The notes under the pieces: generated by a model
Told to the model about the DNA's origin: nothing
Database searches by the model: none
What the model saw: the letters and a program-made list of their open reading frames with translations, nothing else
Translations under genes and position numbers: made by a program
Shown: positions 1-64,000 of the stretch, one piece after another
Layout: each line of letters begins with the position of its first letter
How positions within the stretch are numbered: the stretch's first letter is position 1
From: Chiloscyllium plagiosum
Lineage: Eukaryota
Direction: 5' to 3'
DNA: 64,000 nucleotides
Assembly (NCBI RefSeq): GCF_004010195.1
Contig: NC_057751.1
Coordinates: 12,478,908-12,542,907, forward strand

Positions 1-859
1 CAGTTATGGCATTAAAAGAGAACTCCCTTTTCATTGCAAACCAGCTGTTCAGCCTACTAAGCTAATCGACCCAAATAATTCACTCAATATAATGCTCTGT
101 ATCATGATAGGAAGCATAGCACCTTCATCCTGCATCTCCCACTCCCAATCTACCCTCTCAAGGTACATCTAGCAATAGGACCTGAGCAGGTCACTAGATT
201 AATGAAATCAAATGACCATGCTGTATCTTGATCATTACTCTCTTCGTAACCTTCTTCTATTGTAAAGCAATAAAGGTGTGAGTTGGGAAAGGATTGAAGA
301 ATGGCAATCAAATTTAACCTTCTCTGTGTCTCTGGTTAAATCACAGCTTACCTTTCTGTAGAATGTGATGATAATCTGCAGAAATAATTATTCTGTTTCA
401 ATCATGTGCACATAGACAGCAAACCTACAATCTGAAGGAAAGCACCACAGCCAAGGCCAATCCATATCAAGTCAGCGTACAAAGAAAGCTCTCATCCCTG
501 AAAGAAGAAACAGTGACACTGGCAACATGAGATAGACTGGTCTGATGCATGTTACATACTTCAAAATGGAGGTCCAGTGTGACCAGTATAGTCATTCGTA
601 GGTGTTTTCCAGATATTAGTTTCTCTTTTTAGTGAGTATTCTTCCTGCAATGCTTTTCATAACCTTAGGACATTGCAAAATACTTTACAGATAATGAAAT
701 GCTCCCTCACTCCAGTCATTGTAACACAGGTAATACTGTAGTTTCCAAACAGCAAACTCCAACAAACAAGAGCATAGGGATAAGATGATTGAGTCATTTA
801 TTTATGTGGTCGAGGAATAATGGAGGTAATGATAAAAAGTTTTGAAGAATGCAAAGGCA

Positions 860-1030
860 CTAGTGTCCATGAAGGAAGGAAATCTGCTGTCCTTACCTGA
901 TCAGGCCTGCATGTGACTCCAGACCCATAGCAATGTAATTGACTTGTCACTGTCCTCTGAGCAATTAGGGATGGGCAATAAATGCTGGCCGGTCCAATGA
1001 TGCCCACATTCCATGAACGAATGTAAAAAA
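860..1030 (+). mobile_element. SINE 3' portion sharing the tail of the 44200 LINE
   Basis: GGAAATCTGCTGTCCTTACCTG..CATGTGACTCCAGACCC..GGGATGGGCAATAAATGCTGGC; similar to 36890-37040. Confidence 0.6.
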
Positions 1031-1287
1031 ACAATTCATGTGCAGACATATGAAGGATTTGATGTTGCATCTGACAAGCAGCACCTCCTACAGTCCTGTT
1101 TTGGGACTGCACAGAAGTATCAACCGAGATTAAGTGCTGAAGCCTCTAAGGTAGTACTTGCATCCACAATATTCCAACTGGAAGAGAGCCATGACTATAA
1201 AGTGGAGGGGAATAGGTGGCGTCGAGAGAGTCACTTAGGAGAGGAATCTTGGTTGAGTTTCCCCTCCCCTCCCTTGACTGGGAATGC

Positions 1288-1436
1288 TCCACCAACTACT
1301 TGATGAAGGAGCAGTGCTCCGAAAGCTAGTGCTTCCAAATAAACCTGTTGGAGTATAACCTGGTGTTGTGTGATTTTTAACTTTGTCCACCCCACCGCCC
1401 CACCCCACCCAAGGTCCAGCACCGGCACCTCCAAAT
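1288..1436 (+). mobile_element. Short Penelope-like-derived insertion (family A) carrying a near-intact minimal hammerhead motif
   Basis: Perfect 15-bp TSD CTTGACTGGGAATGC (1273-1287, 1437-1451); contains TTGATGA-A-GGAGC-AGT-GCTCC-GAA-AGCT-A. Confidence 0.75.
1297..1331 (+). ncRNA. Minimal type-I hammerhead ribozyme-like motif (C3->U variant)
   Basis: Stem I TAC/GTG; core UUGAUGA (1300-1306) plus an extra A; stem II GGAGC/GCTCC; GAA; palindromic AGCU replacing helix III; putative cleavage after A1328. Confidence 0.55.
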
Positions 1437-1462
1437 CTTGACTGGGAATGCCATTGCCAAAA

Positions 1463-1722
1463 TGGTAGCATAGTAGCTAAACGGTTAGCCTTGCTGACTC
1501 TCAGTACTAGGGAGTAGGGTTTGAGTCCTGCCTCAGACAATTTTGTGCTTTGGAGTTTGCATATTCTTCCCCTGTCTGTGCTCCAGTTTCCTCCCACACC
1601 CCACAAAGATGTGTAGTTTAGGTGGATTGGCCATGTGAAATGCAGGGATGGGCATAGGATGCTCTTTGGAGGATCGACAATGGGCCGAATGGCCTGCTTC
1701 TACACTGCAGGGATTCTGTGGT
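1463..1722 (+). mobile_element. Degenerate V-SINE copy
   Basis: GGAGTTTGCATATTCTTCCCCTGTCTGTG..CCACAAAGATGTG..GGCCGAATGGCCTGCTTCTACACTG. Confidence 0.7.
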
Positions 1723-2233
1723 TCAACTGAGATCAGCTGAGGCAACAAGATGCCTTTTCATAATAAAAAGCTCTCAAGTTTTGTTCAAAGAATACTTAGC
1801 AGCTGCAGCTCAGCTGGAATGGAATAAAGCTTTCCCAAAAACTTTCCCTTGCATGCACCTTGAATTGATTTTTGTTCTGCCTTCTGACTCTGTTACTTTA
1901 CCCTTTGGGAAGTAAATTCATTTCTTTTATCAGATCTTACCCTTCTGGCACTGAAATTCATGTACAGCATGTTTCAAAAATAAAACACAGAACTTTCGCA
2001 ATCACCCTCGAGGAACACGTTTACAGAAAAAATTGGCAACAAAATAACAACTTCAAAAATTTTCAGGTTAATATATACAGGCAGTATGACTCCATATGAA
2101 TCTTTAATAGGAGAATGCATTACCACATTCAGCTTGTTGTATTTAGGACTACATTTTACAAGGCACTAACCATCATGTTGTGTGATAAATATTTAAGAAT
2201 TTAATAAGCTTGTCCTTGATTTCACTTTGTGCC

Positions 2234-2547
2234 AGCACGTTGGCTCAGTGGTTAGTGCTGCTGCCTCACAGCAGCAGGGACCTACATTCAATTCCAGTCT
2301 GTGTGGATTTTGCACATTCTCCACATGTCTGTGTGGGTTTCCTCTGGATGCTCCGGTTTCCCCCCACAGTCCAAAGATGTGCAGGTTAGGTGGATTGGCA
2401 ATGGTAAATTGCCCTATAGTTTCCTGTCCTGTGCAGGATGTGTGGATTAGCCATGGGGAATACAAGAGAGTGGGCTGCTCTTCGGAGGGTCGGTGGACTC
2501 GACGGGTCAAATGGCCTGCTTTCACACTGTAGGAATTCTATGATTTA
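2234..2547 (+). mobile_element. Older V-SINE copy
   Basis: tRNA-like head, V-domain and CR1-like tail, diverged from the 48887 copy. Confidence 0.8.
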
Positions 2548-5500
2548 AGGGGCAGGGGATGATGGTGTCCTGGACGGATGTTGAATACTTCTTCCAATCA
2601 AACTAGAGAATGAAAAAAAATTCAGATTTAACTTCAGTGCAGCAGTTTGTGCCAAACTGGAAGATTAGACATGTAAAGCCATCAGCACCTCGAAGTAGGG
2701 ACTTGAGTGATGTCAGAGCACAGAAGATTAATCCAGGTTGAATAAATGTTCAAGATTATGGAGTTTTGACAGAGGAGATAGGGAAAAACACTGGAGGTGT
2801 AAGATGTGAAGAGCAGTTTCCTCAACAGTCCAAGTAAAACTTATCTGACTTTTCTGAAAGCTATACACTCAGCTGCAGAGGCAGCCTTATCAATACCTTC
2901 CTCTTCTGAAACTAAGTTATAAATTGGGTGAAATTTTGCTCTGTAGTATGAGCCAGCCTTGTTTTCACAAGTTCTTCAGCAAAAAAAACTTATCTGATAC
3001 TTTAACTGAAGACTTAGACTTCCAATAAAATTGGGGCTAGAATATTTCATCCAAACATGTGAACCTGCTCATATCAGGAAACACAGATGTTATCCTCAAA
3101 CACACAACATTGTCTTTTACCCATCTGTTTAACTCCAAAGGAAATATGTAGATTACCACAGGCACAGTGTGTCCCCATCTTATCTCTGTTTTGGTGAAAA
3201 TCTGTTCCTGATAACGGTTGTTTCGTGTACAGGATGTAGAAAATTGCATTACACTGAGTCACAGAACTCTTAAGCTATACAATATTTTCTTGGCTGAGCA
3301 CAGCTGCCTAAATGCTACTGATGCCATCACTTTCAGCACCCTGCCAATACAGAGATTCCATCCCTCTCACAGTTACTTGCTCCAGATACATTGACTTTCT
3401 CATCGAAAGATTTCTCATCAAACAAGAAGCCCTGTATTCTATCAATTTCCTAGGTCACTCAGCTACACATGCTGAGCTGCAGTTCCTTAAGAATGATAAT
3501 GATGACAATCCCTTCAAGTTCTCATGTCCTGTGTTGTTGCAAACAAGTGCGTAAGTTTAGATATGGACCTGTGCAAATATTACCTATTCAATCTTGTTCA
3601 TGGCAACTTAGGTGGGAGGAGGGTGTTGACTCCAGACCAAGCATATGTCATCAGCAAGAGAAGATTTGTGTTTGCTATTAATTCTGCTGTCATACCTGAG
3701 CCACATTTAACGACTTGCTGAAGTTGCTGTGCTATTCATAAGAACTCCAAGAGGGAATGGAAGGATTCATCCATTTGGCTACAATCATAATGCACTGAGT
3801 GACTGAAAACTTCATGAGCTGACGTTATTTTGCCCATTTCATATTTATTAACAACTTAAGTGCTTTTGACTCAAATTGAGGTAATGTCCTTCCCAGCCTC
3901 CTCTAAGTGGTCAGTCTTTGCATGCTAGTTCAGATTGGCTGTTTGATTCTGAGGTGTATCATAATCAAATTCCAGCCTGTTCACAACACATTTACACACC
4001 TCCCTTTCCCATGAGAACACATCGTAAAATGATCAGGAGCAGCGAAGTTAGCTGAATGATCTTCTCTCCAGCTTAATGAATAGAAATTTGGCCAGCATCA
4101 TAAGTCAGCATGGAAGAGAACTGGTATTGTCAAGTCGAGAGTTGACAAAAGTATAGAAACGGTGCTTAAAACTGTATTCAATATATTCCATATGTGGCCC
4201 AAACTCAGCTTGCATTGATTTAACATTCATTCCTACTTTTGTATTTATGGCTTCCACAGTGTCAAGACTCCAAATCCCATCTGTCATTTTCATCACTTAT
4301 TCTATCTGTAATCTGTCTTTAGCGCACTGTGTTAATTCAACTATATATTTCTGTTGCTTTACTACTAAAGCTATATTTCCATTCATTGAATTAGTGAGTG
4401 ATAACAAATGCAGCAGGGCTGCTCTTTGGTTCATTTGCTTGTGCCAACTCTTCAGTGGAGGTATCTGGTTAGTCTGAGGGCTTTCTCCTCATAGCCCTGA
4501 AAAATTTCCCCTTCAAATATTGTTCCAATTAAAATATAGCAGGAATACGTACATACATACACACACAGACACACATATAAGGAAGCATTTCCATTGCATT
4601 TACTGCAAAATAACTATGCTCCAAACCTACATCCTCCTTATATCTCCAATCGCTTTACAACTCATTTGCTAGACCACAAAATATTTCATTTTTCACAATG
4701 AGTTTGAGTCTCTGAGCCTGGTCAGTATATATTTGAACAGGAAGGTGCCGGGGCAGGTTTTGTGAAGTAATACAAGACCAACATTCTGTCCAATCATATT
4801 CCATCAATGGTTCTGTCATCTACTTCCAATATAATATCCATGGAGACCATAATGGAGACGTATATCTGATCTCAGTATAGCAGAATGGTACTGATGGGTA
4901 AAAATAATCCTAAGCATCACTTCAAATCTATTTGTTACTTGTTTACTGATGGAGGAAGTTATCCTCTGAGCTAAGCACCATCCTGACTCAGAGCGATATT
5001 ACTGTTATTCACTGGGCCAAACTCCTGCAACTACCTTCCTCACAGCTCTTATGCAATACCGATCGTTGACAGAAGACATTGTGAATCATACTTGTGTGTA
5101 AACCAGTGTGCTACATACAGTCAACACCTAGTGTGCTTAAAGATGCACAATCTGGAGTGCACTGAAATAGTCAGGTCCAGGTGTATGAGTAACAGATGAG
5201 GGCTTCAACAATAGATGCACAGTCAATGATGCTGCCATGGTGAAATTAGTTGGTCTCAGTGATGGTATGATACATTGTTGCAAGCTCATCTTAGGATCAG
5301 ATAAAGTTGTGGATAGTCTGATTCAGCTTCAGGCAGTTGGCAGGGAGGTGTATGGAGACAGTACTTAGGGATAGTGTTTGTGGAAGCGGAACAGAGTTTG
5401 TGAAAGGGGGATGAAGTTTGTGAAGGAGACCAATGACTATGTTGGAGGGCATGTCTGCTCATTCAGTTCTGAGCATTACACAAATAGTCTGAAAGTTTAG

Positions 5501-6263
5501 AGACAGTGGAAGGTTTAAGAAGGGTAATGGTGAAAAAGAACTGCATGTCATCAGTGGTTCTTTTTCCATTTTTCATCCAAATTGCAGAGGACAAAGGGCA
5601 GGTCTTTGGGGAACATCAAAGCAAACAATGCAGGAAAGGCAAGAGAAGGCAGTACAGGTAATTCATTGGTTGTGACTGAATGGAGAAGAGTGTTAGTTGT
5701 CCCAATCAACTAGGCCTCAGTGCAGGATGATCCTTTGGCCAACTGTGTCAGAGGATGCAAACTTGGGGAAGTCTGAGGAGGAATTGTTTCCATTTATCAC
5801 TTGCACCCGATGCCATTTGTGTCTTATTTGCTCAGAACAATAGCGGGGTTGAGACCTGATTAGAAGAATTATGATGGTTTATAGCAAAGAAAAAAGAAAT
5901 CCAGAATCACAAATTTGTCAAGATGCTCCTTCTGTCAGTAAATTTTATCCATGATGATTCTGGATTCCATGCACTGTTCTCATAAAAGAGTGTCTCATTG
6001 ATTTTTTCACCTGCACTGCGATTGCATACAGCTCATGTCACATTGATCCCAATTGTTATAAAGCAAAGGTTGACTGTCTTGGAGAATAGGGTTTTACATT
6101 ATTCAGGGTTTCATAAGTCTCCAGTGATTACATGTTTCTACTTCTTGAAAAATAGCAAGAAACTCTGTTGAAGAGTTCCATGGTCATGCTGGTAAATATT
6201 AAGATGAGTACCTCTTTTTGTTGATGAGGATTGTCTCAGCAGTCTGACAGTGTTGAAAATGAG

Positions 6264-6485
6264 GAGAAAGTGAGGACTGCAGATGCTGGAGATCAGAATT
6301 GAGAGTGTGGTGCTGGAAAAGCACAGCCAGTCAGGCAGCACCTGAGGAGCAGGAGGATCAACATTTTGAGCATAACTCTTCATCCGAAATCAGGTTCACA
6401 AAGTAGAGCTTATGCTCGAAACATCGATTTTCCTGCTTCTTGGATGCTGCCTGACCAGTTGTGCTTTTCCAGCACCACACTCTTG
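6264..6485. mobile_element. Palindromic Penelope-like-derived short element (family B)
   Basis: Starts GAGAAAGTGAGGACTGCAGATGCT; inverted arms of ~85 bp; TSD AGTGTTGAAA(A/C)TGAG at 6249-6263 and 6486-6500. Confidence 0.8.
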
Positions 6486-6519
6486 AGTGTTGAAACTGAG
6501 ACAGCAGAGAGGAGACAGA

Positions 6520-7000
6520 TAGAGAGGAGCAGGAGAAGAGCACACAATGCAAAGACTCAATCCACCATTCAGTATGATCTTGGCTGCTCTTGTGGTTCAA
6601 ATGTATTTTCCTGTCTTGCTCGCCATAATCCTCAATTCCCTGAGAAATCAAAAGTCTCTCTGTCTCGGCCTTAAACATACGCAAACGTGGAGCTTCCACG
6701 AGTCTTGGAATGGAGTTCCAAATGTTCATAACCCTTTCAATGAAGCAGTTATTCATCTCAGTCTTTTATTAGTCCCTTATCCTGCAACTGTGCCCCTTTT
6801 TCTGTATTCCTCTTCCATCCAGAGGAAGCAACATTTCAACATCATATCTAAAATATTCAAGATAATGAAAGGGACAGACAATGAGATGACCTCTCATTCT
6901 TTTCAACCACAGAGAATTAGACCCATTTCAGTCAATCTGTCATCATAGGACAACTCTCTTTGTTGCCTACAATGAAGTATATCTTTTCCTAAAAATAGAG
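6520..7000 (-). mobile_element. Decayed CR1 3' end
   Basis: FIERVMNIWNSIP..MFKAETERLL resembles the CR1 ORF2 C-terminus. Confidence 0.6.
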
Positions 7001-10000
7001 ACTAAATGATGAACTTTGATAAATTTTAGTCTGGTCACCATTCTGTACAAGTATTTGAGGTAACCTGAATTTAATAGTGAAACATCCATTATCATTTTAT
7101 CTGACTGTTATTATGCTTCATCACATGCCAGACTGATGAATAGATATGGAACGCTTGGAGACTTCCAAGCAGCAACATTCTGAGACTGATGTAGTAGAGG
7201 AAATTATTTCAAGCAATTTATCTGTTTGTAACCCCTTAACAGCAGCCTACTATTATTTTCAAGTTTTATAACAACATATTATTTGGTTTAAATCATAAAC
7301 GTCAATAGGACCATTATCATAATCATTGTGTCTTCCTTGCAACTTCACTAACATTTGAAAATTACATATCAAACTAAAAGGCTGACAGACAGAGACACGT
7401 TATTACAAGATGCTGATCTATATTGTTGAACAAGTTGAAATATTCATCCTTTCCCAGAAGTCCAAACAATGTTTTGCTTCATGACATATTGCCCGAACAC
7501 CTCTCTAGTTAGGTTCCTGATTTCTTAAAGAATGATGGATGCGAAATTAGGTTCATTCATAAATCATCATTGTGCAGAACGCAGTTCTCACAATGTGTAA
7601 AGTGGTGGTTCCATATGCAGGGAACTTCAAGGCACGTCCTGACATGAGTCAAGAAGGGTGCGGTCTCTCTATTTGGAAAGACAACTGGAAGCGAACACAT
7701 TTGACATTTCACAGGGGTTACTCACACTGAAACTGGATTTGTACTTACATTCCTTATCATTGGGGATTGATGTGGGAAGGACACAAGAAATTTGCCTGAA
7801 CAAAAATAAAATAAATAATCATTCGGTAGAACAGAATGTGAGTATTACTGATACAAGGCGCATTTTGCCAAAGCTTTTCATCTTGTTCTCAGAAGGACCT
7901 TTTGCAAGGATACACATTCAAGGCAAAACTCAACATCGATACTGAACAAGAGCAAGTGGACTCTCATTGGGAGGTGTGGACGTGTCATTTTGTGGCAACA
8001 TGAAAGATAGACAGCTATTGCTTACACAATGAAAGAAAAAAAGATGCTTTTGCTGTAAATCATTTGCAGGAATATCACAGACACACCCATGAGAAAAATC
8101 AGGGCAAATACATAAAGTAAACTTTATTTACTGAGATTCAACTATTTTTGATGTCCTTTGATTATTAGAGTGGCTTTCTCTCTCTCCACAAACACCTCAC
8201 CACCACCAGCAACAGTAACATAGATTATGCAGCATTTTGAATGGAGAATAATGTTCCAAGGCATTTTATAATTGGAGTCAGACCCAAACAGAAACGATAG
8301 ATATTAAGTCACATTGACCAATCTGTAACCAACTAGTGTCCACCATTTGTTGGTGGTTTATGGCCTTATTGACATTGCTGTCCCTTGATGGCCTGACATC
8401 CAAGTGTATTCATCCAATATCAACTCTGTTACTTTCAGTAAAATAATCTCCCTGTAGCAGCATTTCCAAAAGCTGCGTGACCTCAGTTGCAATTCTGAGA
8501 TGCACCCTGGCTTCCCACAGTGATGCAGTAACAGCACAAAATGCAGACACTCAACAAAAAAACATGAATAATAAGACATGGTTTCTTCTCAAGAAAAATC
8601 ATTTTGGTCAGGTTTTTGGATAAAGACTCTTGCATTTTTGGATCAGATATTTTGAGCACCAAATTGAAAGAAAACTCAGAGCCTCTGGTAATGCATGCAA
8701 ATACCTGTTATTTATGCGTACTTTGACAGAATACATTGACAGCCAGTTTAAACAAATGTGAATCTGTCCTCACATAATGACCATCCACACCAACTTCTGG
8801 CAACGGCTGAAAATGTTTTTTTGGAAACTGGCTAATTTTCCTTCCTATCCCAGGGGAATAAAATGTCCAATTTCAGTGATACTGTTTGCTGCCTCAGGAG
8901 AGACCATGAAGAACAGTAGGAATTGGGACTACATTTTGGGACTTGAATGTGTCCAGCTCAGTGGCTTACATTGAACCAAAGAGGAAGCAAGAAAATATGT
9001 TCCTTGCCTTAATTTCCTGCTTCCTAGTGTATTCCCAGCAGACCCACTGGTACATCAGTGAAATGATTATCCTGGATGTACAGCTTGAGGAGTTGGAATT
9101 CTATGCTCCTCCAGTTCTAGCTACTGCACATCCCTGATTTCCCATGCCCACCTAGGCATCCATATCTTTAATACCTGGGCTTCAGGCTCTTAAATTCTCC
9201 TTTCAAATCTTCCTCTGAGCCTTTGTAAAGCTCCTTTACAGTTTCCTCAACTGTGTTCTTTATCTGTGTGTCAAATCCCATCTGATAGCACTCCTGTGTG
9301 GTGCCCTAATATGTTTTGATGTGTTAAAGGCATTAAACAGATAAAAGCTTTTCTATTTAGATTCTGACATCCAATTATTCCTCTGGTGACTTAAGGCCAC
9401 TCAATAATCAGTAGGAGCAGAACCCACCCCACCCTCCCTGACCCGCCAAATGCAGCTGATTCCCCATCTCTCCCCAGCTCCCCCACCCCTCATCCAACAG
9501 TAGATGAGTCTGCTATATTCTGCACGCAACCCTCGATCAGGGCTGGGACTTCCTTGGTTCGCATCACTTAGGACAAGACTGTGTGGTGTCCTTGCCAACT
9601 AAAGCACTGAGAGGTTATAAGTTGACAATGCAAGATGAACAGATGTGAGACAGACAGTAGAACAAAGGGCAAAGTGAATCTAAAGTACTGCTTAACGGCA
9701 AGAACATTTATCAATTGCTGTTCCAAACTGATTCTTATCAGTATTTCAATGCTTATTATTTGTCCTTCGAAATTATGTTGCACAGGACAGTGAAAATGTT
9801 ATCAATATAAACATGATAAAGTAAATTTGAACAGTTTAGGCACACCCTGGGGCATTCATATATAACTTACTGGAACTAATTCTACTTAAGCACTAAGCTC
9901 AGCATGAGCAGGAGCAAAGCAGCAGACTCTGCATCAACAGTGCCACCTCAGGCCAGTCAATGAGACCTACAGCTAATGTACACAAGAATCTCAAACAGCA

Positions 10001-10933
10001 AAATTATCAAAATGCGTTCAGGCTCTGGGCAATGGAAATGCATTCACTCTTCACTCACACTCTTTCCCAGCCTTCCACCTTGTTTTCTTTGTGGATTAAG
10101 ATCCAACCCATGCATCTGAGCTAGGAACATGACTTGAAGGGAGCAGCTGCTGTAACATTGTCACAATGCAGTTTTCAATTCTGTGCATACAGCAACAGCA
10201 GCCTCCTCAGCCAGTTATCATCTCACGGCGTAAAACTGAAGGGACGTCTTTTGCCACATTCTGACTGCTTTGTTGCAGCTAGCAATGCATATCAATTTTA
10301 AGCCAGAAAGATAACAGAAGAAATCAAATCTCCCAATTTTGGAAAAGTTGCAGGTTCATTTATGAACCATGATTTTTATCTGCAATCCAATGCTAGTTTC
10401 AGTGGACACTTGTTGTGTAACTGTTGCTTTTGAATCTGAAGGCCTTGTCCCTGCTGCTTGCAAATCACATCAGCGGCTCACCCAGAAGGAAAAACCATTA
10501 AGATTGCAAATGATGCCTGCTGGTCCAACTCGTCTCCATAACTTAAATGGACCTCCAGTACACTCATTTACAAGAATGATTGTCTTTTTTATTGCTTTTC
10601 TCTTTGGCTGACTCAAAGACTCAGCTGATTGAACTGGGTCAATTGAACTAGACAGATGAAGAAAAGGCTTCCAACCAGGCCTGCATTGACCAAACGTCCC
10701 AGTTATACAGGGACTGCAAGGCTTTTTCTTAGGAATCCCTGTGTTCTGAGAGTTTCCTCCAGAGCGCAGAAATGTTCAGGTTTTCTCCTCTGCTGAGTCC
10801 CTGCCCATCTCAGGCAATTAACCCTCATGCTGCGCTACACCTGCCAACCAGGCACAGCCCATTTGATGTCTGCTTTCGCTGGGGGAACCTTCTAGGAATT
10901 GACTTTAACAAGACAATAATATTTAAAATTGTA

Positions 10934-11942
10934 GTAACAAAGTCAGACCAGTGGGCCTCATAGAATTTGAGTTCCCTGATTGGGGCTGTTAACCGGAAAC
11001 AATCAGGAAGCCCTGGCTGACAGATATTAACCGGAGTTTCGGGGATTCTGCTCTCTCTATGTAAAGAGTCAGCCAGCTGGAGTGGTGATGGAAGAGGTCA
11101 CATTACAGCAAATACAGTGGTGAGAGAGAAGTCTGTGTACAGCTGTACTTCATGGCTGGAGTCAGCTATTACGAGGGGGCATAGCTTTAAATTAAGGGGT
11201 GGTTGGTATAGGACAGATGTTAGGGGTAGATTCTTTACTCAGCGAGTCGTGAGTTCATGGATTGCCCTGCCAGTAGCAGTGGTGGACTCTCCCTCTTTAT
11301 GGGCATTTAAACGGGCATTGGATAGGCATATGGAGGATAGTGGGTTAGTGTAGGTTAGGTGGGCTTGGATCAGCACAACATCGAGGGCCAAAGGGCCTGT
11401 ACTGCGCTGTATTTTTCTATGTTCTATGATGGAAATTGTGGGCATGGTGTTCAATAAAAAAAGATAACTTTTCCAATTGGTTAGCCTCTAACCATCTCTC
11501 AGAGCAAAGGCACAAGCTCTTCCAAGTCACATCATTATGGTGACAACCCCAAAGAATCTCACTTGAAGTCAGGAGGCAGAAAAGGCCTGGAATTTTTGAC
11601 TCAAGCAAAATCAGTGAGCCAAGCTAACTGGATATGACCATCAGGCCCGGATGGATTGTGCAGTTCTTGAGTTATTGAACACACTGTCTCTCATGGAGAG
11701 CCGAAGCAATATTAAATGATCTTTGGAAATTATGCCATATAATTGTATGTAGGGTGAGTTTTATAAGGTGGTTAGAGTTTAACTTGCGAAGTGACACGTC
11801 AATCAATCATAATTGTCTGTCTGTAGCTTGAATCAATATATTTGGGATAGATAAAAATTCTTGTTAAGTGCAAAACTTGGATTTTTGTCAACCTATGTTT
11901 GAAAGGTATGTAACTTTTAGAAAGTCTTTTAGTTTTGTGACA
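10934..11942 (+). mobile_element. Possible decayed solo LTR, interrupted by the CR1 tail at 11155
   Basis: GTAACA...TGTGACA ends and CAAT/TATA-like motifs near 10980-11030; no clear TSD. Confidence 0.3.
11155..11427 (+). mobile_element. CR1 LINE 3' end
   Basis: TRGHSFKL..RFFTQRVVSSW; TCTATGTTCTATG tail. Confidence 0.8.
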
Positions 11943-12189
11943 ACTCCATCAAAAGCAGGGCTTGATTTTGATTGCATTTCCACAGTGATGTGTAATAGCG
12001 TTTAAAATCAGATAAATAGCTCAGTGTGATCATCCTGCTCTACATTGGCAGCATTTTCTCTTTGTTGCAGATTTTTCACACATTTATTTCTGCAAACCAT
12101 CATGATGCTTGATGCTTTCATTTCCGAACTGTCCACATAATCTTTTATGGAAACGTTCTTTCATTTTACCCCAATCTTCAAAGTGGAGC

Positions 12190-14250
12190 ATAGTGGGCCC
12201 TTCAGCCACTTGAGCTTCCTCCATACTAATCATGCTCACGTTTCCATATAAATGCCATTTTCTTGCATATCACAACATATCTTTAATGTCGAGAAATCAA
12301 TTGATCTCTGCTTTGAACATAATGAATGAGGCACGACAGTCCTCCAGGGTAGAGAATTCCCAAGATGCACAACCCTTTGAGTTAAGAAATTTCTCCTCAT
12401 CTTAGACCAAAATCATCTACCACTTGTTCTGAGACTGTACCTCCTGGTTCTACATCCTCCTAACCTATCAAGCTCTTTAATAATTTTCTATGCTTTAATG
12501 AGATCACCTCTCATTCTTCTAAATTCTGGACTATTCTCTTTAACCTCCCCTCATGGGACCATCCTGTTACCCTGCGTTTGTTGCATTTCTTTTGTGACAA
12601 GTTTATCCTTCCTTAGGTAAGAAGAAGATGGCAGTGGATTTGCAACGCTGCTTCCAAGCTCCTGGCCCGGGGCTTATCGGCTTCCACCTGCTTTCTTTGT
12701 TTCTCTTTTTTCCTTTTTACTCTTGCTTTTTACCTTTGCTTTTCTTTCTCTATCTCTCTCTTCTTTTTCTCATGAAAAACCCAGCAACTTCAGCAGGGCA
12801 GAAGTGAGCATGTGTGGCCCCAGCGGCAAGACTCGGTTCATCGGGGAGAGTGTGCTGTTAAGGAGCTCATGATGGCAGCGAGTGTTGGCCTGGTGGCAAG
12901 GGATAGCCCCCCAGAGCATGGCGACTTTCACGTTGGTGGGCCCACCAGCACAGGGCTCAAGTGGAGGCAGCAGGGAGGCCTCTGCAGTTGGTATTAGAAT
13001 TGAGATTTTGGGCTTCAGCTGCAGCAATGTAGTATGCCTGAATTGGTACTCCTGGCAGATCGACGGGAGTGGAGGTGGCATCGGTCGCGGCGTGGTAGGC
13101 CCGGTGTGGTACTCCTGGAATATAGTAGTGGTGATGGTGGTCCTGGAGTGGGATTCCTGGAGTGAGCTGTGATGCGGGGGGCGTTGGTGGACCTGGAGCC
13201 CATCATGGAAAACCCCCATCCCGTGACCCCCGTCCCCTAATGTCCAGCAGAGCACAAGAAGGGAGGAAGAACTCTGTTACTCGTTATATTCTAGTCATTT
13301 CTTAATATCTTCTGTAACTCAAAATGGTACAGGAGCATGGTAACATATTCCATTTTTCACTATTGATTTGTTTATTGTTATTCAATTCATTTCAATATCT
13401 GTAACCAAACCACATGCAATGATCCAGGCATGGTCACACCAAAGTTGTATACAATTGTAGCAAGGCACCTGCACTCCTGTCCTCTCACAATAAAGACCAA
13501 CATAGCGTTTGCCATTCTAATTCCTTACTGCAATTGCATGTTAGCTTTCAGTAATTCATTAACAAGCACACTGAGGTCCCTTTGAACATGTACTAACGAA
13601 ACTCCCATATTTATTTCTATGTTTCTGACGGAAGTGGATAACATCATATTTTTCCATATTGCATTTCATCTGCAGTGTACTTGTTCATTCATTTAGCCTG
13701 TCTAAATGTGCTTAAGGCCCCTTTGCATTCTCCTTATAACTCACCTTCCCACTTATTTTTAGAGCTTCTGCAATTTTTTAATATTACATTTGGCTCTGAA
13801 ATCCAATTAATTGATATAGATTTTGCTTTGCTGGGACTGATGCACTGATCCTTATGGTACCTAATTAGTCACAAACTTATAGAAGGATCTTTTTATTCCT
13901 ACTCTATTTACTGGCTGTTCACTAATTTTCAATAATGCTCATACATTATTCCTATTTCCCTGTGATCTGATTTTGTTTGCTCACTTCTTGTGTTGAACCT
14001 TAACGATAGCCTTTTGTAAATCTAAATACACTACATTCACTGTTTACACCCTTAATATTTCTCTGGTGATGCTATCAAAAATTTCAACCGGTTTGTTAAA
14101 TATGAATTTCCCTTCATAAATACATATCTACACTGTTGAATAATGCAATTATTTACCAAGCCTCCAGTTAGCACATTCTTGTAATAGATTCTAACATTTT
14201 CCCACCAACATCAGCCTCAAAGGAATATACATTTATTCAAAGTCATATGT
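12190..14250 (-). mobile_element. Highly decayed CR1 LINE interrupted by a GC-rich insert at ~12620-13395
   Basis: Diverged reverse-complement similarity to 28500-29750 on both sides of the insert; boundaries approximate. Confidence 0.6.
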
Positions 14251-17200
14251 TACTTTTTAAATGTTTACCATTGCTTGTCTATCATCATACCGTTTTAATG
14301 TTTTTTGCAATCCACCACACCTTGCCATTTTCTTAGGACCTTAACTTCAGATTGAATTACATCACTTTATATAAAATGTCAACATATTATGGTTCAACTT
14401 TTCCAAAAGACCCTTGTCATTCACATTTCCTCTTTGCAAAGTACGAGATCTTAAGTAACTTACTCTCTTGTCGGTTCCTCATCTCACTTACATTCCAGGA
14501 AATCATCCTCCAAAACCTGAATGGTATATGTGGATGTTGATTATTGCACTATACTTGTTACATGCATTTTAAATGTCCACTATTGTTTGATGACCTCTAA
14601 ACAACTTCAACCAATGTTTGCTGCCCCTTTATGTTTCTTAGCGTCAGCCAAACTAAATCTTGATCATCTGATCCAAGACCCTCTCTCACCCATGTTCTGA
14701 TTGCACCCATTATTAATAGTGCTACCCTGCCATCTTTTTGCCAATAACTCTTAAATGTTGAATACTGCGCTGTAACTTCTTAGCTTAAATTATTGCAAAT
14801 TTCAGTGCCTCAAAAAGGTGCTGATATATTTTTGGTTTAATGAACACAAGCACTTTACTGATCTTCTGTCCGATTAGCAAATGTGGATTTTCCTGCAAAT
14901 CAGTTGATGAATAATTTAAAGAAACAAATGGATGCCTTGTTTTGTTTTGGAGAATGTGCATGGTTCAGACAGGAATGGCATACAAAGAGATTGCATCACA
15001 AATACCTTGTGTGTATAGCCTGCAAGTTTGTTGTGTGTGACTTAGGCAAGAGTCTGTGGAGACTGCAGTCTCATGGACTGTTGTGTTGTGTTCTAATTAA
15101 ATTGCTTATCCTGATCTTTTAGAGCTGGGCGATTAAGAGTAAATGGTAACTTCTCCTTCACTGTTTCATACAATTTCTATGCCCCAGCAATTACAAGCTG
15201 CCCATCTATTTACTGCCAGATTGGAAAAAAATCTACATTATTTCAACCCTCCGTTCTGATCTGAAATGTGACTTGGGAGGGATCCGAGATTTAAGGAGGG
15301 CTTTAAAATAACTCTGACCTGTACTGGGAAAGCATCAATTGTCACCATATTATTCCAGCAGTTTTTATTATCTCGACAGACTGTCTCCCACAGCCTTTCA
15401 CATTTGTCATTTGTCACCAGGCATTCTAATAACAATTGGCCATGAAGGGTTCTGTCTGGAGATAGCTTACATAGATAGTCTGGAAGTTATTTTCCCCTGA
15501 ATTTCAATAAATTGGAGCATTGCATCCTGTTCAATACAATAATATGAAGGTCAACAGCAGTCGATTCGCCCAGTCTCCAGTCAATGACTTAATCTCAGCT
15601 ATTGGCTAGTATCATAGTGGAGAACGATGGTTTATGATATATCATTTTCTGTATCAATGCAGTTCTCTTTTGTTAACTCTACGCTTTGATTTATCAAATC
15701 TTTTCAAATGTGACCCCTCTCTCCTTCTAGTTTGCTTGTCTATAACTGCCAGTTCGGGTGTCATATTAAAGTTACCATCCAGGAGTTTTCACCCTATGCT
15801 CGCTTACCTTCCACCTGTGTCTCCCAAGACTTCTGCCATTGGTCACCCAACACATTAATCATCAGGGAGTCCTGCCTTCTCAAGGCTTTTCAATCATTCC
15901 AGCTTTAACTTTTGTGAATCTGTTCTCCCTAGTGCTAAGTCAGCTAATCTTGGAATTCACAACCAAGGGCCACAGTTAGTCTTGTCGTTTGCCAGCTTAG
16001 GCAGGTATAAGTCAGAGACAACTTTTCCTGGAGATACATCATACTTGGTGACTGAGTAAGAGTTCAACTGTGATGGCCCAAAAGAGCTGTTGAAACATGA
16101 ACTCACTTCTTGGACTCAATTTTAAAGAGACTCTGGGTGTAACAATAGAGTGGGGTTGCGTCAGCATGCAGATCAACAAAGAAGGTGTGGAAGAGCAAGG
16201 AAAAGGAGCAAGAAACAAGCTAAACTTTTTTCATGTGCACATTATCATTCATTGAGCTGTGGGTCACGAGCACCATGAGGAGATAGTTGTGGTGAAATTT
16301 AGGATCATAGCCAATCCTTTCTTCCACATTCAATAAACAGAGCTGCGAAAAATATAAAATCATTCACATTTTACCATCAAAACTTCCAGAAAGTCAGTGA
16401 TACATTCAAGCTTGAAGAGGAAGAATCGTTTTCTCACCCAAAGACATGATGTCTCATAAATTGTCCAATGGTTTTCTAATGCTTTGCCATACGTATGCCA
16501 GTCAACATCAAGCATGGCTAATAAGGAGAGCCCAGCCTAACCTTACCACCTGCACAGGCATATTGGGAGGACATTCGGGCAAATAATAAACCTGCTTGTC
16601 TCTTTTGAATGCATCTTATATGGCCATCAAATCCTGGACTCGAACTCAGACTTCTGACTCAGAGGCTGGAATGCTGTCCACTGCACAATATTTTCTCCCC
16701 AACTATACAAACCACCTCTGAGTCAACTTGGGTTATTTTTAATCAGGTAATAGTTATTCTGTCAGATTTCCTGCTGATCCAATCATACCCTCCCAAATCC
16801 TTTCAATAATTTGCAAATACTAAATGAGAACAGGAGTGAGGAGGTCTGTAAAGCCACAAATATTGAAGTGTACATCAACATTCACTATTAGAACATAGAA
16901 CAGTACAGCACAGGAATGGGCCCTTCAGCACACAATGTTGTGTGGAACATGATGTCAAATGAATCTAATCCTGCCTGCCTGCCCTTGTTCATAGTCATGT
17001 GCTGATCTAAAAGCCCCTTAAATTCATATCAGTCACTACCCTTGGCAGTACGTTTCCGACTCCTACCACTCTCTGTAAAAATTTGCCTCTTGTGTCTCCT
17101 TTGAACTTTCCCCCTCTCACCTTAAATGCAGACCCCCTAGTATTAAACATTTCAACTGTGGGAAAAAGACTCTGACCATCAACCCTATCCATGCCACTCA

Positions 17201-18370
17201 TAATTTTATAGACTTCTATCAAGGTTACCATCAGCCTCTGCCCTCAAGAGAAAACAACCCAAGTTTTTCTTGCCTCTCCTTATAGCTTATACCTTCTAAT
17301 CTAAGTAACATCCTTGTAAACTTCTTCTGCAACCTTTCGAAAGCCTCCATATCCTTACTGTAATATGGTGACCAGAACTGAACGCAATACTCTAAGTGTG
17401 GTCTAGCCAAGGTATTATAAACCTGCAACATGACATCTTGACTCATGTACTCAGTTCCCTGGCTAATAAAGGCAAACAGGCCATTTGCCTTCTTTACCAT
17501 CCTACATACTTGCATGGCCACTTTCAGGGAACTCTGGACTCGAACCCCAAGATCTTTCTATACATCAATGCTGTTCAAAGTCCTGCCATTAATTATATGT
17601 TTTTCCTTAACATTTGAACTCTCAAAGAGCAGCACCTTACACTTACCCAGATTAAACTCCGTCTGCCATTTCTCTGCCCATATCTGCAACTGAGCTATAT
17701 CTTGCTGTATCCTTTGACAACCTTCTACACTACCGACAACTCCACTCATCTTTGTATCATCTGCAAACTTACTAACGCACCCATCTGCATTTTCATATAT
17801 ATCACAAACTGTAGAGGACACAATATAGATCCCTGGGGAACATCACTCATCATGGCCTCCAGTCTGAAAACACTCTTCCACCGCTACCCTCTGCTTTCTA
17901 TGGGCAAGCAAACTCTGAATCTATGTGGCCAAGCCAACATGGATCCCATGCATCTTAGTCTTCTGGATGAACCTACCATGACGGACCTTGTCGATAGCCT
18001 TACTAAAATCCATGTAAACATCATCCATAATTCTACCTTCATTGATCACCTGGACAAATTCGATCAATTTGCAAGACATGACCTGTCCTGCACAAAGCCA
18101 TGCTGACTGTCCCTAAGTAGGCTATTTTTTTCAAAATGTGCTTAAATCCGAAACCTAAGAATTTTTTCCCATAGTTTCCCAACCACCGATGTGAGACTCA
18201 CTGGTCTATAGTTTCCTGTATTATTCCAATTTCCCTTCTTGAACAGAGAAACAACATTAGCTACTTGTTGGGACCTCTCTAGTGGCAAATGAGGATACAA
18301 AGATCTTGGTCATGGCCCCAGCAATCTCCTCTCTTGCCTTTCTCAGTAACCTGGGGTAGATACCATCGGG

Positions 18371-18567
18371 GAGAAAGTGAGGACTGCAGGTGCTGGAGAT
18401 CAGAGCTGAAAATGTGTTGCTGGAAAAGCGCAGCAGGTCAGGCAGCATCCAAGCATCCAAGGAGCAGGAGAATCAACGTTTCGGGCATAAGTCTGGCTTA
18501 TGCCCAAAACGTCGATTCTCCCGTTCCTTGGATGCTGCCTGACCTGCTGTGCTTTTCCAGCAACACA
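18371..18567. mobile_element. Palindromic short element (family B) nested in a CR1 LINE
   Basis: Perfect 14-bp TSD TAGATACCATCGGG (18357-18370, 18568-18581); inverted arms; interrupts the CR1 ORF2 remnant at DGIYPRLL. Confidence 0.85.
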
Positions 18568-18746
18568 TAGATACCATCGGGCACTGGGGACTTATCAAAC
18601 TTAATGCTCTTCAAGAGATCCAACACCACTTCTTTATTGATCTCAAAATGCCTGAGCATATTAGTATGCTCCATTCAAATCTCAGTATCCTCCATGTCCT
18701 TCTCCTGGGTGAATACCGATGCAAAATACATTAATGATCTCATCCA

Positions 18747-19168
18747 CACAGAGTCACAGAGATGTACAGCATGGAAACAGGCCCTTCAGTCCAACTCATC
18801 CACGCCAAACAGATACCCTAAATTAATCTAATCCCATTTTCCAGCACTTGGCCCATATCCCTCTAAAGCTTTTTATTCATTGCCCATCCAGCTGCTTTTT
18901 AAATGTTGTAATTTTACCAGGTTCCACCACTTCCATTGGCAGTTCATTCCATACACACACTATTTGCTTGAAAAAGTTGCCCCTTAGGTCCCTTTTAAAT
19001 CTTTCTCTTCTCACCCTAAACCTATGCCCTCTAGTTCTGGACTCCCCTACCCCAGGGAAAAAAAACCTTATTTATTTAGTTCTGCTCTGATTTGCCTTTT
19101 CAAAATGCAGTACCTCACGTTTATCTAAATTAAACTCCATTTTGCCACTCCTCAGCCCATTGGCCATC
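18747..19168 (-). mobile_element. CR1 3' fragment nested in the older CR1
   Basis: GAGTCACAGAGATGTACAGCATGGAAACAGGCCC tail shared with the copies at 25800 and 48120; joined to a short RT piece. Confidence 0.7.
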
Positions 19169-20702
19169 CTCTGTCTCCAAGCGCAAGTTCCCTCCTTTAT
19201 CCTTGAGTGGTTCTACCTTCTCCCTAGTTATCCTCTTGTTTTTAGTGTATCTATAAAATGCCTTGGGATTCTCTTCAACCCTACTTGGTAAGGTCCTTTC
19301 CTGGTCCTTTCTTGCTCTCCTGATTCCCTGCTCGAGGAGTTTTCTGTTTTCCCTTTTTTCTTCATGGATCCTGTCTGATTTTAGTTTCCTAAACCTTACA
19401 TGTACCTTTTTCCTTTTAACTAAATTCAGAACCGTCCTTGTTTTCCAAGTGTCCCTTACCTTGCCTTCCTTACCCTTCCTCCTTACTGGAACATGCCAAT
19501 CTTGAACTCTCATCAGCAGGTCTTGAGACAATTCGCACATGTCAAGTATGGACTTGCTTGATAAGAGCTCCTCCCTGGCTCCTGCACAATACTGATTTAA
19601 TTTACCTTCCCCAATTTCCTGCAAGGTTCTGACTTATCCTTGTTCAAAGTTAAAACTTTAAACTTCAGGAGTTGAGATCGTGGTTTCCAAAATGCTCTCC
19701 CACAGAAAGGTAAGTCACCTGGTCAGGCTCATTAGCCAATACAAGCTAATACAACATCCAGTATGTTGGGCTATCCACGTCCTGTTTCAAGAAATCTTCT
19801 TGGATATACCTACCATATTCTGCCCCGGATAAGCCTTTTGCTCTTTGGGAGTCCCAGTCAATATTGGGGAAGTTAAAGTCACCCACTGTGATAGCTCTGT
19901 TATTGCATTTTTCCATTATCTGCCTATATATTTGTCCCTCAATCTTTCAGTAGCCATTAAGGGGACAGTGGGAAGGTGGGGGAGGGGTGCGATCATATTA
20001 TCCTATCTGAGTGATTGCATCCATCTTACTTTTGAGCTCTACCCATATTGCCTCATTGGATAAGCCATCCAGTATGTCCTCTTTCAGTGCAGATGCAACT
20101 CCTCCACCTATAATACCTTCCTCTCTTTCTCATCTAAAACAATGAAACCCTGGAATAATGAAGGGGCAGTCTCAACCAAGTCTATGTAATGGCCACAACA
20201 TCATACTCTCTTACCTATAATACCCCCAGCATTGAAATAAACACATTTCATTCCATTACTACCATTGTGTTCATTTACCTGTCTCTGCCTGGCTTTTCTT
20301 TCTGATTTACTGGTCCAAACATCTACCTACCCCTCAAACCCTCCACTTGCTGACCTGTTGTTCTGGTTCCCAGTCCCCTGCCACTCTAGTTTTAACTTTC
20401 CTGAGTAGCACTAGCGAACCTCCCTCCGAGGATACTGATTCCCCTCCAGTTTAGGTGTGCATCCCATCCCTCTTGTACAGGTCACCCCTATCCCAGAAGA
20501 GGTCCCAATGATCCAAGAACCTGAAACCCATCCCCCTGGACCAGCTCCTTAAGCACATATTCATCTGTCCTATCTTTCTGTACCTTGCCTCACTAGCACA
20601 TGGCACTGGCCAGTAATCCAGTAACCCTTGAGGTCCTGCTTTTCAGCGTCTTCCCTAACTCCCGGTACTCACTCTGCAGGACCTCATCCCTCTTTCTACT
20701 AT

Positions 20703-21002
20703 GGGCGGCACTGCTGCCTCACAGCGCCAGAGACCCGGGTTCAATTCCCGCCTCAGGCGACTGACTTGTGTGGAGTTTGCACGTTCTCCCCGTGTCTGCG
20801 TGGGTTTCCTCCGGGTGCTCCGGTTTCCTCCCACAGTCCAAAGATGTGCAGGTCAGGTGAATTGGCCATGCTAAATTGCCCGTAGTGTTAGGTAAGGGGT
20901 AAATGTAGGGGTATGGGTGGGTTGCGCTTCGGCGGGTCGGTGTGGACTTGTTGGGCCGAAGGGCCTGTTTCCACACTGTAAGTAATCTAATCTAATCTAA
21001 TC
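20703..21002 (+). mobile_element. Young V-SINE (HE1-like), A-box deleted, nested in CR1 ORF1
   Basis: Near-identical to 48887-49210, with the same (TCTAA)n tail. Confidence 0.88.
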
Positions 21003-22119
21003 AATGTTGTTGGTACCAATGTGCACCACCACTGGCTCCTCGCCCTCCCCCTTAAGAAGTTCATGCAACCATTCAGAGACGTCCTTAACCCTGGCACCAG
21101 GGAGGCAACACACCATCCTGGATCTCAAATGTGACCACAGAAATGCCTGTCAGTGCCCCTAACTGGCAAGTCTCCAATCACTATTACTCACTTGGATCTT
21201 ATCCAAGTATGCTATACAGCAGTGTCAGTTGTGGTCTCACAAGCCTGAGAGGGTCTTCCCCCAACAGTATTCAAAACAGTATACTTGTTGGAGAGGGGCA
21301 CTATGTGCCTGTTGTCACATAATAACCACCCATTCGGAACAGGCACCTCATGCAATTCTGTTCCATAATCATTTGTGACTACAAGGAGCTGGTTGATGAG
21401 GCATTAAGATGGTTATGAGTGGGTGGGTTGGGTCATGTCACTGAAACTAGTTCGAGCTGGTCTGTAAAAAGGTCTAAAATCCCATCATTCCATTCCCAAT
21501 TTGCTCTGGAGGTAATGCTCAGCTTAATTTGATTTGAAAAGAGATTCTTTTGCTACTTGTGACAAGGCAGATTTATTCAAGAATCATTGTTTATGGTCCA
21601 TGTTCAAATGATTGCATCCTGGTGCTCAATTGCAATCATTTTGCCATATTTTCCAACCCAATGATTGCATACATCAACTCCTGAGTGTCAACAGTGTGGC
21701 CCGACAGCATCAACTAAGAGTGTGGCAGTCGCTGTGGCCCTTATCGATGTTTGCACAAAATAAATAAAAGGCTATTTCAAAAAAGTTCTGCTTTCAGCAT
21801 GAGATGTAGCACCATTCTAATCGTGGGTTTACAGGAAATGTAGTGTCCCTGTGGTTTGTCTTCTCAACTATTGCTTTGACTTACTTTTTGTGTTTTAAAA
21901 TTATGATCCATATACATGATGTTTTAAAACATGGAATATTCATTAGTCAGCATATTCCTCTTTAGGTTGTTTCAAAGTTACCCAGGACTTTCCATATCCA
22001 GAGATAATGGCATGGCGAAACTTTATAATCTCTCCTCTTTGTGTCAGAAATGTCAACCAGATTAAAAAGAACAATTTACAAACTTATCGTAAGGTAAGAT
22101 CTCGATAACCAGCTTGACC

Positions 22120-22515
22120 AAGTTAAAGGCTTGTTGGTTCAAGTTCCACTCAGATTTTAGCACCATTTCCAGATTGATCTTTTCAGTGCCAGTACCCAGG
22201 GAGCTCTGCACTGCCAGAAGTGTAAACTTTCGGGAGAAAGATTAAACCCACACTCACGTGAAGGAAAAGATTCAACTGCACCATCTCAAACAAGAACAGA
22301 GGAATTGTTCCTAATTAACTGGTTCAGTATGACTTTTAATGAGCACCTCTGAACTGAACTGCCTAACCTTTATTATATGACTGTGGAAGTTTGTTGAGTG
22401 CATAGTCGCTCTCTCAATTTCTACATTGAAACAATTATTACATTTAAAAAATATATCATTGGTAATTAGGCACTTTGTGACATTGTGAGGTCATGTTGTA
22501 TAAATACATGTCATT
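22120..22515 (+). mobile_element. Degenerate DeuSINE (SacSINE1-like)
   Basis: GGTTCAAGTTCCACTC..CAGTGCCAGTACCCAGGGAGCTCTGCACTG..TTAAACC, ending TATAAATACATGTCATTTT; related copies near 38450-39075 (+) and 56500-56900 (-). Confidence 0.5.
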
Positions 22516-25500
22516 TTGTTTTCAGCATCAAAACAACATCTAACACACATGGTAAAATTTTGTCTGTGACGACAGGCACCAAGCAGTCAGTCTTGAGTGT
22601 ATTCTGGCTTATAACCAAAATTGGAGGAGTTGAAGAAGTGGTGTCAGTCATGGAGAAGCCAGTATAAACATATCGGGTTCCACCTCGATGCAATTTTAAA
22701 GCTGGAAAAACAAATATACTCTTTACTTACTCTCCCCACCCCCCAAACCACCAAAATGAAGCAGGAACAATCCTTGGGTTATTGCAGCTGAAACAAATAC
22801 ATTCAGATGTCAAGACATCAACTGAATAAGTACATGGAACCAGTTGCATATTTCTCAAGCAGTCAGTCATAAAAAAGCAATGGCAAGTGTTTTGCTAAAT
22901 CAATTCCCAGGGCTTGAGTAAACTCAAGAAGGGAAAGATGATTGATAGCTCAATGCATGCAATTCATCCATGGACGAGGTTGTGCATATTTTTCCATCAC
23001 CAAAGCTGGTCTAATATCTGGGAGGGGAAGAAAATACTTCTGTTGGTCACATTTTATTTGGTGAATTATCTTGTCAGAACTACACTTTTTAAGAAGCCTT
23101 TGGACTGCAACAACTTTCTAAAGAAGAGCTTTCATTTTCAATTACTGAGATAAACCTAACCAAAAGTATAGAAAGCTTTTGATCTCTATAATATTTCTGT
23201 TGTTCTTGGAAAGTAAACAAGTGAACATTCTACCCTTTCCCACTTACTGACTTCCCCCATTAGCAATGAATTAGACAAGGGAGGTGATGAGGTACCAAAC
23301 CTGTTCCTAACTCTGTTTCCGATCGAGGCCATGAAAACATGAGAAAGGAATTGACCAGCTTGCCCATTTAAGTGTGCCTCCTTGTACCCAGTCAGCAAAC
23401 GATGCTGGGAGGCTACCAATGTGCCTTCAGCAGAATACAGTGCAAAAGGATATAAGGTTGCACAGACATTAAAACTGAAGATCTTGACATTTTGATTAAA
23501 ATTCCAGAAATATTTTTCCAGGAAATGAATGGAGGATTTATGAATGATGCTTGTTGTTCTGTATGGAGTATACTTGAACACATTCTCAACTGGCATAGTT
23601 AAAGCTTTGCAGTGTGGTTAGTGGCTGATGTTTTCCTTCTGAACTGTGCTTTCAGTATGTTAAACTCGAAATGCACCTCTGAGATTGGGTTAACTACCCC
23701 TGTGTCACAACTGAAACTTGATTGCAACATCTCCTCAAAATGTCATATCTGGAAACCCAAGCTTGCATCTGTGATGTGTGTCTCTTAAATTTACTGCCTC
23801 TTTTTTTCACTTGGCTGTGTTCTGCAGTTGCTCTTAGCCATTTCACATTAGTTCCTTCTCAAAATAAGATGGCTGCAGCAATCTCTCTCTTAGGGTTCAA
23901 CGTCCCTTAAAATGTTCAGAAATCACAGAAGGCAATAAATTCAAGATGTGGAATTGCATTGTGTTAAATCTGACTGAGGCAGCATGTTTAGCCTCCTGGT
24001 ATGTTTGACGGAAAGAGAAAGTTAGACAAGTAATAAACTAGCTGACAGGAACACTCATCACAAATGAGACTGTAGCAGAAACAAAAGTGGTTTTATTATG
24101 TGCTTGCCCAGTTTGACTGAGTGCTCTTTTCAAACGACATACAGACAGCACTTTCAATCTCACTGAACTGTTTCACTTTTGTGTCTGGAAAAATTGTTGA
24201 ATGACCAAGTTGCCTGCCTTATCAGTCTACTGCTCAAAGACTAAATTGCAATCTGAATTCTTGGTGAAAGAAAATACTTAATTCTTTTTTGAAACCTACA
24301 GAATAAACGAATGGTAAAAAGGTTTTATTAGCCTCTATTGGCAGGTCTTTGTCCAGGTCTTGTGGATACAAATATTCACTCATTGTGATTGAAAGGATCT
24401 TTAAAAATTGACATCTTTTGTCCAGTTATTTCAATTTAGTTTGTTATCTTCTGGCCTTCCTCTGCCTTCACACTCCTGGCTGCCCCTGTTAACCTCATCA
24501 CCAGTTTTCTTCTTCATTCCACTGCTCCATGTTTGTTCAGCCACAACACTTCTAGTCTCTGAAACATTTCACACCTCTGTGCTTATTCACAGTTCTTGTC
24601 TCCGACCATGTCACGAGTTGGAAATTTTGCTTGTGTGAACTGCGGTTGAGCAAAGGCTATTCTCAGTAGAAGGCAAAAAAGAATGAATTTGCACTTACCT
24701 AGCATTACCAATGCTTTCACAATCAACCTAGTGTCACTGCTGTGATGGAGACCTGAGCCAACCAATTTGCACACAGTAAACTTCCAAATAACTGCAAAGA
24801 GATAATGACCACCAGAAAATCTACTTTTTTATGTCTATTGGTTGTGTGACAAATCCTGGTCAAGGCACTAGGGAAAGCTCACCTGAAACAGTCCCACTTG
24901 AGAAAACAGACAGTGCCCCACTTTAACACCTAACTGGAAAATTAAAGAGAAAATAACATTCATGGACTACAGTGAAGAGCTTGATCCCTTTGCTTTGGGC
25001 ATGAATCAGGTCCTGGTCACTAAGCAGACGGGTGCTTGTACACTGCACCTGTCCAGTCCTAACCCGTTGACCTGAACCTTCCAGGGGTATGTAAATAATG
25101 CCAAATACCTGGTGTGTGGCTCATTCTTTCCATTGTCTGGGTGTACATATTATTCTGATGGGCCTGAGCACAGCTTTTCACTCAACATTTCGCTCTTGAT
25201 TCCAATACCTATTTTCTGAGAACATTCCCTCCCTGACTGTATCAACGACTTTGCATAAAAATCACAAACCCTTTAGTGTCTGCACACTCAGAGCTCATCA
25301 CTGTTAGTTGAATACTATGTGAAACTGCTTTAAGAATGACACTTTACTCAAATTATACACATTATTAACAGGACATACTCACTTGTCAAGAAAAAAGGAA
25401 CAAAGATAGAAGAATACAGTTAAAGTACAGATCAGCCAAAATCAAACTGAATGATAAAAGAGGTTTAAAGGGCTGAATGTCTCACTCTTGTACCCAACTC

Positions 25501-25799
25501 CTCCAGGTAAAATACAGTTAAACTCTTGTAATTTCCACTCTCAATCATGAAGTGATTGATTTTTGGTAGGGTGAGCCTAATGCTGGGATATGGTGCCAAT
25601 CCTCATGTCTGAACCCAAACTGGGGATGTTGGGAATCCAGACTGAGCCAGAGCCATTTCTTTCTTCATGGTCCACACCCACAAACAGTCTGGATGCGCTT
25701 TGCTGAGCAACGGTCAGGAAGCAATAATGCGAATGCTGGGAATTTGGAATATGAATAGAACATGCTGCTATTGCTCAGCAAGTCAGTCAGGATCTACCA

Positions 25800-26245
25800 T
25801 AGAGTCATGGAGATGTACAGCACGGAAACAGACCCTTCAGTCCAACTTGTCCATGCCAACCAGATATTCTAAAGTAATCCAGTCCCATTTGCCAGCAGTT
25901 GGCCCACATCTTTCTAAACCCTTCCTATTCATTTATCTATCCAGCCAGATGCCTTTTAAATGTTGTAATGTTGCCTTTTAAATGTTGTAATCCACCACTT
26001 CCTCTGGCAGCTCATTCCATACACACACCACCCTCTTCACACATTTGTCCCTTAGGTCCCTTTTAAACCTTTCTCCTGACACCTTGAACCTATGCCGTCT
26101 AGTTTTGGACTCACCCACCCGAGGAAAAAGACCTTGTCTATTCACTCTACCCATGCCTCTCTAAATAATCACCCTTCAGCTTTCAATACTCCAATGGTAA
26201 TAGCCCCAGCCTATTTAGCCTCTCTCTGTAGCTCATACCCTCCAA
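25800..26245 (-). mobile_element. CR1 LINE 3' end
   Basis: Same family as 48120-48735. Confidence 0.8.
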
Positions 26246-27879
26246 CAGCAGGTCTAATCTGATCTCCTGGATATTTCCAGTGCTTTCTGTTTCACAGTCA
26301 AGAACACAGCATGAACTGACCCTCTTCGCCAAGAGGTCATTGCAAAACAATGGGACTTTGCATCACTGCTGTGAGAGATCAAACAACTGATATCGGGGCA
26401 CTCAAATTCATGGACATCAACACTGTTTCACATTGCAATCTAAAGTTTTAATAAGTCGGGACTAAAAGTAAGATCTGGACAATTTTTATGCTTTGTGAGA
26501 GGAAAAGGTGTTGAAAACATTATCGCAAACATTTCTAAAAATTTCAGATTCCTTTCTCTTTCAGTTGATTTGTGGAACATTTGAGAGGCAGTTTTCTGGT
26601 ATGATCTTTGTAGTGGAAAGTTGTGCAGACCATTTTTAAGAATTCCAGATACATTATGAGTGACATTCTGACAAGCCTTTCAAATATTAAGAGCACATCT
26701 TTGTGCAGCATGGTGCTCCATACCACAGAAGAATGTTGGTACAATAGACAGGGGACAGTACAGGTTCACAAGAATGCTGAAATTAAAACAGAAAATGGAG
26801 GAAACAGTCAGGTCAGACAGCATCTGTGGAGAAGCAGAGTGAAATTTTCCATCAGAACTGGAATATTGCCTGGCACAAGGAAATACTGCCAGGATCCAAA
26901 CTTCTGCCAGCACTCATGAATGAAGTCTGGCCACCTGGATGAATCATCCTAAAAGCAACTGGCACCATTGGATATGTACAGCGAGGAGTCGACACCTTCA
27001 GGACTGGAGCCAAGAATATAAAGGAAAATAATAACTACATCGGGATATATTCAACTCAATTCATCACCAACATTTGAAGGGATAAATGTGAGAGCAGTAC
27101 CAAACAATGCAAAAGGAAATTCGTGCAAACATTCTTCAGCCAAATAGAGTTTAAAATGTGCGACCACACAGGACTTGAATGGTACAGATGGATTTTAGGG
27201 GTGTCGAGACAGCATGAGGGAGAAATGATGAGAACGATATGTGAATTAGCTGAAATGAAGAGAGGAGAAGGAGAAGGTATTGACTAGATGAGTCAAGTAA
27301 CCTTTTTCTGTGGAAGATACTCTGTGTAACTTCATGTGGTATTGTCTCATCATCACTGGGAAGGCATCCTTTCAATGTGTCAAACATGATTCAGAGGCGA
27401 TGTATATTATTTCCTGACTGACCCCAATAAGTTGGTGTCAGATTGTCACCCAGGTCTAGTGGTTGTACTTTGAAGGATTCTTTATTTTGATTCCTTATTC
27501 AATTTGTTTTCCAACACTGGCAACATTCAGATTGGCACTTGCATTTCCATTGTTGTAACCTTGCATTCCAAGATAGTCAAAGACTGAATGCAAGAGCCTT
27601 TCCCACACACAAAAAAAGGGTCATTTTTCTTCCTTGGCAGCACTATCAGAGGACTGGAACAGTCTTGCTGGATGACCGCAGAACAAAACATAATGGAAGT
27701 GTTGGAAAGAACATTGGAGTGTGTTCTTAAAATATAAAGATGTCACTGTGGAGTAAGAGTGTGAATGTCTCAGTCTATGTTGTACCTGACAATTGAGAGG
27801 GAGAGGGTACAATCGGAAGTGACAATATATCTGTTGAATAAAGGGACCTATGGAGCTATGAGGGAGGAGCTGGCCAAAG

Positions 27880-29775
27880 TTAGAACAACAGAGGATTACT
27901 AAGAAGGAAATACGCAGAGAAAAAATGAGGTACGAAGGTAAACTCTCCAAAAATATAAAGGAGGATAGTAAAAGCTTTTTTAGGTATGTGAAAGGTAAAA
28001 AAATGGTTAAGACTAAAATTGGGCCCTCTAAGACAGAAACAGGGGAATATATTATGGGGAACAAAGAAATGGCAGGAGAATTGAATTGGTACTTCAGATC
28101 TGTGTTCACTGGGGAAGACACAAGCAATCTCCCTGAGGTAACGGTGGCTGAAGGACTTGAACTTAAAGGAATTTATATTTGCCAGGAATTGGTGTTGGAG
28201 ATACTGTTAGGTCTGAAGATTGATATGTCCCCAGGGCCTGATGGTCTACATCCCAGGGTACTGAAGGAGGTGGCTCGAGAAATCGTGGATGCGTTGGTGA
28301 TTATTTTTCAGAGTTCGATAGATTCGCAATCAGTTCTTGCGGATTGGAGGGTGGCTAGTGTTGTACCACTTTTTAAGAAAGGTGGCAGAGAGAAAGCAGG
28401 AAATTATAGACCAGTTAGTCTGATCTCAGTGGTGCGAAAGATGCTGGAGTCTATTATAAAGGATGAAATTAAGACACATCTGTATAGTGGTAACAGGATA
28501 GGTCAGAGTCAGCATGGATTTATGAAGGGGAAATCATGCATGACTAATCTTCTGGAATTTTTTTGAGGATATAACTCTGAAGATGGATGAGGGAGATCCA
28601 GTAGATGTAGTGTAACTGGACTTTCAGAAAGCTTTTGATAAAGTCCCACATAGGAGGTTAGTGAGCAAAAGTAGGGTGCATGGTATTGGGGGCAAAGTAC
28701 TAACTTGGATTGAAAGTTGGTTGGCTGAAAGGAAACAAAGAATAGTGATAAACGGATCCATTTCGGAATGGCAGGCAGTGACCAGTCGGGTACCGCAGGG
28801 ATCAGTGCTGGGACCGCAGCTTTTTACAATATATGTTAATGATATAGAAGATGGTAATAATATTAGCAAATTTGCTGATGATACTAAGCAGGATGGCAGG
28901 GTGAAATGTGAGGAGAATGTTAGGAGATTACAGGGTGATCTGGACAGGTTAGGTGAGTGGTCAGATGCATGGCAGATGCAGTTTAATGTGGATAAATGTA
29001 TGGTTATCCACTTTGGTGGCAAGAACAGGAAGGCAGATTACTACCTAATTGGAATCAATTTAGGTCAAGGGGCAGTACAAAGAGATCTGGGTGTTCTTGT
29101 ACACCAGTCAATGAAGGTAAGCATGCAAGTACTGCAGGTAGTGAAAAAGGCTAATAGCATGCTGGCCTTCATAACAAGAGGGATTGAGTATAGAAGCAAA
29201 GAGGTTCTTTTGCAGCTGTACAGGGCCCTGGTGAAACCACACCTGGAGTACTGTGTGCAGTTCTGGTCTCCAAATTTGAGGAAAGACATTCTGGCTATTG
29301 AGGGAGTGTAGCGTAGGTTCACGAGGTCAATTCCTGAAAGACTGGAGCGACTGGGCTTGTATACCCTTGAGTTTAGAAGACTGAGAAGGGATCTGATTTA
29401 GAGATATAAGATTATTAAAGGATTGGACACTCTGGAGGCAGGAAACATGTTTCCGCTGATGGGTGAGTGCTGAACCAGAGGACACAGCTTAAAAATACAG
29501 GGTAGACCATTTAGGACAGAGATGAGGAGAAACTTCTTCACTCAGAGAGTGGTGGCTGTGTGGAATCTCTGCACCAGAGGGCAGTGGAGGCCCAGACTCT
29601 GGATTCATTTAAGAAAGAGTTGGATAGAGCTCTCAAGGGTAGTGGAATCAAGGGTTATGGAGATAAGGCAGGAACAGGATACTGATTAAGGATGATCAGC
29701 CATGATCATATTTAATGGTGGTGCAGGCTCGAAGGGCAGAATGGCCTACTCCTGCACCTATTGTCTATTGTCTAT
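27880..29775 (+). mobile_element. 5'-truncated CR1 LINE, RT region with few disablements
   Basis: ORFs 27925-28566 and 28661-29311 contain SPGPDGLHPRVLKE, NYRPVSL, QHGFMKGKSC, VPQGSVLGP, FADDTK and LEYCVQFWSP; (CTATTGT)n tail. Confidence 0.93.
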
Positions 29776-32700
29776 CATAATGTATGCAGAACTTTAAATG
29801 AAAGTGTCTCAAGGGGAAATATTAGAGCTGTAGCCCTCTATATTAGACTGGAATAACCTATATAATATAAATGAAGAGTTGAAATGACTTTACCATGCCT
29901 ACATCAGAACTATTGTAATTGGAGAACAGATCAGGACAACCAACTAGGTTCAACATGATGAGGGCAGGAACAAACCAAGACTTACATTAAGGATGGACCA
30001 CACCTTGGTGCAGAATGCACCACCAATGATCAATCATGCCAAATCCAATCATGGCTATTGACGATGCCTTTGGCACTATACCCCAAGGAGATTGAGATAA
30101 AGAGGTTCAATATTGATTTCCCATTTTGCGCTGAGCTCGATAAATATGTTCAAGGCCAGTAGACACTCTCTGTATTTGTTCAAGGAGGCAACTCACCACC
30201 ACCTTCACAAGGGCAACTAGGGATGAGCGACAAATGTTGGCTCAGCCAACGCCCCATGAGTGTATAAAACAAATTCCAGTGGTGGGAGTAGGAAAGAATT
30301 GATTTCAACCGAATAAGCTGGTGCCACAACTTGTGCCCAAGCCAGATTGGCCATTGTCTGCAGACAGCTGCCAGTTCGTCCCTGTTTAGACAAAGATAAG
30401 ACAGAAGGTCTTGAAAGGAAGAGTGTTACTTGTTCTCAGCTAAACATACATTGGCGCTGTTACAAGATCCAAGAGTGATTTATTTAACTACTCTAAACTG
30501 TGTCTGAGATAAATAAAACATTGTGGGTTTTACACTGAATTTTTCTTTTTTTTCAAATCCAGCATGAGTAAAAGAACAAAAGAAAAATGTTTAATACTGC
30601 TCAGTGTGAAACAGTTTTTCATGGTTACAAACTGTATGCAGCACAATTGGTCCAAATTAATTTGTCAAAATTGCAGTCACTTGCTTGGGTTAAATTTAAT
30701 TACTTTGACTATGAAGAAACTGCTGCCACACTTCTGATTTCTCCAAATCTCCAAGTCCCTCAATAAGAACTGAAAGGTTCCAAGTGCAGCAATGGAGTGC
30801 TGGCTTCTTTTTTTGAGGGTTGCAGTAGTTCCTCTTTCTCTGGTCTTTCTTCCTTGCATGTTCAATTCATAGATGATGGTCAACTTGATTTGACTTGGGT
30901 CCCAGACCAGATATATCCTGCTCTCAACCCTTGTTGACCAGAGCTGGACCTCCATAAAGATGCCAGGGACCTGACATAATGCTCTTTGCTGCAGTGTGGG
31001 TTGTTCACCGTGTATGGACATTTGAGATGTTTAACATGTTGGGGATGACGGGTTTATGAGGTTCCATTTAACTGTAGCAGCTCAATGCTGGCTGAGATCA
31101 GAAACAGGCAAGAATAGGTATCAAGGAACTTTCAAGTCTGGATCACTTTCCTATACAGTGCTTATAGGTATGAAATCAGATCTGTCTGTCTCGTGTGGCC
31201 ATGAAAGGTTCATGCTCATTCTACATCACTCATGTGTTGCCCACCACATTCATTATTGTTCTTCCTATAAATGTAAAGGCAGGAAACTGATCTTAGGCTT
31301 ATTGCATATTTTAATTATAGCTCAACATCTATCTCAGACTCATTTGCAAAATTGGACTAGGATTGACTCCTACATTACTTAAGGCACACTGCATCCAGAC
31401 CAGTGGTCATTAAAACATCTGTTAGAGGGTGTCACCCACAAGTTTAAGTCTTATATCTTACCCCTCCATAATGAGAAAGCCAATCTCCATGAAATGACCC
31501 TATCTAGGGTGCACTGAAACATATGGCACACGTCTGCTTTTAAACATACAATGCAAAGCTCTGAAGCAAATGTGGTCAAGCAGTGCGCATTCTCTCATTC
31601 AGATTGTTGAAAATTTAATTTCAACTTGCACTACATTCACTGGAATCTATTAATCCATTCCTCCATGTGCACTCACTTCAATGAATGCATCCCTCAATCA
31701 TTAAACACTGGTCCTGTATGAATCCTTCCCTCATTTCTCTGTATCATTGTTATGAGAGATTTCAGTCACCCAAATCACTTAAACCTTCCCTTATTTCTTT
31801 ACCATCCATTTTGTTGATCTTCAGTCATTCATCTTAACTGCTTTTCTAGGGACCAGCATCCAATTCCTTTACTTCCTTTTTCCTGGAAGACTTTGTTGAA
31901 CCGTGCACATGAGAAAGTGTGAAATAAAAGTTTGTTGTCACCAGCTTGGCTCATGTGTATATCCACTTGAGCAAGGTACTGGAGCGTGGTCAATTCCTGC
32001 ACCTCTTCAAAAGGAGAGGGGGAGCGAACTGATATTGATCAATAAAGAAATCAGCAGCTAAGATAGAATTCATTTTCAACATAATAAATCTTTAGCCAAA
32101 TTCAGAATATTGTCAGTCTTTCAGAGTAAAGTAGAATTTGGTGACAGATGAAGTCTTTCAGGGAAAACTCATGGTGATAGAATTGGAGGCAGCCAATATC
32201 TAAAAACTGTGTGAAGAGTTCACAGGCAAAACCTTGAAAACCTACTTGCTGTCAGTGAATAAAGAAAAGCAGGGCCAAAATAAATGCAACCTGTCTGATG
32301 CAATCGGCTACCAAACTGTTAAAATCACACTTTAATAAACTTCGGTCTCCGAGGCTCTGTCAAACAGAAATGGTTTACTGTTAGACAGATGTGATTCCTG
32401 CAGCACCATTTTAATTGAAGTGACACTTCTGATTTCTGCAAACAAACATTTAGCTCTGTTAAATCCCGGTTTAAATACAAAAATAAATTTCAGGAAGCTC
32501 TTGGCAGTGCATTAGTTTTGTTTAAAAATATTGGTCATTTACGTTAGCAAATAAAGAAAGAAAGCTACGATTCAGACTAGTACTACCTTTTGTATCATTG
32601 GTCTGAGTGTCAGAAGTGATGAACATCAGAATAGGAGGAAGCAAGCCAGCTCCTTGAGGCTCTTCTACTATCTTTTGAGGCCATGGGCAATCTGCAAACT

Positions 32701-35258
32701 CACTCCATAGACTCAACTTTCTCCTACCTCATTTAGTACCCTTTGGTGAACAAAATCTCCATGTTCTGAGTCGAAAAATCTGTCAAGATATTAGCAAAGC
32801 AGAGAGATCTAACAAACTGCACAGATTATCTTCTGCATCAGCCTAATCAGATAACATTGATACCAACAGAGATTTGGATGTTTCAGTCCATTTTCTTCAG
32901 CTGAAATGTGATCATTTTCTTTCTAATCGTAAGCTATGCAATTTTGTTGAGTTCAAGCTAGTATGAATATTTGACAGTTTTCTTATTAGTTCTAACGACA
33001 CTTTTTCTGTTTCATAATTACTTACTTTTCCTAACAGGGCTCATTCTGTAGCATGAAAGGTGAAATCTACCCAATCAAATTGCAGCAAAGCAAGCCTCTG
33101 AACTGCAGATAAGAAAATAAAATTTCAGTGGAATATAATTTCCATGAGCCACAAGGACCACAATTAGCTTGACTGCATATGAACATACCTGCTCATCAGT
33201 CATGCTTCTTTCACTCTCCAATACCATTTCCCCCTCCACACTCCACAATGACACCCACATACACATATGCTCAGAAAAGGTGCATGGGTACACCATCTTC
33301 TCTAAATCACGCATGTGCTCACTTCAAATAATACTGCTGTTTCTTCATCATCGTTGGGTCAAAGTCCTTGCATGTTGCTAGGATCCCAGCTGATAGCAAT
33401 AATGGATAAATGAGATCCCAGATCAAAAGCTGCTTGATGGATAGCATGTTTTGTTTTTTTTTTGTTTACTATTAAAGTCAGTCGCTGAGGACATTCACAG
33501 GAGACTGTAAATATACTTTTAACAAAAAAGAAAAGCAATTCATTGCATAAAACAAAATCACAAACTTCATGAGACTCAATAGTATAAATTGGACTGATCT
33601 CATTCTAAATATCAGAATGAAATATTCATGCTTTCTATCCCTGCAATTTCCTTAAAGATGCTCAAATCTCAGTAATGAATTGCTAAAACTTTCCACTCAA
33701 TTCATACACTGTCATAAGTTTCCTTTCAGCAATTACTCCATGTTCACAATCTTATTTTCTTCAGTTAATGCTTGTCCTCAAGACTCTCCAAAACCAATCT
33801 GCAAACTCACTATTATGTAAAATGGATTCCTCAGCTTATGTCTTCCACAGATTTGACCTCTTGGAAACTGATAAAACAACATCTGTGCTGTAATAACTGT
33901 CCCCTTTTCACATTTGTTTCTGACCCCCTTCCATCTCTCATAAAACCTAATTCAGCAAACATTGTAGCAATTGTCACTCCTGGTGACTTGCTGGTCATTT
34001 AGCTAAAGTTATTTGACATATTGTAAACATTGTTTTCAAATGGCCTTCTGAGTTTTCATAAAATAACAAGTCAGACCACAGAAAACTAAAATTCATTATC
34101 CCTCCGCTTTAGTATTCACTTTCCCAAATAACAATAATGTGTTTTGAGCCATCATTATGACCTAGAATGCAGCCATTCAAAAATAAATCTCATATTCTGA
34201 AGGGCAATATTTCCCACCAATACCATTTTTTTTGGTACATGAACCTTGGAGGTCGATGTGTGGCATTGAAACCTCAAGTCAATGCATTGGAACAACTGCA
34301 TGACCATGCAGCTTAGAGGGCACATTGCTTCCCGCATCCTAAGAATTGATAAATAAATAACTAAACCAACATGCCTTGTTGCATCCCTTCACATTCAACA
34401 TGTGCTAAGGGTCAAAGAGGCTTGCGTTCTGATTTCCCCAATCCCTCTTGCTCCACTGCTGCCCTCCCCATTCTCACAACTTTCCACTCAGTCACGGGCA
34501 CTGGTTCTATCACGATACATTACTCGAGGACTAGTGAACCAGAGCAAGTTCCTGAAGGACATTGTTGTGGTTGCCCAGAGATTTCTACAGGAAGCAGAAG
34601 CTGTGAGAGTGTGAAGGAGATCTGCATCAAAAACTACAAATATCAGACACAGGAAGGGATGACAAAAGAGAAAAGATTAACAGTACAATGGACAGGAGGA
34701 ACATTAGATCACCGTCGGGAATTTATAAAGCTATTGAAGCAATGATAAATCTTTCAAAATGGATAAGAATTGCCAATAGCTTCTTTCATGATCCTCAACC
34801 ATCCCTCATCTAGAAGGCAACGGAAATGGAACTTGCCTCAAGTTTGCAAGCTCCAAGCCAACCTTTCAGTGCTCCTAATTCCCATTACTGCTTCAGGGAG
34901 CAAGGACATTCTCTCAGTAGTTGTCCAGGTGTCAGTTTGTCTCTGTTGGGAGCATAATTGTGTCTGAATCATCTCTTGTGAGTTTAAACACAACATCAAA
35001 AATTGAGTGTGATTCCCTGTTCTGATGGTGTATTGCAATCTCAGAGGCATTAACTGAGGCCCTGCTCCCTGTTTGGATCATTGGTAGTAATCCTGTGTCA
35101 TGATGTGAAGAAAAACATGAGATCTCCTGGAGCCTTGCTCATTTACCTTTCTTTTGTTCATTTATATTCCTTTTCATTCATTGCTGCCTGTTGTCCTTGA
35201 CGGTTTAAAATAGCTGCTGGGTTTATCTTGTAACAATAGGGATTGAATGTCAAACCAG

Positions 35259-35381
35259 GAGAAAGTGAGGACTGCAGATGCTGGAGATCAGAGTCGAGAG
35301 TGTAGTCCTGGAAAAGCACAGCAGGTCAGGCAGCATCCGAGGAGCAGGAGAATCGATGTTTCGGGCATAAGCCCTTCACTC
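35259..35381. mobile_element. Single-arm copy of family B element
   Basis: Same GAGAAAGTGAGGACTGCAG start; TSD AATGTCAAAC(C/T)AG at 35246-35258 and 35385-35397. Confidence 0.8.
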
Positions 35382-36069
35382 TTAAATGTCAAACTAGTCA
35401 AACTAGTCATGAAGCGCTTTGAAATGCCCCCGCAATTTGTGCCCAAAAGAAGTTCCACGCATATTTCCCTCAAATACCTGCTATAATGCTCACTGAGAGC
35501 TCGCGTTCAAAAACAATTCTTAGAAATGGAAAGATTCAAAGCACCTGCTCACATTCCAATCTTGGATGTCTCCAGATTGCTGGCAACATGGCAAGATCTA
35601 TTCACACCATGCTGCTGCATGTAAGGAGAGCTGCACCAAGACACTAATAGGTAAAATCCTGGTCTGGATCTTCTATGAAATGGCCTTTGCAAGGAAAGAC
35701 AGTTGAGTCAATAGTGCAGGCTGCACCCAAGCAGATAAAGTAGGGCATGTTCATTCACCTCAGTGCTCCAGGCAAAAAACACAACCACAGTCCCTAAATA
35801 TGTGCTTATTCACTGGAGATTTAAAAAGAATAAACACCCTTTTACCTGTCAGAAATATATCTTCATTGATTCCTGCAGACCAAAACTGTAAAAAAAATTC
35901 TGAAATTCACTCCTCAAAGTGGTAAAGGCAAGATGGAACTCATTTGAAAAGTATTTCAAAATCGTTGACACCGGACAAATTCTGACACTAACTTGGTGAA
36001 ATAAAAATGCATCTGAGAAAAGGTTACTCGCAGATTTGTTTGAGTCCAATAAAGGTAGATGCAACTTAC

Positions 36070-36150
36070 CAAATTCACTTGCACAGAGGTGATCCAGAAT
36101 AATGTCTGTATTCATCTGATTGTCACACGGTGGACACACTTCTGATGCTG
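36070..36150 (-). CDS. SFRP1: SFRP1-like coding exon 2 (81 nt, start of netrin/NTR module)
   Basis: Acceptor TTCTTTCCAG| and donor TTTG|GTAAGT; phase 1-1 is compatible with exon 1. Encodes AASEVCPPCDNQMNTDIILDHLCASEF, matching the SFRP1 motif VCPPCDN...HLCASEF. Confidence 0.92.
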
Positions 36151-36780
36151 CTGGAAAGAAGCAAACCAATGTTTTTGTCAGTCAGAACAGATGGGGTGAG
36201 AAACAACAGGAACTCTTTAGTACACAGAGGCATTCATACAATAAAATCATCTGCATTTATATATCTCATTATAAGACATCCATTTTCCAATGTGATTAGG
36301 AGCAGTATTTTTGGATAAAGGTAACAAACAATCAAAAAAAGCATGTTCAAAAAGAAATGGTTCTACTTCACAGGGAGTCAGTTCTGAAGCAGTATAACAT
36401 CCAGGAGATTTTCAATACAAACTGAAAGACGACATTTGTCATTATTAAGCAGAGCTCAAGTTGTCCTATTACTTGGAATTTTCTTTTACCTCATTCCAAT
36501 TTCCTAAAGGACCCCACTCCCTGGAACTCTGAATGTAAGCACCTCACTAAATTTCTGGCTGTCCTTGGCAGCCAAGATGTCATGGGTCAGCCAGCTTTTT
36601 GAACACAAGGACTGCTCAGATCAGGGCGTTCTCTGCTCACCTGACTTGAACTTCTCAACAAGGATCACTGCCTAAACTTTGGGGAAGCATTAGTGTCCTG
36701 GTAATGTCGTTTGAGTAATAATTAATGAGCCTCAGGCTCATGTTCTGGAGAATGGGTTTGAATCCCACCAAGGCACATGG

Positions 36781-37508
36781 TGAATTTTGAACTTAACTAA
36801 AAGCAATCAAGGGTAAAAAGCTCATCTAATAATATCCATGAAATCTCTGTTGCTTGTTGTCAAAAATCATTGAATTCACTGATCCCCTGTCAGAGGATGA
36901 AATCTAGCTTCCCTATCTCGTCTGGCCCACATGTGATGCCAGACGCACAGCAATGTAGTTGATTGTTAAGTGCCCTCTGGGAATGAAAAATGGGCATCAA
37001 TCTTGGCATATCCAGCCATTCCACATCCCATGAACAAATTGAAACAAAACAGCCCAAAGGCAATTATGGTGACTTTCCCCGCATCACTTATGAAGGAGAA
37101 TAGTGAACACATGTAGATGATGAGAGTGAGGATTCTCCTGGTGTTGAATTTTGAACTTAACTAAAAACAATCAAGGATAAAAAGCTCATCTAATAATATC
37201 CATGAAATCTCTGTTGCTTGTTGTAAAAAATCATTGAATTCACTGATCCCCTGTCAGAGGATGAAATCTAGCTTCCCTACCTCGTCTGGCCCACATGTGA
37301 TGCCAGACGCACAGCAATGTAGTTGTTTGTTAAGTGCCCTCTGGGAATGAAAAATGGGCATCAATCTTGGCATATCCAGCCATTCCACATCCCATGAACA
37401 AATTGAAACAAAACAGCCCAAAGGCAATTATGGTGACTTTCCCCGCATCACTTATGAAGGAGAATAGTGAACACATGTAGATGATGAGAGTGAGGATTCT
37501 CCTGGTGT
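36781..37508 (+). repeat. Tandem duplication, 2 x 364 bp
   Basis: 36781-37144 and 37145-37508 differ at about five positions. Confidence 0.95.
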
Positions 37509-38644
37509 TTATGTTTCAGGACAATATGGTGATGCATTCATCCTGCAGTACAATGGAAAGGCTTGCACTTAGTGAGCAGTGTTCATGACCCTGGGACATC
37601 TCAAAGTACTTGGCAGCCAGTGAGATACAATTGAAGAGTAATCACCATTGTAATGTTGGAGCCACACAAACACAATGATTTTTGGGTCTTTGCATTTGTT
37701 GGAAATTCAATCTAGACAGTTTTAAGTCTTTATAATACAGTTTAGATCTGAGCCTTCCAGTTCATAAACATAGCTGAGATGCTAACCCACCACCTGAGAG
37801 TGTTTTAACCACCCATCCCTGGTCCTACCCAAGGAAAACCTGGAATTTTAGTCTGGAACCATTTTCCTGGCTCACATTCATTGTTTTTGTTTATTAACCC
37901 CTCTGTCTGCTTGGTCATATTAAAGTGATCCTTTGAAAATTATCATGAAGAATTTTCCTCATCATACGTAGGAGAAGGGCAAAGAAAAACAATATAATTC
38001 TGGGGAAAATTGAAAACATTGAAAAAAGAAAGCCAAAGAGAAAATGTTTTTCATCAGTTGATAGAAATAACAAAATCGCCTAAGGGTAGCATTGGTGGGG
38101 ATGTGGGGAATTAAAACAAATGTTGAAGCAAGTTTTGCTTTCTTCAGTGTGAAATTGTCCATGACAAGTAAAATAAACAGCAGCATGCAGTGAGAGGCTG
38201 GGTCTACTGAATCAGCATGTGATATAAATAGCTCTGAGCGGTGTCTGTCAGAAGAACTGCAATCCTGCACTTCAGCACAATCCATCTTTCACTACACACC
38301 AGTTGATGGAGCCATTACAGAGCCTTGTATGAACCACCTGTGTATACAACTTGTCGTACCAGTCAAACAGAGTGGTTCCACTGAGTCTGATCCATGTCTG
38401 CATGCTGGGCTCTCAGCTTCACCCAGTTTGCCTGTCTGTTATTTGTAAGGTAATGCGGTTCAGTGGGTTAGCACTCTGAGTCAGAAGACTGATTGGATTC
38501 AAGTTGCAAAACATACAGAAAGCTGACACTGCTTTGCAGTAGTGCAGGAGAATTCCAGTGTTGGATAAATGATTTTGCATTAATGTTAAACCAAGGCTCC
38601 ATCTTCCTTTTGAAGCACAGCAGGTGAACTTTCCTGATGTCAAA

Positions 38645-38860
38645 GAATCATGGAATCTTAGAATTAATGGTGGCCACAAAAGGTGGCCATTTTGTCTGCA
38701 CAGGCTCCTGAAAGAGCTACCCAGCCAGTCCCACTCTCCAGCCCTATCTCCGTTGCCCTCTAACTTCATCACTTTCAAATGGACATCTAGCTCCCTTTTT
38801 AAATCTCCTATGGAATTTGCTTCCATCACTCTCCCAGGCAATGTATTCCAATCCTTGACA
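38645..38860 (-). mobile_element. CR1 3' end nested in a DeuSINE-like element
   Basis: LPGRVMEANSIGDLKRELDVHLK C-terminal remnant. Confidence 0.65.
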
Positions 38861-40993
38861 AAATGTAATCGCCAAACAACATCGCACTAAAACGTTATCT
38901 GATCACGATCACATTGTTAATAGTGGAACCTTATTGATGCATGCTAGCTGCTGTGTTTGCAACCTGACATTCATTTCAAAATGGCTTAATTTCTGCAAAG
39001 CACTTCAGGTAAATTGCTTTGAGCATTCTGATTGTGGTGGCAAGTGTGACTTGAATGCACATCTTTCTTTCTTCAGTGCACACCATAATGTTGGCTGAAA
39101 ACCTGTGAGAGGTGTGCCACTCATTGACCAAAGCTCAGGTGACAAATGGGGCAAATCCTGGCAAAGATATTTATCCACTATCAGGTTTGTGCTGGTCTTG
39201 AGGAAATTCCCTGTGGTTTTGTATCTGTGGATGTTGTGCTCAAAGCAATTGACACAAGGGGAAAGATGAACTTCTCTTTTGTGAGCAGTCAGCCCAGTTG
39301 CCAGCCCTCTCTCCAAACATTGTGCTTCAAACAATCTTGCACACATTCCATTTTGCTAGGTCTCAGAAAAAGATTCCCACAAAGGCCTGACAGATAGTGG
39401 CATGAGCTTTCATCCCTTTAGCATTAATCCAGCTCCTCACCTGCTATCATGAGTTCTGTCATTAACTAGTAATATGCTCAACTGCTCGAATAATAAGCCA
39501 CAGCCATTTTCAATGGAAGTGCAGAATCTCTGCTGCTTTGCCAGCTGAAAATTGCTGGATTAACACTAATGTTTATCAGGAAGGCTTGTGTAAGACTTGT
39601 GGAAGACAGGCTTAATCTAGACTTTACTCTATCTCTCAAAAATGCCTAAACCTTTCCAGAAAGAGCAATTTCTATCATGTGCTATTATTGACTGCTTCCA
39701 TTGGTTAGGATGGTTTGCACCAGGGAAATACAAACCTCTGTTTTGCATGTAGAATTTCAGAAGCACACTTGAAGTTTTTTTGCCAACAGTCCATGCCGTA
39801 CGAAGGGCAAGCTGCACTGTCAGATGTGTCCTGTTACAGGCAAATACATGAAACCAAGGACCTGTTTGCATTCTCAAGAGGGTATTGTTATCTCATTGTG
39901 TTATTTTTTAAAAAGGAGGAGAGTTGTGCCTGGTATCCTTGCAAGATTCAATCTCTTGAACAATACCAAAAATGTAAGATGTGGTCAGTTATTCATTGCT
40001 GTTTGTTGCAGCTTGCCATGCATAATGTAACATTTGTCCAGGATATCTGAAGCCAGGATGATATATCTTGCTCATTGCCCTAGCAAGTTCAACCAGTTCC
40101 TGTGGTGGAGGGGTTTTTGAGTTGGATCACTAAGGGATGAAAGGCGGAAGTACTTTGTCATACAAAGTATGGGAAGTCTAAAATACCATGTCTCTGAAAA
40201 GATTGTAGATAAAACTTGTCAAGTTAGAAGCAATTTTTTTCGTTTGATAAGGCCACCAGCAATATGCCACATGTGATATCTTACTCTGCATATTGCTGCC
40301 ACATTTGCTACTTAAGTGTGATTTATTATCGAAGTCATTCGCTGCTGACAGATTCTATAGGCTATACTGATGACATGGAATGTACGATGAGGGTACATGT
40401 TAGTTTATTTTACCTGCCTCTCTCTTGGGTCATACATCTGCACCCATAAAAACCACAAATCCTGCAGTGCAGTCTGGCTTTATAAAATGATGGGTGCACC
40501 ATCTGCCGGCCAGTGTACAGGAATGGGAGGAGGGGCAGTAAAGTACAGGCTACAAAGTAGCTGATGATAAGCAAATATTGGTTGTGTTTGTATGTATATT
40601 GAAAGCAGCTTCACATTCTCTAAACCATTATTCTTGTACTTCAATTATTCTAAACAATTTACAAGGTAACCTGAAACCCTGCAGTTTGTAAAGATGTGCT
40701 GCACACTTTTGCCAACATCATTGCAGTTTGTAAAGATGGATGCTGCAATTGTAGATTGCAACCTTTAAGTTGTCTACATTACAACAGTGACCACAGTCAC
40801 TTCATTAGCTCAATCATGCTTTGCGATGTCATGAGATTACGAAAGATGTTGAACGTATGCAACACTTTGAAGAAGTTTGACAGTTAATTTGAGATACAAC
40901 ACAAACATCTTCTAGAAACCATGAACTATTGTCAAGCTTTCAACCAGCTAAGGCGTTCAAGTATCATTAATGTCCACAAACGTGTAGCTTTTG

Positions 40994-41129
40994 AATCCTG
41001 AAGGGTCACTGGACCAAAATGTTAACTCTGATCTCTCTCCACAGATGCTGTCACACCTGCTGAGATTTTCCAGCAATTTCTGTTTTTGTTTCAAATTTCC
41101 ATTATCTGCAGTTCTTCCAGTTTTTATTT
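40994..41129 (+). mobile_element. Older related short element (family C) with decayed hammerhead-like head
   Basis: CTGA-AGGGTC-ACTG-GACC-AAAATGTTAACT, then a CAGATGCTG..ACCTGCTG..TTTTCCAGCA..ATCTGCAGT tail resembling family B; 10/12 TSD (40982-40993, 41130-41141). Confidence 0.55.
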
Positions 41130-41689
41130 GTGCAGCTTTGGTGCTGGATAATCAATATCTGAAGCTACAGATCAGATTGGTCACTTGACGTCAACTCCCC
41201 AGTATCTACTATCTGACATATTCATTCACAGCTCAGATGGTGGCTTTGTGGTGCATTCTAGCATATGTCACTTATGTTGGATGACATTAATGTATAGAAT
41301 AGTTCTGACATTGTTTACCATGAATGTAATTTTAAAAATTATGATACAATTGTTATGTCAATTTTTTGAGCATAATTTAAACTCATATTTAATTTCATTT
41401 CATGAACGGTATTTCTACTTTCATATATTTCAAATCCTTTGGCCATTAAGATGTCTTGATATGTAAATACTATCCCCATTTCGCACCCACTCACTTACAT
41501 TATGGCACATTTGCTCATTATGGCAATCCATCTCCATTCCACAGCTTATTAAATGTCATCGAAATGAAACTGTTTTGTATGTTACAACAAACAGATGGTC
41601 ACCATTGGATTATGTCGATACACACTATGTCTGAAACAGTGCATGAGTGCTAATGTTTTCAAATGCACAATTCCCCATTTATTCTCTCC

Positions 41690-43203
41690 CAATGCACCTA
41701 TGAAGCTGTGGAGTGAGGCAAGGGAGGAAATAACAGGGGCACAGGCCATGATTTTCAATTCCTCTCTGACCACAGAAGAGATGCCAGAGGACTGGAGGAC
41801 AACCAATGTGGTGCTGACATTTAGGAAGGCAGCAAAGAGAAGAGTAGGAAACTACAGGCCAGTCAGTCTAACTTCAGTGATGGGGAAACTCTTGGAAGCA
41901 ATTCTGAGGGACAGAATTCATCTGCATGTAAAGAGAGAGGGATTAATCAGGAGCAGTCAGCATATTTTTGTTCAGGGGAGATTATGTTTTCCAACTTGAT
42001 TGAATTTTTCAAAGAGGTAACCAGGTGTGTAGATGAAGGCAATGCAAACTTAGATGTCAGCAAGGCTTTTGATAAGGTCCCACATGGGAGACTAAGAGCA
42101 AAGGTAAGAGCCTAGGGGATCAAAGGAAATTTGGTGAATTGGATCAGATTTGGTTGAGGCGGTTGGCAGGTATCAGAGGATTATGGTCAAAGTCTGTTTT
42201 TGTGACTGGAACCCTGTGTCCAGTGGGGTGCTGCAGAAATCAGAGTAGTGTCCCTTGCTGTTTGTGGTATGTATAAATCATTTAGACTTGACTGTGGGAG
42301 GCCTGATCAGTAACTTTGTGAATGATGCAAAAATTGGTTGGGAACAATAAGGAGGATAACTTTAATTTACTGGATATGGTCAGATGAGCTGATCAGTAGC
42401 AAATAAGATTCAATCTGGATAAATGAGAGGAGCTGCACTTGGGCAGGACAAACAAGATATGATAGACATGACACAGTTGAACCCTGGGCAGCACGAAGAA
42501 TCAGAGGGACTTTGCTGTTTGTGTACACTTGTCCTTTAGGTAGTAGAATACATGGATAAAGTAGTGAATAAGGGACATGGGAAACTGGCCTTTACAAGCT
42601 GAGGCATAGAGTTTAAGAGCATGCAGGTTGCGTTGGAACTGTGTAAAATATTAGTTAGGCCACAGCTAAACTATTGTTTGCAGTTCTAGAATCCACATTT
42701 TTTGAGAATGATGGAAATGAAAAGGGTGGAGAGAAGATTTACCAGGATGTATCTGGTCTCAAGAGTTTTAATTATAAAGAAAGATTGGATATACGGTGGT
42801 TGTTTTCCTTAGAGCAGAGACCTGAGGGAGGACATGATTGTATTGTTTAAAATTATGAGGGACATAGCTAGCCTTGACAGGAAGGAACTTTTCCCCTTGA
42901 GATAGAAATCAATGACCGGGGGCATGCATTTTAGATAAGGGACAGGAGGCTGAGAGAGGAAATGAAGCCTTTCACTCAAAGGCTAGTAGATGTTTGGAAC
43001 TCATTGCCTGTATAAGTGCAGTAGGGGCAGAAACCCTTGTAACATTTAAGAGGCATTTAGATGTGCATTTGCGATGCCAAGGTTTGCAAAGCGAGGAGAC
43101 ATGTGCTGGAAAATGAAATGAGCACAGTTAGTTGCTTGTTTTTGACCAGTTACAAACTTGATTGACCGAAGGGCCTTTTTCTGAGCGGCAGATCACTATG
43201 ACC
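41690..43203 (+). mobile_element. Decayed CR1 LINE ORF2/3' end
   Basis: PEDWRTTNVV..GNYRPVSLTSVMGKLLE; CR1-like 3' end. Confidence 0.85.
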
Positions 43204-43631
43204 TTTGAGTGAGGAAGATTGTAGGTCAAACAAAGGAATAAATTTTCAAGATAAAATCCTTGAGTTGAATCACTCTGCCTGCTACTCTGCTTCCTGAATC
43301 CATTATAACAGGAACTGAAAACTTATTATTTTAGTAGCTGCTTCAGAGATGCTTCATAACACTCCTGAACAAGTTTGTTTGAACATTTCTGTGGATTCAG
43401 ACAGGACAGAAGGAGGCCCTCTGACCAATTGTGCTCGGTCAATTTCTTCTCTTCATAGCCAGCTTGCAATGCTGTAAAAGGCAACAGTCTGCTCACTGAA
43501 TTGCATTAATGGCAGCTGTAGAACTTAGACAGAGTTTTTGCAACTTTAAGGTTTCTTTAAATGTATTTTTTTCATCTCCCCCAACTGGTCAGCATGACTT
43601 GATTCTGTGGAGGATTTCTGAAGCTCCATTG

Positions 43632-43923
43632 CTGCTTGAACCACAGCATAGGAGAAAGTGCGGACTGCAGATGCTGAGGATCAGAGTTGAGAGGATGGTG
43701 ATGGAAAAGCACAGAAGGTCAGGCAGCATCTGAGGAACAGGAACATAGAACATAGAACATAGAACAATACAGCACAGAACAGGCCCTTCGGCCCACGATG
43801 TTGTGCCGAACTCTGCTTGAACCACAGCATAGGAGAAAGTGCGGACTGCAGATGCTGCGGATCAGAGTCGAGAGGATGGTGATGGAAAAGCACAGAAGGT
43901 CAGGCAGCATCTGAGGAGCAGGA
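43632..43923 (+). repeat. 111-bp direct duplication flanking a 70-bp CR1 tail insertion
   Basis: 43632-43742 = 43813-43923 (3 differences); 43743-43812 is a minus-strand CR1 3' tail with (ACATAGA)3. Confidence 0.9.
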
Positions 43924-44050
43924 GAATCGATTTTTCGGGCATAAGCCCTTCATCAGCCCTTCCTGATGTGCTTATGCCTGAAATGTTGATTCTCCTGCTT
44001 CTTGGATGCTGCCTGATCTGCTGTGCTTTTCCAGCACTACACTCTCGACT
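43833..44050. mobile_element. Palindromic short element (family B)
   Basis: Inverted arms of ~90 bp; minus strand 43925-43956 reads CTGATGAAGGGCTTATGCCCGAAAAATCGATT; degenerate TSD GAAC(C/T)ACA(G/A)CAT. Confidence 0.8.
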
Positions 44051-44199
44051 TAGAACTACAACATTTAAAAATTGTGTTTCTTCACTTTTTCTCAAGGCAT
44101 CCTCAGCAGTTTGAAACATTCACCCTGGTTAGAAACTCTCAAGCCCACACATAGTTGACAGGTCTCTAGCTACCAGAAACTGTACGGGACTAACCAGAT

Positions 44200-44810
44200 A
44201 ACTACAGTGACTGCAAGAGCAGGTGAGAAGCTAAGAATCTGTAGTGAGTAACTCACCTTCTGACTCCTAAAGCCCATCCACCATTGATAAGGCACAAGTC
44301 AGGAGTGTGATGGAATACTCCATACTTCCCTGGCAGGTGCAACTCCAAAAACACTCAAGAAGCTCAACACCATCCAGGACAAAGCAACCTGCATGATGGG
44401 TACCCCATTACCACCTTCAGCTTTTACTCCCATCACCACTGATGCACAATTACAGTAGTGTATACCCATTGCAAATGCAGTGCAACCAGTCACCAAGGCT
44501 CCTGTGGCAGGACCTCCCAAAGCCATGACCTCTACAACCTATAACATACAAGGGCAGCAGTTGCTTGGGAACATCAGCAATTGCAAGTTCCCCTCCAAGG
44601 CACACAACATCCTGATTTGGTGCAATATTGGTACTCCTTAGCTGTCATTGGATCTGAATGCTGGAACTTGCATCCTGACAGCACAGTAAGTATACCTACT
44701 CACCCTTGACTGTTACAGTCCAAGATTCTCCATTAAAATGTAGGATGGGCAACAAATGCTCATCAATTTATCAATGCTGCCCACATCCCATGAATAATTT
44801 TTTTTAAATC
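44200..44810 (+). mobile_element. LINE 3' fragment (L2/CR1 group)
   Basis: KAQVRSVMEYS remnant; 3' tail GGATGGGCAACAAATGCT..CCCACATCCCATGAA shared with SINE tails at ~970, ~30220, ~37000 and ~60690. Confidence 0.65.
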
Positions 44811-45928
44811 CCAGAAACTGTTCAACAGCCCTCATCGTCCAACACTCCTCGCCTCCCCACTTGCCAAAATTACGTCCCCAATTTTGACTCTGATGTTGTA
44901 TGATGACTGAGGCATTAAAATAGCATCACATTGGGAAACAGTTTGTGAATTACTGATAAATGACTGCCAACCTTTTTAAATATTTAAGCAGCCCTTCTAC
45001 CTCCTCCAGTTCCTTGACTGAATTCCATTAATCATGGCAGTGAGAGGCCAGAAACGATTGGGTTCAGGTTTGCAATTTCAAGAATGTTAACATCTGACTT
45101 AACCCAATTCATCTGTTTTGGGTGCTAAGATTCAGTAGGTAGTTTCCTATCTGAGTACACATTTCAATGTTTTATTACGAATGCTGATACATTTACTTCT
45201 CTGTTTGATGACCTGTCAGGTTTATCACCTCCGATGCTATGTCATTAAGGGTGTGATGCTTATTCCACACATCATCCTACTTTAAGGCTTTCTAATCAGA
45301 CCTTCAGTGAGCTGATGAGAAGCTGATAAACATAAATTGACAAGAGTGATGCTCAGAGCTGATCTTAACATCACTCTTCTGACATGCGCTGTGAGGTTAA
45401 AAGTTCAGGAGAGAAGAAATTTGTGCAGTGTAACAGGAAAAGAGCATGGAAAAATAATTTGGTGTTTGTCAATCACACATTCTTCAATACTTGTGCACAA
45501 ATAACACTCCTTGTCTAAGGGAATTACATTGTCTAAATCAGCAGTAGGATCTTGCAACTATTTCGAAGTAGATATGAAACATCATCAAAACTAATTTGGA
45601 TAGTTTATGCCAGAGCAGACGGCACAGAAACTTCACAGTCTCCATAACAGCACAAGGAACTCAACTGGTGGGAAACAACTGGTGATAGAATCATCATCTT
45701 CCTCATCTATTCTGATAATATTTTTGTGAGGGCAAATGCAGTGAACTATGGCTTGCAATGTTTTAACAAGAAGTCAATCCGAGAAGGTGATGACTTCTGC
45801 TTGGGCTAAGCAACGTTCATTTATGCTGTGTCTCGAATATCATCAACAATGCAACAAGGATTTCTCTCCTTAGCCTTCAGCTCAGATGGATTTATCCCCC
45901 AACAGTCTTTGCCTTATAATCTTTCTCC

Positions 45929-46174
45929 TAAAAGAAAGTGAGGACTGCAGATGCTAGAAAGCAGAGTCGAGAGTATGGTGCTGGAAAAGCACAGCAGATC
46001 AGGCAGTATCCAAGGAGCAGTAGAATCAACTTTTCAGGCACAAGCCCTTCGTCAGGACTTCATCAAGCCCATGATCAAGCCATTCCTGATGAAGAGCTTA
46101 TGCCCAAGACATTGATTTTCCTGCTCCTTGGATGCTGCCTGATCTGCTGTACTTTTCCAGCACCACACTTTCGA
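45929..46174. mobile_element. Palindromic short element (family B)
   Basis: Perfect 16-bp TSD CTTATAATCTTTCTCC (45913-45928, 46175-46190); inverted arms; CTGATGAAGAGCTTATGCCC at 46086. Confidence 0.85.
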
Positions 46175-48119
46175 CTTATAATCTTTCTCCCTCCGTTTCC
46201 CTCACCCTGACCTCCTCTTTCATCATCTTTTGTCATAATCATTTTGTGACAGCAAATGTAGTGCACTGTGTCTTGCAATGTTTTAACAAGAAGCCAATTT
46301 GAATAATACGAATGACTGAATTCATTCTGTACATCTCTATGATTCTGAGGTTTGAGATGATGCACCTAACTAGATACTCTCTGTCAATAGTGAATACAAG
46401 GCATAGCAGCGCTGTCTCTTGCATGCATCCATGTCATTGACCCAACCCAAACCCACCACACCAGACTGACTTGTCAATGCTGAAACATTAAGAACAAGCG
46501 TTCAGTCCCTGAGACTAGTTTGACCATTCATCCAGACCTTACTTGATTTGTTCCATTGTCTCAGCATTACTTCATATCCCAATAATCTTTCTTGTACAAA
46601 AATCTACCTCAGTCTCGAAAGCTCCAACAGTCCCAGAATCCACATTCTTTCAAGGGACGTGTTCCAGGTTTCCACTACCTTGAAAACACCTTCCATACTT
46701 AGCTTGTATATTTGTCATATTTTCATGTATCCTTTCAATTACACTCTGTTTCCCTATTCCACAAATAAACAACCCAGAGTCAGGAAATTCAACTATGAAA
46801 ATAGACTCAAGGCAAGATTCTTAATTTGAAGATCAGCTTGCCTTTTGCATTTTTTTAACTTCCATTCACTCCAAGCTTCCACATCTCTGCAAATGTTTTT
46901 ATTTCAAACCACACACTGTCATTGAGAAGTGAGACTGTTTTCTATACAGTACCTTAAGGCAGGTCAGTTGATGAACAGAACATCCACTCATTGCACTTTG
47001 ATTAAAACCAGAACCTTATTACTTTTGTGGTATGGCTGTAAGACTCTGCCTTCTCTACCAAAATTGAACATAATTATTCCCCCTTCCCCCAATGTACTTT
47101 ATAGGTAATTTAGAAATCACAAAAAGGAATATGCAAAATATTCATTGCTGAGAAAGAAACACAAGGAAATCATAGATTACAAATGTACATGTGTCTGTAT
47201 GTCCTTGTGTAAGATTGATCTTTCTGTGTGCATATGTATGTTATCTACATTCATTGCTATATAAGTGAATGGATATGTCTTTATAAGTACCTGTATACAT
47301 TTTGCTAATGAATATACAAGTGTATATTCATCAGCATGTATGTGAACACATATTTATGCCTAATGCATAAACTGTGCTGTGCTGGTCAAATCAAGAGTGA
47401 CACATAACCAAATTAACAAGGCTAGTAAGCAAAAGAAATACAATTCATTCTCCTTGACCCGTTTAAAAATTGCATTCACTGCCTGCAAACAGACAAACTT
47501 CAACTTCAACATTTTAAAGATTTTGAAATACAGATTCTTAACCCAAAATTTATTGAGACTCCTCATTGATTTCTTCAAAAAAGCTTTTGTTGTAGCTGAC
47601 CCTGTTTGTGACTTTGCACTGAACTGAACAAGTCTGCAAATGGAAGATGACAGTTCCTCTGTTGTCATATTTTTAACCATGATCAGTTTCTTGTTGGGAA
47701 ACTGCTGCTGGTGTCCAGCGAAGGAGGGAGAACTCATTTAATGTTTCAAGCAGCTTGTACCAGGATTTAAGCCAACTGGATTGGCTCACATCATCTGGAA
47801 ATAAGTAACAAATGTCAAATAATTGGATCACTGCCTTTGCCATTTCCCATAACCGCAACTCGGGATTTTACATGGCACAAACAGCCATTTCCATGGTATC
47901 AATTGAAAAACCCAATAGCTCAGTTGTCAATTGTTCAATTCATTGGGGAGCTATAACTTACAGCTCCCCAATGTAAGTTATAGCTTACATTTTCTATTCA
48001 TTGTCTGATCTCAACTGGAATGGAGCTCCAGTTGGTCTCAGTACCTTGTGCAGTTGACAGCTGAAGAATTGAAACAGATTTCCCCTGTTCTCGCACCTCC
48101 GCACCTCCAATATGACGTG

Positions 48120-48735
48120 AGTCATAGAGATGTACAGCATGGAAGCAGACCCTTTGGTCCAACCCGTCCATGCCGACCAGATATCCCAATCCAATCTAGT
48201 CCCACCTGCCAGCACCCGGCCCATATCCCTCCATATCCTTTCTATTCATATACCCATCCAAATGCCTCTTAAATATTGCAATTGTACCAGCCTGCACCCA
48301 CTTCCTCTGGCAGCTCATTCCATACACGTACCACCCTCTGTGTGAAAAAGTTGCCCCTTAAGTCTCTTTTATATCTTTCCCCTTTCACCCTAAACCTATG
48401 CCTTCTAGTTCTGGACTCCGCAGGGAAAATATTTTGTCTAATTATCCTATTAAGCCCCTCATAATTTTGTAAACCTCTATAAGGTCACCCCTCAGCCTCC
48501 GACACTCCAGGGAAAACAGTCCCAGCCTGTTCAGCTTCTCCCTATAGCTCAAATCCTCCAATCCTGGCAACATCCTTGTAAATCTTTTCTGAACCCTTTC
48601 AAATTTCACAACATCTTTGAGATAGGAAGGAGACCAGAATTGCATGCTATATTCCAACCGTGGCCTAACCAATGTCCTGTACAGCCGCAACATGACCTCC
48701 CAACTCTAGTACTCAATACTCTGACCAATAAAGGA
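48120..48735 (-). mobile_element. CR1 LINE 3' end
   Basis: LYRTLVRPRLEYSMQFWSP..RGDLIEVYKIM; 3' tail at 48120. Confidence 0.88.
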
Positions 48736-48738
48736 NNN
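48736..48738. other. Assembly gap (NNN)
   Basis: Three N bases separate unrelated sequences (CR1 on the left, Penelope-like on the right). Confidence 0.95.
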
Positions 48739-48864
48739 GAGGGAGGAGGTGTGGGCGCAGGTTTTACAGTTCCTGCGGTGGCAGGGGAAAGTGCCAGGAT
48801 GGGAGGGTGGGTTGTGTGGGGCGTGGACCTGACCAGGTAGTCACGGAGGGAACGGTCTTTGTGG
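48739..48864 (-). mobile_element. Penelope-like retroelement ORF fragment (Cys-rich linker between RT and GIY-YIG endonuclease)
   Basis: Minus-strand translation with one frameshift: KDRSLRDYLVRSTP / PSHPGTFPCHRRNCKTCAHTSSL; cut off by the NNN gap. Confidence 0.7.
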
Positions 48865-48886
48865 TCATCTGCAAACTTACTAAGGA

Positions 48887-49210
48887 GGGCGGCACGGTGG
48901 CACAGTGGTTAGCACTGCTGCCTCACAGTGCCAGAGACCCGGGTTCAATTCCCGACTCAGGCGACTGACTGTGTGGAGTTTGCACATTCTCCCCGTGTCT
49001 GCGTGGGTTTCCTCCGGGTGCTCCGGTTTCCTCCCACAGTCCAAAGATGTGCAGGTCAGGTGAATCGGTCATGCTAAATTGCCCATAGTGTTAGGTTAAA
49101 GGGATAAATATAGGGGTTTGGGTGGGTTGCGCTTCGGCGGGTCGGTGTGGACTTGTTGGGCCGAAGGGCCTGTTTCCACACTGTAAGTAATCTAATCTAA
49201 TCTAATCTAA
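48887..49210 (+). mobile_element. Young full-length tRNA-derived V-SINE (HE1-like)
   Basis: A-box-like TGGCACAGTGG, B-box-like GGTTCAATTCC, V-domain GTGTGGAGTTTGCACATTCTCCCCGTGTCTGCGTGGGTTTCCTCCGGGTGCTCCGG, CR1-like 3' end and (TCTAA)n tail; nested in a CR1 RT remnant. Confidence 0.88.
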
Positions 49211-49905
49211 ACTGTACCTCTTATGCTCGCATCCAAATCATTTATGTAAATGACAAAAAGTAGAGGACTCAGCATTGATCCTTGTGGCACTCCACTGGTC
49301 ACAGGCCTCCAATCTGAAAAACAACACTCCACCACCACTCTCTATCTTCTACCTTTGAGCCAGTTCTGTATCCAGATGGCTAGTTCTCTCTTTATTCCAT
49401 GAGATCTAACCTTGCTAACTAGTCTCCCATGGGGAACCTTGTCAAACGCCTTACTGAAGTCCATATAGATCACAACTACTGCTCTGCCCTCATCAATCCT
49501 CTTTGTTACTTCTTCAAAAAACTCAATCAATTTGGGAGACATGATTTCCCATGCACAAAGCCATGTTGACTATCCCTAATCAGTCCTTGCCTTTCCAAAT
49601 ACATGTACATCCTGTCCCTCAGGATTCCCTCCAACAACTTGCCCACCACCGAAGTCAGTCTCACTGGTCTATAGTTCCCTGGCTTGTCTTTACTACCCTT
49701 CTTAAAGAGTGGCACCACGTTAGCCAACCTTCAGTCTTCTGGCACCTCACCTGTGACTATCAATGATACAAATATCTCAGCAAGAGGCCCAGCAATCACA
49801 TCACTAGCTTCCCACAGAGTTCTAGGGTACACCTGATGATGTCCTGTGGATTTATCCATCTTTACCCATTTCAAGACATCTAGCACTTCCTGCTCTGTAA
49901 TGAGG
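49211..49905 (-). mobile_element. CR1 RT fragment (probably the same element as 48120-48735)
   Basis: NVVPLFKKG..GNYRPVRLTSVVGKLLE, YMDFSKAFDKVPH. Confidence 0.88.
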
Positions 49906-50339
49906 AAGAGCATGATGAGATTGAGAAGACCCCACGCTCAACTTCAGCATTGACCTGTTGAATTAGCTGAGCTCATAGTTAATGGGGCCAGGTGAATTAT
50001 AGTGCCCAGTCTCCATGGAACTTTAACTCAGCATCCTTTGCTGGATATCATTTGCAAAGGAAAAAGTGAAAAGAAAACATCAACTCCAGACAAGTTTCTT
50101 CTGATGTAATGTAGGAGGGAATTTTAATGCAAAGAAAAACAGACAGGGTTTGTGTCAAAAATGAGTTAACAAGGTTAAAAATGCATTGTGCTCAAAGCTT
50201 GACTCAACCCAAAAGTGCTGGCAACCCAAGATAACTAATCAGAATTGAGAGCTTGCTTTGAAAACTAATCTTTTGGATGTGAAGATACTAATCAGTATGT
50301 TTTGAAAAGTTTTATTTAAATTATATTCTTAGACTTGCC

Positions 50340-50927
50340 ACAGAGTTGGGAGGTCATGTTGCAGCTATACAGGACATTTGTTAGGCCATTTTTGGAATAT
50401 TGTGTGCAGTTCTGGCCTCCTTTCTATTGGAAGGATGTTGTGAAACTTGAAAGGGTTCAGCAAAGATTTACAAGGATGTTGCCAGGGTTGGAGAATTTGA
50501 GCTATAGGGAGAGGCTGAATAGGCTGGAGCTATTTTCCCTGGAGCTTTGGAGGCCGAGCGGTGACCTTATAGAGGTTTATAAATCATGAGGGGCATGGAT
50601 AAGGTAAATAGACAAAGTCTTTCCCCTGGGGTGGGGGAGTCCAGAACTAGAGGGTATAGGTATAGAGTGAGAAGGGAAAGATATAAAAGGGACCTAAGGG
50701 GCAACTTTTCACACAGGGGGTGGTGCGTGCATGGAATGAGCTGCCAGATGAAATGGTAGAGGCTGGTAAAATTGCAGCATTTTAAAGGCATTTGGATGGG
50801 TATATGAATAGGAAGGGTTTAGAGGGATATGAGCCAAGTGCTGGCAAATAGGACTAGATTGGATTGGGATATCTAGTCGGCAAGGACATGTTGACTAGAG
50901 GGGGCTGTTTCTGTGCTCTATGACTCT
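50340..50927 (+). mobile_element. CR1 LINE 3' end
   Basis: LQLYRTFVRPFLEYCVQFWPP..GDLIEVYK; tail CTCTATGACTCT. Confidence 0.88.
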
Positions 50928-53900
50928 AAATGAGAAGTATTCCTCAAAATTAGGAATCATCAGCTTTCCAGAAGGCATTTTAGTTGTTTAACAACGAGAT
51001 TGCTCGCAAGAAGGGAATTGACATTGTGATTTAAAATGCTTTATTTTAGCAATAAAGCCACTTTGGTATCAATTCACCTCACGATTGCATCAGGGCTATA
51101 TCTAAAAAATAATTGATGAAGAGGTCTCCTCAAATGCTACCTAAATGTTTTGGTTCCCAGCAATTTAGCATTCATTGATATGCAAATTCGTTGGAATAAA
51201 AATTCATTCCAAAAAGCACTTTATGAAATAGGTGCAATTTTCGCCCACTTCACCCATTCCATTCTGCTCAGAAACTCCACCTTTTCATTTATGCCCACAA
51301 AAGTTTGTTCTGTGAAGCAAGCAACAATAAAGCCCCTGTTTAATTTACAGCTATCACTCCCATTCACGGACCCAAATTCTAATCTGTAAATAATTATTCA
51401 TTCGTCTTTCATAACCCGGCCAAGATAAACATTCCGCTTGCAGACTGCTAAGCAGTTCAAGCTGTCACTTTGTGTGAAATATAAACAACATTCTTCTGAC
51501 TGCATGACATCTTGTACCATCGCATTCTTCATCACCGTCGTCAATTTCAATTACATGTCAGAGTTTCTACAAAACTGCAAAGAATATCTTTTGGTTCAGT
51601 ATAAATGTTACATTTCGACTAGACCAAATTCATAAGATCAAACTGAGTTTTTTTTTAACTTGGCTCTAGACCGTGGCTTACTTTTTGCTTTAAAACGTCG
51701 ACCACCTAAATTCCAGTTTTCCAACTGCACATTACAAAAGAAACAAACTACAGTCGGTAACTTTGCTACGCCCAATTCGTGCCGTGAGCAGTTTTGCAAC
51801 TCCTTTGATATTAGAAAGTGCCACGGTGCTTTGTAGAGGGCAATCGGACAGACTTTATGGGATGAGAACAGGTGGGCCAGCGTTTGGTCGAAAATGTAGG
51901 TTGTAAAGAGCATCTCAAAAATGGAGAGAAGGGGAGCGAGGCAGGGATTCCCAGGCTTAGGCAAATGAAGGCACGCCTGTCAAACGCAGAATCGCCTGCA
52001 TAGACATTAGCAAGTCTCACAATGGGCATTTGGCTGGAGTGAATGCGATTGCCGTCCAGCCCGTCTCCTTGCAAGAAGCCAATGCCTTCAGCAGAGGGAA
52101 AACGGAGAAGTTTAGAAAATCTGAATTGAATACTAACTACTGAACAGCAATTATCCAACAGCATTTATTGAAAAGCCAAACAAAAACAAACATCCATTTC
52201 ATTGGGTGTGTTATTTTTTCAGGCTCAGATAAACTCTATTGTGAGCTAAATAAAGGCCGATACTACAGTTGTCCCTCCAAGACGTATGGGTTTCCACACA
52301 TCCTAATTTCCTGCACGTTTTGCAAAGTGCGCAGCAAGGCGGAAACGCCAGTGTTTCCACTGGCCAGCAGGGGCACTGATTGGAAAGCCAACAGCATTTC
52401 ATTGTTCATGATTGTCAGGGGGAGGAGGCAGGATAATTAGCATGAGAAACATATCAGCTATGGCTATGCAGACTCGATGGGCCGAATAGTCTAAGCCTCT
52501 TCCTATATCTTATGGTCTTCTGATCAAGTTCCACTGAATATTCAGCGGCAATCAAAGCCTTTCGTCCCTGAAGGCATAGACTTGGACTGAGAACTCGCAT
52601 TGCCCACATGTCGCTGGGAAGACTAAGAACATGCATTTTCCTGTCGACAGAAACAGCTGTCTTGACACTCTCAGTCCCAACTCCTCCTCTAACCCAACGA
52701 TTCATTCCATGAAAATCCGCTTAATTTCTCTCTAGTTCGAGTGAATATCGACTGCACTGTGCGCCTCCCCCACCCACCACCCGTGAGAATGTCCCAGGGG
52801 AAGGCGACGGAGAGTCATCTTACCAAAGGCCGAAATCAATAAGTCCCTGATTAGTCTGGGGAAGCAGGATCGAGGGGCCGAACAGCCTACTCCTTTTCCT
52901 ATTTGTTATGGTCTGAAATCTGCTAACTGAGCAAGGTATAAATATGACAACTTCAAACTTTGTTGTCTGCACGTGTTCATAAAATAAGCTCAAACCAACA
53001 ACCAGAAACAACGACCCAATAAAAAAAGATTCTGCAATGATGATTACACGGAGTAAATAGAAATTTGCTTCGACTTACGACCCTTATCATACAAATACTA
53101 ATGTCCCTTTGACAAATAAAATGATCAACAGCGTGCAAAATATTTTGACTATGACTTGGAGAGGTTCACAGACAGCATTGATATAATCACAGGTTTCAGG
53201 TTGTCCAAATATATTGCTCAAGATCTTATAGACTTTGAAACCACTTATTAAGTCATTGCCAATACTAAGTCAGAGAGAATCTATTTCACGAAGTGTCTCG
53301 CTTCCTGAAGGGACCAGCGAAGAATGTTGGAGCTCAATTCCTGCTCCACCGCTGAAAGAAGTTGTGTCTCCAAACCAGAGAACTCTGCACAGTGACAATA
53401 TTTGGAGGAAACTGCAGCGTTAAAGTTCTCCCGAAAAAAACTGTCAGACTGAGCGATGTTTAACAGCCCTGTGTCTGACCGACTTTGTCAGCTACCCATC
53501 AAAAACGGTGGTTGAAGCCATTCAGACTGACTTGAGCCCGAATAGTCTCACCCACAGCAGATTGCAACAAACTCTCCGTCACCACCTCAACACACACACA
53601 CGCTTTCTAACTTTCATTTACCCCACCCGCCCCGTGACAAACAAAAATGAACCAATCTGTTCTTTCTGATTGAGCCGTTTTTGTGTTCGCAGACATTGGC
53701 ATCACAATTTAGCGCCGGTTCGAAGGATCGAGGAATAAGTGACGCTTTCCTATGGCTTTCCCTGCACCCAAGAACATCTACCTAAACACAGCTCAAACAA
53801 GAATTGAGCTTAAGCAAGTTTCAGACAAAAGCCTGACTGGTGGGGTGAAGCGGGCATTCGATGGAAAACCTGTCCGGGTCATTTCTCTGCTGTCAATCAT

Positions 53901-53967
53901 GTTATCTCCCTCTCCTGAAGTTTCTAAGTGTGTTACATTTTCACGGTGGGCCGAGAGCAAATATTAC

Positions 53968-54496
53968 CTTGCGAGCTGGTCGAAAGAGTGGCGTTCGGGT
54001 TGGGAAAGACGATGCACAGGTCATTGTCCAGTGGGAACTTGTCGCACTTTAACATGTCCGGCCAAGGGAAGCCAAAGAACTCCATAACTGGCGTGCAGGC
54101 GTCCCGCACTGCCGTGCAGAGTGAGCGGCACGGGTAGATGGGTCTGTCCAGGCAGATGGGAGCGTACAGTGAGCAGAGAAAGAGCTGGGTGTTGGGGTGA
54201 CAGTTCTTGTTCAGCAGCGGCACCCAGCTGCTCGCCTGTTGCTGCACCTCCTCCATGGTCTCGTGGTCCAGCAAGTTGGGCAAGCTCATCTTGTGGTACC
54301 CGACGTTGTTGCAAAGTCTCAAGGCGAAAGGAATATCCACGCAGTGCGGTGGCTTAATGTAAAAGCGGCTGTCCGCTTGCCAGCTGGATTCCTCTACTTC
54401 CATCGCAACACACCAGGCAAACAGCCCCATGCTGAGTGGCAGAAATACGGTATAAAACTTCCAGTAAGTCTTGCTTGAAATACCTCTCTGTCCCAT
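53968..54496 (-). CDS. SFRP1: Secreted frizzled-related protein (SFRP1/5 subfamily, closest to SFRP1), coding exon 1: signal peptide + Frizzled cysteine-rich domain
   Basis: ATG in strong Kozak context (AAAATGG) and a hydrophobic N-terminus. RFYIKPPHCVDIP..LCNNVGY..LPNLLDHET..QQASSWVPLLNKNCH..FLCSLYAPICLDRPIYPCRSLC..CDKFPLDNDLC carries the 10 CRD cysteines, followed by an NAT sequon. Splice donor AAG|GTAATA at 53968/53967 (529 nt, phase 1). Orthology to SFRP1 is tentative. Confidence 0.93.
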
Positions 54497-55080
54497 TTTT
54501 CCTTTGGTTACTTTGTTGTTGCAAAGTCCTGGCTGGAGCTGGCAAGGTTACTTCCCTCCGGTTTGCACAGTTGGCCTTTAAGTTTCACTGTGATAATCAG
54601 TCTGAGCAGAAAACAGCAGCGCGGGGTTAGATTTTGTTCTGCCCTCTGCTTTAGAAACAGGAACGCCTCGAAGATATCAGTACCTGTCTCTGTTTTTTCA
54701 TTATCCAGCCTAGCCGGGGTTTTCTCTGGCTCGCTCGCTAACTCAGTCCCACCTTTCTTTCAGTCCACCGTGCACATAATGTGTTAAAGGGAGGGCTGAT
54801 TTGTGAAACTGGCTCCACTGGTCTCAGCATCCAGCTTCTGAACACAAGTTTGTTCTGCCGGGTATGTGCAGCTTTCAGTCTTCATCACAACCTCGCAAGA
54901 CCAACCAATCAGCCTGTGACCATCCCCTATTACACTCCTCTGCAAGTGTCAGTCCCAGCCTTAATTTACCAATCAGCTTTTTGGAAAGGAAGTGACAGAC
55001 ACCGCCCCCCCCCCCCCCCCCCGCCCCGTCTCTCCACCTCCACCTCCAGCCCCATCCCCCAACTTCCCCACCACTCAGCC
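54497..55080 (-). promoter_or_regulatory. Probable 5'UTR/proximal promoter of the SFRP gene
   Basis: Directly upstream of the ATG, no recognisable repeats, CpG-enriched relative to the window. CCAAT motifs at ~54905 and ~54969; poly-C tract with CCCCGCCCC GC-box at ~55005-55027. The TSS cannot be determined. Confidence 0.5.
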
Positions 55081-58000
55081 AGATCCGAGCTTTCAGTTCA
55101 TCCTTCCAAATTCCGATTTTTTCGGCGATCGAAACAGAAATATTTCAAAGAGTAATAAGATTTTTTTCTTATGAATTTTTCGAGTCCCCAGGAGTCACAA
55201 AACACGTTTTAACATGCGATTCAGAAAATGTATCACATCATTTCCTTCCGTCAGTTTGAATTCCTGGCATTTACTTTTCCCAATGACCTACTTGCCAGCT
55301 TTAGGCCAGTTTCATAAACCCAACAAAACAGGAACAGTCCACTTCAGCACTTGGTCGAGCTGCAGCCCCTCAGCCAACTCTCTTGAGCAGTCAAGGAACA
55401 CCAAAATCTGAAATCCAACTGCGAATGGTAACTTCTCATAAAGTACACATCCGCAGGAGAGTTGGTGCTGATCTTTTCAGGAAGGATTAAATCAGAATCA
55501 CCAAGTTTGTTTGGCAGAAGTTGCACTTCTGACCAACTTGAGGGCGAAGTGACTGACTTTCTCCTGAATTTCGCAGCCAAAGTTACGATGAAACGCCATG
55601 TACCTTGCCAGCTGCTTAATCAGGGCCATTTTCTTCGACTCAAACAACTGCCAAGATTCTGTCAAAAGTCAATGTTTTTATCATTTTACCATGTGTGTGT
55701 GTGTATGAACGCTACAGGTTTGGGTGGGGAGAGGAAAATTTACTTTGAGGGGAGTTGGGTGAGTTGCAGCATGCAAGGAAGGTCAACTCGCATCACCGGT
55801 AACACTGTCATTAAAATAGTCAGCAGTATTCAGACAAGCTGAGGATATGCTCACTCTTGTGACCAGCTTCACTTAACATAACGGCTGAGTGTCTGACAGC
55901 CATCATTCACTTCTAAACAACTATTACGTAGACAATGCCACATTTATCTACTCCCTCACTAGTTAGGACTACTGACTAGGAATACTGAAGCGAAGCCGGA
56001 ACCTAAAACTGAAGAGGAGAAGAAGTACCATTCTTGATTCCAATTCTGTTCGGGATCGGTCCATTCAAGCGAGGGCAGCAGGGGGCAGCACAAAGTGGCC
56101 ATGTCAACCCCAGGATCGAAGCAGGAAGATCAGTCCTGACTGGCTGTTGGAGCGACGCACTCGCATGTTCTGAGGTTTGGCAATGGTTCAATGAAATACT
56201 GGCACTTATTGTTGTCAGGTAGAGATATCCAGGACATTTACCCAATGACAATGAAGGAACAGTAACATATTTGCTTTTATTAGAGCTATATTTCTCTGCT
56301 GGATGTGTGGCCATCATTTGAAAGAATCAATGAGTATTCATGAAATAGAAAGGGCCATTTGGCCCCATTATTGCTCATGCAGATTTAATCAATCCACAGT
56401 GAACCTGTGTTTCATCAAATGTTATTTTGAATATCATATTATTTCTCTTTCCTGTCAGTCAGATCATTCTAAACGTTTCTCATTCTTGGAGTAAGAGCAT
56501 AGCAGTTGCATAACCAGAAGATATCTCAAAGCATTTTGCACCAGTAAATTACTTTTTAAAATCTAGTCTCTGGTGTAATTTAAGAAATATTGCAGTTAAT
56601 TTCTCACTAGCTCTCACAAATGAGAGGCTAATAATGAATGTGCTTTTGTGATAGTGGATAGAATGATAAATATCAGGTCCTGGTGCAACTCCCCTGTTTT
56701 TCCTTCAAATTATACTATAGAATCTTTTACACTATCATATATGGGGCCGTGATCTTAATATCTAATTCCAAAGATCGCACCTCAATAGTGCAGCACTTTC
56801 TTAACACTGCACTGGAATGTCCAGTGTTTGTACTGGAGCCCAGGAATGGGCCTTTAGCTTGGTGATGTAGGGGAGAATGCACTACCAAGTAAGCCACAGT
56901 TGACCAATACAGAAGTTATTTCTGAATCTACCTGTTCTCAATTTGATTTTCACAAGTTCACATTTAAGGATTTTAGTAACACATTCTTGCTTCCTTTGAA
57001 GTGATAATGAGGATTTATCTCAACAGTTTATATCCCTCAATGATCATTCGTGTTTGCACATTGTTTATCAATTACCATTTTTCCTTTTTCAGGTTGGGTG
57101 CAAATCACTCCTAGCACACACAATTAGAATTTGATAAACATTTGCTCTACAGTCAACTGTACACTTGATGGCCAAAATCTGCCAAGCATTGAACAAAATT
57201 TGCACCAATTGTTTCCAGTTGTTTCAATAGTTAGAAACACTCATGTGAAAAATATGGGCTGTATCTGTCAGTTTTCACCTGAACAACAGGATAGCTGTTG
57301 AACAATTAGGCAAGATTATTGGAATGAACAGTGTAAATGAGTCCAAGTAACATTTCAAGGCTTTTCTTGAGATAGAAGTAATTGAGAGAATGTTGGGGTG
57401 CTGACAAAGATCTCAATGTCTTTGTGTTGATGTAATCTTTCACTGTTATATCAGTTCATGAACCTTACTTGATCAAAGATTTACTATGAATATATATTAT
57501 AATATTTTGCAGAATGTATGGCTTTCACTTATGTATTACATTTGCTTGTCTTATTTTAGCTAACATATATCAGCTATCACACACTTACGATTCTGGTAGC
57601 AACTCCATGTGTAATATTTAGTCCCCTCTGTGATTGAGTGCAGATAAGTCATTAGGGAACACAAGGAAATAGGAACAGTATCTGTAAAAAGAAATTGTGT
57701 CAAGTCAGAGTATGTTTGTACATTTTGGTCTTGCTTTTCTATAAAGCAGTTGCATTTATCTAGAATAATCTCTGTGCAGATAGTGATTTGAGCATCTCTG
57801 GTCTTTGAGGTTGAGGATAGAGACTAAGAAACTCAAAGATATTTCATTCAAAATTGTGCTGCTTTTATCCTAATCAATACCAAGTCCTGTTCACCCATCA
57901 ACCCTGTGTTCAGTCACTGACATTGGCCGTCGGTCCAACAGTACATTGATTTTAAGACGTTTTTCTTGCTTATGCAAACTTCGATTGGTTCACTCCTCCC

Positions 58001-58589
58001 AATTTCTCTAGTTTCCACCAGCTATACAACCATCTAACAGTACTGTGGTCCTCTAATTTTGACTTTTTGCCCATTCCCAATTTTAAACATGCCACATCTG
58101 CTGGCCATTCCTTCAGTTACCCAGGCCTTAAACTTGTTAACAACCGCCTGAACCTCCCCACCAAACAGTCTTACCTTTACTTCCTCATTTATCTATGTTG
58201 TCATATTGCCTTATATGTTTGTGTCAAATTTTGTTTGCTACCAAGCACCTTGGGATGTTTTTTGGCATTAAAGGTGCTGTATAAATGCAAACTATTCTTC
58301 TGTATGTTATGGATATGGTTGATGTGTTTCCATCCCCAGGCCTGACAGCTACATAAAGACATCCTGACAAGCGAATGTAAATGAAAAGCTTGACTGAAAG
58401 AAACATAGGAACAGGGAGAAGCCAATTCCACCAATCAATGGAATGGTGAATAATCAGTGTTCTAACTCTATTTATCTGCTTTGACTCCAATTCCTTTTAA
58501 CGCATAATCTAGCCAAACTATATTTATACAATAATTAATTTAGATAACACTATTTGATTTTTGTGGACAAGAGTCTGATGTTGGTTTTG

Positions 58590-60310
58590 ATTTGATATAT
58601 TGCTGCATGAACCTAAGTGAAAAGCTTTGTTTATGAGCTGTACAGGCAGATCATAGTAAACAGAGACATACAGATCATAGGGTGAAAAATACTTGGACAG
58701 AGGCATACAGGTTACATGCACAGAGCACACGCTAGGCAAGATCAACATTCACAAGATCAACATTTTTTGAAGTGAGAGAATCAATTCATCCGTCTAATAA
58801 TTCATCCGTCTAGGAAAGAGATTGTTCTTGAACCTGCTAGTGCCTGTGTTCAAGCTTCTGCATCTTTTGCCTGACAGAAGAAGCTGTAGGAGAGCATTGT
58901 TTTGACACAATGTGTCTTTGACGATATTGGCAGTCTTTCCATAGCAATGAGCCATGTAAATGGAGTCTGTGGATGGAAGGTTGTCTTCTGTGATCGCCTG
59001 GGCTGTGCACACAACTTTCTGTAGTTTCTTTCAGTCCTGGGCAGAATAGTTGCCATACCAGGCTGTTATGCACCCGGACAGTATGCTTTCAATGGTGTGT
59101 CTGTAAAAGTTGGTGAGGGACCTTGTGAACATGCCAAATTTCTGAGCCACCTGAGGAAGAAGAGGCATTGTTATGTCTTCTTGACCATCGCACCTATATA
59201 GGTGGTCCAGAACAGTTTGTCAGTTATCATCACTCTGAGGAACTTGACTTTCTCCACCCTTTCAACCTCAACTCTAATGTAGATGGAGGCTTGTTCTCCT
59301 GCTTTCTTTCCAAAGTCAATGATCAATTCTTTGGTTTTCCGACATTGAGGGAGAGATTGTTCTTATTGCATGACATCACTGTCTACCTGCTTTCTGTACT
59401 CTGACTTATCATTGTTAGATATCCATCCTACATTGGTGGTTTCATCAGCAAACTTGTAGATGGTGTTTGTTTGGAATTTGGTAGCACAGTCGTGAGTGTA
59501 CAGGGAGTACAATATGGGGCTGAGAACACATCCTTGGGGGGCTGCAGTGTTGAGTTATCTTGGAGGAGGTGCTGTTGTCTATCTTCACTGATTGCGGTCT
59601 GTGGGTCAGAAAGCTGAGGATCCAGTTGCAGAGGGTGGAGCCAAGACTTGGGTCTGGGAGTTTTGACATCAGTCATCAATTGTAGAGGATCGAGGCAAGC
59701 TGGGAGATTAGAGTTGATGTGGGCTATGATCAGCCTCTCAAAGAACTTTATGATTGTTGTGGTCAAAGCCACTGGGCAGTAGTTATTAAGGCACATTGCA
59801 TGTGCTTTCTTGGGTACAGTGGTCTTCTTGAAGCAGGTGGGGACTTTGACTTGTAGGAGGGAGAGGTTGGAGATGTCAATGAATACCTCCACCAGTTGGA
59901 CTGTACAGGATCTAAATCCATTGCCGGGGATTCCGTCCAGGCCCATCGCTTTCCTTAGGTTGACTTCCAGGAACACCAATCTGACATCGGCAGCGGTGGC
60001 AATGGGCACAGGTGCCTCCTGGGCTGTCAGGGCAGGTGACACTATGCTACTGGCATTCTGCTCGAACCGAGCATCGGAAGCATTGAACGCATGAGGAAGC
60101 AATGTGCCTTTGTCTACTCTGTTGCTCTGCTTCATTTTGTATCCCATAATTTTGTTTAGGCCTTGCCACAGGCGATGGGAATCTCTATGGTTGGTTTGAG
60201 CCTCTAACCTTGCACCTTGGCATCTCTGATGGCTTTACAGAGGTCATATCTGGATTTTGTGTATAAATCTATGACATCCGACTTGAATGCTGCACACCTG
60301 GTCTTCAGTT
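58590..60310 (-). mobile_element. Decayed Rex1/Babar-type LINE (RT region and 3' end)
   Basis: KAMGLDGIPG, VPTCFKKT..CLNNYCPVALTTTIIKFFERL and LCNWILSFLTHRPQSVKI, typical of Rex1/Babar RT. Confidence 0.8.
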
Positions 60311-63300
60311 TGTCAACGTGAAGAATTATCTCCTCACTTTCTCATTACTGTTCGGACTCTGATTTTAATATTATGTCAAGGTGCCCTAGTCTGTAAAGAT
60401 TTCCAAAGTTTAAACCTAAATGACTGAGACTGAGCAGAACCCTAGATCCAATGTGGGGCATCTCTACTATAGCACACAATATGGTACAATGCCCAATGGA
60501 AACCTTTGGCAAAGCAAGCAACCCATATGTCTGCTATGTGTTCTACATTGCTGGAACAAGATCACCATCTTTTCATTGTCACTCAGTCAAAAACGTGAAC
60601 TCACTTCCTAACAACACTTGTGGTCATATCTGTACCACATGGGTAGCAGCAGTTCAAGAAGGTACATTCACAAGGTAACTAGAGATTGCCAATAAAGGCT
60701 GCCCAGCCAGTGACGCCAACATGTTGTGAGTAAATTAACAAAAAAACGTCCATGTTGAATTGAAACACAGCAGAAATGACTGTCATCTCAAATAGCTGTC
60801 ACCCAAAAGTTTATGTTGGACAATTCTCAAAACCTGATTGTGAATCCTCTGTTGACATAGGGGTAAAACATAGAGAAATCTACTACCAATTTTAATTCAT
60901 CTTGGCCTGAATGGCCCTGGTTCAGGTTGGAAGCCTGTATTGCAATCTGTTCAAATTGACTCATCATTGACTTTAGTGGAGTATAAAATCAGGTGGAGTG
61001 TAAAATGGGATCTAACCTGAACCTCTCTTATTTCTGCATGGTTATTCTCTAACCTTTTGTCTTTGAGGATCTCCTTGATCCACTCTTTGTTATTATAACC
61101 ATGCACAACCCTCCACAAATTCTCTATTTCCTGACAGATTTCATATCCCTCACATTGCCTGTTTTACCTCACCATTCCCAGCTATGCCTTCACTGGCCTA
61201 GGTCACAATATCTGGAATTCCCTGCTGCAGCCCATCTGCTGGCCTTGCTTGGGAGTGTCCTAAAAAAAACTTGATTACTCTTATGCCAGGAAAACATCCA
61301 CCTCTTTCAAAAGGACATTTGATGCCCAATTAAAATAGAATCCTCTGGTAAAAGAATAGAGGAATAGGACTAATTGGTTAGGTCTTCAGCAGGAAGGGCT
61401 GAATTGCATCTGACTACATGGTAAGGTGTTTTGAATCTATTTTGGATGGAGATCTTGCTTGACATCCAGATGTGCAGCAGGAATTCAACTTCACTTCACT
61501 TCCAATAGGTGTGTTTTTCATCTAGAACTCAAGAATGAATCATTCAAGTTGGGTATCTGGCAGTAGTGTGACCTTAATAATGTGTGTTTGAAAATAATTG
61601 AAGCAATCCTCCCGTCAAGTTTATATGTCAAGCTTGGCTTACATGAGCTGTAAAGAGATAACAGTACATTTGTTGTGAAAGGATTGTTAGTGCCTTGTTA
61701 GTATATTATGGAGCAAACAGAGGTGGCAGTCATTTAGTGGGAATTCTCTGCTGTATGTCTTCTATTAAGCTGTGAAGGCAAACTTCCTCCTCCCCCCTTT
61801 TCTTCATAATTCCTAGTCTGCCTGACTGTATTATATCTACGATGAACAGAACAACAGAATTGCTTGTTCAAGAACTCTGGGACTTGACAAGGAGACTCCC
61901 TCAGAATGCCCTTATCTCCCAACTGGCAACAGTTCAGCCTTGGACAAAAGTGAGACAGCAAGGACCGAACTCAGTGGTGTGGGATACCAAGCCTGCTGCG
62001 TGGCAACATAATATTCTTTCAAAAGAAAATGTGTAGAGTTGTTAGCGACGTGAACAAGGGTTAAGTTGACAGAGTGATATTGAAAAAGATGTGAGACCAA
62101 AACTGAAGAGCCACAAAAACTCAGAGGTTCAGGGGAGGTGTGCTCAATATATTAAAAATTATGAAGGGGCTTTGGTCATAAGTAGGACCTGTTTCCAATC
62201 GCAAAAGAATTAATACCAAGAGGATACAGAATTAAGATAATGAACAAATGTCCTCGACATAACCGCCCTTAATGATCTCAGATGTGCTTCCTGACTTGGG
62301 GGGAGGTTGGGTTTGGAAATAGGTTTAATAGTCACTTGCAAAAGGCCATAGGTGTATATTTGAAAGTAAAATTCAGAGCTTTGGAGAATGAACTGACAGT
62401 GGGACCAATTAGAGATTTTTTTCCAAGAATCAGCACAGATTGACAGGCCAAATGGCCTCAGTCTGTGTTGATTGTGTCATTTTCATTGCATTGTCACACA
62501 GCAGACAGTCCACAGTCAGAATTTGCACTCCAGATGTTCCCATGTCAGATTAAATCAAGAAATATAAATAATTTAGAGAAAAATCCAGTCTTCAGAACCT
62601 AGTGAATAAAGCTAAGCCTCTCAATAGCAGCTCACATCAGCCTTTCTACAGGCCAATCAGCATTATCACACTGGAAATTAATATTGGTGATTTGGACTTG
62701 GCAGTCTGAAACAGTGCAGGTTTTGTGAAAGCAAGAGAGAGGCGGTATTGTGTGGCCCACCTCACGGGATGATGCTTGTCAGCAATCTGGTGATATAACG
62801 AGCCTCTTTGGGGTAAAATAAAAATGGGCTGATTTTTTTTGCAGACGAACATGACTCAGCAACCTCGTTTGTTTCGGGAGCGAGCTGATCAGGACAGGAG
62901 TTCTGCAGGTCGTTGAGGGAACTGAATGCCAAATCGCTTTCGCCATTGAATGAAATTGCGGCTGACAGAACGCTGCTTTGTGAAAGCGCTCAGAACACAA
63001 TCTAATGGCCAAAAATGGTGAACTTTACTGCAGCTTTGAGCAGTGGTTTTGATGGAGATGTTTGGGAAATAGAAGTCATTCCAAAGAACTCTTGCGCCTC
63101 GGCCACCTCTAATCTGTTAAATCTGGATTTTGGCTAAACTCAAAGCAGATGTTGCGTGTACACCCGAATTACAATGCGCATAGACATAACCGCCGCTTCA
63201 GAAATTGTATGAATCCATTACTAAGACCTGCAGGAGAACTGCTCATAATTTTAAATTATGTCAGCTCGGTTGCATTTTTAAGGAAAACTTTAAAAAATGT

Positions 63301-64000
63301 TTAGTCCCCCGCCAGGAATAGTCGAACTCCCAAAGCCTGCAGCTACTTCAATCCATACTCATTCTGAGAACGAAATTACTCCAACAATAATTGCTTTATG
63401 TGGAAATATTGCACAATGAATGTCAGGGTGTAGGGAAAAGACCCTTTGTTCCTCACTGATCTGGGCACGGTGACTGGGGCTGGATAGTACCGCCAGCTAT
63501 GCCTTTCTGTATGGGTTTTGTAGTGATTGGTAGGAGTAAAGGGTGATTGCAGGCGTGTCTTTCTGACTGGCTCCTTTGAAGAGTGAAAGTGCAAACGCGT
63601 GAAAGATAACAATTGAGATTTCCCTGCAGCTCTTGTGTCCTTCCGCGCTAACCTCTACGTTTGGAGGGAGCTGAGAGCCGAAACGTGTTGGACATCTTCC
63701 CAAATCAACTTTTGGTGGACATCTTTCCAGTGTGAGACTTGCCAGTCACCAAATTTAATTCTTTTTAGGCTTGGTGCAGGGGAATGGAAGCAAGGTCACA
63801 TCTTAAACCCAACCAATGCATCATCTCCTGCTGTCTGTTTTAAGGGAATGGGTATGGATCTTGAGTTTCACCATTCTATTGACCATTATATTAAAGTCCA
63901 TAACATTCATAATTCAATAGGGATTCCAATTCATATGGAACTGCACCCAGTTGGGCTTTCCGGGATTTGGGAAAACTTGGCAGTAAATTACAGATGTAGT

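Follow-up and report, generated by a model that had tools for sequence, protein, structure and literature searches.

The insertion at 1288-1436 of the window (the whole stretch of shark DNA analysed here, 64,000 nt) is an old copy from a very abundant family of repeats bearing a minimal type-I hammerhead motif. We consider it probable that this mutated copy represents the ~130-base terminal-repeat end, a solo pLTR with its tail, of an autonomous Penelope-like retrotransposon (PLE). The analysis combined the window itself with public sequence data: four of 24 listed public runs were aligned to 1080-1510 at 80% likeness, comprising contigs from two organism A studies, one contig set from organism B and, again for organism A, raw poly(A) reads from single cells.

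Structure and age of the insertion

The insertion encloses 149 bp between two 100% identical copies of the 15-bp target-site duplication (TSD) CTTGACTGGGAATGC (Table 1), as had been proposed in a sequence-only reading of this DNA. When the window was dinucleotide-shuffled 100 times, exact 15-mer repeats no more than 300 bp apart averaged 0.02 per shuffled sequence. The real window holds five such places, one of which is the TSD of another hammerhead repeat, so the shuffles understate the true background. The same reading had the element begin at TAC; it placed the parts of the motif correctly, but the element starts 9 nt earlier, at 1288. A 19-bp stretch and an extra C near 1292 occur privately in this copy, which leaves a family-equivalent length of ~129 bp. 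BLAST across the 64-kb window found no second copy of the element, and this copy has no inverted half.

Table 1. Features of the insertion and its flanks, with window positions.
Feature	Position	Strand	Basis or remark
Left TSD, 15 bp	1273..1287	+	identical to 1437-1451
5' leader	1288..1296	+	copy begins 12 nt before the hammerhead core; family loose ends before 1293, 1301 and 1304
Minimal type-I hammerhead motif	1297..1331	+	descriptor match; family letters; architecture as in PMC4209133
AATAAA poly(A) signal	1338..1343	+	9 nt past the predicted cut; loose ends with A-runs in RNA behind 1352 and 1358
Main poly(A) addition site of family transcripts	1355..1358	+	27-30 nt past the predicted cut
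GU/U-rich stretch 3' of the poly(A) site, conserved family body	1359..1394	+	sequence and family letters
Private C-rich insert of 19 bp, lacking in the family majority	1395..1413	+	contig depth collapses at 1395-1409
Family 3' end, likely Penelope 'tail', without poly(A) tract	1414..1436	+	loose ends behind 1394 in 4/4 runs
Right TSD	1437..1451	+	first base equally assignable as the element's last; loose-end consensus

Single contigs span the unique left flank and the element in both organism A runs, with one and two other letters. An organism B contig also crosses from flank to element, showing six other letters in 241, five of them in the flank. Because such contigs exist under both species labels, the insertion predates the split between organisms A and B, and the letters of the organism B contig leave room for no more than one of the two changes, at 1297 and 1300, to have arisen after that split. 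Among the 15 joints listed of 74, none skips from ~1287 to ~1452 as an empty, pre-insertion site would. This copy is likely inert.

The hammerhead motif

Stem I is formed by TAC (1297-1299) and GTG (1329-1331), with one G-U pair, and is followed by the core TTGATGA (1300-1306), which carries a C3U change, and by an extra A at 1307. Stem II has five base pairs, GGAGC (1308-1312) with GCTCC (1316-1320). GAAA occupies 1321-1324, G15.2-C16.2-U16.1 correspond to 1325-1327 and A17 to 1328, the palindrome AGCU covers 1324-1327, and the cut is predicted between 1328 and 1329. The layout matches that of the minimal hammerheads in the pLTRs of metazoan PLEs (Cervera and De la Pena 2014, PMC4209133), whose consensus is given in the supplement of that paper as 'NNN CUGANGAH G..C GAAAN palindrome NUH NNN'. 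As described there, these motifs belong to type I, having a short helix I and no true helix III, and they occur mostly as solo copies; the extra base between positions 9 and 10.1 (A1307 here), the G10.1-C11.1 pair (G1308-C1320) and the palindromic 15.2-16.2 are likewise shared. The row for the turtle Chrysemys in that supplement has the same G-C-U-H end followed by AAUAAA. A term search of supplement file 2 found no row for a shark, skate or chimaera.

In the core of the hammerhead, C3 pairs with G8 (PMC3088659), so that U3 opposite G8 makes a wobble. The change plausibly weakens the predicted ribozyme of this copy. Its effect is probably moot here because the copy stands alone, the window containing no other hammerhead of this family, and has a second private change in stem I, at 1297. 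U3 with G8 also occurs in the PLE-linked Saccoglossus(1) row of the PMC4209133 supplement. We found no measured rate for C3U alone in the accessible text of the literature searched, PMC3088659 and PMC7151607 among the sources.

Folded alone, 1297-1331 gives stem II pair probabilities of at least 0.985 and stem I values of 0.54-0.96; in the fold of the whole element these drop to ~0.49 for stem II and below 0.01 for stem I. A candidate conserved 3' hairpin with a 9-pair stem (1360-1368/1417-1425) reached pair probabilities of 0.12-0.15 and is not supported.

Family majority and decay of the copies

The number of matching contigs was 55,138 (X1), 69,797 (X2) and 59,344 (X13), nearly all of them on 1290-1394. 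Contig depth exceeds 10^6 on 1305-1394, compared with 7-28 on the unique flank, although summed depth is not a copy number. The apparent abundance of the family is greater than the 4,000-9,000 motifs given for coelacanth and Xenopus in PMC4209133. This copy differs from the family majority at ~4 of 99 places. At position 1300, C makes up 93, 94 and 95% of contig depth in the three DNA runs and is present in 499 of 578 RNA reads, so C3U is this copy's own change, as the earlier reading had held. Position 1297 is C in 82, 85 and 64% of contig depth, which makes the family stem I CAC/GUG. The other majority differences are C at 1353 (92-93%) and C at 1315 (~60%). The resulting majority, CAC-CUGAUGA-A-GGAGC...GCUCC-GAAA-GCU-A-GUG, has an intact core, CUGANGA...GAAA..UH. 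The sequence-only reading had proposed a minimal type-I hammerhead of the Penelope kind and had expected a family consensus with CUGAUGA and GAAA; the descriptor layout and the majority letters bear out both.

The further expectation that the core would be better conserved than its flanks failed across the genomic copies. Core position G12 (1321) is A in 17-22% of depth and its CpG partner at 1320 is T in 24-28%, so that G12 decays at the CpG rate, and most non-core positions are likewise free of any variant at 10% or more, leaving the core not visibly better conserved than the flanks. This pattern of G12 and flanks is that given by neutral decay of dead copies, which are not expected to preserve a core. 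No compensatory change in stem II was found among family variants at 10% or more.

A second minimal-hammerhead family lies on the minus strand of the window at five loci (6262-6486, 18370-18568, 35257-35378, 43632-44064 and 45933-46176) and is built in the same way as the element at 1288-1436. Four of the five loci have inverted halves, and four of the five have TSDs of 10-16 bp. Its stem II and palindrome differ and its core is the same, with intact cores at 43956 and 46055. A putative conserved 3' stem in the consensus of this family is not supported, none of its 20 pairs showing a compensatory change. At 43632-43923, beside a short TGTTCTA repeat, a local duplication with a 181-bp offset comprises the 3' end of this family and its flank, at 97% identity over 111 bp.

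These data bear on a rival reading, in which a real repeat resembles a hammerhead by chance or forms the end of a retroelement other than Penelope. An Rfam search of the element, even at E<=10, returned one chance match and no hammerhead, the predicted fold of the element gains no stability over shuffled versions (z -0.64), and the family shows no internal covariation. Against this, the full hammerhead descriptor has a single match in the window, this site, compared with 0.01 per 64-kb shuffle (100 shuffles), a rate that flatters because the descriptor was written after the motif had been seen. In addition, the two changes by which the motif is spoiled, at 1297 and 1300, are precisely those that the family majority puts right, and the second family keeps the core despite its different stem II and palindrome. 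We therefore regard this explanation as extremely unlikely.

Searches for relatives returned none in two scans of metagenomes (0 and 0), in prokaryote genomes (0) or in viral sequences (0). Collection scans with shorter motifs returned 120 and 7 loci, and as none of these 127 matches more than 26 nt of the element, all are chance matches. Literature searches on this family in sharks and on a hammerhead with a poly(A) signal in Penelope found no description of the family in the accessible texts, the available portions of PMC6155905 and PMC6765202 included. The chondrichthyan retrozymes of bioRxiv 10.64898/2026.07.22.740005 may include it.

Ends of the family

The loose letters ahead of 1293, 1301 and 1304 follow a common family consensus, and the family thus continues upstream of this copy. 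Over up to 30 letters, agreement with this consensus ranges over 0.39-0.44 for contigs and 0.49-0.70 for RNA reads, compared with 0.34-0.37 for unrelated AT-rich ends; for the loose ends before 1293 it is 0.41-0.44 in contigs and 0.70 in RNA reads. These values fit a family in which most copies stop near 1288, at a distance of 12 nt from the core, with a minority extending further upstream. The 5' end is modal rather than fixed, and the 3' end is defined. Behind 1394, the loose-end consensus resumes at the equivalent of 1414 in all four runs and ends without poly(A), the majority reading ...ATCAT and then G in two of the four runs and A in the other two. The ATG at this end is a possible start codon of an ORF. 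The target site starts with CTTGA (1437-1441), four of whose five letters are like the family's 3' continuation; this could be a priming microhomology, although a single site proves nothing.

Twelve of the 15 joints listed of 74 link 1293-1303 to 1332-1357 on the opposite strand, although their clustering at 1293-1303 is biased by a reference that begins at 1288 and by this copy's private changes, which cut alignments short at 1293 and 1301. Inverted 5' partial copies are a hallmark of PLEs (PMC8557442, PMC3846280). Besides these opposite-strand joints, the upstream continuation, the 3' end without poly(A) and the 15-bp TSD are PLE traits, the TSD being longer than the 8-10 bp of the rotifer PLE examples in PMC3846280.

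The sequence-only reading had called the insert a non-autonomous retroelement. Retrotransposition fits the TSD, but a self-standing non-autonomous family is not borne out; the upstream continuation of the family fits a truncated Penelope end as well as or better than a non-autonomous family. A self-standing version would be a SINE-like mini-element of ~130-160 nt, derived from a pLTR, with its own source copies and mobilised in trans by Penelope proteins. Such an element would agree with the very large number of copies, most of which appear to start near 1288, and with the lack of any ORF seen attached to them, and pLTR sequences sufficed for trans mobilisation in a rotifer (PMC3846280). However, the family extends at least 24 nt upstream of the copy, more consistently in poly(A)+ RNA (0.70), no promoter was identified, and the inverted 5' joints correspond to the ones seen when PLEs insert in the ordinary way. 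We consider this possibility rather unlikely, if still worth keeping in view.

Family RNA and polyadenylation

In ~2% of one RNA run, 3,015 reads matched the family, and since only 51 of them are at least 99% alike, the reads stem from many copies and are not assigned to this locus. The unique flanks drew 0 reads in the same share of the run, a result that is uninformative either way on expression of the locus. An A-run follows a few letters behind 1352 in 615 reads and follows directly behind 1358 in 624 reads, and sense RNA drops in depth from 1008 at 1355 to 376 at 1356. The poly(A) site is ~14 nt after AATAAA. As the stretch is not A-rich, oligo-dT mispriming on family sequence is unlikely; copies truncated beside genomic A-runs could contribute.

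The depth of poly(A)+ reads is flat over the predicted cut, with 2119 at 1328 and 2105 at 1331, which indicates that the captured RNAs are uncleaved; a 30-nt product could vanish in library making. An RNA ending at 1358 lacks approximately the last 78 bases of this copy, and such a polyadenylated RNA cannot have templated the insert. The arrangement resembles the Clec2 3'-UTR hammerhead (PMC6765202), whose cut lies just upstream of the poly(A) signal, so that cleavage would remove the tail. The Clec2 hammerhead, as described there, is single-copy, split and canonical, with activity shown, whereas the motif here is minimal and high-copy and its cleavage is predicted only.

The RNA data also weigh on the possibility that the insert is one unit of a non-LTR retrozyme, made from a circular RNA that hammerheads had cut out of tandem repeats. 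Such elements (PMC7229834; bioRxiv 10.64898/2026.07.22.740005) are, like this one, short, non-coding and pLTR-related with a type-I hammerhead. The insert's size is within the range of vertebrate retrozyme units, and according to the preprint such units, related to pLTRs, are present in the sole chondrichthyan sampled. Non-LTR retrozymes are defined by tandem units and circular RNA, in contrast to the solo, TSD-flanked copy here with a poly(A) signal in use. The window holds this single copy and no tandem units, none of the 15 joints listed of 74 leads from the 3' end back to the start, the motif is minimal rather than canonical type I with loop-loop contacts (PMC7229834), and poly(A)+ reads run across the predicted cut site. 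A retrozyme origin is therefore very unlikely.

A probable Penelope-like origin

A close comparison for a truncated Penelope end is the Poseidon PLE PAc of Anolis carolinensis (Frangieh et al. 2024, PMC11167929), which likewise has a hammerhead in its pLTR and a defined 3' end without poly(A). The anole protein is reported to nick DNA and to prime inside unprocessed RNA at the pLTR/ORF junction; insertion does not need ribozyme cleavage, and the protein switches the hammerhead on. PAc has no RNA ends at its cut site, and the shark family has no step in depth at the predicted cut. The ORF of PAc begins inside the hammerhead, whereas the sole candidate ATG here is ~110 nt downstream, at the family 3' end. 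More generally, a pLTR serves as 3' UTR of one copy and as 5' UTR and promoter of the next (PMC2377424), and most minimal hammerhead motifs occur singly and are probably truncated PLEs (PMC4209133).

On this basis, the GIY-YIG endonuclease of a parent element would have nicked the target with a ~15-nt stagger, and its reverse transcriptase would have started inside uncleaved RNA at the pLTR/ORF junction, which would correspond to the 3' end of the element. Synthesis of the cDNA would then have passed the poly(A) site and all of the hammerhead and have stopped 12 nt beyond the core, probably at the RNA start. We infer that the insert is such a short pLTR cDNA, extending from the junction to a point slightly beyond the hammerhead. 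A 5' end made by the ribozyme was considered and rejected, since the cleavage product would start at 1329 without the core and this copy holds both sides. Cleavage in a live parent would require either a hammerhead dimer or binding of the element's protein. As monomers, minimal hammerheads show no cleavage, as dimers they are weak (PMC4209133), and eight of nine Xenopus retrozyme dimers did not cleave (bioRxiv 10.64898/2026.07.22.740005). No ORF for a reverse transcriptase or GIY-YIG endonuclease was found in this copy, and the collection scans returned no relative linking one.

Surroundings in the window

An older SINE-like repeat lies just right of the TSD (~1463-1730), with related copies at 2235-2540, 20708-21002 and 48892-49207; by eye, its head appears tRNA-derived. 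A broken LINE-type reverse transcriptase in two frames is present at 27862-29311 (Pfam RVT_1), and related fragments occur near 17-19, 25-26, 41-42 and 48-51 kb. At 36778-37509, a head-to-tail duplication of ~365 bp, 98% identical, represents either a recent duplication or an assembly artefact.

The minus strand carries a frizzled-domain exon at 53933-54547 (Pfam Fz, E 6.5e-30) and a likely second exon at ~36100-36180 that has no Pfam hit. We take these to belong to an sFRP-type gene. No third exon of this type was found in the window: all 35 minus-strand frames of at least 75 aa below 35.8 kb lack a matching later domain. It is possible that the insert sits, in antisense orientation, within one of this gene's long introns.

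Implications

The single locus matters little, being an old and probably inert repeat copy. The family extends the PLE hammerhead class known since 2014 to a lineage absent from the available parts of the literature compared. One finding adds something useful: the RNAs of the family receive their poly(A) just past the hammerhead and read through its cut site, and this constrains which RNA can template new copies. More speculatively, and with considerable doubt on our part, the pLTR might act as a two-way module present in very large numbers. AATAAA would end poly(A)+ transcripts 29 nt past the cut, and activation of the ribozyme by dimerisation or by an element protein would strip poly(A) from element RNAs and from host read-through RNAs. 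New ~130-bp copies would then arise only from the other, unpolyadenylated RNA end, as integrated 'strong-stop'-like cDNAs reaching the RNA start just ahead of the hammerhead. The role of PLE hammerheads is described as still unclear in the accessible text of PMC8557442, and the polyadenylation result offers a direct test of it.

Follow-up and report, generated by a model that had tools for sequence, protein, structure and literature searches.

The DNA analysed here, a 64-kb stretch of the Chiloscyllium plagiosum genome (the window), contains several short repeats that fold back on themselves and carry a motif resembling a hammerhead ribozyme. This raises the question of which kind of mobile element left them and how their inverted arms arose. 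An earlier note had reported five copies, four of them fold-backs whose right arm is always shorter by ~30–40 nt. All five were found where it had placed them. An arm profile was built from the five long arms and run on the window; it matched the five long arms, four short arms and a partial duplicate at 43652 and, more weakly, two arms, at 41012 and 26809, that belong to a related family. The features are as follows:

6249..6500, minus strand: copy 1 (6264), including target-site duplications (TSDs) of 15 nt with one mismatch at 6249–6263 and 6486–6500; long arm ~6264–6392 (element sense on minus), filler of ~10 nt, short arm ~6403–6485 on the plus strand.
18357..18581, minus strand: copy 2 (18371), with an exact 14-nt TSD (18357–18370, 18568–18581).
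35246..35397, minus strand: copy 3 (35259), long arm only (35259–about 35378), with a 13-nt TSD containing one mismatch.
43833..44053, minus strand: copy 4 (43833), a fold-back with a degenerate TSD.
45913..46190, minus strand: copy 5 (45931), with an exact 16-nt TSD (45913–45928, 46175–46190).
43632..43742, minus strand: partial duplicate of copy 4, 111 nt with three mismatches.
43924..43956, minus strand: best-preserved minimal hammerhead motif, with core box, 4-bp helix II, GAAA box and UH site.
40996..41114, plus strand: related family, single decayed arm.
26780..26857, minus strand: related family, second decayed fragment.

In four of the five copies an inverted 5'-truncated copy adjoins the long arm. 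These four form long stems with minimum free energies from -127 to -150 kcal/mol and z values from -12.5 to -18.4 against 100 shuffles per copy, while copy 3, which has no second arm, gives a z of -1.2. The short arms stop 37, 43, 31 and 34 nt short of the fixed end of the long arm (give or take a few bases that could equally belong to the TSD), and they terminate in an AC-rich stretch within a predicted stem-loop. The arms are 5–16% diverged from the pooled majority sequence, and individual copies have their own defects. Copy 2 has the tail of another subfamily, which also occurs as a loose end in 156 RNA reads, and an 8-nt duplication within its long arm; copy 3 is truncated within the hammerhead core. 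The long arm of copy 4 has kept the catalytic boxes and helix II and lost the helix-III palindrome, and its short arm has a deletion in the core. The partial duplicate comprises the left flank and the outer long arm of copy 4, from which it is separated by a 70-nt LINE-type tail.

Duplicated target sites had been claimed for all five copies. They are firm in four, at 13–16 nt, where a TSD of at least 13 nt has a chance probability of 0.0006 (from 5000 random pairs of sites). Copy 4, at 43833, offers no more than a gapped resemblance over 16 nt (p about 0.02). The copy 5 insertion occupies the same site in organisms A, B and C, and no empty site for any insertion was seen among the joint-table rows listed.

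The pooled core proposed in the earlier note, CTGATGA-A-GGGC-TTAT-GCCC-GAA-ACGT-C-GATT, is indeed hammerhead-like and agrees with the >80% consensus of minimal hammerheads of Penelope-like elements (PLEs; PMC4209133 supplement). This agreement holds for the family and for no single copy: as the note had stated, no arm is fully intact. In the window the core descriptor matches twice where chance would give 0.015 matches, a roughly 130-fold excess, and only two of the nine arms pass it. Core and helix-III palindrome together are kept in none of the nine, and stem I is weak (three of four pairs). A full CUGANGA box on both arms is found in copy 5 only, and its short arm has no GAAA box. The G of the helix-III palindrome at 43932 is the majority base, with 81–84% of depth in three DNA runs, and in the related-family arm at 40996..41114 one helix II pair is changed on both sides relative to the main family. 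Rfam gave no match at gathering score across the window; at 43780–46250 it gave sub-threshold hairpin-like matches only, with no hammerhead family among them. Three motif strings had no match in a literature search.

A ribozyme motif on each strand, as formerly suggested, is an overstatement. Besides the low number of arms that pass the descriptor, the predicted pairing probability of helix II is 0.0 in fold-back RNA for all eight combinations of strand and copy, against more than 0.89 in two isolated arms. The hammerhead remnants are regarded as passengers and are predicted to be locked inside the long hairpin. A single fragmented poly(A) single-cell library showed no accumulation of read ends at the predicted cleavage site; the test is a weak one. 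The RNA reads that map to the arms lie on both strands and derive from other copies (7 of 3229 are at least 99% alike). In 4, 11 and 5 contigs a joint begins at 46114, immediately past the predicted cleavage site; these joints were not accepted as a sign of cleavage, since the bases directly preceding 46114 include several mismatches in the window copy.

The copies are genuine insertions, now decayed, of a shark repeat that is very abundant and carries a minimal hammerhead motif, and they are probably stumps, dead on arrival, that derive from the 3' terminal repeat (pLTR) of a PLE with an endonuclease. The proposal that they are retro-insertions of the Penelope terminal-repeat type, and not miniature inverted-repeat DNA transposons (MITEs), is supported by the unequal ends, the variable long TSDs, the minimal hammerhead and the head-to-head inversion, all of which match published PLE anatomy. 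According to the mechanism we propose, the GIY-YIG nuclease of the element would nick the target with a stagger of 13–16 nt, from which the TSD would result. Reverse transcription would begin inside the RNA at one of two sites: a distal start would yield the long arm with its 31–43-nt tail, and a proximal start in the AC-rich loop would yield the short arm. Synthesis would halt at the hammerhead or close to it, after which fold-back priming or end-joining could connect the two ends in head-to-head orientation, with a new junction each time. All nine arms extend beyond the predicted cleavage site, which makes uncleaved RNA the likely template. In three of four copies a non-CpG variant is common to both arms, with a mean of 0.75 against 0.28 for 32 between-copy pairs, which is a weak signal.

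Scanning of 42 of the 54 long frames revealed no RT/GIY-YIG ORF linked to the arms. It gave three RT matches, among which two translated pieces are presumably CR1-like. There was also no partial tandem pLTR-ORF-pLTR arrangement in the window. Direct arm-to-arm joints do occur in contigs and reach, in the best row, 33 in X1, 11 in X5 and 25 in X12, the intervening letters being not known. Comparison of arm translations with proteins gave no match in one case, a tandem-repeat protein and a PDZ gene model containing an arm fragment in another, and in a third two of 551 candidates, both of them host-gene models, from Chiloscyllium and Hemiscyllium. None of these matches was linked to a Penelope ORF; in all, arm fragments sit inside two shark host-gene models. 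Exact-pattern scans had no match in viral contigs or metagenomes, and a 34-mer had none in prokaryote genomes, all of these being collections poorly suited to shark repeats. A 19-mer matched 38 prokaryote loci, all of which were judged to be chance (best 23 bits versus 68–133 for true arms).

The ends of the arms bear on the nature of the template. All nine arms, whose RNA-5' ends were read by eye, end between about -8 and +9 relative to the first base of the core, i.e., within about 18 nt, and the 64-kb window holds no copy longer than the arms. Random truncation of a 3-kb element would scatter the ends more widely, which counts against the stump reading. Because of it, a short non-autonomous template has to be considered: a dedicated non-coding RNA of about 135 nt that begins a little upstream of the hammerhead and runs to the end of the tail, which would be a SINE-like parasite moved in trans by Penelope protein, with the fold-back still built at each insertion. 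We regard such a template as unlikely. In its favour, of the loose ends listed, those behind the core at 43956 form the largest class in all four runs, and their agreement (0.36–0.38 in three DNA runs) is as low as that of random flanks (0.38). Read depth, which is not a copy number, is some 10^5-fold higher on the arms than on unique flank, the tail has at least three variants, and both pLTRs acting in trans and non-autonomous PLE derivatives have been described. However, the same clustering would be produced if reverse transcription started in the 5' pLTR of a full-length transcript beginning just upstream, or if it stalled at helix II. Moreover, the loose-end consensus has a weak common continuation past the core in all four runs; therefore, longer copies likely exist. 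In its full form this reading would give carpet-shark genomes about 10^5 copies of a SINE-like ~135-nt Penelope parasite, whose RNA has its beginning at the minimal hammerhead, each insertion involving two rounds of copying from two internal starts and the identical cDNA ends being joined at the self-complementary helix II; we think this doubtful.

It is far less probable that the fold-back is itself mobile, with master hairpin loci as its source and a functional ribozyme on either strand. Overall layout and size are common to four of the five copies, and one junction type recurs in 24–36 contigs per DNA run, the intervening letters being not known. But all four junctions in the window differ, as do the short-arm ends, and one copy has no short arm. 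The junction of copy 2 is a near-perfect palindrome located inside helix II, and that of copy 5 contains arm snippets copied again. Because the four junctions differ, each hairpin was likely built anew at its insertion, and the earlier suggestion that the fold-back propagates as its own unit is not supported. Junction diversity has largely refuted the master hairpin already; the predicted loss of helix II in all eight fold-back transcripts also speaks against it, and each strand has one sense motif, whereas such ribozymes reportedly need dimers. A DNA MITE or foldback transposon with an accidental likeness to a hammerhead is hardly credible: the copies are short, non-coding, numerous and have long inverted repeats, but these repeats do not extend to both ends, which are unequal by 31–43 nt, TSDs vary in length and sequence, one copy is single-armed, and the hammerhead descriptor matches at about 130 times chance. 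A non-LTR retrozyme was also considered and rejected, as the window has no tandem array of the unit and no complete hammerhead.

The origin of Penelope inverted repeats and tails is described as unresolved in PMC8557442 and PMC3846280. The present family is so abundant that two-site priming, fold-back self-priming and 5'-end clustering could be counted within one genome. If a dedicated short RNA served as the template, Penelope would have in it a SINE-like partner of unusual abundance, and if the ~135-nt parasite were real, its copies would amount to an extensive natural archive of the way in which Penelope inverted repeats and tails form. The hairpins could also be mis-annotated as microRNA precursors, given their weak matches to Rfam miRNA families.

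Comparison with known systems revealed that the shark copies share with non-LTR retrozymes a non-coding, pLTR-related sequence and a type I hammerhead. Retrozymes are reported from one chondrichthyan genome (bioRxiv 10.64898/2026.07.22.740005; Cervera and de la Pena 2020), and they are head-to-tail tandem units with complete ribozymes, whereas the shark copies are single or head-to-head with truncated ribozymes.

The minimal hammerheads of metazoan PLEs (Cervera and de la Pena 2014, PMC4209133) share with the shark motif the CUGANGAH box, the G-C first pair in helix II, a GAAA box with a palindrome and UH after it, and a short helix I. They differ from the shark motif in that its helix II has only 4 bp and all its copies are decayed. 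Most PLE hammerhead motifs are lone truncated elements, and some form pairs on opposite strands 100–700 bp apart (PMC4209133). No shark example was found in the searchable part of the PMC4209133 supplement; one further file and the bioRxiv supplements may list shark families.

The PLE insertion unit is described as a 5'-truncated copy with an adjoining inverted 5'-truncated copy and a 30–40-bp tail at one end (PMC8557442); the pattern comes with a TSD, and rotifer PLEs have 8–10-bp TSDs and palindromes at junctions (PMC3846280). Like these canonical EN+ PLE units (Arkhipova et al. 2013, PMC3846280; Craig et al. 2021, PMC8557442), the shark insertions have a head-to-head inverted truncated copy, a TSD, a one-ended extension of 31–43 nt and, in one copy, a palindromic junction. 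Unlike them, their arms are only about 75–130 nt long and include no ORF, and their TSDs are 13–16 nt as compared with 8–10 nt in rotifers.

In the green anole Poseidon element PAc, the tail corresponds to the segment that separates two internal RT starts, one of them in an AC-rich stem-loop, and the enzyme extends both strands with uncleaved RNA as its main substrate (Frangieh et al. 2024, PMC11167929). The known PAc ORF begins at helix II, whereas in the shark arms that keep it the core-box ATG leads to a stop after 16 codons. The two systems agree in the absence of RNA ends piling at the cleavage site, in the copying of uncleaved RNA (inferred here from the arm ends), in having an AC-rich stem-loop at the proximal start and in the position of the hammerhead, about 80–125 nt upstream of two inferred RT starts (PMC11167929). 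The insertion pattern has already been described for PLEs, and the shark copies are most likely ordinary by-products of this known class of retroelements.

The five-copy fold-back feature is real. We verified in the window each of the copies that the earlier note had placed there, starting at 6264, 18371, 35259, 43833 and 45931, as well as the fold-back claimed for four of them, which form long hairpins (z from -12.5 to -18.4); copy 35259 is without a second arm. A profile built from the five long (left) arms, whose element sense lies on the minus strand, matched in the window these five arms and the four short (inverted right) arms on the opposite strand. It further picked up a partial duplicate at 43652, along with two weak arms belonging to a related family. 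The right arm had been described as always the shorter one, and the short arms do end 37, 43, 31 and 34 nt before the end of the long arm, whose outer end is identical in all copies. The arms diverge from the arm majority by 5–16%. The five copies share one orientation, each with its long arm on the left (chance ~0.06).

Target-site duplications (TSDs) had been ascribed to all five copies. Direct repeats of 15, 14, 13 and 16 nt, far above chance, flank copies 6264, 18371, 35259 and 45931, respectively (repeats of at least 13 nt were found in 0.0006 of 5000 random pairs), whereas copy 43833 shows only a gapped likeness (p ~0.02). The start of the latter element is included in a 111-nt stretch present twice at 43632–43923 (3 mismatches); the two stretches are separated by a LINE-type tail of 70 nt that carries a 7-nt repeat, and the duplication is unusually long for so short an insertion.

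Pooled in element sense, the arms yield the proposed hammerhead core, with a core box, 4-bp helix II, GAAA box, four-base palindrome and UH site, and this motif agrees with the >80% consensus of minimal hammerheads of Penelope-like elements (PLEs) in the supplement to PMC4209133. The core descriptor had two matches in the window against 0.015 expected; they fall in copies 43833 and 45931, in the long arm each time, and the palindrome is lost in both. In DNA runs from the coded organisms A, B and C (three runs in all), the G of the palindrome is the majority base (81–84% of depth), as seen for this G among the rows listed, the neighbouring C lying outside them. Both sides of one helix II pair are changed in two arms, the short one of 6264 and the one at 41012 from the related family. 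Several features count against function: stem I has only three of its four pairs, four of the arms break off within the core, and the predicted helix II pairing probability is 0.0 in all eight fold-back transcripts. For isolated arms the predicted value is >0.89 in two, 0.2–0.3 in a third and <0.1 in a fourth. Rfam revealed no hammerhead family in the window, and one poly(A) library, a weak test, contained no read-end pile-up. A second family, related and likewise bearing a hammerhead but distinct in helix II and tail, is represented by arms at 41012–41114 and 26809–26857.

The junctions joining the two arms differ in all four fold-back copies:

Copy 18371: near-perfect palindrome at helix II
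Copies 43833 and 45931: arm snippets copied again
Copy 6264: short filler

Thus, the hairpin was likely made anew at each insertion. A non-CpG variant is common to both arms of a copy in three of four copies (mean 0.75 vs 0.28 between copies), which weakly suggests a single source per insertion. Since all nine arms run beyond the predicted cleavage site, the template RNA was likely uncleaved. Each short arm terminates in an AC-rich stretch within a predicted stem-loop that is closed by the tail, the outer 31–43 nt present on the long arm only. According to PMC11167929, the protein of an anole PLE nicks both strands and extends them, uses uncleaved RNA and starts internally at two sites flanking the tail, one of them in an AC-rich stem-loop. 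By analogy, staggered nicks would produce the TSD, two start sites would give the long and the short arm, and the inner ends would be joined near the hammerhead. The second arm may have been copied from another RNA or have arisen by fold-back priming (discussed in PMC3846280); the four copies do not discriminate between these routes.

The inner ends of all nine arms lie, by eye, between about -8 and +9 relative to the first core base. At the core start, loose ends in the three DNA runs agree at 0.36–0.38, no better than random flank, and nonetheless share a weak continuation. This pattern fits a short non-autonomous template, a reading that seems rather improbable; it also fits transcription starting just upstream, in the 5' terminal repeat (pLTR), and a reverse transcriptase (RT) stop at helix II.

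A carpet-shark repeat is indicated by protein search, in which arm fragments turned up in gene models labelled Chiloscyllium plagiosum and Hemiscyllium ocellatum. Two shark gene models with a translated arm fragment, P0002 and P0006 (PDZ-domain and lysyl-oxidase-like), reflect either exonisation or gene-prediction error. Over 43790–46400, depth in the three runs is in the millions on the arms vs 7–21 on unique flank; arm abundance would be about 10^5, an order of magnitude only, as read depth is no copy number. Contigs spanning both flanks of the 45931 copy were found in organisms B and C, and a contig over its junction in B, so this insertion predates their split. Loose ends contain at least three tail variants, one corresponding to the tail of copy 18371.

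Elsewhere, the window contains a 364-nt unit duplicated in tandem (two copies, 36781–37509, 98% alike) and a large inverted repeat-fragment pair at 48125–50928 (arms of 242 nt at 87% and 174 nt at 80%, ~1.6–2.5 kb apart). A Frizzled cysteine-rich domain (Pfam Fz) behind a signal-peptide-like stretch lies at 53936–54547 on the minus strand; this is probably exon 1 of an SFRP-like gene. Three RT pieces are present in all, with fragments at 27862–29308 and 41568–41996; the two translated ones are, we assume from their motifs, CR1-like.

The earlier note had argued against a DNA MITE, and the copies indeed lie outside that definition. They also fall outside the definition of a non-LTR retrozyme in bioRxiv 10.64898/2026.07.22.740005. 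Titles and abstract beginnings in the literature searched gave no description of this shark fold-back family, which is no proof of novelty. DNA scans of prokaryote, viral and metagenome collections and protein searches revealed no element linking the arms to an RT/GIY-YIG ORF. In the literature, lone minimal hammerheads are reported to number thousands per genome and some pairs to lie on opposite strands (PMC4209133), PLE TSDs measure 8–10 bp and junction palindromes occur (PMC3846280), and the PLE unit is 5'-truncated, often with an inverted truncated copy adjoining and a 30–40-bp tail at one end (PMC8557442). The shark fold-backs behave like this unit in every feature of the arms and their insertion that was open to test.
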